From Dudresnaya verticillata (lineage: Eukaryota): DNA of 64,000 nucleotides. The first letter of the stretch is position 1; the number at the start of each line of letters is the position of its first letter. A program made the position numbers and the translations under genes. The notes under the pieces were generated by a model. That model was not told the origin of the DNA, ran no database searches, and saw only the letters and a program-made list of their open reading frames with translations. This document shows positions 1-64,000 of the stretch, piece by piece. The DNA lies in the NCBI GenBank assembly GCA_977862235.1, contig OZ374557.1, positions 2,232,001 to 2,296,000 on the forward strand. The letters are read 5' to 3'.

Positions 1-20
1 TACTGTACTGACTATAATTC

Positions 21-3000
21 CTACCCAATCTTCTTCATGTTGCGCAAGTCCCACGAGAACAACAAGCCGTTTAGGCCCTTGAGATTGGCAGGAGGGTCCT
101 CTACTCCCTTGAATATATACGGATACGAACTTAGCTCATACTCCGCCATGACCTTCAAACTGTACACGACCACAAGATGCTCCCCTGGTTTGGCAGATTC
201 TGACAGATCGTGGCCGTGCAAGCGTTCATTCCAGTTCCCTCCTGGAGTCTTTTCCGGATGCAACACGGCCTCCCCCACTTCCTTATCATCTGCAAGAAGC
301 GTGACTCTGTCTCCGGCCTTGGGCATTGCACAAGGTTCAGGTTTTTCCTTCTCCTGCACTTTTCATTCAGCTCCACACTTCCTACAACTATGTCTTCACT
401 CCTGCCGTGCTTCTCGATACTCTCTTCGGGGTCATCCAATGCGTGCTCGGACGGTGTCGTCAGATGGGACATTTCAGGTCCCTTCCTCGTTACGGAATGG
501 TTTGTTGGTTGAGCAGAATCTATTATGACAACACTACCTCTTGCTGCCTCACCGATACCATTCAGTTCGTGATGAGCACTTGATTCCAAACGTTTACGAC
601 CTGTCTTCATTTCATATGCTTCCGTGGCAAGCCTACGTAAACGTTCAGCCCCCAGCTTGAATGTTTCGATCTGTGATTCGATTAGTGTACACCGACGATC
701 TGTTCTGAGAGCTGCAATCCCAGTCGTCATGGTTCCGCTGTGCATATCCAGAACTGATACGCCCTCCGGACAGAATGTTGTCATTATCTCCACAAGTACT
801 TCGGGAGACTTCTCTTCGACCAGAACTGGGGACTTGGTGCCTGGGCGTAGCAACTTGTGTTTCGGTGTTGGTAGAGAGGACATGCACGCGAATTTCCGCT
901 TTTCTGGGGAGGGGATGCAGTGATACTCGCTCCTAAGGTCGAGCGAGAACCCTCCGCCATGCTGACCTGGGGCACGCGCCATGACGGCTATTTCCACACA
1001 GTTCTGGGGCATACCGCTCCCCCGATGTTCCTGCATGGTCTTGGGGTCTTTGGAGAATACGAATGGGTATGCCGGGCACATGAATTGTGCCTTCTTCAGA
1101 GCATCGTGGAATACACTGAAGTTCAGGAATGACGTGAAAACAAACAACCACCCCCTGCTACAAGTACGCGCCTCGAGATCTCAACTATCTTCTTAATGTC
1201 TTCCTCGCTGAGGTAATTATCGAATGACCTCCCCGACTTAGACTGCGATTTCGGTGTACCGTATGGTGGATCTGTGAGGATTAAATCGAATCGTTTGTCA
1301 CCTTCCTTCCTTACGGTACTGTTGTAGCTCTGCCATGTCATCTGAAAGCATGTCAGTTTCATTTCCGCAAGATAATCTATTGGAACAGAAAGCGATCCGT
1401 CCTCCACCGGCACAGCCTTAGTACCCATGTTGAGGCGAACGGACTGCTTTGATAACACAGTTGATATAGTGGGGTCTGTGGGACTCTTTTCCGGCACAGA
1501 ATGGTCTTTGGCTGCACATGCAGCTGTAGGGTCTGCGTTCTGCATGGGTGCCTGTCCAGATTCTGCTGGTTCGCGACCCTCTTCCCTTTTCGAATTGGTT
1601 GATGTTACTAAGTCTGAACCCTCTTCGTCGTTAGAGATTCCGGTAGCGTCCACCTGCGGTGACAACGTGCAGTCCAAATTCTGTTGACCGTCAGAATCTT
1701 TTGCTCCACATTCATTGGAACCCGGGCGGGTCATGATAGCGTCATCACGTCTGCCTTCTGTCGAATCCATCACAGTTTGCATATCTTTGTACTTCTGCAA
1801 CTTCACTGGGGCCTCTTCCGGACAACACTCTCTGTACATCTCAACTATTGTTTTCAACAGTGTACGGTCATTACCTCGATTCATGATGACCTCGACGTCC
1901 AGCTTCGTAGTGTATAACAGGTTTTCTCTTAATTTACTCATGCCTAACGGCCATTCTGTCCCCTCCCTCATTGCTTCAAATTTCCGACTCTCGGAAAGGG
2001 CGGCTGAAGCTTTCACGAATTGCTCTTGTGTGTGTTTGGCCGAAACAGGTTTGAAATTGTGTGTCCTTGACACCTCTCGAAGCCTGTACAGGGTAGCTAT
2101 TTGAACAGTAATGCCGTTTTCAGAGCTGCCTGCATTCATAAAGGCCTTGGAAGACTTGATGGAACTGACGTGAATGAAGCGTCTGTATACTCTGCAATCC
2201 AGATTCTGCATCGCAACATTTGAGTCTATGGCCTTTCCGGAAGCAGTCAACAGTTGCATAGTTGCTAGTTCAGGGACCTCCTCCTTCATTATCTTCCCAA
2301 TTACATCGATAACGCGACGGTCAAGACGAAGAATGGTTGCCGCTGTCTGTTTGATAGTGTTTTCCGATAGATGACTGCATCCATCATATGCTTCGGCAAC
2401 TGCCGTCGCAGTCGGAATCTTCCCATTACTGGCTTCGAGACGGTCTGCCTCTTTCCTCAGACCGCATATCTGATCGTAAGACGTGGTCTCTACAAAAAAG
2501 CTGGAGTCGTGCTTTCTGTTCTGATGACGAGCCAGTTGCTTCAGAATCTGGATGTTGTGCCCCCCTTTAAGCACAGTGGCAGTCAAAGCAAACCCCTTCT
2601 ATGTCTCCCGGTCTTCATCGATTAGCTCCATAATGGCGATAAGTCGATGCATGCCATCAACAACTCCGAGCCACTCCGACCGACTGGAGGCCTCTTCTTT
2701 CACCTGTTTCTCTGTGTACTCTGTCCCATCCGCATTCCGTTTAGCTCGTAGAAACTCAAAAATGAAACTCCTGAAGGGACCTGTTAGGCGAGCCAGTATG
2801 GGTGCATCAGAACCGGCAATGTACCTGTTGTTGTAGTTAGCGCTCCTCGTCCCACCACTCCTGAAAATCTTCTTGAGCCTCTCAACACCGGATCTCGAGA
2901 TGTCCCTTATATCAGTTATTGGAACACAGGACCTGGGGTCTATTCGAATGTTGGTAGACCCCTCCATGACATCTCCAAACAGTGCCTGTGCCATCTCCTC

Positions 3001-3051
3001 CTTCCTTAAGGGCTCACTTGACCCCCTGCTCCGCTTCTTGCGCTTCGACAT
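21..3051 (-). pseudogene. ParB/Srx-like domain + beta-class N6-adenine/N4-cytosine DNA methyltransferase + C-terminal Tnp1-like domain (~1000 codons, disrupted)
   Basis: ORF 2599-3051 has WLGVVDGMHRLIAI (ParB/Srx DGxHR). An in-frame TAG at 2599-2601 joins it to ORF 1123-2586, which ends in FDLILTDPPYG (motif IV). A frameshift in a G-run near 1150 leads to ORF 155-1147 with EK..EV...I...CPEGVSVLDMHSGTMTTGIAA (motif X/I, SAM binding) and CTLIE. Catalytic-before-SAM order indicates beta class. A frameshift near 350 leads to ORF 21-359. Confidence 0.85.
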
Positions 3052-5245
3052 GGTGTGCGAGAGAAAGACTCACTGTGCAAGTGAAAACCGCTCTCCTTGA
3101 AAGAGTACGGAAAGGGGTACTGCATGTCCGACGAGTTGTCCAGATTCTGTTCAGAAAACCTTCCGCAAGAAATTCTTTACGTCCCCGGCTCATGTTTGCA
3201 GGGTGCCGTTTTCGACTGACACAAAACGGGCTTTTGACACACTGGACGGCGGGAGTACAACATGGATGTGCCGCAAATTCTGAGATGGCACGGGAGGTCA
3301 CGTGGATTGTTCACCGGGTGTGGGCAGTCTCCATCAGAACTATTCTTAGCACAGGCCGTACAGTTGGAATTGGTAGAATGCAGGTTTCAGCGGACCTGCA
3401 GGGCGAGATGTAAAAACGTCAATTAGGGCATGCTGCTCGCTGTCCCAGCCGACTTGGCCGGGCTTTGAAGTTGAGGCCGGCCTGGCCATGTGCTGATACT
3501 GCGAGTAAAATAGCATGCCACACACGGTTTCGGGGAGTACTGGCACACTGTTGCCAGCGGCGTGCCAGCGGGGGGCGCGGCGGTCAATTTACGAGGAACA
3601 GGTTCTTGGGGGTGGGAGGTGTCAACACCTGTGGGTGCAATATCAGTATCAGGGAACAGGTGGGGCGAGAGCGCCGGGCCAAATAGCTGTTCATTTGATG
3701 TGGCAAAATGCGCGCTGAAAAACCTGTATAGAATTTCTGTCCAATGATATTGAATAAGCTTGTAAAAGGGTCTTTCCATTGGGCCGCCGTCAACACCTTT
3801 ACAGCTTCTGAATGCGGCCAAGTCACATTGCTATGAGAACAGATATTGCGCTTCACGGCAACGCAGGAGCCCAAAGTGCAATATCAGTATCGGGGAACAG
3901 GTCCTGAGAGCCCGCAAACTCCACAATCTATCTGGCCTCGGCGCTGCGAGCTCACGAGATGAATGCCCAGAATGCGGACACAAATACGCCTACCACAACA
4001 CACTGCCTCACAAACGCCCTTACCCTCGCCGCGACGACTCCCGCTCCGCGAATCCATCACTCACGGTATCCTCCTCCACTCCCCTTCCTCTCCGCTGCGT
4101 AATACCTCCGTTGTGCTTGCCTGCCTGCTTACCGTCCTGCTTCCAGAAAGCCCACCACGTGCAGTACTGCTCTTACCCTGCCCATATGACCTCACGTCCA
4201 ACCCCACCCCCAGCCGTGCAACCGCAGCAGTCATGGAAATCGTTTAACGATAACTTACCTTTACTGACCTCTTGTTGCGCGCGCGCAACCGCCACAGTCA
4301 TGGAAAGTTTTAAGAACCTGGCCCTGCAGCCATGCCGCTAAAGGATGAGGTCTTTCCAGGAGGATCAGCCCCCTTCGGGTCTTTCGGCGATGGATTCTTC
4401 GCTCGTGACTTCTTTGCCACTATGACAAGATGAATCGCAGGCACAGACATGGCAACACGATACGGTGTACGAGAACGGAAGCGATGCCATGTTAACGGTG
4501 ACGGGGTTGCGAAGGCCTCCATGGCTGTTCGACGTGTGGATCGTCTCTGAATGCACACTTGCCACTCGCCCTCGCAAAAAGCTAACCGTCGCAATCCAAA
4601 GTACTGTGGAAGCCTCTATAGGTCGCACCTGGGCCTAGCAGAGGCAGGGAGAGGGTCGCGCGAATTGAGATGAGGGCTTCCTACAACCCCCGATGAGGAC
4701 CCCCTCGCTATCCATTGTACGTCGTTTCATCCCCTGCAAACACGTCTACACAGGACAGAAAATCCTCACAAACGCTCTCTCCGTGGGCTTACGCCCTTTT
4801 CGGTTTTGTGCGCTTCTCACTCTTGTTGTTGACCACGATTGACAGCGCCGTGATCAAAGCTTTCGCGCCACCGGGTTCCAATTATATGGCTGTAGTTTCG
4901 CTTGTTGAGCTATGGTTGCTTGCTGTTTCAACACAGTAGAATAGTTGCTTATTCTAAGTGGATAAGGCGTCGGCACATTTGTCTTTGATATTGTATCTTT
5001 GTTGTTCGATGAGGGCCGCAAAAGCCAGTCCCTTGCTGACATGCATTAGTAAGACAAAGACGTACGAAGAAAGAGGTATTAATGCACGAGGTGGTGGGAC
5101 CGTTTTGAGTGCGGCGACTCCGAATACCCTGCCGCAGAAGCGAGTGTGCACGCCAGAGACCCCATCACGCGGAGAGCTCTATAGCCACACACCTTTCGAG
5201 TCAAGCAGATACAAGCACTGGCTCACCGACACACTGGTACATGCA

Positions 5246-6255
5246 ATGGAAGCAGCACCAACCCCTATCGGCCCTGGAGTGGCGCCGACCGGCGCCTCGT
5301 CGCGCATCCACTGCGATGTCACACCAGCAACCAACAAGCTCGAGTCGCATGTAGCAGTGCCCTGCCTAGAGCGCGCAGTCTCGCTTGGTATGATCGCGGA
5401 TACATCCGAGGCGCGGGAACAACTCCGGTCGTTTCACTTTTCAAGTCTCACGTCCTCGCGTGTTCCCCTCTGCAGACCGCGCGCGCCTGGAAATTGCTCT
5501 ACACTTCTCGTAATGCTTCTTCACCTTCGACAATTTATACTGCGTCGCACGCGGAGGTCGGCCTGCGCGCGTTGGAGGAGCACATGGTGGCCATTGCTTC
5601 CGTGGATGACACGCGGAAGGAAGACGAGCCTGTCGCGCTGGCACTAGGATTGATCATGGAGCGGGTACGGAAGATCGCGCATGCAAGCTCGGTGACGCGC
5701 TTTGCTGGACACGTGAAAAAGTATGTGGAGCGCGTGCGGTGGGAGCGCGCCATGCGAAGTAGCGGGGAGACTCCCGAGCTGGCGACGTTTTGCAAGATGC
5801 GTGCACACTCTGTCGGGGTTATGCCTTCGGTGGACCTGGTAGGGATGCTGATGTGCAACGGGGATTCAGCGGCCGTTGAGGGGTGTGCGTATGTGGGGTA
5901 GCTGTTGGTAATGGGTGTGCAACCATGTTGCGTGGAAAAATGATGTCGTCAGCGTCTGGAAGGACATCCGGGATGGGACAGCGGATAATGTTGTCCTTGT
6001 AATAGCGAGGAAGAGGGGCGTCGGTTGGGCGGAAGTGGTGAAAGATGCGATTGATATATGCAACAAGAGTATATAGCGTACGTTTACGCAAACCCAAACG
6101 TTTGGGAGACTGGAACGGATTGTTGAGAGGTTAAGGGGAGGGCTGACAGAGATACGAATACTTATGTGCAAGGGCTTAAGCACTGGATCCGTGGGCACCT
6201 GGACTGGTGTTCGGAGACGGCGTGTTACCGGAAGGAGTTGGAATTGGCGGCGTAG
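5246..6255 (+). pseudogene. Microbial-type (class I) terpene synthase pseudogene
   Basis: Motifs in correct order across frameshifts: VFPSADRARLEIALHFS*CFFTFDNLY (degenerate Asp-rich helix, ~5460-5540), KMRAHSVGV (R-sensor, ~5795-5820), AWKNDVVSVWKD (NSE/DTE motif, ~5930-5965), NVVLVI, and YVQGLKHWIRGHLDWCSETACY (WxxxxxRY-like, ~6163-6228). No introns apparent. Confidence 0.85.
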
Positions 6256-6924
6256 AGGTTCGGTGTTGGGTTTGCATCATCGGGTAAGGACACGACACTT
6301 TGTGCATGCAGTTCAGACACTTGTATCGCGATTGCAGAAACGTTAAACAAGAAAACGTGAGTTGGAGCTTTTGTTGCTTCTCAACATGGTCACCAAAAAG
6401 TCGTCTATGCGCAGACAGCACTGCCCATTCGCAGCCTGCAGTCTCTAAGCGCGGTGGTTATCGAGGAGGCGCTGAGCTTCATCACGAAGGGCGCAAGATT
6501 GGAAACAGACACCGCAGAACCGCGTGCATCCGCCTGTTCTAGAAGAGCGGCTAGGACCTGCACCCTACAGCCCTAGGGTGATCGTCAGTTGTATGTGTCC
6601 GCCTCTCACCAGCTGGAGAGTTGTACCTGAAATGTAATTGGCCAAGTGCCGAACCAGAATCTGATCACAAACAGAATCTGGATGGCAGAACAACCCAGAT
6701 GCACCCCGTGCAGCCACTCGTGCCGCTCTACGGGTGTGCAGCCTCAAGAGCAGGCAACAGGCGGCGCGGCGCGGTATCACAGAGGGTATTTAATGCGCAA
6801 GCGTTTTGCTGCGAAGGGCTGCGCCTCCCCGCCATGTCGGACATGTGCCTTAAGAGACTACAAAGCGGGCGCTCTGCTTAGAGCGTGAAGGGAAGACAGA
6901 ACGAGTGGCACTCTCACAAGCTGT

Positions 6925-9914
6925 GTGCAGATGCCGTCGCGCAAGGGCATTTTGAACGACATGGAAATGAGCCCGTCAACTACGGATTGCGCTGAGCGAG
7001 AAAATGAAGCAAAGAAAGGAGGAGGCAACGCGCGCGACGAAGGGCGTGTTGCTCTTCTGTATGACAGGGAAATGGTCGGCACTGCTATTGTCAAGAGACC
7101 GGGGACAAAAGAGGACGCAGACCAGTCTGGCAGGTATTGTGTCACCCTGCATGGCCACAAATTGTCTCCCAGTCAGAAAAAAGGGGAGAAGCTGGTTGTG
7201 GTTTACCGAGCACAAATCATGCAACCGTATGAGAAACTTCAGTACAAATACAAGTACAAGACAACGGACTCAGTTCCGCACACACTTGGGGAGATGGGTG
7301 GGGGTTTTCATGCATGGGATGTGAACTACATTCAGGAGCTCGGCAATCGAGAAATCGCGCCGTTGTGCCAGAGACGGTTGTACTCTCCACGACAAGGCAT
7401 AGTTCGTCGCAGAATTTACCCAATACTGAGCAATTGCCCCCCGACGTCAACTGCAGAACACAATGCCGCAGCGGTGGCCCCTACCGCATCGCCCCAGCAG
7501 ATGACACCAGTTGACACGACAAGGCCAGCATCACCCCTCCAACAAAATGCGGGGCCGCAAGCGGATGCCGCAGCGCGGTCAATTCGAACAATACCCCCGC
7601 CTGGCAATGTTCCGAGCAGTGAGGAATTGAGTGAACCGCGAGAGCATTTGAGGGAGGCCGGCCATGATGATGCGGACGCCGTACGGCATGTGTCGGAAAG
7701 TCATGACGATGCGTATGACCCTTTTCAGAAGGTGCAGGTCAGGACGAAGCGAAAGTATACTTACAGGAAGAGAACATAGCAGACATTCAGTGGGAGAGGA
7801 AGTCTTCAGAAGAGACGTAGGCATCTGTTCCAAGTCCTGGAACGCGCAAACACGCAGTCAATGAGATGCTGCATCGGAAACAAGTGATTCCAAAGTGTGG
7901 AGCAAGTGTACTTAAAGGCGGAGGCGCGCAGAATTGCCGGAATGAACGTAGAAGCAAGGCGAACGTATCTTCGCAATCTGTTGGACACGAGCAAGATGAA
8001 ATACTTTTCAACCGTCAGCCTGTCCGTTACAACTTTTTGGAGCAGGCCTTTGGATTCTCCCGTGACTTACAGACCTCTGTAAAAGGCACGAGGCAGTCCC
8101 GGAAGCTGCAACTCCCAAACAATGCGAGGCGTGATACCTCATCCCATCAGCAGGATACTATTATTTGCTTCCTTGAACGTCTTGCGGACAGCACTGCTGA
8201 ACCAATGCCCGATAATGGGGAGTCACACCTCCCCTACTTTCAGAAATCAGTTGTGTACGACATCTTCAAATTGGACCACACCAGGCTGTACAGAAACAGG
8301 GATATTCCGTGTCAGAGTTACTTTTACTTTGTATGGAAACACAGTTGCTCCCGCATTAAGGTGCGAAAGACACACCGATTTGCAAAGTGCAGCGAATGCG
8401 AACTCATTCGCGAGCGACTTGCTCAAGCAGGGACCTCTGGAGCAGGCACTGAACACCTGCATGAGCGGCGCAACATTCGCTTGAAATTCATACAGGCAGA
8501 GAGACGTGAATATCAGAAAAAATGTGAGCAGGCGATACTATTGCCGCAGGAGTATTGCTCCCTCATAGTGGATGGTGCTTATCAGTCCGCATTTGGACTT
8601 CCCCATTTTGTGGTGTCGTCCAAAGCCAGCATTGGGCATGCCATGAAAGCGAAATTTATTGGGGTGCTTGAACACAGGGCTGAGAAGCGTCTGCACTTGT
8701 ACAAAATGACCGGTGAGTTCGAGACCAGCGCGAACCACATTATCGAGGCGTTGCACAGAACGCTTTCGGACAAACAGTCCAGAGGAGAGCTACAAGGGAC
8801 TTTATTTCTACAAGTAGACAACTGTTCGAGAGAGAACAAAAGTACCTTTTTGTTCTCATACCTGGAGAGTCTCGTTGCATGGGGTGTGTTCCAAGAGGTC
8901 TTCGTGTCTTTCCTGCACGTCGGGCACACTCACACAGATATAGATCAGGCCTTTTCGTGCACGGCACGCCGGCTTAAAGTTCGGGACGCAGTCACAATGA
9001 CTGAATTGATGGAAGAGCTTCGGCAGTCGTACAGTCCAGAACCAGTTGTCAGTCGCATGCTTCAAATTGGGATTTTTTCAGGCCTGTGTCGACAGGAAGG
9101 ATGCATTGGTAATGTTGAGGCATTCACGACCTATCGCTATTTCAGATTCCACCGTGTGGGTCCAGCTGCTGCGACGGAAGAGGCAGAATCTGTTGCAGCT
9201 TTCGTGACAGGCTGTCAATTGAGAATGACATGCGCGGATGACTTGTTTCCGTTGCAGACTGGAGGAGAGCATAAGGGGTTCATACTATCCCCTCCTGACC
9301 TTGGCAAGACTCCAGCAACAGTGGTCAAATCGCCGCCAGATTTGAAGGAAGTCAACGACAGGTTTCGTTCTGAAGAGACACGTGTGAATGACACGGGAAA
9401 GATGAGGGAGCTGCAGGAATTGCGGGACCACGTGTACAGAGATAGGCTGGAAACGTTTCATTGGGATATGGGACGCATATTTTAGACAAGGGGAAAGTAC
9501 AGCGGAAGAGCGGCGCTGGAGTACGTACCGGAAGGGGATGACGGTGAGGAGGAGACTGTGACCCCCTCTTCAGACCTGCAGTACACGAAGAACTACTTCG
9601 TTGCCGTTGTGAGGGAGAACGCCACCGCACGATGCCCATTTTGGATTGGACAGATTCTAGATGTTGTGCAGGACGCTACGGGAAAGGCTACTGAGCAGTA
9701 TATAAGATGGTACGAGGCGTATGAAGGTAAGGGTGCTTGGGACGGAAAGTACAAGGCATCCATATACTCAGCGACTAAGCAGCCATGGACTGGTACTGTC
9801 GGCGTCGCGACCGTAATGGTCGAATTCGAAGCTCTTACGAAGAGACGTCTACCGCAGCTCGTCCAGAAGAGAATCAGAGAATCGCCGTTGTTAGTTTGGT
9901 ATGCCGGCTCTTGA
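6925..9914 (+). pseudogene. DDD-type (Sola-like/DUF7869-like) DNA transposase with N-terminal Tnp1-like domain, Cys-rich motifs and C-terminal BAH-like domain; disrupted
   Basis: ORFs 6925-7779 and 7897-8082 are in one frame, separated by stops. A frameshift at a T-run near 8005 leads to 7866-9485, and an in-frame stop leads to 9558-9914. Motifs: RCC..K, FAKCSEC, LIVDGAYQ, LFLQVDNCSRENK, FLHVGHTHTDIDQAFS. C-terminal PFWIGQI...IRWYE resembles BAH/SH3-fold modules. Superfamily assignment is from remembered motifs only. Confidence 0.75.
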
Positions 9915-10104
9915 TACGAGAAACAGCTACAACCAGTAAAGTATACTCTCAGGTTGATGCAGCACACGAGAAATGCAAGGCCATTCGACGCCTGTAGCGC
10001 CCGTCTACGCCACAAGCTAAGTCTGAACCGCGGGTGTGCAAGCGGCTTAGCTACCTGGTAGTGTACCAGGTCGGGCGGGTAGTGGGCCCAGTTGTGAGCA
10101 CGGG

Positions 10105-10570
10105 TCAGAATGCGGGTGGCCGTGCCGCACGGGAGCGGGGTAGGGGTGAGGGAGGCGTGTCGGGGGACTGCTGGGCGGGGCTGACCATGCGTCAGAATGC
10201 GGCAACTTGATGTGGACGTGTCAGAATGCGGCCAGGCGCGGTGCGCAGGAGCGTGGGGAAGGGCGGCGGCGAGGTGTCGGCGAACGGCAGGGAGCCTGAG
10301 ACAGAGTGCGGTCAAAGGCCGGACTGGGGCGGGGAACGGCACTACGGGTCTGGGAGGGGGTGGGGAAGCGCGCCTCATTACGCGCAAGGCAGAAGCAGAG
10401 CGCGTGCACACGCGCCAGAATGCGGAATGCGTGGGCCAGTAGCAGCACCAGGAAGGGTGATGGTGGGAGTGGCTGTCGGATGTGGGGAGGTGGCCGAGCG
10501 CGCGTCGGAATGCGGTGGGAAGCCAAGACCGAGCGCGTCGGAATGCGGCGGGAAGTCGCCAGAATGCGGT
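10105..10570 (+). repeat. Subterminal short direct repeats, core (CA/CG)GAATGCGG, about 8 copies
   Basis: Copies near 10106, 10192, 10221, 10302 (variant), 10415, 10505, 10538 and 10559. The 10495-10560 stretch includes a longer duplication CCGAGCGCGTCGGAATGCGG. Confidence 0.85.
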
Positions 10571-10807
10571 GTTCGGTCGGGGGGCGGGGGCGCGGGCGCG
10601 GGCGGCGGGACGGGCCAGAATCAATTTCTGGAGAATTTTTAATTGGAACTTTTCGGAAAAATCACAACTTTTGGGAACTTTCGACCCCGGGGGCCCCATA
10701 TTCTCAGGGTATCGCCCCCTTTCCAACGCGCTATCGAACGCCGGGATTCAAGGACCCTCAAAAAATTCTGTTCTGTTTTGGAAATTCTGTAGCCGGCGAA
10801 ATTAGTG

Positions 10808-13800
10808 TTACGTGCGTACGAGGTTCCCACGTAGGCGTCGCGTAGCCGTCCCACTTGATACGAAACACGAATTTTCCAGCGTCGTCGGTCGAGTGATCGA
10901 GGATGCGATCGACAACGTATTCGGGGCCTTCGGTGACCTTTTCCGCAATGTCTTCGGGTCGCGTAATCGACGGTCGCGAATTCGTAGGGGTTGGCGCGTA
11001 GATGCAGCGGTCCGCGGAGACGCGTTCAACGAGGCCCTTGCGATCGATTACGAGTGTACGCGTATCGCTGAAGAGCACTTTGTACGGCCCCTCCGCGGGG
11101 GATTTCAACTTCGGAAGTTTCGTTTTCCCATCGTGGGTATCGAGGTACACGTAGTCTCCGGGTTTGACGCGGCTCTTCGTGTGGCGGATGCGCTTATCGA
11201 AGTCGCGTTTGTAACGATTTTGAACTCGCTGTAACGAAGTGCGTGCGGAATCGATGGCGAAATCGAGTCGCTTAACGAAATCGTTGCGAAGGTCCTCCGT
11301 GGGTTTTGGTCGATGCTTCCGGGAGCGATGTTTCACGGTGAACTCGGGCGGTGGTCGCGATAAAACGAGATTGAACGGAGTTGTCTTCGTAGAACGATGA
11401 ACGTGGCAATTGTACGAATATGTTAACGCGGAAACGTAGCGGTCCCAATCGTTTTGGGTGTCGTTCACGTAGTTACGAAGCATCGCGAGGATAGTGCGGT
11501 TATAGCGTTCGGTTTGTCCATTCGTTTGCGGGTGATACGCGGAAGTGAATACGTTCGATAACCCGAGTAGGCGACAGACGCCCTGAAAGAACTTCGAAGT
11601 AAACTGTTTCCCGTTATCCGAGAGCACCGAGGCTGGCGGTCCATACTTGAAGATCCAAACTTCGCAAAAGGCAACGGCCACGTGATACGCGGTTATTACT
11701 CGTAGTGTGGCCACCCGGGTCAACTTCGTAAAGCGATCCGTAATCACGAGAATGAACTTGCGTCCGGATTTCGTTCGTGGCAACGGGCCTAAGATGTCAA
11801 TCGCGACCGATTCGAGTGGGCGCGTAGCGGGGAAGAGCTTCAAGCGATGAAGATTCCTTCGGAGACGGATTCGATTCCTTGCGCAATATTTGCAGTTACG
11901 AACCGTGGATGCGATATCGGCGGCCATGTAAGGCCAGTAATACGTTTCACGAAGCGAGTAGAACATATGATTTTGCCCCGGGGGGCCTGCGAGTAACGAA
12001 TGATGCGCCAGCGTGAGCAAGCGAGGTCGGAGCGTCTCGGGCAATTCGATTTGCGTTAGCTTCGGAATCGTTGGGTGCGTTCGTCGCAGGAGACCGTCTC
12101 CATCTTCGTGAAAGAGACTATCCTTCGTTTTCGATTGTCGTGATTGCACCGTTTGGCAGAACGAATCAATACGTTGTCCTTCGAGGATTTCGGTTACCGT
12201 AATCGGTGCAGGTAGGTCTACGGGTTTCACGTCGGTGAGGTCACTCGGTTATTCGCTGGGATCAATTCGATAAAGGTCAAACGGATCATCGTCATCGATA
12301 TCGTCCCATAAGTCGCAGTCATCGTAGACATCCTTTTGCCCTGCGTATTCATCACGTAGCTCTGCGTCGTGTTCGTGTTCGCAGCCTTCGTGGTACGTAT
12401 CATTGTGGGGTTCGGAACCCGTGGTGACCTCCGTGGGTCGTGGTGTAGTGCCGGCTCGATATACGCGTGTCGCGGGTGTAGTCTTTCGCGTAGAGTCGTG
12501 GCGAATCGCGGTGGGCTTCGATTGACGTTTGCGGGATCGCGTAGTAATGAGAACCGGGTCTCTTTCGTTTTCGATGGTTTTCGTAATGTCGTTGCGGAAA
12601 CGTTCTTCGTTCTTCGCTGCGATTTGATCCGAGTCAAACGTAGGAACGTCGTTGTCGATTGCGGGTTGTTCACGATACGGAAGTAGCAATCGCGAGAGGG
12701 CATCGGGAATCTGGTGGACGCGACCGGGGCGATACACGATTTCGAAGTCGAATTCGGCTAAGCGAAGCCTCCATCGCGTGAGTCGGCCGGACGAATCGGT
12801 GAGAGAAAGAAGCCATCGGAGCGCATCGTGGTCCGTACGCACGGTGAACCGGGTCCCTTCGATATACGGACGCAACGATGTAACTGCCCATACGACTGCG
12901 TAGCATTCGCGCTCGGTTGCGGAGTAGTTCTTCTCGGCATCGTTTAACGAATACGACCAGTAGCCCACGGGTTGAAATTCTTCGTTATCTTGCTCCTGTA
13001 GCAACGCGCATCCGAGTTGATACGCAGACGCGTCCGTATCGATAATGTAACGTTTCCCGAGTTGCGGTAACCGGAGTATCGGCGGTGACACGAGCTTCCG
13101 TTTGAGCGTTTCAAATGCGGTAACCTGATCCTCCGTGGGATTCTCGTAGTCGGGATCCGCGTCCTTTCGCGTCATGTTCGTCAACGGTCGCACAATTTTT
13201 GCGAAGTCTTTCACGAATCTTCGGTATATGTTACACGCGCCGAGGAACGAACGGACTTGCGTGAGTGTCTTCGGGAACTTTGCGTATCGGAATGCCTCGG
13301 AGCTCTTCTCGGCCATACTCAGCTTCCCCGGGGAAATCACTTGTCCGAGATAGTCGACTCGCTTTCGGAAAAGGAAGCACTTCTTCATCTTGAGCGAAAC
13401 CCCGGAGCTGCGAAGTAACGTGAGAACTTGATCGAGATGCGCGATGTGTTCACGAAGATTTGCGGAGGAAACGATCACGTCATCGAGGTAAACGAGACAG
13501 CACTGCCAACGGACTCCGGATAGAATGATGTCGAGTGCGCGTTGAAACGTAGCGGACGCGTTTTTCAATCCGAAGGGCATACGAAGATAACGATAAGTTC
13601 CGAGAAACGAAATAAACGTAGTCTTATCGCGGTCTTCCGGGGCAACCGGAATCTGCCAGTATCCGCTGTTACAATCGAGTTTCGAGAAAATAGAAGCGTC
13701 TCCGAGTGAATCGATACAATCTTCCATCCGGGGAAGTGGGTACGCGTCGGATAGCGACTTCGTATTGAGTCTTCGGTAATCCACGCAAAAACGAAGTGTT

Positions 13801-15347
13801 CCGTCTTTCTTCGGTGCGAGGACTACGGGGGACGCCCACTCCGAGGTGGCTGGTTCGATTACTCCGGCTTCGAGCATACTGTCGATTTCGTTACGGACGA
13901 TTTCACGTATTGCGGGCCCTTGACGATATTGGCATCGAACGAATAGGTCGAGTCCCGGGTTGTAGATCGATCCGATGCTCCGTGGCTGCGATCGTTCCTA
14001 GGTCTCCGTTCCACATCGATTCGTGCTTACGTAGCATCTCGAGGACGTCGTTTCGCATAGTTTCATCGGGTATGTTCGAAAGGTCTACGCGTTCTTCCCA
14101 ATCGCGGGAACTCGAATTGGCTTCTGCTGCTGCTGTCGCGGCGCCCTTCGTGAGCGGTTTTTCCTTCGTGGATACGGATTCTTCGGGTGACTTCGAGTCG
14201 TCGTGCTCACGTAGTGTAGAGATGTTGAGCACCTTGGCAAACGAATCCGCGACTCGCGATCGGGTGTCGGAATCGCGCGCGGGTTTCGAGCTGCGTATCC
14301 GATGACGGTTCCCTTCGGTAGAGTTCGAGGCTTACCCGTGAAGTTCGCCATCAACACCGAAAACTCGCGATTCGGACTGACTTCGTGTATCCCGTTCGTT
14401 AACCGTACTCCGTGTCGGTGTTGTAACGAAGGCTTCGGTTCGATATGAATTAGTCCGAGTGCTTCCGAGGTCACGGTGACTAGCTTCTGCGAATAACTCG
14501 GTATGGTGACACGGCGGTTCAAACGAATGGTACGAGTGTCTCGGTCCCAATCGTGGAGCTCGCGTTGATGTCGTTTCGATAGCGTTTTCTCGAATTTCTG
14601 CTTCGGATTTTTCGAATTAGTAGCGGGCGGAGCCGATCCAGCAATGTGGTTGATAATCGGAATCGTGCTTCCACTCTTCGTGATGAGCCTCCGTGGGCTG
14701 AGCTCGATGCTTCGTAAATGCGCGTCCATCCACAAAGTTCCAAAGAGAACGTCGACTGCGAGTTTCTCCGCAACCACGAAGGGTACGCGGTATCGAACGT
14801 TCCCAAGGCGGACTGTCAGGTAAACGATACCATCGAGTCGCAACGGGGTGCGATCAGCGGATGCGAGCCTCGGAGCTGATTCCATCGTGGACGCGTTCGA
14901 TTCCCAACCGGTGGGTAACGCAGCCCGGGCTATAAGGTTGTAACCGGAACACGTATCGACTGCAATCGTATGCAGTGTCATTACGGAGGCATCGAGGCCA
15001 ATGGATCCGGTCACGAGGAAGATCTCCGAAGTCATCAAGCAAACGTATCCCTCGGTGGTAACTTCGGGTTCGATCTTCGAGATCGGTATCTTCTTCGAAT
15101 TGTTTTCGCACGAAGCGTCTTTCGCGAGGACTCGACATCGCTTTCGGTCTCGTCGTCGTGCAGCGCGCTTCCTTCGCATCACAGCGGCTCTCGGAATCTG
15201 AATACGCGGAGTGTCTCGGGGAACGTTAACCGGTTCTCGCAGTCCGTGAAAACGTTGACGCGATTGAGCCGAGTCACCCGAACCTGCCCTCGGAGGCTTA
15301 CGAAGACTCCGCGAACGACGGAAGAGGTGATCGATCAACCTCCCCAT
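10808..15347 (-). pseudogene. pol: Element A pol: protease, RT, RNase H, integrase, chromodomain
   Basis: AVDTCSG (protease); LRFCVDYRRLN, MPFGLKNA, YLDD (RT); DTDAS...TDH (RNase H); C..C, AIDILGP, SDNG, GQTER (integrase); GPY; EYVVDRILDH...IKWDGY..PTWEP (chromodomain). Frameshifts near 14235 and 13925, in-frame stop at 12249. Confidence 0.95.
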
Positions 15348-15374
15348 TGGACGCGGACGCTCGCAATTCGGATT

Positions 15375-17708
15375 CTAGTTCGAGTTCGGAAAACGAGTAA
15401 AGGCGAAGACGCCCGTTGTGTCACGCGGTTGACGGCCCGGGGCCTGCGCGTGTCTTGGATTGCGGAGGACGGTCGGCGGTCCTCGACGCTCAAAGCTGAC
15501 TTGACGCTGGGATCGGTCCCTCGGGTAGCGCGTATCGCCTTGACGAAGATCTCGGTTTGCGCGATTGTCACGTGATCCTCGGGAGTCTTGTCCACGGTGA
15601 CCTCGATTGTCAACGGACGCGAACGAATTCCCTCTTGATGCGCCGCGATTCACGAAGTTATTACGCGTATACGGTCTCGTTTCGAGTTGGTACAAGTAGT
15701 TCTGGTACGTGCAATAGAGTTCTTGCTCCTTCGTGAGATACGGACACGAATACATGAGGTGACCGATTTCGCGACAGAACCAACACGGCCACGCATCTTG
15801 ATTCTTCGGTATCATCGAACGCGCCATCTCGATTTGCTCCGGGGTCATCGGTGGTACACGTGCGGGTACGAAACGCTCGATGCGACTCGTGAGATCTAAC
15901 GTATCGTCCACGGAGACCGTTGTCGAATTAGTCGGTGTAGCGGATGTGGACCCGGTTCCTGAACGAATCATCATCACTGCCATTTGCGGATCTTCGTTCA
16001 TCGGGTACTCGTATTCACTCCCGGGAGTGTCGCAAGCTTCGATAAGCATCGTGCGTCCGGGCGCTTGGCGACTCTTTGGGTACGTAGCGGACGCTCGGTT
16101 CTTCGAATCACGCGACTGTTGGGCTGCGGTGTCACGTAGTTCGCGAGCTCGGAATGTCGTGCCTTCGGCTTGCGCGATTCGTTGCACGCTCATAAAATTC
16201 TTCTGCTCGGACAGCGGTAGGCGTCGTACCTGGTCGGCCACGATAGGATACGTAGTATGTAGTAATCCACGAATAAACTGGTGCGTTAACGAAGAGTCAT
16301 CGTAGACACCGGAGCAGGCATCCGCGTAGCCTTGCAAACGAGTCGCGAACTCCATCTCTGTTTCATCGGACTTCTGCTTCGCGGTTATCACGCGATCGTG
16401 TGCGTCTGCGATTACGTCTTCCGTGAGAAATCGTTGTAGTAACACGTTCACGATCGCGGACCAGCAAACCGGGTTGCCCGTACGAACGCCTCCGAAGGCA
16501 TAGTGTTGATACACCTTGAGCGCGGTCTCATCGAGAAACCACGAAATCGTACGAACTGCTGCTCCTTCGGTGAGCCCGACTCCGTTCAACGCTTGTCGAA
16601 TATCACGAAGAAATGCGAGAACCTTAATCGGGTCGCGTCCCGTAAACTTCTCGAGTCTCGGCATCATCCAACGCATGCGCGAAACGGTTTTCGACGTGTT
16701 ACCTCGGAATACTTCGTGTTGGTTATCCCGAGGTGACGAATTCGTGAGTCGATACGATCGATAGCTTACGGCCCGCGCGAATTCGGGAATGAGCGTCGGT
16801 ATCGGTTCGACGCCCGGCTCGAGCGGTCCCCAGTGCCAGAGCGATGACACGGGTCCCGCGAGCGCTAACGTATTTTCGATTACGGGTCCTCCGGGGGACA
16901 TCGGTTATTGAAGCGAATCTCGGAATACTGCGGGGTTGATACGGGGGTTGTCGGAGGCATCGGTTGCCTGATGCGATAAAGGGTGCGGGGACGGATTCGG
17001 ATACGTGTTTTTCGGTAACGTAGATTGGGCACCCGGGCCTTGCACGGGTTGAACTAGCGGCGAATGGAGGGGGTCAGGACGGGCTTCGGAATGATCTTCG
17101 CGACTTCGAGACTTCGGTAACGCTGCGGACGCGATGTCACGAATAGCGTTCAACTGTTCCTCGGAGAATGCGTGCGAGCTGCGAACGGGAAGCGAGTGAC
17201 TCGCCTTGCCCACGGGGGCGGATACGTTGCGCTCGAGCACGAGAAACCGATTGCTGACTCCCGAGACGAGATCCCGGAGACTCTCGAGTGAGTCTTCGAT
17301 CCTACGGATCTTGCCAGCCCGGAGATTGTTGAACTCTTCGTGAACTCGATTGTGCGTATTACGAATCGAAAGCTGCGTGATACGGTACGCGGTAGAAAGC
17401 GCATCGATGACCTCTTCGTAGAGTAAACGTAGTTCTGAACCGGAGACGTGCTTCATCGAGAAGAGTCGATCGACGGTATCCGAAGGAACGATTTCCAACG
17501 GAGTGTACGTATACGAAAGGTCGGACTGGCTACCGTGAGCCTGCGAACACGAGTCTGTGCGAAGATCGGGTACCGTTATTCGTGAAGCGCGAGTGCGAGA
17601 AAACGGTTCTCGGTCACTCGCGTTCGAGTCGAACAACGGGAGCTCCGGAATCGGTACGTCATCAGGTTTCGGTACCGGCGAATCGGGACGACTCGGAGCG
17701 TGAGACAT
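15375..17708 (-). pseudogene. gag: Element A gag (in-frame stop at 16905-16907)
   Basis: SYRSYRL, FTGRDPIKVLAFL, QKSDETEMEFATRL (MHR-like), zinc knuckle CWFCREIGHLMYSC. Confidence 0.9.
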
Positions 17709-17760
17709 CGTGTCTCGGATAGAAACGAATTACGAATAAATGCGAAACTTCGGGACCACG

Positions 17761-17778
17761 TTCTAGGTCGGGAGACCA
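17761..17778 (-). promoter_or_regulatory. Primer-binding site of A, TGGTCTCCCGACCTAGAA
   Basis: Lies 1 nt inside the LTR end and is identical to the PBS of B, C and D. Confidence 0.9.
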
Positions 17779-17779
17779 G

Positions 17780-18701
17780 TGTGGTATAACGAAGTCCACG
17801 GAGACGCGGGGAAGTCTCGCACTGTAAGGAATGGCCTCGGAGCCTAACGAATGGCCTCGTAGCCTAACGGAGAAACGAAAAGGGGTGGTAGCGTTGTAGA
17901 GCGGAGCGACCAACACGAAGGACCACGGTGTCAACGTATTCGTGTGCGGAAGGGAGAACTTGAGCGATCGATCACCGGGGATGACTCCGGGTGCGTGGGG
18001 CTATCGAAAGCGAGGCTCGACCGTATCCGCGGTCACGAAGACGAAGACACCGAACTCGAAGAAACAGGCGTTTACCGAAGACTCCGAGGTCCGGGCGCTA
18101 GTCGCTTGCCGGAAACCCTCGGAGGTTGTGCCAGACGACTGGCTAAGTAGTACTACGTGAGCACGAATGCGCGTCAACTCGGGAGACGGTTCGTACTCGA
18201 ATGATTCGTAACGGCCTCGGTGCCAGCGAACGGTCGCCTCACGTATGGTGGCGGTTGCGAAGTGCGCCAGCGATGCGCGTGTGTCGTGGGCCCCGGTGCC
18301 GTTACGCGAGGGAAACAACGGGAAAGTCACGAAGATGTCAGCGATTTCGTATCGGGTGCGCACTGTAATGCGAATGCCATCGTGGCGCGCGCGATCACGA
18401 AGTCGGATCGGGATTCGTCCGGAGGTGTCAGCGATTTCGTATCGGGTGCGCACTGTAATGCGAATGCCATCGTGGCGCGCGCGATCACGAAGTCCGATTG
18501 GGATTCGTCCGGAGGTGTCAGCGATTTCGTATCACGTGCGTGCTGTAATGCGAATGCCATCGTGGCGCGCGCACCGTATGCATCGCTGTAATACGTTTGC
18601 CATCCTGGCGTGCACATTCACGGAGTCATTTCGAAATTCATATTTCTCGATTATTTTCACGTAGGCCACGGAGTCGTTTCACGGATAGTGTCTATACCAC
18701 A
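17780..18701 (-). repeat. 5' LTR of element A (922 bp)
   Basis: Perfect 9-bp terminal inverted repeat TGTGGTATA...TATACCACA, with adjacent PBS. Confidence 0.92.
18336..18572. repeat. 90-bp tandem repeat (~2.6 copies) inside LTR A
   Basis: TGTCAGCGATTTCGTATC... starts at 18336, 18426 and 18516. Confidence 0.95.
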
Positions 18702-19429
18702 ATCAGAAAGATACGTTTGGCCAACTGACGACAGTGCGGCCGAGCGGACGCCGGTGAACATGCGTAAGAGGCACACGTGTCCAACAAGTGTACACGTGTG
18801 TCACACGTGGCCACCACGTGTGTCACACGTGGCCACCTACGACACCCAAGCGCACCACGTGGCTCGCTGTACACGTATGATCGGTGTGATCGGATCTGGA
18901 AGCAAGTGCGGAAAGGAAATTGGATTTGGCCGCAGGTGAATCAAGCAGAAGACAGCGGAAAAATTAAGGGAAAATCTAACTCATTTGGCCAACCACTAAC
19001 GAACAAGTACTTGGTTTAGTCTGGTAAGGGTACAACATTGGCCCGACGCCGGAACACAAGTAGATATTATGGCCGACGGGGAGTAACCTCGGCCACTAAC
19101 TGTGGAATAGCTCTAGATTAGCTCTAGTGGCCGTCTTTGGGCCTACTTAGACGGCCACAAACCACGGCTCGGCCAGAATAGGTACGAAGTCGTCCCGCCA
19201 GAGGTTGGGAGTAAAGTTTTGCAACCTTTTCCCCAACTCGGCCATTTTCCACTGCTCATCCAGGATCTTGGCCGCGACTTCGTCTGTGCGCTCCCGCTCT
19301 ACCACGCTTGCTACCGGCGCGCAGGTCCGTTCTACGTTCGGCCGTTTGCTACGAAATCCGACCGATCTTCCTGGTCCTTTGGGGTCTCATCCTGGCGTCG
19401 CATTCGGTGGTGCGTTTAGAGATACTACA
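18702..19429 (+). repeat. 5' LTR of B (first ~65 bp displaced by insertion of A)
   Basis: Near-identical to 42945-43650; ends GATACTACA followed by C + PBS. Confidence 0.95.
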
Positions 19430-19430
19430 C

Positions 19431-19448
19431 TGGTCTCCCGACCTAGAA
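19431..19448 (+). promoter_or_regulatory. Primer-binding site of B
   Basis: TGGTCTCCCGACCTAGAA immediately after the LTR. Confidence 0.9.
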
Positions 19449-19796
19449 GATCAGCTGAGGTTTCGGCCGTATTTCTCCGTTAGAAGATTCGAGTAGCTGG
19501 CCGTAGTCGACGCCGGCCAGTATCCTCCTCGCTACTGTGGTGGCCAAAACCCGCAAGTTGCAGATTGCGGGTTAGTCACTACCCCGTCCCGCAATCTGGT
19601 CATCCGTGTACTTCAACCCGATTCTGTAGCCGCAGTCTAGGTCACCGACCAGACACCCGTCGCTTGGTTCGTTCCCAGGTCGGCCGCTTTGCACAATCAC
19701 TGGTTCGTTCCCAGCCCAGGGAGCTTTGCACACGGCAGTGTCCGACCCTTGGTATAGGGACTAGAACTCGGAATCGTCCGTTCCCACCCCTGTGTT

Positions 19797-20291
19797 TTGC
19801 ACACGACAGTGTGGTTCCCAGGTAGGCCACTTTGCACACATCGGCCACGGGGTGTCCACGAATCGCTAGAAGTACACGGCGGATCAGTCCTTGAAGCACT
19901 TCTTCATGTCTTCTTCTTCTTCTTCGGACACCCGCAGTCCTTACAAGGCTCGGCTCGGCCTCCCTCCACGTTGGGCGCTCCCATAGGCCCACCCCCTGCT
20001 CCTGGCCTGTATCCACCGTTGTCGGGGCCAACACCAGCCCCTCCCGTCCCGTTGTCGACTGGGCGGGGTATGCCTCCAACAGTCGGCCGAGCAGCGTCAG
20101 CTTCCACGGCCGGTGTCGTCCGTAATGAGGTACCGCCGCGTACAGCCCCACCGGTCTCGCCGTTTCGCACGCCACCAGCGGCCACCGCGCCGCCGATGAC
20201 TCCACTGGCCGCTCCTGCCAATCTTCGGCCGCCTCCGGTTGATGATGATTCCCAGCCAGAACACGATGTCTGGTTGGGCCGGCAAGAGTTC
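19797..20291 (+). pseudogene. gag: Element B gag, Pro-rich N-terminal part (start uncertain)
   Basis: ...DVWLGRQEF continues in frame as YQYKRRTAEWQ... after removing element C and one TSD copy. Confidence 0.7.
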
Positions 20292-20966
20292 TGTGGTGAA
20301 GCGGCCGTTTCGGAGTGCGGACGACGGTTGAGCCGACTCGCGGCCGGCGCACCGGTGAGCTGGCGCCAAAAGCCGAAGCGGAGTGCAGTGACACAGTAGC
20401 ACTGTATGCCCTGCTGGAGTCTGCGCGCACCACCAATAGGAGCCAAGTAGTTGATTTATTTGTAATTAGATAATTATAATCATGCTGTACAGTACGTAGT
20501 GTCAGCCGGCCAATGAGAATGCCGAGCATGTCCGCAACGGTAACCGGGACCAGTAGGGCCGGACCCACCTGGTGGACCAGACCCATTGGGGTCTGGCCCA
20601 CACGGACCAGACCGTGGGTCGTATCTCCCAGTATATTAATGGGTGGCCACCGCGAGTCCTGCAGCAAACGGGTACGCAATCCTGGGCAACGTGACTTACC
20701 CTAAGCCTTACCCTCATACTCCTTCATGGCTTCCCCTCGCCAGTCCCGTGCACGGATTCATCTTACCTCCATCCCGGTGTAGCTGTCCTGGAACTGTACC
20801 GTCCCCCTTGCCTGTTGCGTCCCTTTAATCCTTACAGGTGTTGCCGCTCGAGGTACTCCCTTCGGTCTACGAACTAAGCTCTACCACCCCGGTGCCGTGT
20901 GAGATCACTCCTTATTGGAATTGCCTGATCAGCTCTCCTTACAGGTGTGCCTTTCACTATACCACA
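20292..20966 (+). repeat. 5' LTR of C
   Basis: Direct repeat of 31377-32051, TG...CA ends. Confidence 0.97.
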
Positions 20967-20971
20967 TCGTT

Positions 20972-20989
20972 TGGTCTCCCGACCTAGAA
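20972..20989 (+). promoter_or_regulatory. Primer-binding site of C
   Basis: TGGTCTCCCGACCTAGAA, 5 nt after the LTR. Confidence 0.9.
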
Positions 20990-21129
20990 AACCGTCAAGG
21001 TAGAAGAATCTCCGTTGGACTCCACTTCGGTAGAAGATCAGCTTTGTGACAACTCCGTATTGGTGTAAAGGCAAGACAAGGCAAAACACTCGTTGAGACC
21101 GTTTTAGTATCCTAAGAATAGAAGAACAT

Positions 21130-23734
21130 ATGGACCCTTCCGTATCGGATCAAGGTGAGGTGCCGTCAACCGCGCGATCACGTTGCGGTGACGATAACAC
21201 CATCCCGTAGGTGCCCTCTACTTAGAGAACACGCCACAGTGCGCCCACCGAACCGGAGGTAGCCTCAGCCACGAGCACACGCCGTGGTGATGCTGCCGAC
21301 CTGAAACCCGGTATGGAGAACCCCGAAGAACGCCTTAAAGGTGTAGCCAGTAAGCTCTCTAGGTCCCGACCTGGTTCAGATACTTCCCGTATGGGTTTCT
21401 CCAAGCCAGGTGACTTCATCGTGTCCATTGGATACTTTGGGGAGTCATCCCACGGGTTTTGGAGCATCTCCGTATAGAGGTGCAACCCAACATGGTCAAG
21501 GAGGTTGAGACCACGCTCGCCGACACCGTTCCGGTTATTGTTAGCTCCTACCTGGAGAAACACCTTCCAGAGTTGGTACAGACGCTCATCCGTCAGGAGC
21601 GTCAGGCGTCGGAGATCGAGCAGATGCTCATCCCCGGACAACCCCTACCGGAACCCAAGGAGCAGCCCTTTTCGGGACCTACACCGATACGGAATAGCTT
21701 CCCGGTCAAGGGAGAAACGACGTATATGCCAGAAATCCCCACTCAGGTGTTTCCGCCCGATCCGGTAAGGACAGCGGCAGCCCCTGGGTTACCTACCCAA
21801 ACTCAATACACCGAATTGGATCCAACACACCAACCCCAACCGAATCGGAGTACGGTCCCTGGACCCGCAGAAGTGCCTGCGGGGGAACGTATCACTGTGC
21901 CGGTGGCTTCGCGTAGAGGCAGTGAGCACTCCGATGGTGACTCCAAGAAAAATCAAGACCGGAGTGGTAGAGACAGTGCTGACAGAAAGGCCAAGGACTC
22001 CCACTTCGATCAGGAACGTGACCGTTCGCAACGGAGCAAACGCGCTTCGCGACGGGACAAATAACACTCCGGTACGGAATCTGATGATAGCCAACACCGC
22101 AATAGGAAGAAGAATAAGCGCAAGTCGCGCCATAGGCGCCCGAAAGGGCATGCCTCCTCCCATTCCTCCGGCTCTGATACGAGTTACTCCGATACGGATA
22201 GGGACGAGCGGCGTCGGGCCAGAAAACACGACGCCAAACACCGAGAGGTCGACAGACCATTCCCAAAGGTGATCCGGCCCCTGAACGACAGGTTCGTGAA
22301 GGCGCTGGATTTCCGAACATACCGACTGGAGAAAAAGAGTTCATACTACAGCTCTAGCTTGTCCCAGAATATGGGACGTATCCGCAAAAAGCTGTAGGTG
22401 CAAATCAAGTCCCACTCCTTTAACGGTACAGACCCCATCACGATCCTTGGATTTCTCGCGAAGTTCAAGGATGCGTGTAACATCAACTCCACTTCGGAAG
22501 GGACCGCACTGTGGTGTTTCCAGTTTTCTTGAGTGGACAGGCTGAAGCTTTGCTTCAAGCCCATCTCGCTGGTGGCACCACGGCGGTCGACGAGGAGCAA
22601 GCAGAGATGCTTCGCACCTATACCGAAGTGGTGAACTTTTTGCTAAGGACTTATGCTACCGATGAGGTGACTGCCGAAGGGTATTTGGACGTAACGTCGT
22701 TTCGACAAACGTCGGCCTTAACGGAAGAGCAATTCTCCAACCAACTTTGGACTAAGGCACTCCGATGCGGTACAGTATTCTCCGACAGGTCCCTCAAGTC
22801 GCTGCTTGTGGAAGGACTCCTACCGGGAACGTGTCAGCAGATGCGCAATTATCTGGCAACACACCCCGATATGGATTACCAAGCCATCACCCGCTACGCT
22901 AAAGGGCTTGGAGAATCCCATCGGGCAACCAGACGCCAAACCTCAGCGGTGCACGTCTTCGACGGAAAACCTAAGAGTCAGTCACGACGTTCGGGCGTTC
23001 TGTCGATTAGCTCCCCATCGGAGTACACCTACTCGGAGTATCCCGCTGAATCGGAGGAGCACGTGCTCGCCCTGGAAGGTGGCGCGGGTCGAAGCGCTGG
23101 CACCTCGTCGGGGTTACGTTTACTACAGCGTATTCTTCCCCACTGAGTAGTGTCTACCCTACTCCGCCTCGGACTCCCAACCTCCGCCCACCAGCGCCAC
23201 GGATGCAACCACCCCGGCAATCCCGCTATGGACCGGCTGATAGCCGCTACGGTCCCGCCACACACCGTCAAGGAACCGAACACCGTCAAGGAACCATCGG
23301 GCAGCATCCCAGCCATATCGGACACCTCCACGGCAACACGCCTCCCCGTCAAGGGCAGGGCGATCACCGTATTGGAAAACAATCCCCTGCCGCAGAGCAT
23401 ACGGATCACACCTCACCAGATGTCAGACGCCTCTATGGAAGCGGCTACTGTCGCTTGTGCCTCTCCCCGGACCATGTAATTTGTCCGTATCTGAGCGACA
23501 CCGAAAGGGGTTCCCCTGATGGAAGAGCGTGAGCGCAACTATCAGGCGCTCCTCCTCAAGCGGCAGGCCTTCGCCAAATCCAATACGGGAAATCGTCCGC
23601 CGGGTAACTACCAGCAACGCCCAGCGCGGGTGCTGACTGTCGATGGTGGTGCGGTTGGCGAGCCCCCAGCTGAGATGATGGAGGAGGCACTCATGGCGCA
23701 CCCCGACTCGGAAAACGTCGCAGGAGACGTGTAA
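21130..23734 (+). pseudogene. gag: Element C gag, multiply disrupted
   Basis: LDFRTYRL, FNGTDPITILGFL, VVNFLLRTYATDE, FRQ...TEEQF; degenerate knuckle CRLCLSPDHVIC. Confidence 0.85.
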
Positions 23735-23916
23735 GGGCGTCCCCGTCTCCTCAATGCGACGTGGTGCGCCCACCAGCACGGGCTTTGTCGGACTGTTAGT
23801 CCGCCACCATTACGGAGTACCCCCTTGATTTTGTTCCAGAAATCCCCCTTGAATTTCCACCACCCGGTGATTCTGTCTGTGTTCTACAACGGCAGAATTA
23901 TAAAATCCAGTTTACA

Positions 23917-26900
23917 GTGGGAAGGAGTAGTGACCTCATGTTACCTCTCATCACCGTATTGGATTCTGGTGCTGGGCCAAATCTCATTAACGCCAGACGG
24001 CTTCCACGCCACTGGTTGTCTTTGATTCGCCCCGCTGCCAGTCCACCTTTACGGGATGCGTCCAATAGGTCGATACGCCCGCTTGGTGTCATTCAACTTT
24101 TTGTCCGTATCGGAGACTTGCGTACTCGAGTCCACTTTCTGGTGGTCGCGAACCTCGCTGCTCCGTGTATCCTGGGAACCAGTTTTATTGATCGCCATGT
24201 CAAGGCGATCCTCCCACCGGCACGGAAAGTTGTTTTTCATCACCACTCCCCGGTTTCGTTGATGGGACAAACCGGACACTCCAAAACGGTGGCTTCTTCT
24301 ACCCTTCAGGGCCCCCTGTTTCATCCGCTTCGGTATCACAAAAGCTCTGCCTAGCAAAATCCCTTATTATCCCCCTATGGCCCAATCCCTTGCATTGGTT
24401 ACTACTCCTACCGGTGGTTTGTGTTTTCTTCAAAACCATCCCAAACCCATCCATAAGCACCTCACCCTTATGGCCAACGGGGCTATGGATATAATCCCTA
24501 ACAAACCCTTTAAGGTGTGGCTGACTAATTTTCCCCCAAACCGGTGCGGTTACCAAAGTCTACCATCCTGGGCCTCGCTACTGCTGCTCCCTCTGCCATA
24601 CTCACCGTTAACGGTGTACCTCCATTTAAGGAGGGGGGAGGACATATTAATTCCTTTCCTACTCCTCCTAATGAAAGCAGCGAGGCTACACCCCAAGATG
24701 GATTCAAAGGAAACACCGCATCGGAATCAACTACAACCCCTAACACCGATTGGAAAGATAACATCCATATTGGTGCCAAGGATGAAAAACCCCGCGCTAA
24801 GGTGGTTACACTCCTCGAGGAGTTCAGCACTATGTGGAACGGCGAGTTAGGGAATATAACTGCCGCGAAACACCGTATTGAATTAATGCCTGGTGCCAAA
24901 CCGGTGTATCAAGCACCATATCGGTCAGGACATAAACAGCGCGAGCTGGAGAAGGCAGAAGTGGATCGTATGTTGTCCGCTAAGGTGATGGAGCCATCCG
25001 CTTCGGAGTGGGCCAGCCCTGTGGTCTTCGTTCCTAAAAAGGACGGCTCCATGCGGTTTTGTGTCGATTACAGGCGACTTAACGCTGTCACCGTTCGGGA
25101 TTCATACCCTTTACCCCGGATGGATGAATGCATCGACTCCCTTGGAGAAGCTACAGTATTCACCACTCTGGATTGTAATAGTGGCTACTGGCAAGTAGAG
25201 ATCCCCGAGGAGGAGCGTGACAAAACCACCTTCACCAGTCATTATGGATTATACCGCTTCCGGAGAATGCCTTTTGGGCTCAAGAACGCACCCGCTACTT
25301 TCCAACGGGCGGTTGACATCATCCTATCTACGGTGAAATGGCAATTTGCCTTAGTCTATCTGGATGATGTGATTGTATATTCTAACACCGTCACGGAGCA
25401 CTTCGAACACCTTAAGGAAGTCCTCACGCTACTCCGTTCCGCAGGTGTAACTCTGAAATTATCAAAGTGTGCCTTCTTCGACACTTCCGTACAGTATCTG
25501 GGCCACATAGTGCACCCGGGCCAACTGGAAGTGGAACGGAAGAATATTCTCGCCATTAAGGAGGCTAAGCCACCTACAAACCAAACGGAGTTGCGCTCTT
25601 TTCTAGGATTATGTAATGTCTATCGACGCTTCGTTCCCAATTTCGCACGCATTGCTTCGCCACTCAACAAGAAAACCGGCAAGGGTCTGGTATTCGAGTT
25701 TGGAACTCTCACCGAAACGGAGTTTAACGCCTTTGAGGAGTTAAAGAGACACCTAATCTCTCCTCCAATATTGGCTTTACCCCGCCATGGTTTCAAGTAT
25801 ACATTGGATACCGACGCTTGTGATTACCAAGTTGGGTGTGTCCTTCTCCAGGAGCAACCTAGTGGAGATAATCTACCAGTGGGTTACTGGAGCCGAAGCC
25901 TAACCGATGCGGAGAAGAATTGCACAACCACTGAAAAGGAGTGCCTTGTTGTAGTTTGGAGTATGCTGACGCTACGCCCCTACCTTTATGGTGAAACATT
26001 TATACTCCGTACGGATCACGACGCATTACGCTGGATATTGAGTTTAGCCGATGCGTCTGGACGCTTAACAAGATGGCACCTACGCCTATCGGAATTTGAG
26101 TTCGAAGTACAATACCGCCCTGGTATCAAGCACCAACTCGCAGACGGTATGTCAAGACTCCGAACAGGTGGTGCTGACAAAGCTGAATTGGATGAAGAAG
26201 TGCCTTGCTTCGTTATGGAATCGACTCGTAATGGTGTAGTGCAACATGGTGTGCGACTAACCAATTGGAAACAGAATCAGAAGCCTGATGCCGCAAGCAG
26301 CCTTGTCCTAGGCGTTGAAAGTGGAGACACCGAAACGGATACTACGCCTGAAAAGGATACAGTACCACCCACTCCACTCCAGCAAACGGTCATCCAACAA
26401 GAGGATATGCGCAATGAGACCCTTACCCGTGAGGATTTCATAGCCGCGCAAGAAACAGATACTTTCTGCAAGCTTAAAGCCGAATCGGTGGGATCCCCTG
26501 GATCACAATTTGACTACGACCGACATGGGTTTCTTGTGCGCAAGTCTGCCCTCGACGGCGCACTCCAAGAGGTGGTACCACAACAGATGCGCGGTAGGGT
26601 CCTGTATCTTGCCCACTACACCTTGATGTCGGGACACCCTGGTGGAATTAAGATGTATTACACCTTACGGAGAGACTACTATTGGCCACATATGGCTAAC
26701 GATGTATTCGAGACCGTTTGGAGTTGCCGCTCATGTGTCAAAACCAAGGGCACGCGGTTTAAGCATCAGAAGTTCATGAAGCTATTTCCCGCGAGTGGCC
26801 CACTGGAGTTTGTCGCTACGGACATATTGGGCCCGCTGCCGAAAACCAAACGGGAATATGTCTTTGTACTGGTCTTCACCGATCGGTTTTCTAAGCTAAC

Positions 26901-28130
26901 ACGGTGCATTCCGCTATGGAGGATTACAGCCGTCGTGGTGGCGAACGCATTTTTAGACCATTGGGTGTATGCGTATGGCGCACCTAAATTTGTACTCACC
27001 GACAATGGAAGACAGTTCAAGGCGAAGTTCTTCGACGCTGTCTGTGCCCTACTCGGAGTGCGGCATTTGCTGACCGCTGCCTACCACCCGCAAACCAACG
27101 GGCAAGCCGAGCGGTTTAACAAACCCATCGCGCAGCGCCTTCGACACTATGTCGAGGATCACCACACCGATTGGATTTATACCTACAGCCGTTAACCTAC
27201 TCCTACAATATGCAGGTACACCGGATTACGGATACTACTCCTTTTGACTTGGTGTTAACTCGACACCCATGGGATATTATTGTGCGTGGCACCCCTGTGG
27301 AGTTGGGAGAAACCGTTACGGCGGGGCGTATGACGCCCGTACTCCAAAAACGGGGAACCATGCGGCGTTTGCGTTATGCCCTACAGAAGGCGCAGACCAA
27401 ACAGACTACAGCCCAGTTGAAGTCGAAGGCCTTCTTCGACCGTAAAGTGCGTTTCCGACCGGTGGTTCGCGGTGGCGATCAAGTCTACGTAGATCGCCCG
27501 CCGCGTAATCTACGACCCACCGAACGGAAGGAACGCGACCGATTGGGTCAAGGCCCTGACCACGTCGGTGAATTTGCGGAGCAAATGAAGAAGCTCCTCC
27601 CAAGATCGACGGGCCCCTACGAGGTACACACCGCAACGGACACTGTAGTCACTATCAAGAAGGATGGCGTCCTGATTCCCATCAGCATCGATCGCATCAC
27701 TAAGGTACCAATTGGAGTTCCCGTGCAACCGGCGCCGCTATTGGCTCCGCCGGTGACGCCACACACCGACATGGATGATACAGTATCCCAGCAGGCGGGA
27801 GGCACCACATTAGTACCCCAAACACCAGGTGGTATTACTGTAACGCCCCAAACGCCAGGCGGTATTTCTGTCCCCGTGCCGGAGACAATTGATGCCGACA
27901 CGGAGTATGTCATCGAGCAGATCGTGGGACACCGCAAAGAACCCACGGGCATGACTACAAGGTGCGTTGGTACGGCTACCCACCAGACCAGGATACGTAT
28001 GAACCCGCTGAGGAGTTGCCGCAAAACTTCATACACCGCTATTGGAATAGGAAGCGCACGGCAGCCGCTGCAGCTCGACGCCGCAGAGCCCCCACGTGTC
28101 GATAGCCGGTCGCCAATCACCTACGCAGTA
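23917..28130 (+). pseudogene. pol: Element C pol (PR-RT-RH-INT-chromodomain), frameshifted
   Basis: VLDSGAG; YLDD; DTDAC; GHPG...C..C; TDILGP/TDNG/GQAER; GPY; EYVIEQIVGH...WYGYPPDQDTYEP. Confidence 0.95.
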
Positions 28131-28172
28131 GGGGTTTTGGCAAAATCGGGAATGAACCGTGGACTTCGTGTT

Positions 28173-28302
28173 CACAGAACCCTTGCCCAAGGGGCTCTAC
28201 TCCATATTGGTGACTTGGCGTTGGTACAAAATGGGCATGACCTCTGGACTCTGGAACCACAGAACCCTTGCCCAAGGGGCTCTACTCCATATTGGTGACT
28301 TG
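28173..28302 (+). repeat. ~45-bp direct repeat x2 in the pol-antisense ORF spacer of C
   Basis: CACAGAACCCTTGCCCAAGGGGCTCTACTCCATATTGGTGACTTG at ~28173 and ~28258. Confidence 0.9.
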
Positions 28303-28546
28303 CCAGCAAGCGAGCAACCACTTCTGGTATGAGATGGTCGTCAACCGGACGTGAAGCCTTGTATGGTGGAGAGTATCCCCGCCACTTCGGGACTCACTCC
28401 ACAGTGGTGTTATTCCACTTCCTCTCCGTCGGTGGAAGGGGGGCTCACAAAAAATCACAAGAGTTTATCAACAAGTGGCATTTCTACGCTTACACTGCAT
28501 TTCGCGGACGCTTCGCTGGTGGCGCCAGGTCAGCCTCCGTATCTTC

Positions 28547-31222
28547 CTATTTTGCCGCACCCTCCTCCAAGTCGGGAATATCTTCACCATACACCCTTGC
28601 GGTGATCATGGTGAGCCTCCTGCCGGTGTCTTCCATGCGTCGACGCAAAGCACGAATGGTACACCGTAGGCACACCAGACGCCCGACCCACAGCACGGCG
28701 GTGTTAATGGCCTCGTTCGCCGACGCTGGAAGGGGCATGCTGGAATCTCTACACCCTTCGCGGAGTCGCTGCAGGGCAGCCCCATCTACGCGCAACTCCG
28801 CTTCGGTCCAACTCGTCATCTCCTTCGGGGCATCCTCTTCTTGTTTCACCACCACGGGGTCGATATTACGGGGTGGTCCTCCAGCTGGACCCGCAGCGGC
28901 CACAAACGTCACGGAGTCACTCGACGCGGGCGACACCGGTTTGGCAGTTTCACCCCGCTTCGGTACAGGGGTCTTCACTGCTACTCTAGACCGTGTGATC
29001 GCGAGTGCCTCCACTTGGTCGATCCCCGCCGGTGTAGCGCCCTCTTCCATTTCGGAGTCTTCGTGTTCCCCGACGGGGCCCAACTTCGCCACGGCTGCAG
29101 CTACTACCGTGGGCTTCTGACCAACTCCCGCTACGGTATTCGCCGCCTTGTCCAACTTGGTGTTCTTGTTAACCCCCGGCGAGGCCACCGGTTTCGAAAC
29201 CCCGATTGGTGTAGATGCTGCGGCCACCCCCGACAAACCCCCCTGCGTCTCGATCTCCGCTCCTACAGGAGGAGACTCTGTTACGGTATTCTTGGGCGAC
29301 GAAGTCGTGCGGTCGCCCCACACCTTTATGGCTTCTCCACCAGGGGATTCTCTTGGCACGAGGACCCTGGGGTCCCCGCGCACCCTCTCAATCTCGTCAA
29401 CCCCCACTGGTGTAATCTCGTCAGCAGGCGGACTGTCGAGGCGTCCCTGTTGATGCTGCACACCGAATGGAGTACCCCACTCGCGTGACGGCGGAGCCCT
29501 TGATGGCCCCTCCGTCATGGGGTAGAAGCGCGAGCGGGAGCGCATCGCGTGCCAGCTCAACATTTGCTCGTCGATCAACCACACCGGTTCGGGGTCTTCG
29601 TCCGACAGGAAATAAGCCATACCGCATCCGGAGTTAAGTGGCGGCACCGATAACACGCGGTCTTCGTCCCAATGGTAACCGACGAATCCTGGGGTTCGCT
29701 CCCAGTTGGTGTTCGCGCGAACCGCGAAGAGACGCTCAACACGCGCCAAGGGGTATTCGGTCCCCTCAACCAACCGGGCCACTCCAACTTGGTGTATGAG
29801 GGCAACCACTGTGCTTGGTAGCTTGAAGATGCGCCCGCACTCGCCACCTTCTGGATCCGTTCTGTTACGCGGGTATGCCCTCCAGTCGGTCATCTTGGTA
29901 TTGGCTCTCACGTCCCGGTAGGTAACTTGTAACCAAGCGAAAAGGACGAACATTGCCCATTCCGCTCGGAGTATTCGCCCCAACACGGTCATCAGTAGAT
30001 GGTCAACCGACTTCTCTCCGGCTGGGTGTGCATCTTGCCAGTCGCGCTGCTGGATAAACCGATTGGAGAGGTACGCTACCACCGTCGGAGTTGGCACCGA
30101 CAGCCAACGTGTGATTTCGTACTCAGCCCACCAATCCGGAGCGGTGCAGTATAATCGACGCTGCGCCCCCGGCGGAACCTGGAAGAATTCGTTCGTGTTC
30201 CAAGTGTGGAGTATCGCCCTTCCGAGGCGGCGTCCATCTCTACCCCGCAATCGGAGCCGATGCTCTTTCGCTGCGTCGTCAGCCCACCGTTGCGGATTCC
30301 CAAGCCAATGAACACCTTGGTCATATGGTTTTTCGTAGCAAAGGAAATCGACACCAACCGGATGATCTCGCAGTCGATGGTCCATTGCCAACAATCGACA
30401 CACCTTATCGGGATAGCCCTCTTCTTCCTGACATCTCAACCACACGATGTCACACCCAAGTGGAGTTCGCACCCTACAGTTTGCGTGAATCCACCTGGCC
30501 CTCCACATCTCTGCACGCCGATTCGGGAACCACTTGTTGTTGATTAACCCACCGGCGTCTGTAACAGCACTGTAGCGACTCCCCTCGAGGTTTTCACCAT
30601 AGTTGGAAACGAACACCGATACGGTAATGGGGAGACGCACCATATCTCGCTCCTCTTCGGTACGCTGACGCCGCCCGGTGCGGTGGTCATACTCCCGGCC
30701 CGGCCAAGTTCCCTCATCGGTGTACCCCGTCTAGTCCACACGCCCGTGGTAACTCCCCAGTGTCCCCGGCGCGTATGGCAGTGAACCCGACGGTCCGCCG
30801 CCGACACCCATGTGGAGTGGGGCTGAGGTTACTCCAGTTCTACCGTGCCCAACCTGGAGACCCTGCGCGTACGCCTCATATCGCCCATGCGGAGTTGTGC
30901 GACGATAACCACCAAGCTCCATCTCGGTGATGCCCTTTGAAGGACCGGGTCGTTGTACCCCCGGCCCCACCTGTCGATCCGGGAGCGGAGTGGGCGTCTG
31001 GCGAGCCTCGCCATCATTGCGTCGGCGCGGAACACGCGGGCTACCCGTGCGTGCTGGCAGCATCGGCATTGTGCTCGCTGCCGCCACAACTCCTGATATG
31101 GTGTCCGCAGATCCGCCGCCTTCTCCCTCTTCTGCCTCCGGCGCAGGAGCCGCCCCCACCGATGGTGTACGCCGTGTCGTTTGAAAGGGGACCCGTGCGC
31201 GGTCAGTGTTGCCGCCCGCCAT
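28547..31222 (-). CDS. Antisense accessory ORF of element C (unknown function; 698-codon open segment plus disrupted 5' part)
   Basis: ORF 28547-30643 has a Trp-rich globular region, a low-complexity linker and a helical C-terminus. Probable ATG at 31222. Conserved in copy C2. Confidence 0.8.
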
Positions 31223-31376
31223 CGCTAGTGGCACACCCGGTTGGACTTGCACGTTGGTCGACTTTCCCGAAGCAGAGTGCAACGATGAGGTTTGCTCCGT
31301 TGTTGGGTAAACCTGAGTGGATTTGTAGAAACGTGCCGAGGCGCACGAGGACGTGGCGCCATTTAGGGAAGGGGTC

Positions 31377-32051
31377 TGTGGTGAAGCGGCCGTTTCGGAG
31401 TGCGGACGACGGTTGAGCCGACTCGCAGCCGGCGCACCGGTGAGCTGGCGCCAAAAGTCGAAGCGGAGTGCAGTGACACAGTAGCACTGTATGCCCTGAT
31501 GGAGTATGCGCGCACCACCAATAGGAGCCAAGTAGTTGATTTATTTGTAATTAGGTAATTATAATCATGCTGTACAGTACGTAGTGTCAGCCGGCCAATG
31601 AGAATGCCGAGCATGTCCGCAACGGTGACCGGGACCAGTAGGGCCGGACCCACCTGGTGGACCAGACCCATTGGGGTCTGGCCCACACGGACCGGACCGC
31701 GGGGCGTATCCCCCAGTATATTAATGGGTGGCCACCGCGAGTCCTACAGTAAACGGGTACGCAACCCCGGGCAAAGTGACTTACCCTAAGCCTTACCCTC
31801 ATACTCCTTTACGGCTTCCCCTCGCCAGCCCCGAGCACGGATTCCTCTTACCTCCGTCTCGGTGTAGCTGTCCTGGCACTGTACCGACCCCCTTGTCTGT
31901 TGCGTCCCTTTACTCCTTACAGGTGTTGCCGCTCGAGGTACTCCCTTCGGTTTACGAACTATGCTCTACCACCCCGGTGCCGTGTGGGATCACTCCTTAT
32001 CGGGATTGCCTGATCAGCTCTCCTTACAGGTGTGCCTTTCACTTCACCACA
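31377..32051 (+). repeat. 3' LTR of C
   Basis: Preceded by PPT and followed by the TSD. Confidence 0.97.
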
Positions 32052-34002
32052 AGTTCTACCAGTATAAGCGACGTACGGCCGAGTGGCAACAAGAGGTGAA
32101 GAACCAGTTTGGCGAGATGCAAGTCAAGATGTCCACCACGGCTCTGATTAGGGACCAACAGCTTCGCCAGGAGATACACTCCGTCATTCTCGACGGTGCA
32201 CTTACGGCCATAGCCGAACGTTATGAGGAGCGTCTGGAAAAGGTTGAGTCAGCCGTTTTTCTTCCGACGGGAAGGTAAAACTCGCTGTTCCGCCTGACCA
32301 GACAAGGTCCGAGTCCGCTCGGATGACACCGGGCAATCAACCAGTCTTGGCACCACAGTTTGGTGAACCGGTAGCAGCAGTGCAGAAGCAACTGGACAAG
32401 TTGCAAGATGAGATTACAGCCTTGTCGCATCCTGACAAGGCTCGGCCGAATATTCCGGTAGAAGGGGTACCACCGCAAGAGGGCAACATTCAGAACAGTG
32501 GTGCAACCCCACGGCCTGCGTTAGTTGGACCTTCGGGCCCAGCTGATGTAGGAGAATCTTTCACGGGATATGCCGGCCATATGGATGAGACAGGTCTTCC
32601 GGTCGCAGCGATGGGGCCGATGGAACAGGGTCTAGAGCCTCTCAAGACCCTCCAGGAGCCCTTCTGGCGGATGGTGGATAACCGGACCCACCGTCTTCTG
32701 GATACTCGGCCAACGATGACTATGGAGGATGCGCGGCGCTTGTCCCGGATGACTCGCCAAATCCGGAACTTGTTCCCGCAGATGAACCCATTTGATGGCC
32801 GACGCCCGATAGAACTTCTTTCTTTCCTCAAGGAGTTCAAGGATGCCTGTGATGGGACAAAAGTTCATGAAGGAGCCGCCTTACGTCTTCTGGCCTTCTT
32901 TACGGCCGGTGATGCGAAGAGGTTCTATTCCGGCCGGATGTCCCGTGGTATACGGTCAGTACACTCCATCTTCCCGATGAGTGGATTTTCACAAATCAGC
33001 TGGCCACAATTAGTCCATGCTTTCATCAAGCGCTACTGCACCGAAGATGTTCTGGCCGCCGCGTTTGACAAAGTGGCCTGAACCAAACAGAAAGATACCG
33101 AGACAGAAGCGGAATTCGCCGACCGGTTAGGGGACGCGGCGCTGTCGTGCGCCGAAATCTTCTCGGAGAACACCCTGATCAACCATTATGTAAGGGGTTT
33201 ACCTTCGACCACTCGTTCGGCCGTAGCTGAGAAGCTTATGCAGATGCGGCCGGAGGAGAAGGACTTCTCGACGGTGCGTCGTATCGCCATCGCCGAGGGG
33301 GAGACACACAGAGCCTACTTGGCTTCTGCACGTCCAAAAATAAGGTCGGCCAGTTCCCGAAGTGCGTTGGTCATCCCTACCCTTGCGGCCGAGCCTGTTT
33401 GGCAGGCGGAGCCTGAGGATATAGCGGCCAACTATGATGATCCTTTTGACACCATACCGGTTATGGCCATTACTCCTGGCCAGAATGGTGCTCAGCAAAC
33501 ACCGACAATGACGCCGACCACGCCGTCACCGGCTGGGTCGGTGTCCGGGGGTAATACCCCGGACCCACTCCGGAAGCCGCCAACGTTGACGGCCGACGAG
33601 CTGACCAAAGTCGCTATTATGCTACGCAGTGACAAAACCAGTGCCCGTTGTTGGGGTTGTCGCGAATGGGGTCATGATTTGTACACTTGTGTGTACTTAC
33701 CAATGGCCATCAGGAACTTGTTTGCCATACGGAACTTCCGCTTCCGAGATGAGTACTCTAGATGGCACCCTGAACAGTTTGCTGGCCGAGGTGGTCGAGG
33801 TTACCGCCCCGATCAAAGGAATGTCTCCTTTGGAGATGGAAGGGGACGCCCTCCCCCTGAGGGAATACTCCGACGGCCGCAACAATCATCTTCGAACCGT
33901 GGGAATCGGCAGACCACGTTAGTCACTACGCAAGAACATCCAATGGATGAGGTGGTGGCCGACGTGGAGTCCGATAATTCTTCGTTAGCATCGGGAAACT
34001 AG
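32052..34002 (+). pseudogene. gag: Element B gag, main part
   Basis: VDNRTHRL, FDGRRPIELLSFL, QKDTETEAEFADRL, knuckle CWGCREWGHDLYTC; internal stop at 33079-33081. Confidence 0.9.
33993..33999 (+). promoter_or_regulatory. Putative -1 ribosomal frameshift heptamer G GGA AAC at the B gag/pol junction
   Basis: X XXY YYZ in the gag frame directly before TAG; the -1 frame is open into the protease ORF (34023-35396). Confidence 0.75.
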
Positions 34003-34022
34003 CCGGGCCGAGATCTTCGGTC

Positions 34023-37000
34023 GTGATCCCGTTGCCCGTACACGTCCCAAAAACGGCTAGTCTCGTTTCCGTTAAGTTGTTTCCTTTCAGTCACCTCCGT
34101 TTTTCTTCCTTGTTAGCCATTGCATGGCGTTTTGCAACGCCAATCCAGGTTTGGTCAACCCATGATTTGGCCTACCACTGCCCATTTTCATCTAACGGTC
34201 TGGTGTGGTCACCGGCTTGGCGTTTCGGCCATACTACATCATCATCATCCACCCCCATACCAAAAGATGGGGGTTCCTTGCCAAAGAGTGGCCGCAAACC
34301 ATTGAACGAAGAAAATACAGAAGATGCCCAGTCGGCCGATGTTTCATCGCAAGGTATGGTCTGCATCCTGGGTGGGGCCAACTATACCCTTTCGGGTTCT
34401 TTTGGTCTCACCATCTCTGCCTTGATACCCGGACCCATGGTCTTAGACACGTGTTCCGGGTGGAACATCATCCGACTGGATGCGTTGCCTCCCAATTGGA
34501 AGGACAACGCACTTGCGTTGACGTCCCCACCTCTTCTAGGGGACGCCAACCAACGGCCGATTCACTTTCGAGGGGCCGTTTACTTGGTCGTGCGCTTAGG
34601 CCGTCATTCATATAGAGTGCCGTTCCTTATCGCCGACCTTCGATTTTCTGTACCCATCTTACTGGGTACAGCCTTTTTGAACACGCACGTGGATAGCATC
34701 CAGTACCGTGGTCAAACCGTGCACTTAGTGCGCGGAGATATCCTTCCGCTTCTCCCTGACAGCACTTCAGTGGCTCTGGGGGCAGAGCCAACCGCTGCGA
34801 AGGGGGCCCCGCCTCCGGGTAATTCCAATTCGGCCAATATGGAACGCAAGCCTCTACGACACTACGCGGCCACTGTACGCTTGACGAAAGGTCTGACCAT
34901 ACGGGCAGGGCCACAGGCTACCGTGTCTGTACGCAGTGACGGCCGAGGATTGTGCCTGTTGGAGCCCAAACATTCTTTGAGCCTCCGGCACCATACGCGA
35001 ATGGCCAATGGAGTTGCCGACGTTCGGCCGCAGAAACCGTTCCAGGTAATGCTAGCCAACTGGGGACGAAAGGATGTCTTATTACCAAAGGGCACGGTAG
35101 TCGGCTATGCCGTCCGTCACCCTATGGCAATCCTGACGCCACACCGACAGAGCGTGGAAAATATGGCCAATGTACTTGAACTCACCCCTCTAGTGGAGCA
35201 GAATATTAGACAAGTAGAAGTAGAAGAGGTCGGCCAAGAAAAGGACATGTCTTTGGAACCAGAGACACCCAGAAACGACGCAGAAGAATGGCGGGACAAG
35301 ATCAAGCTCGATCACATCCCGGACAAGAAGCAACGCAAGAAGATAATGGCCATTCTGGAGAAACACAGTGCAATGTGGGACGGTTCCTTGGGATAGATCA
35401 TGGCCACCGAACACCGAATATACTTGGAGGAGTGGACACGGCCAATAAGAGCCATGCCCTACCGACAGGAAACAGCGTTACGAGCGATCGCTGAGGCCGA
35501 CATTAAGAAGCAGTTGGAGGCTGGAGTGATAGAGCCATCACATGGCGAATGGGCATCGCCAATTGTCATGGTGCCCAAAAAGGATGGCACTCTCCGCTTT
35601 TTTGTCGACTACCGTCGAGTCAATGCGAAGACAGTTGGCGACGCATATCCGCTCCCGCGCATGGACGATTGTATAGATTGCCTTGGAGATGCGGCCGTGT
35701 TTTCTACCTTGGACTGTAACTCCGGTTACTGGCAGATACCAGTGGCCGAAGAAGACAAGGATAAGACGGCCTTCACTTCCCACTTGGGGACATTTCGGTA
35801 TAATCGAATGCCGTTTGGATTGAAGAACGCACCGGCCACATTCCAGCGCGCGCTTGATATAGTTTTGTCCGGCGTCCGATGGCAAATATGTCTCATCTAC
35901 CTGGAAGACGTCATCGTGTTTTCTAAGAATGTGGAGGATCATCTTGGCCATCTAGGCGAGGTGCTTACCCTTTTGAAGGCGGCCGGTATTACCTTGAAGC
36001 TGAAGAAGTGTTCGTTCTTCCAGGCCAAAGTAGATTACCTAGGTCACGTGGTGACCCCCGGGAAGCTGAGTATGGCCATGCAAGGCACCAAGGCAATTGA
36101 AGAGGCCGAGTTCCCAGGTACCCTTACGGAACTCCGGTCCTTCTTGGGAGCTTGCAATGTCTACCGAAGGTTTGTGCCCAAATACTCTACGATCGCACGG
36201 CCACTCACCCGTATGCTGTGCAAGGATGCAGAGCCAAACTTTGAGCAGCCGACAGAGGAACAGAGTCATAGTTTCGAGAAGCTGAAGGCAGCCCTAATCT
36301 CACCGCCGATCCTAGCCCTGCCTCGACATGGACGGCCGTATGTCATTGAAACGGATGCCAGCGCTTATCAAATCGGGTGTGTCCTACTCCAAGAACAAGT
36401 GGACGGGACGTACCACCCAGTGGCATACGGGTCTCGTTCCCTGACTTCGGCCGAGAAGAACTATTCGGCCACGGAGCGCGAGTGTTTATCTGTGGTGTGG
36501 GCCATTTCATCGTTACGGCCATATGTTGAAGGTACGAAGTTCACGGTCCGCACGGACCATGACGCCCTTCGGTGGTTGATGTCGCTCACAGATTCGTCCG
36601 GCCGTCTCACGAGATGGAGGTTGTGTCTAGCCGAGTTTGACCTTGTGATCGAGTATAAGCCGGGGCGCAAGAATGAAGTACCCGATGCCTTGTCCCGACT
36701 GGTGGCCCCGCTGGAGAGCGGAGACATACGGCCAATAGATGATACTGTACCTGTATTGGACGGTACCCCCTCTATTCTCACGACCACGCGGGCAAGGAGA
36801 AATCGAGAAGCAGCCCACGCGTCCGATAGGAGGGAACGAGAAAACCAAGATGACGATGTTGACGAGTGGGAAGAAGAGCATTTGATGGCCGATTATACTG
36901 ACTACGGCCGGGCAGAGGCCTTCAGTCGTGCACAAGCAGAAGGGAAGGCATCGGAGACACTCCCCGCACCATTGACACAGGCTGAAATGATAGAAGGGCA

Positions 37001-38460
37001 GAAAAGCGATGACTTCTGTCAGACCATTATAGCTACACGTGCCGGTTTGGGTACGTCCAAGAAACCCCTCTTCTTCGAGAGTGCACAGGGATTCCTCTCC
37101 CGGCGGTGCCCTACGGATGGCCGACATCAAATAGTGCTATCTACTTCGGTACACGGCCGTATTCTTCGGTTGTGTTATCGTGCAGTTCTTGCAGGTCACC
37201 CTGGCCAGAACCGTATGTATCAGATACTCCGCCGGACGTATTATTGGCCACATATGGCCGCTGATTGCCTCGCCACTATTCGGAACTGTGGCCAGTGCGC
37301 CAAGAATCGGATCCGCAGACTACGTCATATGTCAAGGTTGAAGCTGTTTCCGGCCAATTAACCCTTGGAGAGCGTGGTCATGGATCTGCTTGGGTCGTTA
37401 CCTCGGACGAAGAAAGGCCATGAGCATATACTAGTCATCACCTGCCGTTTTTATAAGCTGATACAGGTGGTGCCTTTGGCCAAAATCACGGCGTACAATG
37501 TGGCCATAGCCTTTTGCATTCATTGGATCTTCAATTATGGAGCGCCAAAAACAGTACTGACCGACAATGGGGGACCGTTTGCGGCCAAGTTCTTCCAAGT
37601 GGTTTGTCACCAGTTACAAGTGGCCAATATATTCACGACTACATACCATCCACAGACCAATGGTCAATTGGAGAGGTATAATCGGACGCTGTCGGCCATG
37701 CTGCGAAGTTATGTGAACGAACACCAAACCGATTGGGACCAATATGCGGCCGCACTAACGTACCCGTACAACTGCCATGTACATCTTTTTACAGGAACTA
37801 CACCGTTTGACTTGGTCCTGAGTCGGCCACCAGGACCGTTTTCGTTAGAAGCCACGCTAAATCGGCCAAAACCAACGGGAACAGTCAAGGAAGCTTTCCT
37901 CCGAAGGTTGTCAGAGGCTGTAGATAAGGCATCGTCCAGTCTAACCCGCGCGCAGACACGCTATAAGAAGGACTTTGACCGCTCAGTGCGAACAGGAAAT
38001 AAGTCATTGGCCGCAGGAGAGTTCGTCTTCTTGGACAATCCGGAAAAAGCCGAAGAAACTGGAGCACCACGCACAAGGGCCGTATAAGATTATAAGTAAC
38101 GATGGCCGAACCTTCGTGATAGACCGGGATGGCCAGTTGGAACGCGTGAGCTCTGACCGAGTTGCCGCGGCACCAAGGCCACAAGGGCAACCACTGGCTC
38201 CGGAAACTATAAGCAGTGCTGCCCTTAGCAACCTCCCAGAGGGCGTAGCAGCGATGGCCGAAGAGTATGTCATTGATAAACTCATGGACATGCGCCAAGA
38301 TTCTACCGGCCGTCGTTGGTTCCAAGTCAAGTGGTATGGTTATCACGGCCGAACGTGGGAGCCAGAAACTCTCTTGCCGGCCACATTGGTCTCCCGTTTC
38401 TTCGCGCGCATGGCGCGTCGAGCCACACCAACCCAGAGCAGTAGCGGTGGGCAGGTTTGA
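34023..38460 (+). pseudogene. pol: Element B pol (PR-RT-RH-INT-chromodomain)
   Basis: VLDTCSG; YLED (mutated YLDD); ETDAS; GHPG..C..C; MDLLG/TDNG/GQLER; GPY; EYVIDKL...VKWYGY..TWEP. Stops at 35396 and 37361, frameshift near 38045. Confidence 0.95.
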
Positions 38461-39258
38461 ATCCGGCCGTTATAATTCCAAGCGAGTGAGGCCAAGAGTT
38501 CGGCCGAAGACAAGTGTGGGTGAAGGAGTTGTGTGTCGGCCAAGTGGGACAGTGCTGGGTGGTAATAACATTTTGGTGAACACATCTCACACCAAAATAC
38601 GACGGCGGCCATTTAGGGCTGGACTACCCAGGTGCGTCTCGGCCAGATCACGAATGAATGGGCCGAAATCGCCGAGAGGCATGAGCTGGGCCCGAGTTGA
38701 GTAATAGTGATTGGATGGTAAAAACTCACCATCCGGTCCTGGGGATGAGTAACGTTAATTGCAGCCCAAAATCGTGCAGACATCCGACAAGACATGTCGG
38801 CGGTTCCGACCTTCGCGACTTGGCCACTCTCACGTATGCTCTCTCGGAGAAAGACGGCCGAACTATTGCATCGTGAGGAAGAATATCGGCGGAAAACGAA
38901 GACGGAGCAAGTTGGCCGACCTACTGAAGCGCGACCGGAGCGCGAACGCAACCTGGGCAACGGCCGAAGGATGAGGCTGACAGCCGTAGAGCGAGGGGGG
39001 AGCTTTCGAGAACCCCCAAGAAAAAGACAACCATTAACATTTTTAACTCAAGTTGGCCGAACAATAAGGGGAAGAGCTGTTCTGAAAACAGGGAACCACT
39101 TACCCGGTGTCGGCCGAGTACTTCTATTATTGGCCATCAACTTTTGAACATAACAACAACTATACAAAGACGGCCATTAACACACTAACATAACATTGGC
39201 CGAAGAGAAAGGAAGCCAAGTCTTCATAAGAACTTGGCCATCCACTTGAAGATGGCGG

Positions 39259-42200
39259 TTAACGCCGGACGTAGGGGTCAGCGTATTCGCCTGGCCGAGA
39301 AGAGTAGGGCATCGGAGACCTTGGTCCCGCTGCCCCACCAGCATCCGACGATGGGTCGGCCGTGCGTGGTAAGAACGGGCTGGCCGCGGGAAGAGACATG
39401 GAAGGCGTGCCGGCCATACTAGAACGCGGAGCCGCCACCGGGGTGCCAGGCGCTGAAGGCCCGGCGCGAGCAGGTTCAGGTTGGTAATCCGACGGCCGAG
39501 GAGCAACGCGACTTTGGCCGGAGGGAATATCAAAGACTTGAGCTGGCGTCGGAGGAGCTTGAGTCGGTGTAGCAGCACCCGGCGTCCCAGCGAAGTTGGG
39601 CATCATGGGAACATTGGCCGAAAGTTGCTGATAGGGATGATGGTGAGACGGAAACTGGCCAAACGATGGAGCGGCCAGTGTCCTTATAGAAGCCAGCTGG
39701 TGGAAGCTGCGGTTGCGCTCCAAGTCCAGTAGCGTCTGCTGCTGATGGGCCGAGTCGCACCAACGGTCGCGCTGGCGCTTCCACTCCTCGCCCTGCTCCT
39801 TATGCATGGCCAGCCTCTCCTGGACATCCCGGTTAACGCCGTTGAGTCGGTTCAGCTCTCGTTTCAGACCGGCCAACTCTTCTTCACGCTTATCAATAAC
39901 GGCCTTACCCCCATCGAGATAACGTCGATAGCGTGCAATATCGACCAAGTCCTTCTCCCGCATCTCCCCGAATCGGCCGATGCATTGGTCCAGCTGGCGT
40001 AGAACAGTCACCAACGGGGCTTGGTTCAAATGACCCCTGACACTAAGCTCGGCCACAAGTCGAGGATGCGGCTGGAGAGTTTGCGGCCGAATGATAGAAG
40101 CTTCGTTGGCCACTTCCACGCCGAAGCTGCTACCGTGGCGGAAGGTAATCTGCTTACCCCAATCGAAACCACAGTACTGCTCGTCTTGCGACCCACGACG
40201 AGAAAACAAGTGGGGACGATTACGGACAGCATCGGCCAACTTGTCATAGAGGTCCACCACGTCCGGCCAATACACGTCGTTGTACAAGTGCTGGTGTGCG
40301 GGGTTCACCGGAAGCGAAGGGAGATCCTTAATGGCCGAAACTCTCTTCTCAATACTCTGAAGAGACATCCACCACATCCGCTTGGAAGCTTGTGCTTCGT
40401 AGCGGAAAAACATGGCGGCCATAACATGAATCTCCCTAGTCGTGATCTGCCGGAAGTAACCATACCAATCCACCTCAGTCGGCCATGTCTTGTACTGATG
40501 AACGAAGTAATAGGCCGTGGGACTCAACAAAGGGCACTCACCAGCAGTCGGCCATTCAGGCCAAAGGAAGGCCGGAATTGATGGGAAGGTAGTCACGGGC
40601 GGCCAGAAACACTGTTGCCCACGACCACCGGCCAAGTAGATGTAGCAACCAGTCGTCTGATGAGCAACCCAGTCGGCCGGCGCAATCACGCGGCGCAAGT
40701 CCGTGCTAGCCCACTTCGCACTACGCACCACGGCCTGGTCTGCACGATCCAACCTCCAAGACTGAGGGAAGGCATGCCACCAAGTAAACATATATGGCAT
40801 CACAGAAGATCGGCCGGTAAGCGTAAGCCAAGCTTGATGGACCAACAAGACGTCGCCCATGTTAAGTAGGAAGACGCGGTCGTATCCAATCTCCCATGGC
40901 ATCCAATATAAGTGGCCGCCAGCGCGCGAAGAACGGAACTGGCGCCAATTGTCGGCCAAGTTATCGGGACTCTCACGAAGACGAACCATATCCAGTTTCG
41001 GCGAAGTAGCCACCAGCTCCGTGTAGTTGATGTCAACTCTCGGACACTTCGGCCATATGGACATATCGGGCAAACTCGCGTCTAGTCGCAACTCTGGGCC
41101 ATCGCGATCTTCAGTCCCCGGTGGGATGTGAGCCGGCCGATGTGACGCCGTCTGAGTGTGTCTAGCAGGGTCTAAATCCTGCGGCAGGGGAGAATAATTG
41201 GCCGGTGTAGAAATCGGAACGGAATGGCCACGAGTTGGACGAGCAGATGATGCGGACGGCCGACGAACTTCCCGACTAGTGGCCGTGGCGTCCACTACGT
41301 CCTCACGCGGAATAAGTGCAGACTCTCTGAGGTCTGGCGTGGGAGCTGGAACGGCCGGCGAAGATGTTTGAGGAGCCGGAGCGGGAGCTGGAGCAACTTG
41401 CCCTTCATCATTCGGCCGAGGGAGATCTTCTAAGTCAGGTAGCTGACTAACGAAGCGCCGCTGGTCGCCATCACTCATCAACCTGGCCGGTGGCACAGGC
41501 GTGTCCGTATCAACGTCGATCACTTCGCTCCTTGAAGGAGGAGGTACCTTCTTAACGGCCGCTGTCTTCTCTTCTTCGGCCACTCGCAGCTTCTTCAATG
41601 GTGGGCTACGTGACGAAGAGGGCTTTAAGCCTGGGCCGGATCGACGAGTAGGCATGAAGGGCGAGGGAGATGACCGCAAGCGAGGCGCCAAACGATGTGC
41701 CGTGGGATTATCGGTGGCCTTCTCAGCAGTCGGCCGTCGTGGAACAGCAACGCCTGCTAAAGCACGCGCCTTCTCTCTCTGGGCCACTACATCCATGGCT
41801 TCACGCAATACGGCCAAGTCTTCTGGGTTGGCCGTCTCAGCACGATCCGCCTTCTTCCCATCGGCCGACTTATCGAGAGCCGTCTCAGCCGTTTTAGCGT
41901 TGCCATCAGTTCCAACACTGGCACACGGGGTAGATTGTTTGGCCGAAGTTGAAAGCGGGGCCGGCGGCGCAATAGCGGTAACGGTTGAAGGGCGAACTGC
42001 CGTCTTACTGGCCTGCTTATTGGTAGCCACGACTATAGGAGCAGATGACGCTCCTGCTACAGTGTCGGCCGCGGCTGTGCGCGTCGAGGGCGAAGACAGT
42101 GACGGCGCAAGTGGGAGACTTTTGATGCCGGCCGAAGAAGACGCCACCGCCACCTTCGGCGACGGTGGAAGAGCAGATATGGCCAACTTCATCGGCCTCG

Positions 42201-42665
42201 ACTTGGAAACGGGAGGGGGTGTCGGAGATGATGACGAAAGTAACACTGCATCGGCCGACGTCTTCTCATTGGTCTTCTTCGCTCCTTCCAACACGGCCAA
42301 ACGACTCTGTAGTTCCAAGATTTCCTTGTCTTCGGCCTCCGACGCTCGCGGTAGTTGGCCAGAACCTTCTGCAACTCTTCAGTGTCGGCCGGCTCCTTAC
42401 TTGATTCAGCCACTACCTTCTTTACTTGAGTCGCGGCCGAATGCTTGGATGATGACGGCACTGTAACCTTGGCCGGCGCACTCTTGGACGACGATGCAAC
42501 AGCCTTCCGCAAGTCAGCCATTGATGGCGGAGCCTTCTTCGTTTGGTCGGCCGTGTCATCCCCGCTTGAAGAGTCCGAAGAGATAACTCGTGGGGGCGGA
42601 GTCTTCTTCGCACGGCGAGTAGAGGGAGCGCGACGCGCGCGCTGTTTGGCCGGACCGGTAGTCAT
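39259..42665 (-). CDS. Antisense accessory ORF of element B (~1130 codons, one frameshift near 42345; unknown function)
   Basis: 1019-codon open frame plus upstream ORF 42189-42665. S/P/A-rich N-half with NLS-like PPLKKLRV, a Trp-rich central domain, a coiled coil and a Pro-rich tail. Confidence 0.8.
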
Positions 42666-42878
42666 CGCTACGCGATGGCCAAGGCGTGGCGTCGGAGAAG
42701 GTGGGGGAGGTTAAGAGTAAGGAGCGCAGTCGGCCGTAGGGTGCAAGCGTGCGCAGTTAAGGTGCGCGTGCTGAGGGTGATGGCCGGAGATGAGGGTGCC
42801 AGACGACGCGGCTCCCGTCTTGATATAGCCGTGATCCGACCTCGCGGCCGGGGGTCCGCGCTTACGAAGGGGGCTTTG

Positions 42879-43650
42879 TGTTGCAACGCCAAGGGGCCTC
42901 CAAAACGGGTGCAACCGGCCGGGCCAAGTGGGACAGGCAGCCCAATCAGAAAGATACGTTTGGCCAACCGACGACAGTGCGGCCGAGCGGACGCCGGTGA
43001 ACATGCGCAAGAGGCACACGTGTCCAACAAGTGTACACGTGTGTCACACGTGGCCACCTACGACACCCAAGCGCACCACGTGGCTCGCTGTACACGTATG
43101 ATCGGTGTGATCGGATCTGGAAGCAAGTGCGGAAAGGAAATTGGATTTGGCCGCAGGTGAATCAAGCAGAAGACAGCGGAAAAAATTAAGGGAAAATCTA
43201 ACTCATTTGGCCAACCACTAACGAACAAGTACTTGGTTTAGTCTGGTAAGGGTACAACATTGGCCCGACGCCGGAACACAAGTAGATATAATGGCCGACG
43301 GGGAGTAACCTCGGCCACTAACTGTAGAATAGCTCTAGACTAGCTATAGTGGCCGATTTTGGGCCTACTTAGACAGCCACAAACCACGACTCGGCCAGAA
43401 TAGGTACGAAGTCGTCCCGCCAGAGGTTGGGAGTAAAGTTTTGCAACCTTTTCCCCAACTCGGCCATTTTCCACTGCTCATCCAGGATCTTGGCCGCGAC
43501 TTCGTCTGTGCGCTCCCGCTCTACCACGCTTGCTACCGGCGCGCAGGTCCGTTCTACGTTCGGCCGTTTGCTACGAAATCCGACCGATCTTCCTGGTCCT
43601 TTGGGGTCTCATCCTGGCGTCGCATTCGGGGTGCGTTTAGAGATACTACA
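42879..43650 (+). repeat. 3' LTR of B (start +/-2 nt)
   Basis: Follows a purine tract, matches the 5' LTR, ends GATACTACA. Confidence 0.9.
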
Positions 43651-44013
43651 CAGACCACTAGGGTCTGGCCACCACGGACCGGACCGCTCGGTGCCACCCT
43701 GACTTGTATATCAGGGCGGCACTGCAGCGGCTCCTAAGGTAAACGGATAAGCAACCTTAGCCCAATCCTTTACGGTTTTCCCCGCGCCGAGCCCGTTGCG
43801 GTCTACCACCACCACCGTTACGGAAGCCGTCCCGGCACTTGTACCACCCCCTTGTCTGTTGCTTCCCAATATCCCTCTCGGTTAGCCGCTCGCTGTTCTC
43901 CCGTCTCGGTGCGAACTGCTCTACCACCCCGTGGAGGTAGTGTTGCTCTCGTCCGTTAAGGAAAGTCAGGCCAGCTGTCCGTCTCGGAGTTCGTGGGTTT
44001 TCACTACACCACA
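43651..44013 (+). repeat. Right half of an LTR ('E', distantly C-like) into which B inserted
   Basis: Shares CAGACC..GGTCTGGCC..CACGGACCGGACCGC, GTAAACGG and GCTCTACCACCCCG with LTR C. Ends TTTCACTACACCACA with no PBS after it, so it is a 3' or solo LTR. Confidence 0.75.
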
Positions 44014-44743
44014 AAGAACCTGACGCACCAGTTATTGTGTGGTCTGCTTCCGACCACCCGACCTGCAGTGGCGGAGAAGGTAAGGCAGATGCCGATGGTC
44101 GAGCAGACCAACTTCAATACCGTTCGTCGGATCGCTCACAGTGAGGTCACAACCTACCGCGCCTGCATGGCCCAGATGTCGACGCCGGCTATCGCATTGG
44201 GGCGCGGTAGGGGAGCAGTTCGGCAAGCGTCCGCACGCTGCTTCTCGAGGTGCCACACACCCCCGATAGGGAAGCGGCCTTCGAAGGCACGATGTTGGTG
44301 GCGCCCGATGACGATGGTTTCGAACCAATCATGTTCATACCCGCGTTGTCAACAGCCGGGGCGGTGCAAGCCCAGGAGACCGTGGACATATCGGGACGCA
44401 TCGACGTAGTGCTGTCGAGGAGGATCCCTCCGCTCACACCGACGCAAGAGGCAACGGCCCGCGCTGTCACCCCTGATCGACAGGGGTGGTACATCTGCTG
44501 GTTCTGCCGAGAACTCGGGCACATAATGTACTCGTCCCGTTCCTGACTAAGAAGCAGCAGTTTTACTGCGCGTATGCGAACTGCAACCATAGACTGGAGA
44601 CGCACCACGACGCGCAAAACAACTTGCAGCAACTTATCGACGAGCGCATGACGGGAGGCGCCAAGGCAAGTTACCCCGCAGGACGCTTTGACGCGTAGCG
44701 GGGTGGGGGCCGACGTTTCGACGCGAGCGTTCCCCCTGCAGCG
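44014..44743 (+). pseudogene. gag: gag fragment of an older gypsy element 'F' (A/B-like)
   Basis: GLLPTTRPAVAEKVRQMP..NFNTVRRIA and CWFCRELGHIMYS, homologous to A and B gag. Confidence 0.85.
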
Positions 44744-45141
44744 TGTGTTGAAGTGGCCGTTTCGGAGTTCGGACGAAGGGCGAGCCGACCCGCGACCATC
44801 GACAACCGGCACTCTGCTAAGTGCGCGCCAAAAGCCAAAGCGGGAGTGTATCGACACAGTAGCACTGTATGCCATACTTAAGTCTGCGCGCACCACCAAT
44901 AGGAGCAAAGTAGTTGATTAAATGTAATTAGGTAATTGTAATGATACTGTACAGTACGTAGAGTCAGCCGGCCAATTAGAATGCCGAGCATGTCCACAAC
45001 GGTGACCGGAACCAGTAGGTCCGGACCCACCTGGTGGACCAGACCCATTGGGGTCTGCCCCACACGGACCGGGCCGCGGGGCGTATCTCCCAGTATATTA
45101 ATGGGTGGCCACCGCGAGTCCTACAGTAAACGGGTACGCAA
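44744..45141 (+). repeat. Left part of a C-family LTR ('G') interrupted by element D
   Basis: Starts TGTGTTGAAGTGGCCGTTTCGGAG; 44855-45141 is highly similar to LTR C up to GGGTACGCAA. Confidence 0.9.
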
Positions 45142-46056
45142 TGTAGTGCCAGGGGGGTCCCCTTTTCCGCTTGCAAGCGAGTTGATATTCCGCGTCTACC
45201 GACGGGCGACCGCCAACGGCGCGTACAACCCGCCAACGGCGCAAACACGTCACCGACGCATGCCCCTGGCCGCCCAGGCCAGAACGGCCCGTTTGGCGTG
45301 CGGACCGCACGCCCGAACCCGGAACACTGTACGGCGCCACGCGTGCGCGCATGGCGCAGTGGCGGGAACGTCCGCTGTAAGCGTGGCCCGGATCCGGATC
45401 CAATCGAGATCCCACATCGGGATCAGACATGCGGATTAAGAGGTGTAAGGCACGCGCCTATAAGCCTGGCGCATCTGCATGGCTGGCCCGAATCCGGATC
45501 GGATCGGGATTAGTGCAGATCGAGATCGCACGCATCATGAGGCGCGCGCGGCTGCAAGGAAGTACATCCACGTGTATGCGTAAGGACTCGAGCAGGGCAG
45601 CTACGCATGATCTGTCAGGAGCGTGGCTGCATGACGGACGGATCTGTCAGACGCACCTCGGGATAACACGCGTCCCGAGTTCCCTCGCGGCGCGTACGCA
45701 CGCGTCGCCGCCACTAGGTAGTTCTATACTTAGTTGATCCGTCCCAGACGTTGAGGTAAACTCCCGGTAAGCCGGGCTTGGTCCAGACTTCCCCATTCCA
45801 CACGCGCGTACCCTACCGCTGCTTACGGCCTAAGCGTCTACCTCCCGTGCTTCCACGTCCATCACCGTCCTTGACGTGTTTCCTTTTTGTTCTCTTTTGT
45901 TCTTCCTTTCCGCCTCGGGCGTTTACAGTCCGCCCAAGGCGTGTCAACTGCTCTACCACAAGCCGCCCAAGGCGAGGCTACTCACCGCCAAAGGCGTCGC
46001 TACCCACCGAGCCCCGAACTGCTCGGCAGCGTTCCGTCTAGGACGTTTGCACCGCA
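45142..46056 (+). repeat. 5' LTR of D
   Basis: First ~195 bp repeated at 57428-57623; followed by the PBS. Confidence 0.9.
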
Positions 46057-46058
46057 AC

Positions 46059-46076
46059 TGGTCTCCCGACCTAGAA
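46059..46076 (+). promoter_or_regulatory. Primer-binding site of D
   Basis: TGGTCTCCCGACCTAGAA. Confidence 0.9.
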
Positions 46077-46183
46077 GTGTGCTGAGTTTCAACGAGTTAC
46101 TCCGTCGTGCGACGTCCGACTTTCCGTCTTCAGACGTCCGTCGCTAATCGTCCACGACGTTCAAGCAACTCTACGACTGCATT

Positions 46184-48755
46184 ATGGCCTCACGACCGCC
46201 GCCGTCGCGAGGCCCAAGTTCAAGAAGACCGTCATCGACACCGGGGAGTGTCCCCGCGTCGGAACGCTCGCTACAGCGGATGACAACGAGGTCTGGGCGC
46301 CTCGTGAGCTCTGAGATCGCATCGGCCTTTCCGACCGGTCCTGGCCACGATCACTCCCATGTATCGCTCAACAGGGTAGAAGTACCTCCCCCGCCGATAC
46401 CCGTCGTCATCCGTACCACCGTTCCCAACGAATCGGCCCTCCAAACCTATCACTCGCACGTGGATTCCGCTGCCATGGTCCAAGCCGAACAGCGGCCCGT
46501 CGAGGACGGAGCTCAAGCCGACATCGTCGAGGAACAACCGGAAGTTCCGGCCAACCAACCAACCTTACCCGTCGAAGACGACCAAGAACGCCCTGCGGGG
46601 CGCAACGTCGAAGACGAAACACCAATCCCGAGGGGCTGCTGCCCCTCACCCCACGGCAGTGCCGTATGTTCACCGGCCAGGCCGTTAGCGCAACAGCGCA
46701 GCACGGGGGGTCCGCCTCATGCGCCGACCCCCGCGCGCACACCGCCAGTGGCATCCCCAGCATCCGCCCGTGTTGGTAATCTCGCAATACCTTGGGAGCG
46801 GATTTGGGAAGTATGCGTCGCTGAAGACGGTAACTTACTCGCTCGATTCGCGTAGATGTTAGACGACAATGTCGGAGGTATCTTCAGAGGTCTGCAGACG
46901 TTGGAAGAAGATCGGGATGGTGCCCTTCAAGGACTCCGTTCCGACCTCAACCGTCTGATGACGAACCCCAACCACGGAGTAAATGCCCCGCAGCCAGCGG
47001 CATTGACGGTCCACTTTGATGGTCCGCTCTCAGTCAGAAATGAGTTCACATGAACGCTTTAAGCGATTAGCAACCCGCTTGGAGCGACTGGAAACCGCCA
47101 AATGGCGACAAGGGCCGCAGTCTGACGACGATAGTTCCGCAGAAGATCGTCACCGACGCAAGGAGCGGAAGAGGCGAAACAAGAATCGCCGCAAGCCACG
47201 TCATGGACGGAAGAAGAACCGTCACAGACGAGGGGACTCCTCCTCATCCTCCTCGGATACGTCTAGTGACGATGGGTCGACCGACGCGTCGTCCGATGTT
47301 GATGACCGCATCGCTCACCGCAGTGCCATGTGGCCCCGCGGAAAGCGTTAAAAGAGGTTGAAGGAGCTGAGCCCCTCCCACCCCCTCTTCGATCAGTTAC
47401 TATCGTATCGAACATACCGTCTTCAAGATGTGGGACAGAAACGATCTGGGCGCGAAACCGGGAAGGTCAAAGACCATATCAAGCGAATCGAGTTAACAAT
47501 GAAGGACGCCGCCTTCAACGGCAGCGACCCCGTCATGGTTCTCGAATTTTTAACGCGGTTCGCGGATGAAGCCGACATGCTAGAGATGAGCGAAGCACAA
47601 GCGTTCGTCGCACTGCCGTACTTCTTACGAGGTATGGCAGCCACGCAATTCCGCTCCGTCAAATCGACGTCCTCACGCCACCGCGGGGGCCTATCGTCGT
47701 ACCCGGAGGCGGTACACTACCTTCTCCGCACGTACGCCACGCCTTCGGCGATTTGAGACGCTGTCCTCGCCCTGCGGTCGACTAGTCAGAATCAGGGCCA
47801 AGACGAAACGACTTACGGCATGAAACTCGCCGGCGCATGTACTAGTTGCGGTAACGTTTATCCCGAATGGGAAAAGATGACACTGTACATCGATGGGTTA
47901 GACCCGATGATCAGGTCTTTAGTGGCCCGCTTCCGCGAAGAAGCGCCGAGGGCGGAGTTATCTTTTGAACGTTTAGTCCACTTCGCACAAGATGAAGCCG
48001 ACGCGCAACGCGCAAGACACGGCAGGGCCGGTTCGACGCCAGTACGACGGGATATAATGGCCCCGGCCCAAGCCGCTCGCGTATTGCGCCCCGACATTGG
48101 CGACAAACGAACGGTTCTACGTCAACAGACAAGGGGCGCGAAGCCTGCCGCACGCGCTATGATAGCGGAGTCTTCCGTTGAGTTCCGTGATGTCACCCGT
48201 CATGCGGACGATACGGAAACACACGCAGATGGACATATCTACTTGGCCTACGAACAAGCTTCAGTGCCAACATCAGCGTTACCAACGGACAGCTACGTCG
48301 AAGACGAGGACACCGGGGCAATGGACCCTACACTCGCCTTTGGGCGTTCCGTTGTGCCCGCGCCACGCGTTCCGTACTCGGCGTATGCCCACAATGTCCA
48401 TCGGGAAAGGGCAGAATGGCAAGACAGGGGTCCGTTCCGTCAAGATGCTCGCAGACAGTTGATCTGTCACCAGTGTTATGCCCGTGGGCACATCGCACCG
48501 GACTGCTTCCTCTGCATGAGCGAGTATATGAAAGCAATCGCCAACTACGAAGGCTTAACAGACGCTGAGAAGGCGGGTGTCCCCGCTGATGCGTACACTC
48601 GGTACACGGAACACGCCTTGCGCGAAGCATCACATCGTTCGGCGCGTCCACCATCGCCACGGGGCGGGCCTATGCTGCATGCAGCAGGACGTCATCCGAC
48701 GGTGATCAATAGCTATACAGCGCCGCTACAACCGCCGCAGGAGAAAAACCATTGA
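46184..48755 (+). pseudogene. gag: Element D gag, disrupted
   Basis: LSYRTYRL, FNGSDPVMVLEFL, YLLRTYAT, knuckle CHQCYARGHIAPDC. Confidence 0.9.
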
Positions 48756-48997
48756 GGGTACCAACTCCTGACACTGGGTTGTCGCACCACGCAGAGAGGC
48801 TTCCGCCTCGGGTGCTGACACGGAAGGAGGGCCCGAACGTAGCTAACAAACACGCCCATAGGCGGGTAGACTCGTCACAGACGTCCTTGCAGCGCCCGTG
48901 GCGTAGGTACCAGCCCCCACAGGCCCGGGGACAGTTGTTGGTAATGGCCAAAAGGAACTACAAGGTATAAGCCGACCTGGGCGTAACTTTAGGTACC

Positions 48998-51900
48998 TTG
49001 GGACGGAAACGTACTGTCCTCGGCACGGGGGCTGGTCCGAATTTCATTCGCATTGACGACATTCCGCTAGATTCTCGACCACGGATCGTATCCAAGAGTC
49101 TTCCCGTCATACCAGACGTTAACAACAAGGCGATTCAAACCCGGGGCACTATCGACTTAGTCGTACGTCTCGGACGGAGGGTTGTCAAGTTAGAGTTGAT
49201 CGTCTGTGAACGGCTCGCTGCGCCGGTTATACTCGGTTGCGACTTTTGCGACCGCTTTGTCGAAGCGATTTATCCGCGAAGTCGCGAGATTGAGTTGGAC
49301 GACGGGACCCGCGTCCCTATAACGCGCCACCCGCCGCGCCGGCACCCGTCGTACCCCCGTTGCCAACGGAACAAAAGTACGGCACGGCCGGAGGGCGAAT
49401 GTCGCCCAAGATACGCGTTGCGGAACGAACAATCATCCCGCCACAGGCGCAAAAGTGGATCTCGGTAACGACCGAGCGAGCAGATGTCATTACCATCCAG
49501 CCGTTTGGAACGTTATATGATCAGCAAGCTTTGGCCGTTACTAACGGGGTCGCTCAAGTAGAGCCGCTGAGAGCGTTCCGGATTCTCGTCGCAAACGTTT
49601 CTCCGCGTCCGCAAGCGCTCGTCAAAGGACAAGTTGTCGCTACTGCGTTTCCACATCCCACAGCAGTGTTCCCCAGTCACATAAGTCTAGCCGATGTCCT
49701 AGGTATCACCCAGGAGCAAGCAGCGGAGGAAGAGTCGAATCAAGATTTCCGTTTTCAAACGAATGATGGAGTAACGGCAAAGCCGGATACAATGGCTAAG
49801 TCGATCGAAGCAACTGTAGCTAAACCCCCGTCAGTGGACGAGTTGGACCTGATTCATCTCTCAGCCGAACGGCAAGAACGGATGAAGGAGATGCTGCGCA
49901 GGTACGCGTCAATTTGGGACGGTTCATTAGGAGAAATCGCAACCACGGAGCACTATATTGACTTGCTCCCCGGGTCCAGGCCGATTTCATCCCCGCCCTA
50001 CCGCGCTGGCCCAAAGCAAAGGCAACTCGCTCAAGTGGAGGTTTATCGCATGTTGCGTAACGGGGTTATCTAACCAGCACAATCGCCATGGGTGTCACCG
50101 GTCGTCTTTACTCCCAAGAAGGACGGTACGCTCCGCTTCTGCGTTGACTACCGTCGCTTGAACGCTGTGACGGTACGAGATAGGTACCCCCTCCCGCGAA
50201 TCGACGAATGTATTGACAGTCTAGGGGAAGCTAACGTCTCCACTACCCTAGACTGCAATAGTGGTTACTAGCAGGTGCCCATCAACCCGCGGGATCGCGA
50301 AAAGACTGCGTTCGCGTGCCATGCCGGGTTGTTCCGCTATAAGCGTATGCACTTCGGGCTTACTAACGCACCGGCCACGTTCCAACGCACCCTCGATATC
50401 TTGCTTGCTGGTTACAAGTGGCGCTCATGCCTCGTCTACCTTGACGATGTGATAATTTTCTCTAACGATATCGACAGTCACTTCCGTCACGTGGACGAGA
50501 TCCTTTCGACCTTGTATCGGGCCGGAGTGACACTGAAGGTAACCAAGTGCGACTTCTTCACCCCGACCGTCAACTATCTAGGCCATGTGATACGTCTGGG
50601 ACGATTGGAAGTAGACCGCATGGTCACCTCCGCGTTACTCGAAGCCAAGCATCCGTGGGACCAGAAGGAATTATGGAGCTTTCTCGGATTGTGCAACGTC
50701 TAGAGACGGTTTGTATCGCGATACGCGCATGTCGCCGCTCCCCTCACCAAAATTTGAGGAAAGAGCAAGACTTCCGGTTACAACCGTTCACCGAGGGGCA
50801 AGCCCAGGCATTTAGCACGTTTGTCGAAGCGGTTACTCACCCGCCAATCGTGTCGTTTCCACAGCAGGGACTACCGTACTCCGTCGATTGTGACGCAAGT
50901 GAATACCAAGTCGGCTGCGCACTCTTCCAAACGCAGTCTGACGGTGAACGGGAGCCGCTTGGATTCTGGTCAGGCTCGTTAACCGCTCCGGAGCGCAACT
51001 ATTCGGTATCCGAAAAGGAATGCCTCGCAAAAGTTTGGTCGATCACAACGTTGAGACCGTACCTTCAGATGGAGTCCTTCGTAGTCCATACGGACCATTC
51101 GGCGCTGAGGTGGCTGATGGAAATCAGCGACCCTTCGGGACGGTTAATGAGATGGCGCCTTCGTCTCTCTGAATTCGACTTCGTCGTGAAGTATAAAAAG
51201 GGATACCTGAATACTCAGGCAGATGCCCTCTCACGTCTACAGACGAACGGCGAAACCGTCGAACCAATTGACGATGATATCCCGTGTTACCACGGAAGTT
51301 GCGTCAAGGACGAGGATCACTCGCCAGAGGGCGGCTACGCTCACGCAGAAAGGGATATGTCAAAACGCCAAGGGCGAGGTCGATCTCTCTGAACGAGAGT
51401 TCGAGGAGTTTGACTAGATGTTGGTTACCAACGCGCCACTGGCGAATGAAGTACTCCTCCGTCAATTGATGCATGAAGAGTTGGTGCATGCCCAGGGCAA
51501 TGACTAGTACTGTTCTGAGATCCGGAAACGTCTAGACGACGGAGACGCCCTACGGTTTGCAACGGATGAACAGGGATTATTGGTTCGGACCGTCGAGGCC
51601 CGACCTCAAGTCGTTGCACCATCCGCGTTACGCGTTCGACTGCCCCACCTCCGGCATCACGCTAAATTAGCAGTACATCCCGGGGGGCGGAAGCTGTACC
51701 ATACGCTTCGACGCGAATATTATTGGCCGTCTATGTTGGTGGATTGTTACGTGACCGTCCTCAATTGCGTTACTTGCGCGAAGAACCGGGTACTGAGGCG
51801 AAAGAACGTGAAGGAGATGAAACTGCTCCCAGCAACCGAGCCCTCCAGTTTGTGTCCATCGATATACTCGAGGAGCCCATAAGTACTAAGCGGGGGAATA

Positions 51901-53498
51901 AGTTCCTACTCGTCATTGTGGACCGCTCCTCGAAGCTGTTCCGGACGGTTCCCTTACGTAATATTATGGCATTGGAAATCGCTAAGGCGTTTCTTAGACA
52001 CTGGGTGTTTGTGTATGGCCCACCCAAGAAGTTGCTGTCCGACAATGGGCCCAATTTGTATCAAAGTTGTTCCAGGACGTCTGCCGCATCCTAGGGTGGA
52101 GAATCTCTTCACCACTACGTATCATCCGCAGTGTAACGGCCAGGTGGAACGATTCAATCGAACCATCCTCGCCTCACTGCGTCAATACGTAGCAGCCCAC
52201 CCAAGGGACCGGGATTTGTTCACCGACGCTTTGACGTTCGCGAACAATACGCAACTTCATTCGTCTGCACACCTCGCTCCGTTCGAACTGGTACTATCCA
52301 AGCCCCCGCGGCCATTGTCGCTGGAAGCGGAGCCGTCGCTTGAAAGCGTGCCCACCGCCGGCCAGTGCTACACCAAGTGGCGCACTTGGCTTACAACATT
52401 GATGTGAACCGCTAAAGCGTCGCTCTAGAAAGCGCAGGCGCGTTACAAACGGAACTTAGATACTCGCCTGAGGAAATCGAAGGAGAAAATCGCTGTGGGT
52501 GACTTCGCATTCGTGCGGAAGGAATAATTCGCCCGCGGCGGGAGCACCGATCGAGCAGAACGCAAGCACAAGCTCGCGCCTGTGGCGGATGGACCGTATC
52601 GGGTAGCTCAAGGCAACGACGAGACAGTCACCGTCGACAAGGGACGCGTCGAATGCGAGCGTTTATCCCGGGACCGCGTGGTATGGGCGCCAGCCCCACC
52701 AGGGCACGCCGCCCCCGCAATCGTGCAACCACTGGGACTACCTGACGTCCCGGGGCCCACTGCCCCGAGGCCAACCGACGAAGGAGCAGGAACCCCAGAC
52801 ACGCCACAGACGGACCCGGCAGGAGGCACAGGGACATCGCGAAGCGCGGAAGACTCGCAGGAGCAAATGAATGCAACTCCGCGAAGTCGCGGGTTGGCAG
52901 AGCGCTCGCCCTTCGCCCCCAACCCCGACGATGGGGCCTCGCAATCTGTCTCCGACGAGGAGAAGGGTCCGGGCATCCGTACGCGAATGGGACGCGAATG
53001 GGACACGCAACCTCGGCTTCGCCTGCTACCAATGTAGGTCCCGCTTCGAGCACATCGACTGATGATGAGGAAGGCCGTGCTAACGCGAAGGACACCGCTG
53101 CAAGCGAGGAACCAGTACGCAAAAGCGACGAACCACAATCCGCTACGGAAGCGCTCGGGGCACCGACCCAGCGCCTTAGACGATCGACTCGTCGAGTACG
53201 GTTTGCAGAACCGGTGCAGACGCCCATCACGAGACGAAGTGAACCGCCCAAGGCGCTAGAACGGCAGGAGTCCCCGTCGACCGCTGCAAGCGCGAAGGAG
53301 TACGTCATCGAACGGGTTGAGTCGCACGCACACGCAGAAGACGGTGAGATCCTCTACTGCGTCAAGTGGTTTGGATACCCCGCCTCATCGAATACCTGGG
53401 AGCCAATCTCCAGTCTACCGCGATCATACGTCGTGCGATATCATCATCAGAAGCACACGCGCCTGCCGCCAAACATCGACGACGCGCAGCGCGGGTAA
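48998..53498 (+). pseudogene. pol: Element D pol, heavily disrupted
   Basis: VLGTGAG (protease D lost), YLDD, DCDAS, HPGG..C..C, SIDIL/SDNG/GQVER, GPY, EYVIERVESH...VKWFGY..NTWEP. Confidence 0.93.
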
Positions 53499-54690
53499 CC
53501 CTAGTCAGGGTGAAGGCTGGAAGCGAACGGGGCAGTCTAATTCGGCGACAGTACACGCCACACCCCCATCCATGTTGACGCGGACGTGCACTTGTTACGG
53601 ACGAAGGATGCTGTAATCTACCGCGTCAGGGACGGTTGGGTTGGCGACACGCGAATAGGCAACCCTCTTCGGAGGGGGTCCGTAAGTACAGGACGGCTGA
53701 CAGTAGTCAGAAGCCGTGGAGGGCGCACGCACCACACGAAATCGGGTAACAAACGAAATGGAAAATTTTAATGTGAAAAGAATAACGCGAAGGCGCCGCC
53801 AGCCAGGCGGCGCCCAACAAAAGAAGATCCGACAAGTTTGTGTGCCCCGGCACTACGAGCGCCCACGAGGAAAACGCAAGCCCGGACGCAACAGACCGTC
53901 TCCCACACCCACGGCCAAGTCCGAAACTCACCACCCTTACGGGCGGCACTCGCAAGCGCTCCAAGGCCAACGCCCGTGGACGTCAACGACGTGTTTCAAC
54001 TCTGAAAAGGGGTCGCCCGCAAACACGAGAGAAGAACCAGTCGTCGAAGACGGAGTTAGGCTATGTTTCGTGCGCGACGCGCTAGTCGCAAAAATAATTC
54101 CGCCGCTGGGCGTGGCAACCGCGCCCAGGAGTCGCAGGAGACGCGCCCAGCACGCGGGGCAACGCAAACCCAAGCGCCCCCGACTCCAACCCAACAATTC
54201 CTACGTCAAAGACGAAAAGCCAACCGAGAAACGGATTCCTAACGACATACTCGCTTAACAAGCGGAATCACGATGTGAACAAAACGACTAAGTCGACTGA
54301 AGAACATGGGCTCCCCCAAAAAGGGCCTACGCTACTGCAGCGACAACAAGAAGGAGGGCGCCGCCAACGCAACACCACCCCAAGCAGTTATGCAAGCGCT
54401 ACTACAGCGAACCGAAACAACAACGATGCCACAAACGCAACCCGTCGGCTACACACTTCTCGCTATCGCAGCGCTCTACACCAAGTGGGACTATAAGTAA
54501 TTACGTTTAACAACGGTCAAGTTTATTAGGGCTTCACAAGCGGGGGTAACCCCCGTGCCCGTATAACTTCTCACTACGACCTACGTCGCGAGACGTATGA
54601 ATCCCTCGCTCATCACCCCGCTTCGGGGCAGGCAAAGCGACATCACACGCGCTCTCGGGTTTGTCAACCGTTCTTAACGATCCGACAACG

Positions 54691-56980
54691 CTACGGCTTT
54701 TTCGTCGCAGACGGCTCAGATGGGGCATCATCCCCGACGCCATTGGCGGATTCTCTTAACGCCTCTTCGTAGAGATTGTCTTCCGTCACCAACGATGCGC
54801 TCGCAGTGGGTGCAGGGACAGACCGCAAGGGGCCCGCCACAACCACCGCTGTCGAAGTCGCGACATCCGCCGCTGGTGAGGAGCTTGGCTCACTCCCCGC
54901 CTTAGGCGACGAATCTTTGTCAACCTCCACGGCCGCAGAATTAGAATCATTATCCGCCGTAGGCGCTACACAAGGAAGCTCGCTTGCCTTTCGAGGCGGA
55001 GCATCCTCAACCGCCTTGGGCGAAGTCGACGGCCCCGGCACCTCCGGTGACGGGACCCCATTAACCGCCAAAGGCGTTGAACGATCAATATCCGTCACGG
55101 ACGAAGAGGCTACTGTAGCCTGCGGAGCCGCCGTAGGCACTGTCATCGTACTCGTCTTTGTTAATACCGTCAGCAGACGCAATGGCGGACGAACCCGCAC
55201 ACCCCGCCTTAGGCGACACCGGCTCTTTCGCCACTTCGTCATTAGTCGCCGCAACTTCGTCATTAGACGGCACGGTCGCAACGACGGTCGACGCTGGCAC
55301 TACGGCCACGCCGGGCTGCAAAGCAGCCAGGAGCGAGTGCCCAAGGGGCGTCGTCGATGTCCCGCCCACCCCGTCAGTGACGAAACCGGTTGCTTGCAAG
55401 AATGCGAGCACCGTGCGGCGCTGCTCCCCAGTCCATTCGGGCACTGCAGGAGGGCTATACGCACCGTCAGCGACGTTAGAAATGCCGCCTTGAGGCGTAA
55501 CTGCAGACGCAGAGTTCGCCACTGGCGCAGCCATGATGGCATCACCATCACCGTCATTGACGGGCGCCGAGGGATCCAACGGCGCAACCGACGGCAAGCC
55601 AACAAGCACAACAACCGCCGGTCCTACGACTAAAGTCGTCGTAGGGGCTATTGCCCCGCAGTAGGCCCAACCGCCATAGGCGTAATGACGTCCGTCTCAG
55701 ACGGGTTAATCGGTCCGCTGTTAGCGTGGAACGCATCCTCCTCCGCCATCAAGGCGCTCAAGTGCGGCGGGAAATCACCCGCGAAGTCGCAATTCTTGCG
55801 CAACCCGCGTGGGTTGTTCGCTGGCGTGAAGCGCTTCGTACGACAATGACTCTCAGCGATGTTCTCCGTCGTAAGACGTTTGGTCCACGGGTTGTACCAC
55901 ACCCAATCGCCACCGGCGGAATGGTTTCTACTCATCGCGTAACGCGGACGGTTTGCCTTACGGCGTCTGTTCGTCGGCGGCACAGCAGTCTGATCGTCCC
56001 AGTTGACGTTATCCGCCCCATGGCGTAGATCCCAGAACTCCTGGCAATTCTTGGCACCACCCAGCGCTTCGGCCAGGTCCAGCCCGCCAAGGAGGCTGAT
56101 CACGTGTGGTGGCACGTAATAGAGACGGAGGGTGTCATACACCTACCCTACATCCATGCGTAAGTGACGTTCACAACCCACTCGGTGAAGAATACGATCC
56201 AACATCGGGAGTACGGATCCGTCCGCAACTCGGAACCAATATACGTGACGCAAGGAGACAATTCAGCCGCAAAACCCTCGCAGACTTCGAAGTCCCGCCA
56301 CAACGGCGGGACACGGATGAAGCAATGCGGCAACTTTCCCGCTCAATGCGATCAACTTGCGTATCTTGGTACGGCACGAAAGCGCTTTTGCGGCGGCGCG
56401 TTTCGCACTCCCAACGGACGCAGCGCTCCCAAAAGAAGGTGCCCGTCCTATGGAGGTATCGGAAATCCGCTTTCAAGCGTACACCAAGGCGGTTAGCCTC
56501 CTGAAGCACCCGCGGCTCAGCCGAAACAGCCGCATGGCTTAGTAATAACGTTCCAAGACGGTCCCCATACCCAACCTCACCATTGGTGCGGTACTGCCCT
56601 GCGTCACATTCAAAGACGGTGGGTGTCAATACCGACCCCGGATAACGGGTATACCGCCGATATACGTCGACGACGAAACGCGCATGCGCATCTGCACGCC
56701 TCTGCCCGGCTGCAATACGTAGCCAGCCTCTCGGAATGGCGCACCGATGGCGCCACTCGTTCGTCCACACGACGGCCAGGGGTAACTCCCCTGGCAAAAA
56801 TCCGCTCACAGCGTAATGGGTGATGAGGTCCTCGTGCCGCAGGGCCTTCTGGTCGAACCAGGGGGGCCGCGAGAATAATAGCGCATCGTTGCGGGGAGTG
56901 CTCCCGACAAAGTCGAATTGTGACGGATACACCGACGCCGCCGAAGGCGCAGCCATTTGCAGTCCATTGAACTGTGCCAT
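54691..56980 (-). pseudogene. Antisense accessory ORF of element D, fragmented
   Basis: Fragments 56171-56980, 56148-56333, 55648-56142, 55085-55609 and 54691-55281. The Trp-rich segment aligns by eye with the antisense protein of C. Confidence 0.75.
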
Positions 56981-57427
56981 TACGTCTGAGAGGCTATACA
57001 GTCACACGCCGCTGGAGGAGTTCGCACGATACGTCAATGACGGTCTTGACTCTTAGTCAAGTCAACTACGCCAAAAGGTGGATACCGAGAAACACACGCC
57101 AACGACGTTGGACCAAATAACGCCGAAGGTGGAACTCGAAGACACGCCCTCGGCGATAGGTGCACGAGCGCGTGCACGGATACGACGTCACAGACTGGGT
57201 TTCACACACGCCACTGGCGAAGTTAGTCAAACGTACGTCTTCGACGGGGAACGTTCCTGCGCCAAAGGCGGGGGAAGCTGAACGTGCGTCTTCGACGGGG
57301 CTCAAACAGCGCCAAGGGCGGGCCAGTGCAACACGCGAAGGCGCGGATAACGCAGACGACCGGCGCGGATGCAGGACGCTAGGCAGGTTGAAGCAAGTTG
57401 ACGTGTTAGCGTTTTCGGAGGGGGTAG

Positions 57428-57623
57428 TGTAGTGCCAGGGGGTCCCCTTTTTCGCTTGCAAGCGGGTTGATATTCCGCGCCTACCGACGGGCGACCGCCA
57501 ACGGCGCGCACAACCCGCCAACGGCGCAAACACGTCACCGACGCATGCTTCTGGCTGCCCGGGCCAGAACGGCCCGTTTGGCGTGCAGACCGCACGCCCG
57601 AACCCGGAACACTGTACGGCGCC
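57428..57623 (+). repeat. Truncated 3' LTR of D
   Basis: Identity to the 5' LTR stops after ACTGTACGGCGCC. Confidence 0.9.
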
Positions 57624-59284
57624 TTTCATATCGTCGACGGCGTCGATTTCATATTTATGGGGATTGGCACAGATGGTTTGAAATACTGCCTCATCATCCG
57701 AGACGACCTTTCGTCTTACTTATGGATATGTCCAAGTATGGCCGCGGATGCAGAAACAGTGTCGAAAGAGCTTTCAAAAATAGATACGAGTATTTACGGC
57801 AATGAAATACTGGGTATCGGACCAGGGGTCGCATTGAAAAATCAAGTTATGAAAACTTTAGCTAAGATCTACACAGTTGAGCACCGGTTCACAGTTGCGT
57901 ATTCTCCTTGGGTTAATGGTACGATTGAAGTTTGTATGCGACATATTAAGGCCGCTTGCACGGCGTTACTCTCAGAACTCAAGCTTGGGCCACAAGATTG
58001 GCCACTGGTTATTGATACCGTCATGACGGCGCTAAATGAGGCTCCGCACCGGCGCCTAGGTAAGCGCATCGATGGGACGTACAGAACACCCCTCGAAGTC
58101 ATGACCGGAATACTACCCAATCGCATCAACTTTGTGGTGCGACACCAAGAAGAGACAGAACCAGTCCCCATAAGTCAAGTCCGCGTGCATCAACTCACTA
58201 ATATCAATAAGTTGCAGAATGTTTTAGAATACATGCACCGCGACGAGGCCAATAGTGTCTCCAATCATAGACAGAAGCAGATAGCGTATCACAACCAGAA
58301 GAAAAACCTGGTTACGCCTGGCTTCACAATTGGCGATTTTGTTCTAGTGCGCAGAGCGCAGAATAAGGGACCCAAAATGATGTTTCGATGGGTGGGTCCG
58401 CGCCGTATTTCAAGGAATATTGGTGACATGGTTTATGAAGTAACCGGGCTCATGGATTACAAGACTGAAATTGTTCATGCCGCTAGGCTACTACTCTACA
58501 AGGCCAGCTTGGATGGCGCTCCTGTTTCTAAAAACCTGATGAAGCAAGCCGAACATATCGAGACTAAGTTTGAGATGGTCGAGAAATGCTGGATATCGGC
58601 GAGGCGTCCGACGGAATTTTCTTTCACGTGCAGTGGTTAGGGCAGCCTGATGCTACTGACTGGACGTGGCAGTCGCTGCAGCAAATGTATCAAGACATTC
58701 CGCAACGCGTAGAAAGCTTCCTACGAACAACACGTAAGAAGCGTCTTGAAAAAAGGCACTCAAAGCACTTGGCATTAACGAGAAGTAATACTGACTAGGA
58801 CTCCGCCCTAGCAAGTATGGGGCCATGTAGAAAACCGTTGCCAAGTGGCACTACAGGCTTACTAGCTTGAAGCTTTTGTTATGTAATTTAGAATTGTCAG
58901 CTCTACTCTAATCCAAGAAGATGTTCCGTTGCAGGAACAACTTCTTCCGTTGAAGACGTGACATCTTCAAGCCCGTCCCCGGAGATAGATGTTTTGAACT
59001 ACCATGTCCCCGGGGGTATTTGTTCTGAGGTCATGGCGGTTTGGGCTACTGTAGAAGATACCGTTTACGAATAGAACAGCTACTTTATCCATACCGTTTA
59101 GAATCAGCAGTAGTGCTGTTCTTTATCAAACGCATATAGTAGGCTCGGAGCTTTGGAGCAAGTGGCTCCGTAATAGAATATAAAAGCTCCGCCCTTTTCT
59201 CTCTCGAGGAAGAAAAGGGCAGAGCTCTTCGCATTGAGCACAAACAAGACAGCACCCAACAAGTCAAGGAGGACGTGTTCATAG
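57624..59284 (+). mobile_element. Fragment of an unrelated, AT-richer gypsy element 'H': integrase core-GPY-chromodomain (to 58798), PPT, partial 3' LTR from 58826
   Basis: DFIFMG...YCLIIRDDLS, AYSPWVNGTIE, RWVGP, VQWLG...WTWQ; AGTATGGGGCCA followed by TGTAGAAAAC. Confidence 0.8.
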
Positions 59285-62200
59285 CCCGGGCCAACTGGAA
59301 GTGGAGCGAAAGAATATTCTCGCTGTCAAGGAAGCTAACCCACCTACAAACCAAACTGAGTTGCGCTCTTTTCTAGGATCATGTAACGTCTATCGACGCT
59401 TCGTTCCCAATTTTGCACGTATTGCCTCGCCACTCAATACGAAAACCGGCAAGGGTCTGGTATTCGAGTTTGGAACTCTCACCGAAACGTAGTTTAACGC
59501 CTTTGAGGAGTTAAAGAGACACCTAATCTCCCCTCCAATATTAGCTTAACCCCGTCATGGTTTCAATTATACGTTGGATACCGACGCTTGTGATTACCAA
59601 GTTGGGTGTGTCCTTCTCCAGGAGCAACCTATTGGAGATAATCTACCAGTGGGTTACTGGAGCCGAAGTCTAACCGATGCGGAGAAGAATGATACAACCA
59701 CTGAAAAGGAGTACCTTGCTGTCGTTTGGAGTATGCTAACGCTACGTCCTTACCTTTTCGGTGAAACGTTTATACTCCGTACGGATCACGACGCATTACG
59801 CTGGATATTGAGTTTAGCCGATAAGTCTGGACGCTTAGCAAGATGGCGCCTACGCCTATCGGAATTTGCGTTCGAAGTACAATATCGCCCTGGTATCAAG
59901 CATTAACTCGCAGACGGTAAGTCAAGACTCCGAACAGGTGGTGCTGACAAAGCTGAGTTGCATGAGGAAGTGCCTTGCTTCGTTATGGAATCGACTCCTA
60001 ATGGTGTAGTGCAACATGGTGTGCAACTAACCAATTGCAAACAATCCCAGCAACCGGATGCCTCGAGCAGCCCTGTCCTAGGCGTTGAAAGTGGAGACAC
60101 CGAAACGGATACTACGCCTGAAAAGGATACAGTACCACCCACTCCACTCCGGCAAACGCTCGTCCAATAAGAGGATATGCGAAATGAGACCCTTACCCGT
60201 GAGGCGTTCATAGCCGCGCAAGCAACGGATACTTTCTGCAAGCTTAAATCCGAGTAGATGGGGTCCCCTGGATCACAATTCTACTACGACCGACGTGGGT
60301 TTCTTGTTCGCAAGTCTGCCCTCGACGGTGCACTCCAAAAGTTGGTACCGCAACAGATGCGTGGCAGAGTCCTGTATCTTGCTCACTATAACCTCATGTC
60401 GGGATACCCTGGTGGAATTAAGATGTACTACACCATATGGAGAGACTACTATTGGCCACATATGGCTAACGATGTATTCGAGACCGTTCGGAGTTGCCGC
60501 TCATGTTTCAAAACCAAGGGCACGCGGTTTGCATCAGACGCCCATGAAACTATTTCCCGCGAGTAGCCCACTGCCGTTTGTCGCTACGGATATACTGGGC
60601 CCGCTGCCGAAAACCAAACGGGGATACGTCTTTGTACTGGTCATCACCGATCGGTTTTCTAAACTAACACGGTGCATTCCGTTACGGACGATTACAGCCG
60701 TCGTGGTGGCGAAAACATTTTTAGACCATTGGGTTTATGCGTACGGTGCACCTAAATTTGTACTCACCGACAATGAAAGACAGTTCACGGCAACGTTCTT
60801 CGACGCTGTCTGTGCCCTACTCAGATTGCGGCATTTCCTGACCGCTGCCTACCACCCATAAACCAACGGGCAAGCCGAGCGGTTTAACAAAACCATCGCG
60901 CAGCGCCTTCGACACTACTTCGAGGATCACCACACCGATTGGGATTTATACCTATAGCCGTTGCCCTACTACTACAATATGCAGGTACGCCGGATTACGG
61001 ATACTACTCCCTTTGACTTGGTGCCAACTCGACACCCATCGGATGTTATTGTTCGTGGCACCCCTGTGGACTTCGAAGAAACCGTTACGGAGGGGCGTAT
61101 GACGCCTGTGCTCCAAAAGCGGGGAACCATGCGGCATTTGCGCTATGCCCTACAGAAGGCGCAGACCAAGCAGACTACAGCCCAGTTGAAGTCTAAGGCC
61201 TTCTTCGACCGTAACGTGCGTTTCCTACCGGTGGTTCGCGGTGGCGATCAAGTCTACGTAGATCGCCCGCCGCGTAATATACGACCCACCGGAGGGAAGG
61301 AACGCGACCGATTTGGTCAAGGCCCTGACCACGTCGGTGAATTTGCGCAGCAAATGAAGAAGCTCCTCCCAAGATCGACGGGCCCCTACGAGGTTCACAC
61401 CGCAACGGACACTGTAGTCACTTTCAAGAAGGACGGCGTCTGGGTTCCCATCAGAATCGATCGCATCACCAAGGTACCAATTAGCGGTCCAGTGCAACCG
61501 GCGCCGCTATTGGCTCTGCCGGTTACGCCACACACCGACGTGGACGGTACAGTACCCCAGCAGGCGGGAGACACCACATTAGTACCCAAACACCAGGTGG
61601 TATTACTGTAACGCCCCAAATGCCAGGCGGTATTCCTGCACCCGTTTCGGAGACAATTGACGCCGACACGGAGTATGTCATCGAGCAGATCGTGGGACAC
61701 CGCGAAGAACCCACGGGCATGACCTACAAGGTGCATTGGTACGGTTACCCACCAGACCAGGATACGTATGAACCCGCCGAGGAGTTGCCACAGAATTATA
61801 TTCACCGCTATTGGAGGCGCAAACGCCCTGCCGCAGCATCTGCGCGGCTTCGGCGGAAACTGACGCGAGTCTCACACACCTAACCGGAATTGGGATAGAG
61901 GTCCGCTCCTTCACGGTGTTGTATGTCCCTAATACGGCGTACGGAACGTGCCCTGAGTGGTGTCCCCAGTGGAATGGCCCTGGAGACCATTTCCAGCGGG
62001 GCGCCAAGGTCGTATGCACCGTTTCGGTAATGTGGGGTACTATCGTGTCCCAAACACCGGTATTGGATTGGGACGCGTATCGGGACAACTACTACACGAC
62101 ACCGGCATATCACCGCGCGCTTTACCCGCCATGTCCGCCTCGATGGTGTTGCATGCCGCAAAATTCGGCATGACCCCTGGACTCACGGTCACATAGCTCT

Positions 62201-64000
62201 TCCCCAGGGGGCTCTACGCCATATTGGTGAGTCGTTGACAAGTGTGCAACCACCTCTGGTATCAGATAATGACCACTCGGGTGTAAAGCCTTGTATGGTG
62301 GGGTACTATCCCTGCCTCTCCGGGGCTCACCCCACAGTGGTGTTCTTCCACGTTCCCTCCGCCAGTGGAAAGGGATTTAAACAAATCAAGAGATTTTATT
62401 GGCAAGTGGCACGACTATGAAATTACGTTGCATGCCGCGGGCTCTTCGCCGGTGGCGCCAATTCAGCCTCCGTATCCTCCTCTTTTGCCGCGCCATCCTC
62501 GGGAATATCCTCACCATATACTCTTGCGGTGATCATCGTTAGCCTCCTACGAGTGTCTGTCATGCGACGATGCAAGGCGCGAATTGTCCGTCGCAAGCGC
62601 AGAAGACGCCCTACCCACACTACTGCGGCGTTGATGGCTTCGGTCGCCGACGTTGGTAGTGGCAGAACCGCATCCTTAAACCCTTCGCGGAGTCGCTGCA
62701 GTGCAGCCCCATCGACACGTAACTCCGGTTGGGTGTCCTTCTCTTGCTTCAACGTCATGGGGTCCACACGACATGGTGGTCACCAATCCGGACCAGCAGC
62801 GGATACGAACATCATGGAGTCACTCGACGCAGGCGACAACAGTTTTGCAGCCTCACTCCGCTTCGGTGCAGCAGCTTCCACGGCAAGCCCAGGCCGAGTG
62901 GTCGCCACGGACCCCACTTGGTCGATCACCATCGGAACAGTGTCCTCTTCCACTTCGGAGTCTTCAAACGCCCCAATAGGACCTAACTTAGCGACTGCTG
63001 CAGCCGGAGCCGTCGTAGCTACCGCCACAGCAGGCGTCGCCTTCTCCATACTGGTGTTCTTGCGGATCTCTGGCGCCACCATAGGATTCAGGGGCCCGAT
63101 TGGAGTGGTCATTACGGCCACTGCTGACGTATCCCGCTAGGTCTCCGCCTCGGCTCCTTCAGGAGGAGACTCCGTTACGGTATTCTTGGGAGACGAGGTC
63201 GTGCGGTCGCCCCACGCTTTTCCAGCTTCGACACCCGGAGACTCTCTGGGCACGAGGACCCTAGGGTCCTCGCGCCCCCTCTCGATTTCTTTAACTCCTG
63301 ATGGTGTAATATCGTCAAGGGACGGACTATCCAGTCGCCCCGGTCGCGGATGCACACCGGATGGAGTGCCTCACGCGCGTGATGGCGGAACCTTTTATGG
63401 CCCCTCCGTCATGGGGTAGAACCTCGAGCGGGAGCGCATCGCATGCCAGCTCGATATTTGCTCGTCGATCAACCACACCGGCGGGTCTTCGTTTGAAATG
63501 AAATAGGCCATTCCACATCCGGCGTTGAGCGGTGGCACAGACAGCACCCCTTCTTCATCCCAATGGTAGCCCATGAACCCTGGGGTTCTCTCCCAGGTGG
63601 TGCTTGCGTGGACCGTGGAGAGACGCTCAACACGCGCCAAGGGGTATTCGGTCCCCTCGACCAGCCTGGCTACTCCAACTTGTGTATGAGTGCAACCACC
63701 GTGCCGGGTGTTTTGAAGATGTGCCGGCACTCGTCACCCTCCGGGTCCTTTCTGTTCCGCGGGTAAGCCCTCCAGTCGGTCATTTTTGTATTGGCTCTCA
63801 TGCCCCGGTAGGTGACCTTTAACCACGAGAATAGGACGAACATTGCCCATTCCGCTCGGAGTATCCGCCCAACACGGTCATCAGTGGATGATCGATCGAC
63901 TTCTCTCCGCCTGGGTGTGCAGCTTGCCAGTCACGATGCTGGATGAACCGGTTGGAGAAATACACCACCACCGTCGGAGTTGGTACTGCCATCCAACGGG
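59285..64000 (+). mobile_element. Second, more decayed copy of family C ('C2'): end of RT through RH, INT, chromodomain and antisense ORF; 5'-truncated and runs off the window
   Basis: Colinear with ~25515-30100 at high nucleotide identity in pol; many stops. Confidence 0.95.
62423..64000 (-). pseudogene. Antisense accessory ORF of C2 (partial, disrupted)
   Basis: Homologous to 28547-30100 (VGVARLVEGTEYPLARVERL, WHAMRSRSRFYPMTEGP, ELRVDGAALQRLREG). Confidence 0.88.

Follow-up and report, generated by a model that had tools for sequence, protein, structure and literature searches.

The first 10.8 kb of the window (the whole 64,000-nucleotide stretch of Dudresnaya verticillata DNA that was analysed) is a dead copy of a cut-and-paste DNA transposon, likely of the Sola1 type and more than 10.8 kb long. 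The reading that we favor, and consider probable, is that the transposase and a helper gene stand head-to-head in this dead element, with the terpene synthase between them being a more decayed passenger that was taken a single time from a red-algal host. The left end of the element lies beyond the window start, and the right end interrupts a retrotransposon. The features are as follows.

21..3051, minus strand: pseudogene with a predicted ParB/Srx fold, a helical region, a DPPY beta-class amino-methyltransferase and a C-terminal beta domain of ~100 residues (the helper)
3052..5245, no strand: spacer with candidate ParB-site words
5246..6255, plus strand: microbial-type terpene synthase pseudogene, full length
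6931..9914, plus strand: likely Sola1-like DDD transposase (DUF7869) pseudogene with a predicted C-terminal BAH/Tudor-like barrel
6943..7335, plus strand: second copy of the methyltransferase C-terminal domain, in frame with the transposase ORF and at its start
10106..10569, plus strand: subterminal array with seven copies of CRGAATGCGG in a GC-rich tract
10798..10807, plus strand: right end of the element, at 10807 (CACTA-type) or at 10798/10799
10808..17729, minus strand: interrupted gypsy LTR retrotransposon (gag-pol) with its chromodomain cut

The transposase and its methyltransferase partner

An earlier sequence-only reading had placed a DDD transposase on the plus strand, and the searches bear this out. 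The gene at 6931-9914 matches PF25273 (DUF7869) at an E-value of 1e-43 and is 44-51% identical to the aligned intact relatives, with 36 relatives overall at 40-59%. It carries four lesions in 3.0 kb, namely stops at 7779, 7887 and 9485 and a frameshift near 8000. In the structure model of an intact relative (P0014, pLDDT 75), residues 350-523 form a compact RNase H core without an insertion domain, which scores Z 7.4 against Mos1 and 7.9 against an integrase, values of 7-8 being within the common range of the tool. Among the 37 sequences examined, all 30 complete ones have 80-86 residues between D1 and D2 and 42 between D2 and D3; a CxxC stands 60-64 residues ahead of D1 in them, and the D2-D3 interval has none. 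The Sola1 profile given in the supplement of PMC5751038 consists of G-x-N-x-I, D-N-C-x-x-Q-N-K-N and F-L-x-x-G-H-S. The motifs of our transposase are collinear with it, its Q reading E here, and the spacing from the catalytic D to the GH is 36 in that profile as well as in 30/30 of the complete sequences (37 examined). Because motif order and the 36-residue D-to-H spacing agree with the published profile, the transposase is likely Sola1-like, the match being a comparison by eye with the published description rather than a profile score. Of a Sola1 element one would expect both the profile motifs and, in its DDD transposase, a compact RNase H core. Among PDB sequences the transposase profile had no meaningful match, Foldseek returned no transposase match at E 0.001, and DUF7869 was not found in the literature searched. 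The transposase and gypsy queries had no match among viral contigs. At the C-terminus of the family is a predicted BAH/Tudor-like barrel (P0014 residues 692-796, ~9560-9890 in the window), which could possibly act as a chromatin reader for target choice.

The gene on the minus strand had been read as a ParB-methyltransferase, and this too stands. It is 45% identical to the intact P0002 over 908 aligned residues with its DPPY intact, and its intact relatives comprise 11 proteins at 29-53% identity. Pfam gives weak N6_N4_Mtase matches to pieces of the 21-3051 gene and no ParB match. A frameshift-aware alignment places three lesions in its 3.0 kb, a stop at 2599 and frameshifts near 1160 and 355. 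Members of the helper family run from an N-terminal DGMHR domain through a helical region and a linker to a DPPY-first methyltransferase and a C-terminal domain of ~100 residues. [VI]DGMHR is present in 10/10 alignment rows, VDGMHR being a form of the DGxHR ParB/Srx motif. The structure model of the intact relative P0006 (pLDDT 66) scores Z 17-21 (best 20.8) against beta-class amino-methyltransferases, and its residues 16-181 score 8.0 against the ParB-N domains of PadC and Pnob8 and 6.6 against KorB. The helper thus combines a Rossmann-like fold in which DPPY precedes the SAM-binding motif, as in the beta class, with a predicted ParB-N fold and the DGxHR motif of ParB/Srx proteins. Bacterial M.BceJIV, M.MboIIA and CcrM and the rotifer N4CMT have the same fold and motif order, the difference being that the methyltransferase of the helper is fused to ParB/Srx plus extra domains. 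It is plausibly a predicted self-modifying amino-methyltransferase. The DPPY motif points to N6-adenine as its putative target, although N4-cytosine enzymes share the same fold. Since DPPY is retained in nine of the ten full-length helpers (and in the window copy), P0003 and P0006 are candidates for testing a 6mA/4mC mark written by a transposon. The helper alignment found no match in metagenome and viral contigs.

The C-terminal domain of the helper (24-350) occurs a second time in the first part of the transposase ORF (6943-7335; ~38% identity, E 2e-19), and this N-terminal copy is absent from every transposase homolog. We also considered a TnpA/Transposase_23-type identity for the domain and found no support for it, with no Pfam match and no usable Atlas match.

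That transposase and methyltransferase belong to one element had been proposed from the window, and the relatives support it. We collected 89 transposase loci: nine lie on genome contigs, and the other 80 are the best of 479 in metagenomes. Four close-clade loci have 2.5 kb or more of upstream sequence. The helper lies head-to-head with the transposase in three of them (L015, L016 and L026), and the fourth, L014, lacks it over 5.2 kb of upstream sequence. Over the 18 fetched loci with at least 2.5 kb of flank, seven have a ParB or MTase match at E<1e-3 (L015, L016, L025, L026, L033, L036 and L088). The match of L042 is borderline, and L030, which has 2.4 kb of flank and is near-identical to L033, also has such a match. 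Eight contigs of two helper clusters agree exactly in size, and in source, with those of two transposase clusters, in a look-up that covered 10 of 11 helper and 10 of 36 transposase clusters and drew the pairing from matching sizes. Helper identity tracks transposase identity (66/60, 52/49, 46/40, 54/40, 41/37 and 41/28 percent). With the linkage at these loci, the matching contig sizes and the identities falling together, the pair is an old unit. The distance between the two genes is 3.9 kb here versus 0.6-2 kb in relatives. The quick tree of the transposases kept 89 of 99 rows, its helper labels including L042 (borderline) and L066 (by eye).

Several side observations were made at these loci. 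Distant DUF7869 transposases of other eukaryotes have a large upstream helper at L025 (1095-5099, minus), L033, L036, L066 (1382-4855, minus) and L088 (1744-4041, minus). The distant types are a ParB-MTase with a SET-like tail (by eye), an OTU-ParB-MTase (L033:711-4283, minus), an MTase-SET on the same strand as the transposase (L036:2360-5743, plus) and a ParB-like protein without a clear methylase motif. Inverted repeats of 82-87 bases lie between helper and transposase, just upstream of the latter, at L025:5049-5310 and L036:5873-6119 and are candidate binding sites. At L012:2948-3493 (plus) a SET-domain gene (E 9e-17) directly follows the 3' side of a close-clade transposase. The DUF7869 transposases L001-L009 come from short contigs in prokaryotic MAGs and are probably eukaryotic contaminants.

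The terpene synthase between the two genes

The reported terpene synthase is indeed there, full length and with no intron seen, matching PF19086 (Terpene_syn_C_2) at an E-value of 1e-12. It is 35-37% identical to the best homologs in the alignment, the top relative among 1.8 billion representatives reaches 39%, and a word-based search returned no relatives for it; the core genes have relatives at 53-59%. In a quick tree it clusters with synthases of Plocamium and Portieria (SH-aLRT 97), and the red-algal nature of the host was deduced chiefly from this placement. Plocamium TS-C2 (WNY22666.1) and Portieria TS-2 (WNY22664.1) share its Pfam family and clade at ~30-37% identity, the window gene differing in being broken and without an intact DDxxD or WxxxxxRY. 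It has frameshifts near 5459, 5538, 5920 and 6130, stops at 5513 and 5901, and a further stop inside a short insertion at 6076. The DD of DDxxD reads DN at a frameshift and the RY of WxxxxxRY reads CY. Without an open frame and with one of the three motifs (NSE/DTE) retained, it does not qualify as a functional class I terpene synthase. Its GC content is 57%, versus 50-51% in the flanking genes.

The sequence-only reading had also held that all three genes were decayed to a similar level. This fails, because seven of the 14 lesions fall in 14% of the coding length (binomial p 0.0013): the synthase has seven in 0.95 kb, a six-fold higher density than that of helper and transposase together (seven in 6.0 kb). 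Missense decay separates the synthase from the core genes less clearly than the lesions do. Invariant positions are changed at 7/24 in the synthase (two of them beside a break) versus 18/148 and 15/148 in the core genes, and leave-one-out controls gave 4-17%, 1-24% and 1-19%. No synthase homolog was found at any of the 89 transposase loci (nine genomic ones and the best 80 of the 479 metagenomic ones). The synthase is thus most likely a host gene that was captured once and was dead before this copy inserted, and is probably private to the present lineage; that there was a single capture is inferred.

One alternative is that the synthase is cargo of the whole family, functional in the active element and spread with it, and that this copy simply decayed unevenly. 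The gene is full length, is enclosed by the element, runs in the direction of the transposase and has kept its NSE/DTE motif, and extra transcribed genes are described as frequent in giant algal transposons (PMC12477816). This explanation is nevertheless unlikely given the lesion density, the absence from the 89 loci and the lack of any close synthase relative. It is further disfavored by the 5994-base contig common to a 979-residue helper and a 791-residue transposase, which leaves less than 0.7 kb and therefore is too small for a synthase; shared contigs of 9.7-12.4 kb do have room for cargo. We give a similarly low chance to the strongest form of this idea, in which a red-algal Sola1 family spread a working synthase together with a self-methylating helper genome-wide and intact synthase-bearing sisters persist in the species. 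If it were true, the element would have seeded new synthase copies through the genome. Given the decay and the 0/89 loci, the claim that the element moves a metabolic gene holds only for a dead and probably one-off cargo.

About as improbable is that the synthase arrived already as a pseudogene, through a local rearrangement or within a second, nested mobile element, once the transposon had inserted. A stretch of ~2 kb beside it is an unexplained spacer, one repeat of the subterminal type lies at 3968, helitrons have been observed close to terpene genes in red algae, and nested insertions are reported to be common in giant algal elements (PMC12477816). However, we found no terminal repeats or target duplication around the synthase, and at threshold neither a transposon domain nor any other Pfam or Rfam match turned up in the spacer (3052-5245). 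An Rfam search of 1-20000 likewise had no match. Within the spacer, a GCAATATCAGT-like word occurs five times in both orientations at 3492-3888. These are candidate ParB sites from a pattern picked post hoc, and the word, though clustered there, is not enriched over the window (13 versus 10.9 expected).

Under the favored reading of a one-time host passenger, the history might run as follows. The transposase would bind the element ends, excise the element and reinsert it. The helper would attach, through its ParB and helical parts, to words repeated along its own element, and the enzyme would methylate adenine at N6 (or, alternatively, cytosine at N4), a mark that may keep the element expressed or regulate transposition. 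The synthase would have come to lie in the spacer that separates helper and transposase, probably in the repair of an excision gap, and would have become non-functional and drifted at a time when selection still acted on the two core genes. Insertion into the gypsy chromodomain and decay of the element would have followed.

The right end and the gypsy target

The subterminal repeats that had been noticed are real: CRGAATGCGG is present in seven copies within the 464 bases of 10106-10569, and in nine in the window versus 0.32 expected. A left terminal inverted repeat at 6255-6925, which the sequence-only reading had named as one sign against a single unit, is missing there, because the terminal 14-mer (up to three mismatches) has no second copy in 1-10793. 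The proposed insertion of a block longer than 10.8 kb into a gypsy ORF is upheld as well, since that ORF, with its integrase, runs into the element within the chromodomain (Pfam Chromo matched 1-39 of 53). The sharp junction claimed there does lie in the chromodomain, and it is sharp only to within ~10 bases (10798-10807). At this place the gypsy ORF has WEPRTHV followed by TLIS, which runs into the supposed end; its closest paralog within the window has WEPETLLPATLVSRF. Bases 10799-10807 may therefore be gypsy sequence with a loss of two codons, and the true end may be 10798.

We put the odds between 10798 and 10807 at about even. An end at 10798 gives a CGCCG terminus and an AAAT target; the end at 10807 gives CACTA. 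Sola1 elements prefer AWWT targets, which AAAT fits. CGCCG also resembles the AACCG terminus described for Sola1-1_Ec32 (PMC12477816), and CACTA does not. Against the end at 10798 are the deletion that it needs and a weak excess of YAGTG at the right ends of the loci (7 versus 2.8 expected; left ends 3, controls 2 and 1). The string that had been suggested for locating the left end may accordingly start with nine gypsy bases.

An EnSpm/CACTA or Plavaka identity, like that of the transposons known from Chondrus and Bostrychia, is very unlikely. The element does read CACTA inward from 10807, has short subterminal repeats and shows YAGTG within the last 25 bases at 7/89 locus right ends (those of L018 and L025 being plausible), and red-algal giants of that class are described as carrying methylase and ParB genes (10.1101/2025.02.11.637652, PMC6431247), but none of the Pfam families for EnSpm or Plavaka gave a match at E-values up to 1, the transposase core does not fit the EnSpm/CACTA-Plavaka (CMCT) pattern, its D2-D3 interval being 42 residues long and free of CxxC, and several of the seven YAGTG ends sit in ORFs or at a cut flank.

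The 3' LTR of the interrupted gypsy element is outside the window, and this fits with the 20 largest repeat families having no copies in 1-10807. The remainder of the window (10808-64000) is a nest of gypsy elements, with one family present twice (~25500-30100 and 59300-64000). The observed/expected CpG ratio is 1.72 in the interrupted gypsy versus 0.8-1.15 in the DNA transposon.

Comparison with known systems

Several known systems resemble parts of this element. Giant Plavaka (EnSpm) elements with PAG1-3 and the 16-20-kb EnSpm elements of Chondrus are also large and red-algal, with an N6-adenine methylase (PF01555), a ParB domain and repeat arrays proposed as binding sites (10.1101/2025.02.11.637652, PMC6431247). 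According to the Bostrychia preprint, Plavaka and other red-algal elements carry genes of the methylase-SET and ParB-oxygenase types (10.1101/2025.02.11.637652), and accessory genes are described as moving among transposon families (10.1101/2025.02.11.637652, PMC6431247). There, PAG2 joins a methylase to SET and PAG3 joins ParB to a 2OG oxygenase (10.1101/2025.02.11.637652), whereas our element has ParB and methylase in one protein and, unlike those red-algal giants, a transposase that is not of the CMCT type. The methyltransferase domains of DIRS1 are described as likely inactive (PMC4738411). Pack-MULE and Pack-CACTA elements likewise hold a host gene between transposon ends that is usually non-functional (PMC10741241, PMC6431247); in contrast to them, the carrier here retains transposase and helper and its passenger is a whole gene. 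The synthase relic represents one route for duplicating or moving terpene synthase genes in seaweed genomes, with the passenger dead in this copy.

The closest system is Sola1-1_Ec32 of the brown alga Ectocarpus, which is 21.5 kb long and ends in AACCG..CGGTT with a 282-bp imperfect TIR and a 4-bp TSD (PMC12477816). It carries on the opposite strand a gene for a 1104-residue ParB-like protein with an N4C/N6A methyltransferase, for which self-modification was proposed (PMC12477816). Both elements exceed 10 kb and have such an opposite-strand gene, a likeness by description, and the account of Sola1-1_Ec32 in PMC12477816 reports no terpene synthase. The combination had seemed new from the window, but the pairing of transposase and methyltransferase is not, because Sola1-1_Ec32 already has it (PMC12477816). 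The helper-plus-transposase design is thus already published as a proposal, and the window adds to it a likely red-algal branch. Among the papers listed by the literature searches, no title or abstract beginning reports a terpene synthase within a Sola element, and the one new feature is the terpene synthase between the pair.

What the first reader, a model, noticed from the sequence alone, without database searches (positions are those of the whole stretch)
21..3051. Bacterial/phage-style ParB + beta-class DPPY methyltransferase in a eukaryotic repeat region
Seen: DGMHR, TDPPYG and LDMHSGTMTT in one reconstructed ~1000-aa frame, with a helical region and a disordered linker between ParB and MTase. 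Known: ParB/Srx-MTase fusions are typical of phages and prokaryotic mobile elements, and DPPY enzymes are usually N6-adenine (sometimes N4-cytosine) MTases. Inference: horizontally acquired enzyme adapted by adding a basic N-terminal NLS (MSKRKKRSR) and a transposon-type C-terminal domain.
Basis: partly seen in the sequence, partly recalled or inferred. Interest (0 to 1): 0.8.

Follow-up and report, generated by a model that had tools for sequence, protein, structure and literature searches.

The report
Dead transposon-borne ParB-methyltransferase gene
This is a broken copy of a bacterial-style DNA-binding-plus-DNA-methylase gene that sits head-to-head with a transposase in a eukaryotic repeat region, a design already reported in algal jumping genes, where intact copies likely bind and chemically mark their own element.

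Summary
All three motifs are on the minus strand at 3051-21, and the pieces align end to end with intact 850-1058 aa relatives that have the same layout: ParB/Srx fold, helical region, disordered linker, beta-class amino-methyltransferase, and a small SH3-like barrel. This copy is a pseudogene, with one nonsense codon, two frameshifts and excess change at conserved sites. It is not a host-adapted gene. It faces a decayed DUF7869 (DDD-type, probably Sola-like) transposase 3.9 kb away. Ten relatives share exact contig length and source with transposase relatives (0.5 expected), and the two proteins co-diverge. So it is a transposon accessory gene of the kind reported for Ectocarpus Sola1-1_Ec32 and, in split form, for red algal Plavaka elements. 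Additions here: the family is large (456 clusters at 50% identity); only 20 of 56 long members keep the catalytic motif; the barrel domain moves between the methylase and the transposase; and eight GAATGCG repeats near the right end are candidate binding sites. Activity, target base, element ends and host are not shown. Verdict: a new member of a known but experimentally untested kind.

The parts
21..3051 (-). Pseudogene of a ParB-like + beta-class amino-methyltransferase + SH3-like barrel protein (about 1010 codons; nonsense codon at 2599-2601, frameshifts near 1150 and 342)
2495..2985 (-). ParB/Srx-fold domain with DGMHR (2644-2658); boundaries approximate
   Evidence: Model of relative P0006 matches PadC Z 9.1, rmsd 2.7, 95 aligned; KorB Z 7.5; sulfiredoxin Z 7.2. 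Foldseek top rows are ParB/Noc at E 0.035 and above
1765..2494 (-). Helical region including an HTH-like unit; boundaries approximate
   Evidence: pLDDT mostly 80-95; pNOB8 ParB aligns over model residues 77-415, Z 8.7, rmsd 4.7, 217 aligned; HTH and sigma-type matches at Z 4-5 for 253-318
1390..1764 (-). Variable low-complexity linker
   Evidence: unconserved, variable in length in alignment A1
620..1389 (-). Beta-class amino-methyltransferase domain: motif IV TDPPY (1258-1275), then motif I LDMHSGT (722-751 with MTT); split by the frameshift near 1150
   Evidence: H. pylori DpnA-like structure 5hek, E 3e-12; CcrM 6pbd; phrog_67, E 5e-22 and 2e-29 for two relatives
24..329 (-). About 100-aa SH3-like beta-barrel, also found at the N-terminus of the neighbouring transposase
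   Evidence: 38% identity to window 7045-7340; pLDDT 94; only weak KOW/Tudor/PWWP-type matches, best Z 4.8, rmsd 2.5, 53 aligned
6931..9914 (+). Decayed DUF7869 (DDD-type, probably Sola-like) transposase, divergent from the MTase gene; stops at 7777, 7885 and 9483, frameshift near 8005, DGADQ changed to DGAYQ
   Evidence: PF25273 E 1e-43; 54% identity to intact 978-aa P0181; frames
10100..10570 (+). Subterminal array of 8 same-orientation GAATGCG copies (fullest form CGCGTCGGAATGCG); candidate binding sites
   Evidence: 8 observed, shuffle mean 0.12, maximum 2 in 2000
10790..10810 (.). Candidate right end of the element: a Gypsy chromodomain is cut here and the sequence reads ...TAGTG (CACTA on the minus strand)
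   Evidence: no partner end in the window
4958..6283 (+). Broken microbial-type terpene synthase gene lying between the two transposon genes (cargo or later insertion; unresolved)
   Evidence: PF19086 E 1e-12; bacterial sesquiterpene synthase models E 1e-7; NDxxSxxKD-type motif in another frame at about 5940

Best explanation
The locus is a decayed DNA transposon whose ParB-methyltransferase gene faces a DUF7869 transposase gene, and the intact protein likely binds repeated sites in its own element and likely methylates adenines (possibly cytosine N4) there. Shown: the domain content, the lesions, the head-to-head layout, and the subterminal repeat array. Strongly indicated but indirect: physical linkage to this transposase across the family. 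Inferred from ParB biology: the HTH-like unit reads the repeated motif, and the ParB domain binds a nucleotide and lets the protein load and spread along the element. Inferred from the DPPY motif: the MTase deposits 6mA in cis, which would keep the element transcribed or shielded from host silencing, or would tag its ends for the transposase. The shared barrel may be a docking or chromatin-contact module that either partner can carry. This copy makes no functional protein. My odds: about 0.9 that it is a dead transposon accessory gene, about 0.6 that self-binding plus methylation is how the DPPY-bearing branch works.
For: Intact relatives have the same layout. PF01555 is found in 48 of 53 long relatives scanned, out of 150 listed. 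The ParB fold is supported. Distances of the paired proteins correlate, rho 0.79, permutation p 0.0005. The window's best MTase hit (P0002) and best transposase hit (P0181) are one such pair. Run X1 holds short contigs with about 2-10% differing letters over the MTase gene, the upstream region and the transposase. The window's closest relatives all keep DGMHR and DPPY. The same design is described for Ectocarpus Sola1-1_Ec32.
Against: No activity, nucleotide binding or DNA binding was measured. Only 20 of 56 non-redundant long relatives keep [DNS]PP[YF], and whole clades have EPPS-, ALPS- or DPFQ-type motifs in open frames, so methylation is not needed across the family. The repeats could equally be transposase-binding sites. 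The element's ends were not defined: the left end is outside the window, and the candidate right end reads CACTA, unlike the AACCG ends of Sola1-1_Ec32. The ParB box reads DGMHR, not the GxxRxxA form recalled for CTPase ParBs.
Confidence: 0.6

Rival explanations
1. The protein is mainly a non-catalytic DNA-binding helper of the transposon (anti-silencing factor, end-bridging scaffold or transposase partner), and the MTase fold serves as a binding surface.
For: 36 of 56 long relatives have lost the catalytic motif yet keep open frames, in several clades. The barrel domain is shared with the transposase in the window and in 6 of 87 transposase relatives.
Against: DPPY is kept in the window's whole sub-clade and in a second deep clade. 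It goes together with an intact DGxHR (14 of 20 against 8 of 36; not phylogenetically independent).
Confidence: 0.25
2. The enzyme marks its own family for repression or copy-number control, rather than protection, like a silencing amino-methyl mark.
For: Same anatomy as the best explanation. 4mC serves as an epigenetic mark in bdelloid rotifers (PMC8885841, start of abstract; its link to transposon silencing is recalled).
Against: Long co-divergence with the transposase fits a benefit to the element. 6mA is tied to active transcription in the passages read in PMC4738411.
Confidence: 0.1
3. A host-domesticated, horizontally acquired DNA methyltransferase that happens to lie in repeats.
For: Basic N-terminus; prokaryotic-type domains.
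Against: Three frame lesions. 12-15% of otherwise invariant columns are changed, against 3-9% in held-out intact relatives (the window copy is also slightly more distant overall, 0.39-0.40 against 0.41-0.47). The neighbouring transposase is equally decayed. Relatives are linked to transposases.
Confidence: 0.03
4. Bacterial or phage contamination, or misassembly.
For: No whole genome is held and no long read spans the locus.
Against: No close relative turned up in prokaryotic genomes, viral contigs or phage records (pattern-seeded or tblastn searches). The partner transposase has named relatives in the liverwort Riccia. G+C of about 50% fits the neighbouring transposase. Nonsense substitutions in both genes are not typical read errors (general knowledge).
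Confidence: 0.02

Closest known systems
Accessory gene of Sola1-1_Ec32, Ectocarpus (PMC12477816; passages, part of the reference list and supplement rows seen)
   Same: ParB-like domain plus N4/N6 DNA methyltransferase in one protein of about 1000-1100 aa, on the strand opposite a DNA transposase. The authors propose self-binding and self-modification.
   Different: Sequence homology could not be tested (the paper's FASTA files are unreadable here). That element is 21.5 kb with AACCG ends, 282-bp TIRs and a 4-bp TSD. Contigs holding both genes here are 8-17 kb, and the ends are undefined. The shared barrel and the catalytically dead clades are not mentioned in the passages read.
PAG2 and PAG3 of red algal Plavaka elements, Bostrychia (10.1101/2025.02.11.637652; section 8 and passages read, supplements not seen)
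   Same: PF01555 methylase and a ParB-like domain carried as accessory genes by algal DNA transposons, next to repeat arrays, and mobile between transposon superfamilies.
   Different: There the domains are on two genes (MTase + SET; ParB + 2OG oxygenase) beside an EnSpm-type transposase. Here ParB and MTase are fused, no SET hit was found in 53 relatives, and the transposase is DUF7869.
Phage and plasmid beta-class DNA methyltransferases (phrog_67, DpnA, CcrM) and phage ParB-like proteins
   Same: Motif IV before motif I, DPPY, 23-29% identity over the MTase domain. Phage ParB-like proteins are the top named structural matches of the N-terminal half.
   Different: Listed matches cover only the MTase part (27% of the query or less). 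The N-terminal half has no sequence match in 50,697 phage records.
ParB-HTH-fused chlorophyte-type Dam family (PMC4738411; passages and section 8 read)
   Same: A ParB-related unit fused to an adenine MTase in algae and chytrids.
   Different: That family is placed in group 2 (M.EcoKI/M.TaqI-like), whereas this one is PF01555 beta-class.

Membership tests
Beta-class DNA amino-methyltransferase (PF01555) | Motif IV (D/N/S-P-P-Y/F) precedes SAM-binding motif I; profile match | tested here: met
   TDPPY then LDMHSGT in the window; 9 of 9 intact relatives hit PF01555, best E 2e-15; PDB profile hits are DpnA-like and CcrM
Beta-class DNA amino-methyltransferase (PF01555) | Catalytic activity and target base (6mA or 4mC) | not testable with these tools
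   No assay; this copy is frameshifted inside the domain
ParB/Srx superfamily | ParB/Srx nucleotide-binding fold | tested here: met
   The nine best VIA-align rows are ParB/Srx-fold proteins, Z 9.1 to 5.0; Foldseek agrees weakly. No Pfam ParB hit by sequence
ParB CTPases (ParABS type) | GxxR CTP-binding box, CTP-gated clamp, palindromic parS site | tested here: inconclusive
   Box reads DGMHR, and [DN]GxHR is in 22 of 56 relatives; the candidate site is only an imperfect palindrome; CTP binding untested
Sola1-1_Ec32-type ParB-MTase accessory gene | ParB-like + N4/N6 MTase gene on the strand opposite a DNA transposase | tested here: met
   family-wide linkage indicated
Sola1 superfamily | Sola1 transposase, TIRs, 4-bp target site duplication | tested here: inconclusive
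   DUF7869 with DG[AM]DQ in 82 of 87 relatives, plus QxDN and GHTHxD[IV]D. No Sola reference sequence was available. The left end is outside the window and the right end has no partner
Plavaka PAG2 (MTase + SET) | SET domain fused to PF01555 | tested here: not met
   No SET hit in 53 long relatives or in the 9 members of A1
Plavaka PAG3 (ParB + 2OG oxygenase) | 2OG oxygenase domain after ParB | tested here: not met
   The domain after ParB and the helical region is an MTase in 48 of 53. Homology of the ParB parts was not testable
Phage ParB-MTase fusions | Sequence kinship across both domains | tested here: inconclusive
   Only the MTase part matches; the N-terminal half has no tblastn or PHROG hit but structural matches to phage ParB-like proteins

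The most novel reading that the evidence does not exclude
Eukaryotic DNA transposons run a bacterial parS/ParB-like self-recognition system. A nucleotide-gated clamp loads on the GAATGCG array, slides along the element and writes a private 6mA or 4mC mark that separates self from host DNA. An SH3-like barrel swapped between methylase and transposase couples the mark to transposition, and several lineages later kept the clamp but dropped catalysis.
Probability: 0.2. Interest if true: 0.85.

Novelty: new member of a known kind. Interest (0 to 1): 0.42.

Why it matters
Transposon-encoded enzymes that modify their own element are rare. The ParB-MTase type was predicted in two 2025 algal genome papers; I found no experimental test in my searches. 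This copy is dead, but it leads to intact relatives with full catalytic motifs and to a candidate binding motif, which makes the self-marking idea directly testable. If true, it would be a eukaryotic use of a ParB clamp and a local source of 6mA or 4mC independent of host enzymes.

Tried and rejected
No whole genome is held, so paralogues, copy number and the left end could not be examined. A homologue search with the 341-aa MTase piece against longer proteins found nothing (weak evidence). Viral contigs gave no relative of the MTase or the transposase. Prokaryote genomes gave none for the N-terminal half and two short MAG contigs with a transposase relative and no MTase neighbour (L002, L003; probably misbinned eukaryotic DNA, not shown). 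The one metagenome locus (L001, 3.6 kb) holds only a frameshifted MTase relative. No RNA holder was listed. Run X1 left the terpene synthase region and 9000-11100 largely without cover, which shows nothing either way. No terminal inverted repeat partner was found in the window. The transposase profile had no meaningful PDB match. The Atlas gave unnamed phage and bacterial clusters at 0.93-0.94 and fungal DUF3723 at 0.92 for the N-terminal half, with low shared-feature counts, and nothing above 0.79 for the barrel; these are leads only. The barrel could not be assigned beyond SH3-like. 'DUF7869' occurs in no paper of the library. The original Sola paper was not held, so the Sola assignment stays open. 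No MTase phylogeny against prokaryotic enzymes was built: at 23-29% identity and with this sampling it would not name a donor. No complex prediction was run. Rejected: RNA or protein MTase (DNA amino-MTase profiles score far better), host domestication, contamination, and membership in PAG2 or PAG3.

Full report
Observation. The minus strand from the ATG at 3051 to the stop at 21-23 carries MSKRKKRSR, DGMHR (2644-2658), TDPPYG (1258-1275) and LDMHSGTMTT (722-751) in four ORF pieces. The first two pieces are separated by an in-frame TAG at 2599-2601; read with X there, they give 642 residues. A search with that reading found 14 relatives, 9 of them 850-1058 aa with PF01555. Laid back on the window, these align collinearly in frames -2, -1 and -3, which places frameshifts near 1150 and near 340. 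A contig of run X1 has one extra base at 342.

Domains. All 9 members of alignment A1 hit PF01555. Their profile finds a DpnA-like structure (E 3e-12) and CcrM in the PDB, and two relatives hit phrog_67. Motif IV precedes motif I, which is the beta arrangement (established knowledge). No Pfam ParB model hits, but an AlphaFold model of the N-terminal half of relative P0006 (18-sequence alignment, pTM 0.70) matches PadC (Z 9.1, rmsd 2.7, 95 aligned), pNOB8 ParB (Z 8.7, rmsd 4.7, 217 aligned), KorB and sulfiredoxin as the best of 48,161 chains. Foldseek ranks ParB/Noc first in the PDB, at E 0.035, and ParB-like phage proteins high in the viral library. The last 100 residues fold confidently (pLDDT 94) into a barrel with only weak KOW/Tudor/PWWP-type matches, best Z 4.8.

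Family. The full HMMER search found 456 clusters at 50% identity with E up to 0.001 and listed 150. Of 53 long ones scanned, 48 hit PF01555 and none hit SET. Among 60 non-redundant long proteins, 56 could be scored: 20 keep [DNS]PP[YF], 22 keep [DN]GxHR, and 14 keep both. Loss of the catalytic motif is clade-wide in several branches, while the window's closest relatives all read DGMHR and DPPY. Basic stretches occur in the first 40 residues of 10 of 60 and in the last 260 of 38 of 60, so the N-terminal NLS-like stretch is not a defining adaptation. None of the 40 MTase relatives looked up, nor their cluster members, carries a source name.

Surroundings. On the plus strand, 6931-9914 encodes a DUF7869 protein (E 1e-43) in pieces. 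It is 54% identical to an intact 978-aa relative, with three stops, a frameshift and DGAYQ where 79 of 87 relatives have DGADQ. Its conserved DGADQ, QxDN and GHTHxDxD motifs look like a DDD transposase core; the link to Sola is recalled and indirect. Its N-terminus carries the same barrel as the MTase C-terminus (38% identity, E 8e-19). A profile built from 22 MTase tails finds the barrel in 35 of 74 long MTase relatives (those 22 included) and at the N-terminus of 6 of 87 transposases. In the pair P0002/P0181 only the transposase has it. Downstream, eight GAATGCG copies cluster at 10108-10568 (shuffle mean 0.12). At about 10807 a Gypsy chromodomain is cut off by sequence that reads CACTA on the minus strand, which has no partner in the window. 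A broken microbial-type terpene synthase lies between the two genes. The rest of the window is nested Gypsy-type elements.

Linkage elsewhere. DNA around the relatives could not be fetched, so I compared the contig lengths that the searches print. Of 59 MTase entries (four entries repeating a length were left out), 10 equal the length of one of 87 transposase contigs, always from the same source. Jittered lengths give 0.49 on average and never 10 in 100,000 trials. Ten of the 23 MTase contigs of 7.5 kb or more match and 13 do not; the transposase list is incomplete. Pairwise distances of the ten pairs correlate (rho 0.79, p 0.0005), and the trees share their main groups. This is indirect, gives no orientation, and shared host ancestry could add to the correlation.

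State of this copy. It changes 12-15% of columns invariant in the other relatives, against 3-9% for each of 8 held-out intact proteins. The transposase changes 9-10%, against 0-8% for 11. Both genes have been decaying together.

Literature. PMC12477816 (passages, part of the references, supplement rows; FASTA supplements unreadable) reports a 1104-aa ParB-like plus N4/N6 methyltransferase gene opposite the transposase in the 21.5-kb Sola1-1_Ec32 of Ectocarpus, and suggests that such proteins bind and modify their own element. The Bostrychia preprint (section 8 and passages; supplements not seen) reports PAG2 (methylase + SET) and PAG3 (ParB + 2OG oxygenase) on Plavaka and other red algal elements, with repeat arrays beside PAG3. 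Its Supplemental Table 6 may list this very family. PMC4738411 (passages, section 8) covers other eukaryotic adenine MTase clades. PMC6431247 and PMC13076208 (passages) added nothing decisive, and PMC8885841 gave no match for my terms. Earlier AI notes of this scan describe similar elements in other eukaryotes; they are unchecked leads.

Host. It is a eukaryote. A red alga is my guess, from the intron-free genes, the G+C content, the microbial-type terpene synthase (its occurrence in red algae is recalled) and the algal papers. It was not shown.

Mechanism and verdict. Most likely the intact protein recognises repeated sites in its own transposon through the ParB/HTH half and methylates the element in cis, which would favour its expression or mobility. 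The anatomy and layout are shown, the linkage is indirect, and binding, spreading, the base modified and the benefit are inferred. The main rival is a non-catalytic helper role, supported by the many motif-less relatives. The finding is real and correctly read at domain level, but it is a dead copy of a published, still untested kind of transposon accessory gene. Interest 0.42.

Noticed in passing
window 4958-6283 (+): Broken microbial-type terpene synthase gene between the MTase and transposase genes; possibly captured cargo.
   Followed up: partly
window 9580-9900 (+): The transposase ends in a conserved Trp/Tyr-rich domain (PFWIGQI...IRWYE) that looks like a Tudor/BAH-type reader by eye; no Pfam hit, not folded.
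   Followed up: no
window 3635-3661 and 3876-3902; 4215-4239 and 4282-4306: Two short direct repeats (27 nt at 96%; 25 nt at 88%) in the spacer between the divergent genes; possible regulatory sites.
   Followed up: partly
window 10793-10807: A CACTA-type end next to a non-CACTA transposase; it may be this element's end or belong to another inserted element.
   Followed up: partly
L001:2950-3128; proteins P0043, P0051: Some relatives end in a Cys/His-rich, PHD-like finger instead of the barrel (judged by eye).
   Followed up: no
P0003 residues 25-440: The Atlas lists fungal DUF3723 proteins (0.92, low shared-feature count) as look-alikes of the ParB half; DUF3723 is recalled as cargo of fungal Starship elements.
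   Followed up: partly
window 10808-17729: This Gypsy element has a CpG observed/expected ratio of 1.72, against 0.8-1.1 elsewhere in the window.
   Followed up: no
window 17761-19448: 27-nt inverted repeat pair around a 90-nt tandem array (18330-18599); possibly a small non-autonomous DNA element.
   Followed up: no
window 28547-30730 (-) and 39259-42378 (-): Long antisense ORFs (727 and 1039 aa) inside Gypsy elements; function not examined.
   Followed up: no

Follow-up and report, generated by a model that had tools for sequence, protein, structure and literature searches.

Genetic composition of the decayed element

The window, i.e., the entire 64,000-nucleotide stretch of Dudresnaya verticillata DNA under analysis, contains between 1 and 10.8 kb what is best explained as a decayed large DNA transposon, the features of which are listed in Table 1.

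Table 1. Predicted features of the element and their positions in the window
Feature	Position	Strand	Remarks
Decayed accessory gene: ParB-like N-terminus, helical region, predicted beta-class N4C/N6A DNA methyltransferase, domain A	21..3051	-	
Domain A: predicted SH3-like, ~95 aa, C-terminal in the methylase gene	24..320	-	Stop codon at 21-23
Microbial-type terpene synthase fragment, between both genes	5185..5901	+	Possible captured cargo
Decayed DUF7869 transposase: domain B, disordered linker, KRxYxYR and CC motifs, RNase H-like DDD core, BAH-like C-terminus	6934..9914	+	
Domain B: predicted SH3-like copy, N-terminal in the transposase	7030..7344	+	Methylase-type (without the 5-6 aa insertion)
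BAH-like domain, transposase C-terminus	9486..9914	+	Past an in-frame stop; homologs align through the stretch
Array of seven GAATGCGG-core repeats	10095..10571	+	Likely subterminal
Probable right element end	10790..10807	+	Gypsy chromodomain gene cut off there

The accessory methylase gene is disrupted by an in-frame TAG (2599-2601) and by frameshifts near 1150 and near 360, while intact homologs span positions 3045 to 27 in three frames with 40 to 55% identity (tblastn). Its motifs comprise an N-terminal DGMHR, followed by DPPY and then DMHSGTMTT. The DGxHR motif, which is conserved in the N-terminus of the methylase family, is taken by us to be ParB-like; no ParB match for this N-terminus was present in Pfam, NCBIfam, PHROGs or the PDB sequences. 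Within the window ORF the DPPY motif (motif IV) precedes motif I, the order characteristic of the beta class, and motif I in the family mostly reads D-x-Y-[AG]-G-T rather than the canonical FxGxG. The intact homologs P0105 (a domain-bearing methylase of 1010 aa) and P0104 score 45.9 and 54.9 bits, respectively, against the Pfam N6_N4_Mtase profile (cut-off 26.7), below which the window pieces alone fall, and the PDB matches are of the DpnA/CcrM type. On these sequence features, the gene is assigned as encoding a beta-class N4C/N6A DNA methyltransferase, of which the activity and base specificity are predicted.

The transposase gene, which contains stops at 7777, 7885 and 9483 and a frameshift near 8005, matches Pfam DUF7869 with an E value of 1.3e-43 (149 bits; cut-off 26) and retrieved 103 homologs, with nothing significant being returned by a PDB sequence profile search. 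In the model of the intact relative P0065, the RNase H-like core matches Mos1 (Z 9.1) and SETMAR (Z 8.8, rmsd 3.2, 165 residues aligned), and the acidic triad D512, D595 and D635/D637 is retained in 29 of 29 alignment rows, the window row included. As modeled, the product is a DDE/D-type transposase with an RNase H-like core and a member of DUF7869. Residues 850-941 of P0065 resemble the BAH domain of SHL/EBS (Z 8.0, rmsd 3.0, 85 aligned), DNMT1 BAH1 also being matched.

In addition to the array, two GAATGCGG repeats are located at 3810 and 3970, between the methylase and transposase genes; the motif occurs 10 times in the window where 2.6 matches would be expected, a number reached in 0 of 100 shuffles, and the repeat families D1-D3 were also detected. 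The left end of the element lies outside the window. The right junction is ambiguous, being either TAGTG (10803-10807), which adjoins the repeat array, or approximately 10 bp to its left. A firm CACTA label for this end was dropped because the same bases may be coding sequence for the Gypsy residues TLIS, and a Pfam search of the window found no CACTA transposase. The element may be akin to the Sola1 superfamily, which the DDD-type triad fits. The terpene synthase fragment matches Pfam Terpene_syn_C_2 (E 9.9e-13) and, in the PDB, T-muurolol synthase (E 1.3e-6).

Homology of the two domain copies

The original prediction that a domain of approximately 95 residues is common to the methylase C-terminus and the transposase N-terminus is borne out by BLASTP (24-362, minus strand, against 6889-7776, plus strand), in which 39 of 103 residues (38%) are identical (E 8e-19). 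Shuffling statistics concur, the local alignment score of 158 being reached by none of 5000 shuffles (mean 25.4, sd 4.4, maximum 61). A six-frame HMM search identified A and B as the only two copies in the 64-kb window. At the nucleotide level, the top blastn segment is 25 nt (E 0.13); identity at the three codon positions is 50, 62 and 37% (92 codons), and differing codons encode 26 of the 37 identical residues other than Met and Trp. The earlier view of an old divergence, in which the DNA drifted while the protein pattern was kept under protein-level constraint, is upheld by these values, and a recent local DNA duplication is rejected as the origin of A and B because DNA similarity is absent. 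Less certain is the notion of A and B as sisters arising by local duplication: five methylase or other domains score at least as highly against A as domain B does, and an A+B sister topology is neither shown nor rejected (AU test, p=0.39). The window copy is a pseudogene, with no sign that B was under selection once fused to the transposase.

Domain A occupies an ORF (21-362, minus strand) that is separated from the methylase body by the frameshift near 360, and is alignable with the C-terminus of the intact methylases P0105, P0169, P0182, P0154 and P0161. Domain B is followed by 144 codons without a stop (chance ~0.0008; two to seven stops in the five other frames), a stretch which reaches, in frame, the transposase KRKYTYR and CC motifs, spaced 40 residues apart. 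The same spacing is 39 to 43 in six intact domain-bearing transposases, the seventh, P0068, not being measurable. Intact fusions in the methylase P0105 and in the transposases P0052, P0065, P0066, P0068 and P0073 establish that the domain ORFs are truly part of both genes, thus ruling out independent small genes.

Distribution and history of the domain

The domain was found C-terminally on 12 N6_N4 methyltransferases, N-terminally on seven full-length DUF7869 transposases and on one ParB-like protein, P0130, which represents a third type of partner. In all 12 domain-bearing methylases it ends 0 to 5 residues from the C-terminus, and in all 11 transposase-type proteins no more than 10 residues separate its start from the N-terminus, both sets having been chosen via the domain itself; P0153, a protein with VWC repeats and one of 39 hits, was discarded as spurious. 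The DPPY-less methylases P0154 and P0161 still carry the domain, and P0104, one of two long methylases found independently of it, does not. Only 5 of the 103 transposase homologs (304-970 aa) possess the domain, which is therefore dispensable for most, with the reservation that the database proteins are intron-blind gene calls, so that an upstream domain exon may be missed in “domain-less” transposases. Methylase queries of viral, metagenome and genome contigs yielded no locus of this family and two distant matches (25-26%), while transposase queries for neighboring DNA yielded seven and one loci, all distant; the domain profile matched none of the five genomes behind the latter in an incomplete scan without a positive control.

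Methylase and transposase clusters have contigs of exactly equal size in three families, from which element pairs were inferred. This finding strengthens the earlier claim that the two genes belong to one system, and several families of elements would thus have the methylase family traveling together with DUF7869 transposases. In all three pairs the domain is present on the methylase only, the neighboring transposase being without it, and no size match was apparent between the 20 contigs with domain-bearing transposases and the 33 methylase contigs (a sparse sample).

In the core tree, the window transposase sits within a 14-row clade of which the other 13 rows lack the domain, and the N-termini of its closest relatives (57-59% identity) are long, of low complexity and free of the domain. 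A separate, domain-bearing clade is 35-47% identical to the window transposase; here, the domain is considered to have been retained because the domain and core trees agree, both splitting P0065/P0066/P0073 from P0052/P0068/P0141/P0164. Domain B is missing the 5-6 residue insertion of the other transposase copies, and its spacing upstream of the WD motif is 15, as compared to 20-22 in 15 of 15 transposase-clade rows and 14-16 in 13 of 13 methylase rows. The missing insertion, coupled with the position of the core among domain-less transposases, suggests a second, independent capture from a methylase gene, and such an origin of B in the window lineage is likely. Placement of B within the transposase clade was not rejected by the AU test (p=0.14), and a single gain with losses is therefore still a possible history. 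We propose that the domain is a standard C-terminal part of the ParB-like/methylase accessory protein of the element, that it was copied once to the transposase N-terminus in an old clade, in which it has since been retained and inherited together with the core, and that a second methylase-to-transposase copying probably followed in the window lineage.

Family assignment and predicted fold

The domain is a family missing from Pfam which is shared by methylase, transposase and ParB-like proteins, and no published description of it was found in the literature searched. Pfam scans matched no family for the window copies (E<=1), 39 homologs (E<=0.1) or 22 alignment members (E<=10, a threshold at which the HMMER filters remove most matches above 0.1). 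The Tnp1/En-Spm (Transposase_23) label of the original prediction fared poorly, being returned by no Pfam scan of the window copies or homologs, a result at the profile level that leaves room for remote homology. Transposase_23 and DUF8039 of plant CACTA accessory proteins are similar in size and, we assume, in pattern (V..G.V...HG..L....V.V....P....LG...W), whereas no domain copy tested gives a gathering-score match to either profile. Searches of NCBIfam (no match), PHROGs (one weak, unnamed match), PDB sequence profiles (nothing significant) and, with two homologs, the Atlas (no usable match) likewise named no family.

Domain A is modeled by AF2 (pLDDT 92.7) as a putative SH3-like barrel. 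Among 48161 PDB chains the top rows are nearly all SH3-class, with a best Z of 4.1 and none >=5, a level below that which the structure-comparison tool treats as informative, and Foldseek gave no match at E<=0.001. KorB-C is the top neighbor (Z 4.1, rmsd 2.2, 49 aligned), tied with integrase CTD, KOW, PWWP and Tudor domains (Z 3.2-4.1). The KorB C-terminal domain and the retroviral integrase CTD are likewise SH3-like and are appended to a ParB-family protein and a DDE recombinase, respectively, but the alignments cover just ~50 of the 99 residues, at Z 3.3-4.1, and the domain described here has long insertions, so that this likeness serves as an analogy only. Near-invariant residues of the family are H, Y, P, W and D, most of which are kept in domain B, in which the PYPY prolines of the family are lost.

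Proposed role of the shared domain

Our preferred reading, held tentatively, is that of a decayed transposon in which the methylase and transposase each bear the domain as a portable targeting module, copied from the former to the latter. Such a module would direct any element protein that carries it to one common DNA or chromatin site. The terminal position of the domain, its stand-alone predicted fold and the disordered tether of ~125 aa on which it is placed in the intact transposase model give the layout of a targeting or interaction module that has been appended; an SH3-like fold by itself shows no function, and the targeting role is a prediction. The original prediction had offered either coupling of the two proteins or targeting to the same site. 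The coupling half is weakened, since the domain is on the methylase only in the three inferred families and a paired methylase-transposase bridge is therefore not obligatory; the same-site half, for which a module working without its twin is expected, provides the best reading.

Alternatively, the domain may be a homotypic dimerization handle which, like the SH3-like C-terminus of KorB, couples methylase and transposase where both bear it. KorB-C, which has a dimerization role and derives from a ParB-family protein, is the top fold neighbor, both window genes bear the domain, and beta-class methylases often dimerize. Nevertheless, we consider this explanation unlikely, given that dozens of SH3 domains score as well as the KorB match, that the paired transposases are devoid of the domain, and that none of the 20 domain-transposase contigs, admittedly a sparse sample, matched a methylase contig. 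Prediction of an A+B complex scored 0.00 without alignments and with the partner fold uncertain, and is no evidence either way.

Quite unlikely, in our estimation, is a broader scheme of epigenetic addressing by the transposon itself, whereby the methylase would mark the element, the SH3-like module (recruited at least twice to the transposase, and to other accessory proteins) would read the mark or dock the methylase on the transpososome, new copies would be labeled as self at insertion, and the BAH-like domain would read host chromatin.

We regard as improbable a writer-reader pair in which the domain reads an m4C/m6A mark of the element's methylase and the transposase recognizes self-marked ends. 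The near-invariant residues could form a small pocket, PWWP, Tudor and PAZ are among the weak fold neighbors, the domain is fused to both writer and transposase, and GAATGCGG repeats lie near the element end and between the genes; against this, DPPY-less methylases retain the domain, the family has a non-canonical motif I (mostly YxGT) and a putative methylation activity, and most transposases lack the domain. Equally improbable is that the domain matters on the methylase only and was shuffled here onto an unconstrained transposase N-terminus as a neutral passenger, for although the nearest relatives have domain-free, low-complexity N-termini, the PYPY prolines are lost from B and the locus is decayed, the distant clade kept the domain with congruent trees, and B, which has an uninterrupted in-frame linker, still shows most of the near-invariant residues.

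Comparison with known algal transposons

The ParB-like plus methylase cargo has precedents. Sola1-1_Ec32 of Ectocarpus is, in the available part of its description, a 21.5-kb DNA transposon with AACCG-CGGTT termini, a 282-bp TIR and a 4-bp TSD, in which the transposase and a 1104-aa ParB-like plus N4C/N6A methyltransferase are encoded on opposite strands (PMC12477816). By this description, the window methylase gene is alike in size (~1000 aa) and is likewise on the strand opposite the transposase; that part of the source mentions no domain common to methylase and transposase. The accessible text on Plavaka accessory genes (PAGs) of Bostrychia and other red algae describes PAG2 (PF01555 methylase plus SET) and PAG3 (ParB plus 2OG oxygenase) and reports movement of PAGs between transposon families (bioRxiv 10.1101/2025.02.11.637652). 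Shared traits are a giant red-algal DNA transposon, arrays of repeats and mobile accessory genes for DNA modification, whereas the gene described here combines ParB-like, methylase and SH3-like parts with no SET seen, and accompanies a DUF7869 rather than a Plavaka transposase. As far as these portions of the sources extend, ParB plus methylase cargo on giant algal transposons is already published, and the shared domain is the new part. With 95 residues, a predicted propensity to fold well, intact natural copies and a candidate DNA motif, it offers a testable handle.

A domain shared by the methylase and the transposase

The C-terminus of the methylase gene (domain A, 24-320(-)) and the N-terminus of the transposase (domain B, 7030-7344(+)) share 38% identity over 103 amino acids (E 8e-19), and their pairwise alignment score of 158 was reached by none of 5000 shuffles (mean 25, maximum 61), which confirmed the original prediction that both genes carry the same domain. 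No similarity remains at the DNA level, the three codon positions are 50/62/37% identical, and different codons specify 26 of the 37 identical residues; the split between the copies is, therefore, old and was followed by protein-level constraint, as had been anticipated. No third copy was found in the 64 kb searched.

Fusion to both genes was evident in intact homologs, ruling out that the two small ORFs represent independent genes. The domain is located at the start of 5 of 103 transposase homologs (among those of 304 to 970 aa) and in two longer transposases, P0141 and P0164. Two long methylases were identified independently of the domain: P0105 carries it at its end, and P0104 lacks it. When domain A was searched against 1.84 billion representatives, 39 matches were returned, 38 of which matched the domain profile: 11 N6_N4 methylases, 6 transposases, complete or truncated (four assigned by their motifs; P0147 confirmed by a full-length cluster mate), a single ParB-like protein (P0130, its motif read by eye), and fragments. 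P0130, which is 749 aa long and contains a ParB-like DGRHR motif, represents a third architecture that recalls PAG3, with the domain at its N-terminus. In the window, domain B is followed by 144 stop-free codons and then the transposase motifs, which are spaced as they are in intact proteins. In a subfamily of the ParB-like/methylase proteins (P0154 and P0161), TQVP or TQAP replaces DPPY; these methylases are likely inactive, yet they keep the predicted SH3-like domain. The behavior of the domain is that of a portable module, a fixed part of the methylase, optional on the transposase, and also present on a ParB-like protein.

Its residue pattern is presumably similar to that of plant Tnp1/En-Spm, yet the Transposase_23-like label was not borne out, as a profile-level search gave no match to any Pfam family, Transposase_23 included; NCBIfam and PDB sequence searches were likewise without a match. 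The AlphaFold2 model (pLDDT 92.7) has SH3-class barrels as structural neighbors, all weak, with none standing out (KorB-C, Z 4.1; also SH3 domains, integrase CTD, KOW, PWWP, and Tudor), and in the full transposase model the domain folds separately, on a disordered linker of ~125 residues.

History of the domain and gene pairing

In the domain tree of 44 rows, from which 10 near-duplicates and 2 fragments were omitted and whose bootstrap had not completely settled, the 11 transposase copies group with 4 N-terminal fragments in a single clade (97/91), and domain B lies outside it, among methylase copies. An indel before the WD motif agrees with this placement: 20 to 22 residues precede the motif in 15/15 transposase-clade rows, 14 to 16 in 13/13 methylase rows, and 15 in domain B (two rows were not measurable). 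The window transposase core (93-row tree; 14 short rows dropped) belongs to a starred clade of 14 rows, none of the others having the domain, and this clade is separate from the one holding the 7 domain-bearing proteins. Because of this grouping, the indel, and the domain-less kin, it is likely, from sequence comparison, that the transposase of the window lineage gained its domain by a second capture from a methylase gene. In AU tests, placement of B within the transposase clade was not rejected (P = 0.14), and the results neither showed nor rejected A and B as sisters (P = 0.39).

The proposal that the two genes belong to one system gained support independent of the domain from exact agreement in the sizes of source contigs listed for protein clusters. 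The case for such pairing is strong for methylase cluster P0105 and transposase cluster P0004 (five matches) and for P0129 and P0001, the top-scoring transposase match to the window (two matches); P0154 and P0029 gave one match, spotted by eye. In 3/3 inferred pairs the domain is on the methylase and absent from the called transposase, and no size match was found between 20 contigs of domain-bearing transposases and 33 methylase contigs. The domain may reside on a missed upstream exon of the paired transposases, although the 5,994-bp contig has <700 bp outside the two ORFs.

Transposase fold and putative role of the domain

The predicted model of the intact relative P0065 resembles mariner transposases (SETMAR, Z 8.8, rmsd 3.2; Mos1, Z 9.1), and three acidic sites are conserved in 29/29 transposase rows. 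A BAH-like domain is predicted at the C-terminus of the DUF7869 transposases: that of P0065 resembles the BAH domain of SHL (Z 8.0), also matching EBS and DNMT1 BAH1; SHL and EBS are histone readers, and the modeled domain may target chromatin. Distant DUF7869 relatives L003 to L009 lie on contigs of bacterial MAGs, probably as eukaryotic contamination, and another, L010, on an IMG/VR giant-virus contig.

For the shared domain, a putative targeting role is tentatively favored over three rivals. A dimerization bridge seems less likely, and recognition of the methyl mark made by the element itself or a passenger status in the window copy would each be less probable still.

The shared domain is real and well supported, on an already known type of algal transposon cassette. 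Published accounts describe a 1,104-aa ParB plus N4C/N6A methylase opposite the transposase of Ectocarpus Sola1-1_Ec32, with references to similar proteins in green and red algae (PMC12477816); PAG2 and PAG3 on Bostrychia Plavaka elements (bioRxiv 10.1101/2025.02.11.637652); giant En/Spm elements in Chondrus (PMC6431247); chlorophyte Dam methylases fused to ParB-HTH (PMC4738411); and N6_N4_Mtase genes in several red algae, with 66 in Asparagopsis (PMC12115072). Our literature search, beyond whose reach lay Repbase Reports and the majority of subscription journals, turned up no publication on DUF7869, its predicted BAH-like domain, or a domain common to methylase and transposase.

Window genes and surroundings

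The window is eukaryotic and crowded with Gypsy elements. The two genes (see table) are divergent. The methylase reading frame contains a stop at 2599 and is shifted near 1150 and again near 360; in the transposase, stops occur at 7777, 7885, and 9483, and the frame shifts near 8005. Microbial-type terpene synthases are linked to red algae, and the fragment found here is possibly captured cargo; together with the N6_N4_Mtase genes of several red algae, it suggests that the host is probably a red seaweed.

Features of the decayed transposon
Feature	Position	Strand	Remarks
ParB-like/methylase gene	3051-21	(-)	Intact homologs align in three frames, 40-55% identity; decayed
Terpene synthase fragment, microbial-type	5185-5901	(+)	Between the two transposon genes
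DUF7869 transposase gene	6934-9914	(+)	Decayed
Predicted BAH-like domain of transposase	9486-9914	(+)	Structural match of P0065 residues 850-941
Seven GAATGCGG repeats	10108-10569
Two further GAATGCGG repeats	Between methylase and transposase genes

A 27-bp intergenic direct repeat (96%; 3635-3661 and 3876-3902) adjoins two GAATGCGG sites. A Gypsy chromodomain gene is interrupted near 10800, and TAGTG (minus-strand CACTA) at the break (10803-10807) may mark an end of the element or have arisen by chance. Nested, decayed Gypsy/chromovirus-type retrotransposons lie within 10758-64000; long ORFs are present at 28547-30730(-) and 39259-42378(-), and a ~90-bp tandem repeat at 18330-18572.

Follow-up and report, generated by a model that had tools for sequence, protein, structure and literature searches.

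Several gypsy retrotransposons in the 64,000-nucleotide stretch of Dudresnaya verticillata DNA analysed here (the window) carry a long minus-strand open reading frame (ORF) next to the 3' LTR, raising the question of whether these frames encode one conserved protein and what that protein might do. According to a recent preprint (bioRxiv 2025.02.11.637652), the genome size of most red algae is driven by LTR retrotransposons. The silencing of red-algal LTR elements and the resistance of the elements to it are largely unstudied, and the antisense domain provides a concrete protein in this setting: most elements of a whole gypsy lineage retain the third gene encoding it, and the domain, predicted to fold, is without known relatives.

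Between their LTRs the elements (Table 1) have gag followed by PR-RT-RH-INT, the chromodomain lying at the C-terminus, which is the layout of chromodomain-bearing Ty3/gypsy elements. A Pfam scan found the chromodomain in A, B, C and D, frameshifted in C (near 27906-28060); the elements are called chromodomain-bearing by the Pfam Chromo match, the RT tree contained no reference chromovirus RTs, and chromodomains have been gained several times among gypsy elements (PMC12477816). Element C has a 5-bp target duplication, and its gag-pol is present. The left boundary of the B 3' LTR is uncertain, lying at or before 42944. No two of the B, C and D LTRs matched each other in blastn at E<1e-10, in agreement with the initial annotation, which had called the LTRs of the three families unrelated. 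Because element A ends inside its chromodomain it is uninformative as to whether it carried the antisense gene, and it was rejected as a negative case.

Table 1. Elements, coding parts, antisense ORFs and domain copies in the window (positions counted from its first nucleotide).
Feature	Position	Strand	Remarks
Element A	10758..18701	-	same RT clade; terminates within own chromodomain
Element B	18703..43651	+	5' LTR remnant 18703-19430; 3' LTR end 43651
B coding parts	gag 32248-34002; pol 33978 to about 38460; chromodomain 38266-38403	+	
B antisense ORF	39259..42665	-	first plausible ATG 42665, stop 39259; 3.4 kb, about 1130 codons
B domain copy	40312..41073	-	core block 40363-40590; 27-28% identity to relatives P0001/P0002
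B long amphipathic helix	39742..40014	-	predicted coiled coil; sole confident part of B model
Element C	20292..32051	+	nested within B; LTRs 20292-20966 and 31377-32051, 95% identical
C antisense ORF	28547..31222	-	ATG 31222; 2.7 kb; 145-155 bp from 3' LTR (31377)
C domain copy	29693..30511	-	N-half and core; two insertions relative to relatives
Element D	45142..57623	+	5' LTR from 45142; gag-pol decayed; chromodomain 53301-53423
D 3' LTR	57428-57623	+	interrupted by other sequence
D antisense ORF	54691..56980	-	ATG 56980 to about 54691; 2.3 kb; about 450 bp from LTR (57428)
D core piece	56151-56333	-	matches family profile
Element C2	59285..64000	+	versus C: pol 92% DNA identity, antisense region 77%
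C2 antisense ORF	62421..64000	-	3' part only; frame-broken; ends at window edge

Minus-strand ORFs of 2.3-3.4 kb between pol and the 3' LTR had been reported for B, C and D, and the observation is real: position and size are confirmed, but the frames are decayed in D and C2 and partly so in B and C. The B ORF has a single frame break near 42300-42380 and 1039 open codons, and is laid out as a disordered N-half, a divergent central domain, a long helix and a Pro-rich end. The C ORF has one in-frame stop (30731-30733) and 727 open codons, and its frame stays open for 19 more codons beyond 28547, including the basic motif PPAKRPR; the longest frames in 200 shuffles each were 359 (B) and 318 (C) codons. 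The D ORF is split into at least five pieces. All four antisense copies in the window are thus broken, and pol is likewise broken in those copies.

The blocks that had been aligned by eye among B, C and D are not significant as pairwise alignments, the real score being reached in 155 (B-C), 437 (B-D) and 61 (C-D) of 1000 shuffles, or in 6 of 1000 for C-D with lax gaps, but homologues from outside the window align exactly those blocks. Profiles built from loci outside the window recovered the held-out C and D at E 9e-15 and 1e-13 among about 12,000 ORFs, and another profile trained outside the window recovered them at E 3e-11 and 2e-12. As judged by these profile matches, C and D are homologous to a domain family found across the RT clade. 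Used alone as a protein query, C had no match among 5918 candidates; none of 47 pattern matches to the C domain in metagenome contigs was confirmed, nor was any match in the viral contigs scanned for the domain.

Among relatives selected by reverse transcriptase alone, 31 loci were informative, and 25 of these carry the domain in antisense after integrase, bearing out the proposal that it is retained across the lineage; a chromodomain is present in 33 of 34 domain-bearing loci. The C and C2 domains are 83% identical in amino acids, and their dN/dS of 0.16 (95% CI 0.10-0.26), the comparison of family copies suggested as a check, is far from 1. Six other unsaturated close pairs gave domain values of 0.19-0.48, and the pair L030a/L032 gave 0.64 with a CI up to 1.05, so neutrality is possible for that pair. 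The antisense domain evolves under purifying selection. It also diverges far faster than the reverse transcriptase (median identity about 20% versus 47-88% for RT), as expected for a protein in host conflict or one tracking family-specific LTRs, and a Mantel test over 17 families found no significant correlation between domain and RT distances (819 of 5000 permutations).

The conserved domain spans about 250-300 residues and is predicted to be helical. It lies within antisense proteins of 600-1300 aa that are predicted to combine a compact fold with long disordered tails, rich in Arg/Gly/Pro in many members, and, for several families, a helix or coiled coil at the C-terminus. AlphaFold2 modelled the domain of one relative, L085, at pLDDT 87 and pTM 0.87, and a B model built from three sequences was of low confidence (pLDDT 38.6). 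The best matches to the L085 model were at E 1.3 in the PDB (Foldseek), E 1.4 among the BFVD viral structures and Z 3.2 among 48,161 chains (VIA-align), and a profile search of PDB sequences gave a best E of 0.35. With no Pfam match to a described family and these searches empty, the description of the domain as unknown holds, and we found no account of it or of its lineage-wide presence in the literature; the missing structural match does not prove that the predicted fold is new.

Composition and motifs give further indications of the kind of protein involved. The label Trp-rich fits modestly, W making up about 5% of the domain in B and C and under 1% in some relatives, and of the upstream W..W.H..P..W-like block said to recur in all three families, the B version is not positionally equivalent to that of C and D. 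An enzyme is unlikely because no polar residue is invariant in 29 aligned rows. In charge, the core of the domain is for the most part close to neutral, unlike a typical basic DNA-binding surface, and the core alignment has no conserved Cys column, nor did Pfam report a zinc cluster. Of 25 sequences or segments, 14 contain NLS-like motifs (23 matches in all versus about 8 expected from shuffles, a lenient control); the other 11 have none, including the whole of families L035, L085, P0186 and L082. Compared with shuffles, 25 sequences showed no enrichment of GW/WG motifs, and the idea of an Argonaute hook was rejected. Tandem repeats lie between pol and the domain in 10 of 34 loci, and TRF found none there in the four copies of the window; target arrays were rejected as a general feature. 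A crude coiled-coil score flagged 2 of 15 proteins but missed the predicted B helix and is unreliable.

The explanation we favour, with slightly less than even confidence, is that these ORFs represent a third, antisense gene of chromodomain Ty3/gypsy elements, held by purifying selection and encoding a helical domain, whose product may act in the nucleus and in trans, regulating its own element family or relieving it of silencing. The antisense transcript would start within the 3' LTR or immediately interior to it, making expression separable from the genomic RNA, and the protein would be imported into the nucleus, where its binding partner might be chromatin, the DNA of the element or a silencing factor of the host. 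The suggested function leans on analogy to unrelated proteins.

Other explanations differ in how much of this they dispute. That the ORFs stay open merely by chance in GC-rich DNA, or are carried along neutrally, might be read from the insignificant pairwise alignments and the breakage of every window copy, but those copies have a broken pol as well, the relative L085 has a confident predicted fold, and the reading is refuted by open lengths far beyond those of shuffles, by the low C/C2 dN/dS and by retention across the RT tree; we give it almost no credence. A narrower doubt concerns B, the ORF of which could be an independent capture unrelated to C and D, with two antisense genes sharing one slot. 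B is 11-19% identical to C and D, alone it is unmatched by every family HMM and by hhalign, and its architecture of central domain and long coiled coil differs. A profile of B, P0001 and P0002 had P0001 as its sole match among 7995 candidates. The B query, however, matched P0001 at E 1.4e-8 among 1.84 billion proteins, and P0001 was recovered at E 2e-8 by a family profile that had not included it. Comparison of the B-family and core profiles gave a probability of 74%, E 2.9e-5 and a score of 37, against at most 19.8 for 120 decoys, and a second, collinear block in the N-half scored 22 against a decoy maximum of 15. Separate capture seems to us quite improbable, and B appears to be a distant family member, tied to the main family more weakly and only through profile-profile comparison; it had been ranked as the weaker case from the start, and its link stands at about E 3e-5 versus 9e-15 and 1e-13 for C and D.

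For the function of the gene, one alternative is an accessory of the particle or pre-integration complex, which would escort cDNA to the nucleus or pick insertion sites together with the chromodomain integrase. We consider this unlikely: NLS-like motifs, long helices in several families and the near-constant pairing with a chromodomain integrase (33/34) are in its favour, but antisense expression would decouple the protein from Gag-Pol synthesis and packaging, and plant chromodomain elements integrate although they are not known to have such an antisense gene. A role of this kind has been proposed for antisense ORFs (aORFs) elsewhere (PMC7264820). Just as unlikely, in our judgement, is action on RNA: the protein could serve export or packaging in the manner of Rev, suppress RNA silencing or limit copy number, perhaps with the antisense RNA itself taking part. 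The long Arg/Gly/Pro-rich tails would suit such a protein and antisense transcription would give rise to dsRNA (PMC7264820), but GW/WG motifs are not enriched in the 25 sequences and the structure searches returned no known RNA-binding fold. An env- or movement-protein-like factor for cell-to-cell spread would account for the env-typical slot and for the coiled coil in some members; the gene is antisense, however, 15 of 16 proteins have no transmembrane segment (19-residue hydropathy maximum <=1.6), and the domain model matched no viral protein model, so we regard this as very improbable, in line with the earlier remark that the ORFs are not env-like.

Antisense genes in the slot between pol and the 3' LTR are known from other lineages. 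The red-algal gene adds a third, apparently independent origin to those in seed plants and fungi, which suggests that the 3' LTR-adjacent slot is a recurrent site for regulators; among the fungal elements, Boty is chromodomain-bearing. The initial annotation had named the antisense ORFs of Tat-lineage plant elements as the known precedent, which is correct but incomplete, the fungal gypsy element Boty also having one (PMC7264820). The aORFs of plant Tat/Retand elements (maize Grande gene23, rice RIRE2, Silene Retand) are likewise long, antisense, family-wide and placed between pol and the 3' LTR (PMC7264820, PMC11963269, PMC4408406), and the Retand-lineage ones have a domain (TRP28 PF04195 or plant mobile domain, PMD), sometimes with a coiled coil, a layout comparable to that of some proteins here. 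In Grande, the antisense gene has a promoter of its own and a nuclear product (PMC7264820); for TRP28 of Retand, DNA binding is predicted (PMC11963269). The red-algal genes, which are long, antisense, retained and protein-conserved in the same slot, fit the aORF-3R class in these respects, but the Tat/Retand hosts are seed plants and their elements lack chromodomains, whereas here the hosts are red algae and the integrase bears one. Pfam gave no match to TRP28 PF04195 or PMD PF10536 at E<=1 in 19 alignment members and 14 further domain-bearing proteins or segments, and neither was listed among the PDB and BFVD structure matches. The fungal counterpart, brtn of Boty/BcGypsy1 in Botrytis and Sclerotinia (PMC7264820), was compared by features, and the conserved Cys cluster of the brtn/Zn2Cys6 type is missing from the red-algal domain.

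As a model for a family-specific, trans-acting, fast-evolving accessory protein we took the anti-silencing protein VANC of the VANDAL DNA transposons (PMC5735166, PMC10398659), although it belongs to another element class and tandem arrays of the VANC-target type are limited here to the 10 of 34 loci. The preprint on red-algal transposons describes accessory, probably chromatin-related genes, PAG1-3, in Plavaka elements (bioRxiv 2025.02.11.637652); these are DNA transposons, and PAG2 and PAG3 are described there with recognisable enzyme domains, unlike the antisense domain. A bolder version of the regulatory reading would make the red-algal chromodomain gypsy elements a three-gene lineage, the third gene of which predates the split of Bangiales-type elements from those of other seaweeds and encodes a protein of new fold that serves its own family as an anti-silencing or transcription factor; it would be the first case of VANC-like counter-defence for LTR retrotransposons, and a module exchangeable between subfamilies. 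We think this version doubtful. One homologue of the domain is the unnamed Pyropia protein KAK1863333.1, an example of how antisense ORFs of retrotransposons enter annotation as host "hypothetical proteins".

The window is made up of nested Ty3/gypsy elements. In Pfam searches, A, B and C each gave reverse transcriptase (RT), RNase H and integrase; all three, and D as well, gave a chromodomain, that of C lying in a shifted frame. Elements B, C and D have LTRs without any match to one another. A primer-binding-site-like sequence after the 5' LTR is identical in B and C (19431-19447 and 20972-20988), whose LTRs are unrelated, and presumably differs from the usual initiator-Met site. A appears, judging from the junction, to have inserted into B's 5' LTR at 18701, and D appears to have inserted into a C-like LTR remnant between B and D (43766-45141; 74-87% identity to the C LTRs). 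A further element interrupts D's 3' LTR; its integrase-like ORF (57471-58640, plus strand) was recognized by eye and lacks a Pfam match at E<=0.05. Short tandem repeats occur in A's 5' region (18330-18599, 90-bp units) and directly after C's chromodomain (28141-28302, units of about 86 bp).

Ty3/gypsy elements and antisense frames in the window
Feature	Coordinates	Strand	Remarks
Element A		minus	ends within its own chromodomain
Element B	18703-43651		contains C
Element C	20292-32051		inside B; LTRs 95% identical; 5-bp target duplication
Element D	45142-57623		
Element C2	59285-64000		second C-type copy
B antisense frame	42665-39259	minus	one break
C antisense frame	31222-28547	minus	one stop
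D antisense frame	56980 to about 54691	minus	at least 5 pieces
C2 antisense frame		minus	cut by window end

B, C, C2 and D each carry a long minus-strand frame between pol and the 3' LTR, as the initial annotation had reported. The open runs reach 1039 codons in B and 727 in C, against longest runs of 359 and 318, respectively, in 200 shuffles of each. That annotation had also aligned a Trp-rich domain shared by B, C and D by eye, which was insufficient on its own: the local alignment scores of B-C, B-D and C-D were matched by 155, 437 and 61 of 1000 shuffles (under lax gap costs, the C-D count fell to 6), and outside sequences were therefore needed. Relatives were gathered without ORF bias by scanning public contigs with the aligned RT-RNase H regions of elements A, B and C. 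Genome bins contributed 11 loci, and of 559 metagenome loci the best 80 were obtained. From a set of about 12,000 ORFs, a domain profile seeded on two of these loci, L003 and L006, and iterated on non-window ORFs only recovered held-out C at E 3e-11 and D's middle piece at E 2e-12; a rebalanced core profile recovered C at E 9e-15 and D at E 1e-13. The aligned core is the very block picked out by eye (P-x-WW-x3-E, P-x-V-x2-Y, EW, LW-x-LP and a final W). A profile of the N-terminal half matched C at E 4e-7 and D weakly (score 22, decoy maximum 17).

The sequence of B alone went undetected by every profile. Among 1.84 billion representatives it had two homologues, P0001 (E 1.4e-8) and P0002 (E 7e-5), and a core profile blind to P0001 recovered that protein at E 2e-8 in the first round and 5e-6 after more members were added. 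A B-P0001-P0002 profile aligned with the core over 72 columns (probability 74%, E 2.9e-5) with a score of 37, whereas none of 120 shuffled decoys exceeded 19.8, and a second, collinear block in the N-terminal half scored 22, the highest of 30 decoys reaching 15. These profile comparisons make it very probable that B belongs to the domain family as a distant member.

Lineage-wide retention was borne out among the 31 of 91 loci that were informative (integrase present, and 2 kb or more of sequence past pol): the domain lies antisense after integrase in 25, a tally whose profiles were trained on many of the same loci, the independent tests being C, D and P0001. Where no domain was detected, the contig ends before the site of a relative's domain (L007), the sequence diverges from its relatives ahead of that site (L025, L055) or pol is truncated (L071, L074). 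Among the informative loci, L009:5900-7951 alone combines an intact pol with the lack of any detectable antisense domain; it groups in an RT clade with B and A, and its copy may either have been lost or have diverged too far to be recognized. With shorter contigs included, 34 loci were positive in the after-integrase position, 33 of them with a chromodomain. Four further matches fell outside the expected position: in L033 integrase was undetected, and those upstream of gag (L069, L072) or within an inverted piece (L082) are read as assembly permutations or neighbouring copies. In a quickly built RT tree, positive loci occur on most of the major branches, but the metagenome loci, mostly of high GC, may stem from a small number of hosts, so that their host range could be narrow. 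Domain and RT trees agree in shallow clades and lack resolution at deep nodes, and a Mantel test between domain and RT was not significant. L001-L009 are complete eukaryotic retrotransposons in contigs of bacterial metagenome-assembled genomes (titled Algimonas, Planctomycetota and Moorena), most likely binning contamination from a seaweed host.

Pairwise Nei-Gojobori estimates pointed to purifying selection, with a dN/dS of 0.16 for the C and C2 domains (191 codons, CI 0.10-0.26), 0.21 for their C-terminal helix and 0.43 for the low-complexity tail. Of the three families, C was the only one with a second copy available. Values for six further close pairs of the domain were 0.19, 0.23, 0.24, 0.34, 0.43 and 0.48, and RT came to 0.40 and 0.54 in two of them. 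The estimates were 0.49 and 0.60 for two distant pairs, a single pair at 0.64 is compatible with 1, and silent sites were saturated in three of the antisense comparisons. Between C and C2 (28228-30109 and 62161-63998), dS was 0.52-0.71 in the antisense gene versus 0.11 in the integrase end, a disparity that suggests the 3' module was swapped between subfamilies by recombination.

Pfam scans gave no domain match, including to TRP28 and PMD of plant antisense ORFs, in keeping with the initial view that the domain is undescribed. In a large protein set the domain profile had 149 matches among 7995 scored candidates, and a Pfam domain was absent from all 120 matches listed; one matching cluster contains 'hypothetical protein I4F81_005891' of Pyropia yezoensis. 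A 506-aa member of the P0055 cluster, identical in length on 30 short Logan contigs, is a candidate expressed or host-domesticated copy. An AlphaFold2 model of the relative L085, built from 77 sequences mostly of one subfamily, was compact and mostly helical (306 residues, pLDDT 87.2, pTM 0.87), and had nothing above noise in Foldseek against PDB or BFVD or in VIA-align against 48,161 chains; the domain is possibly a new fold. None of the window proteins folded confidently, B (pLDDT 38.6) doing so only in a long C-terminal helix. The best-conserved core columns are Pro, Trp, Leu, Gly and one Arg; the lack of any invariant acidic, His or Cys position in the core alignment speaks against an enzyme.

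The antisense gene is real, selected and lineage-wide, and no membrane segment was found in the antisense proteins scanned. Its transcription would start on the side of the 3' LTR, given that the start codons in C and D sit 150-450 bp inward of that LTR. Its protein may act in the nucleus, to judge by the precedent of Grande, a plant gypsy element with an antisense ORF, and by NLS-like motifs, which 14 of the 25 sequences or segments contain. We tentatively prefer to see it as a regulator acting in trans or an anti-silencing factor, a reading somewhat short of even odds, over a cofactor of integration or nuclear import and a factor acting at the RNA level, both of which we consider unlikely and equally so. 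Against the regulatory or anti-silencing reading, the NLS-like motif is absent from whole families, the core has no marked basic character, and arrays of tandem targets are not a general feature. The original observation is confirmed and strengthened, and its interpretation partly supported.

The arrangement is already known in kind, and what is new is a domain family across a red-algal gypsy lineage. The literature searched, largely on red-algal elements, held no description of the antisense gene, though Repbase/Dfam, subscription papers or the Bostrychia supplements could hold one. A 2012 EST survey of three red algae reports no retrotransposon chromodomains (PMC3350952) and the Bostrychia preprint curated one Gypsy family; further sources were drawn on (PMC7264820; PMC11963269; PMC4408406; PMC12477816; bioRxiv 2021.04.13.439636; 2026.05.21.726589).

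Elsewhere in the window, a split N6/N4 DNA-methylase-like ORF with weak Pfam matches (155-2598, minus strand; 7821-9485, plus strand), near a DUF7869 ORF (Pfam E 1e-43), resembles PAG2, the methylase accessory gene of red-algal DNA transposons (bioRxiv 2025.02.11.637652). This resemblance and the Pyropia yezoensis match together point to a probable red-algal host. A terpene synthase C-terminal metal-binding domain (PF19086, Pfam E 1e-12) lies amid transposon sequence at 5185-5901 on the plus strand.
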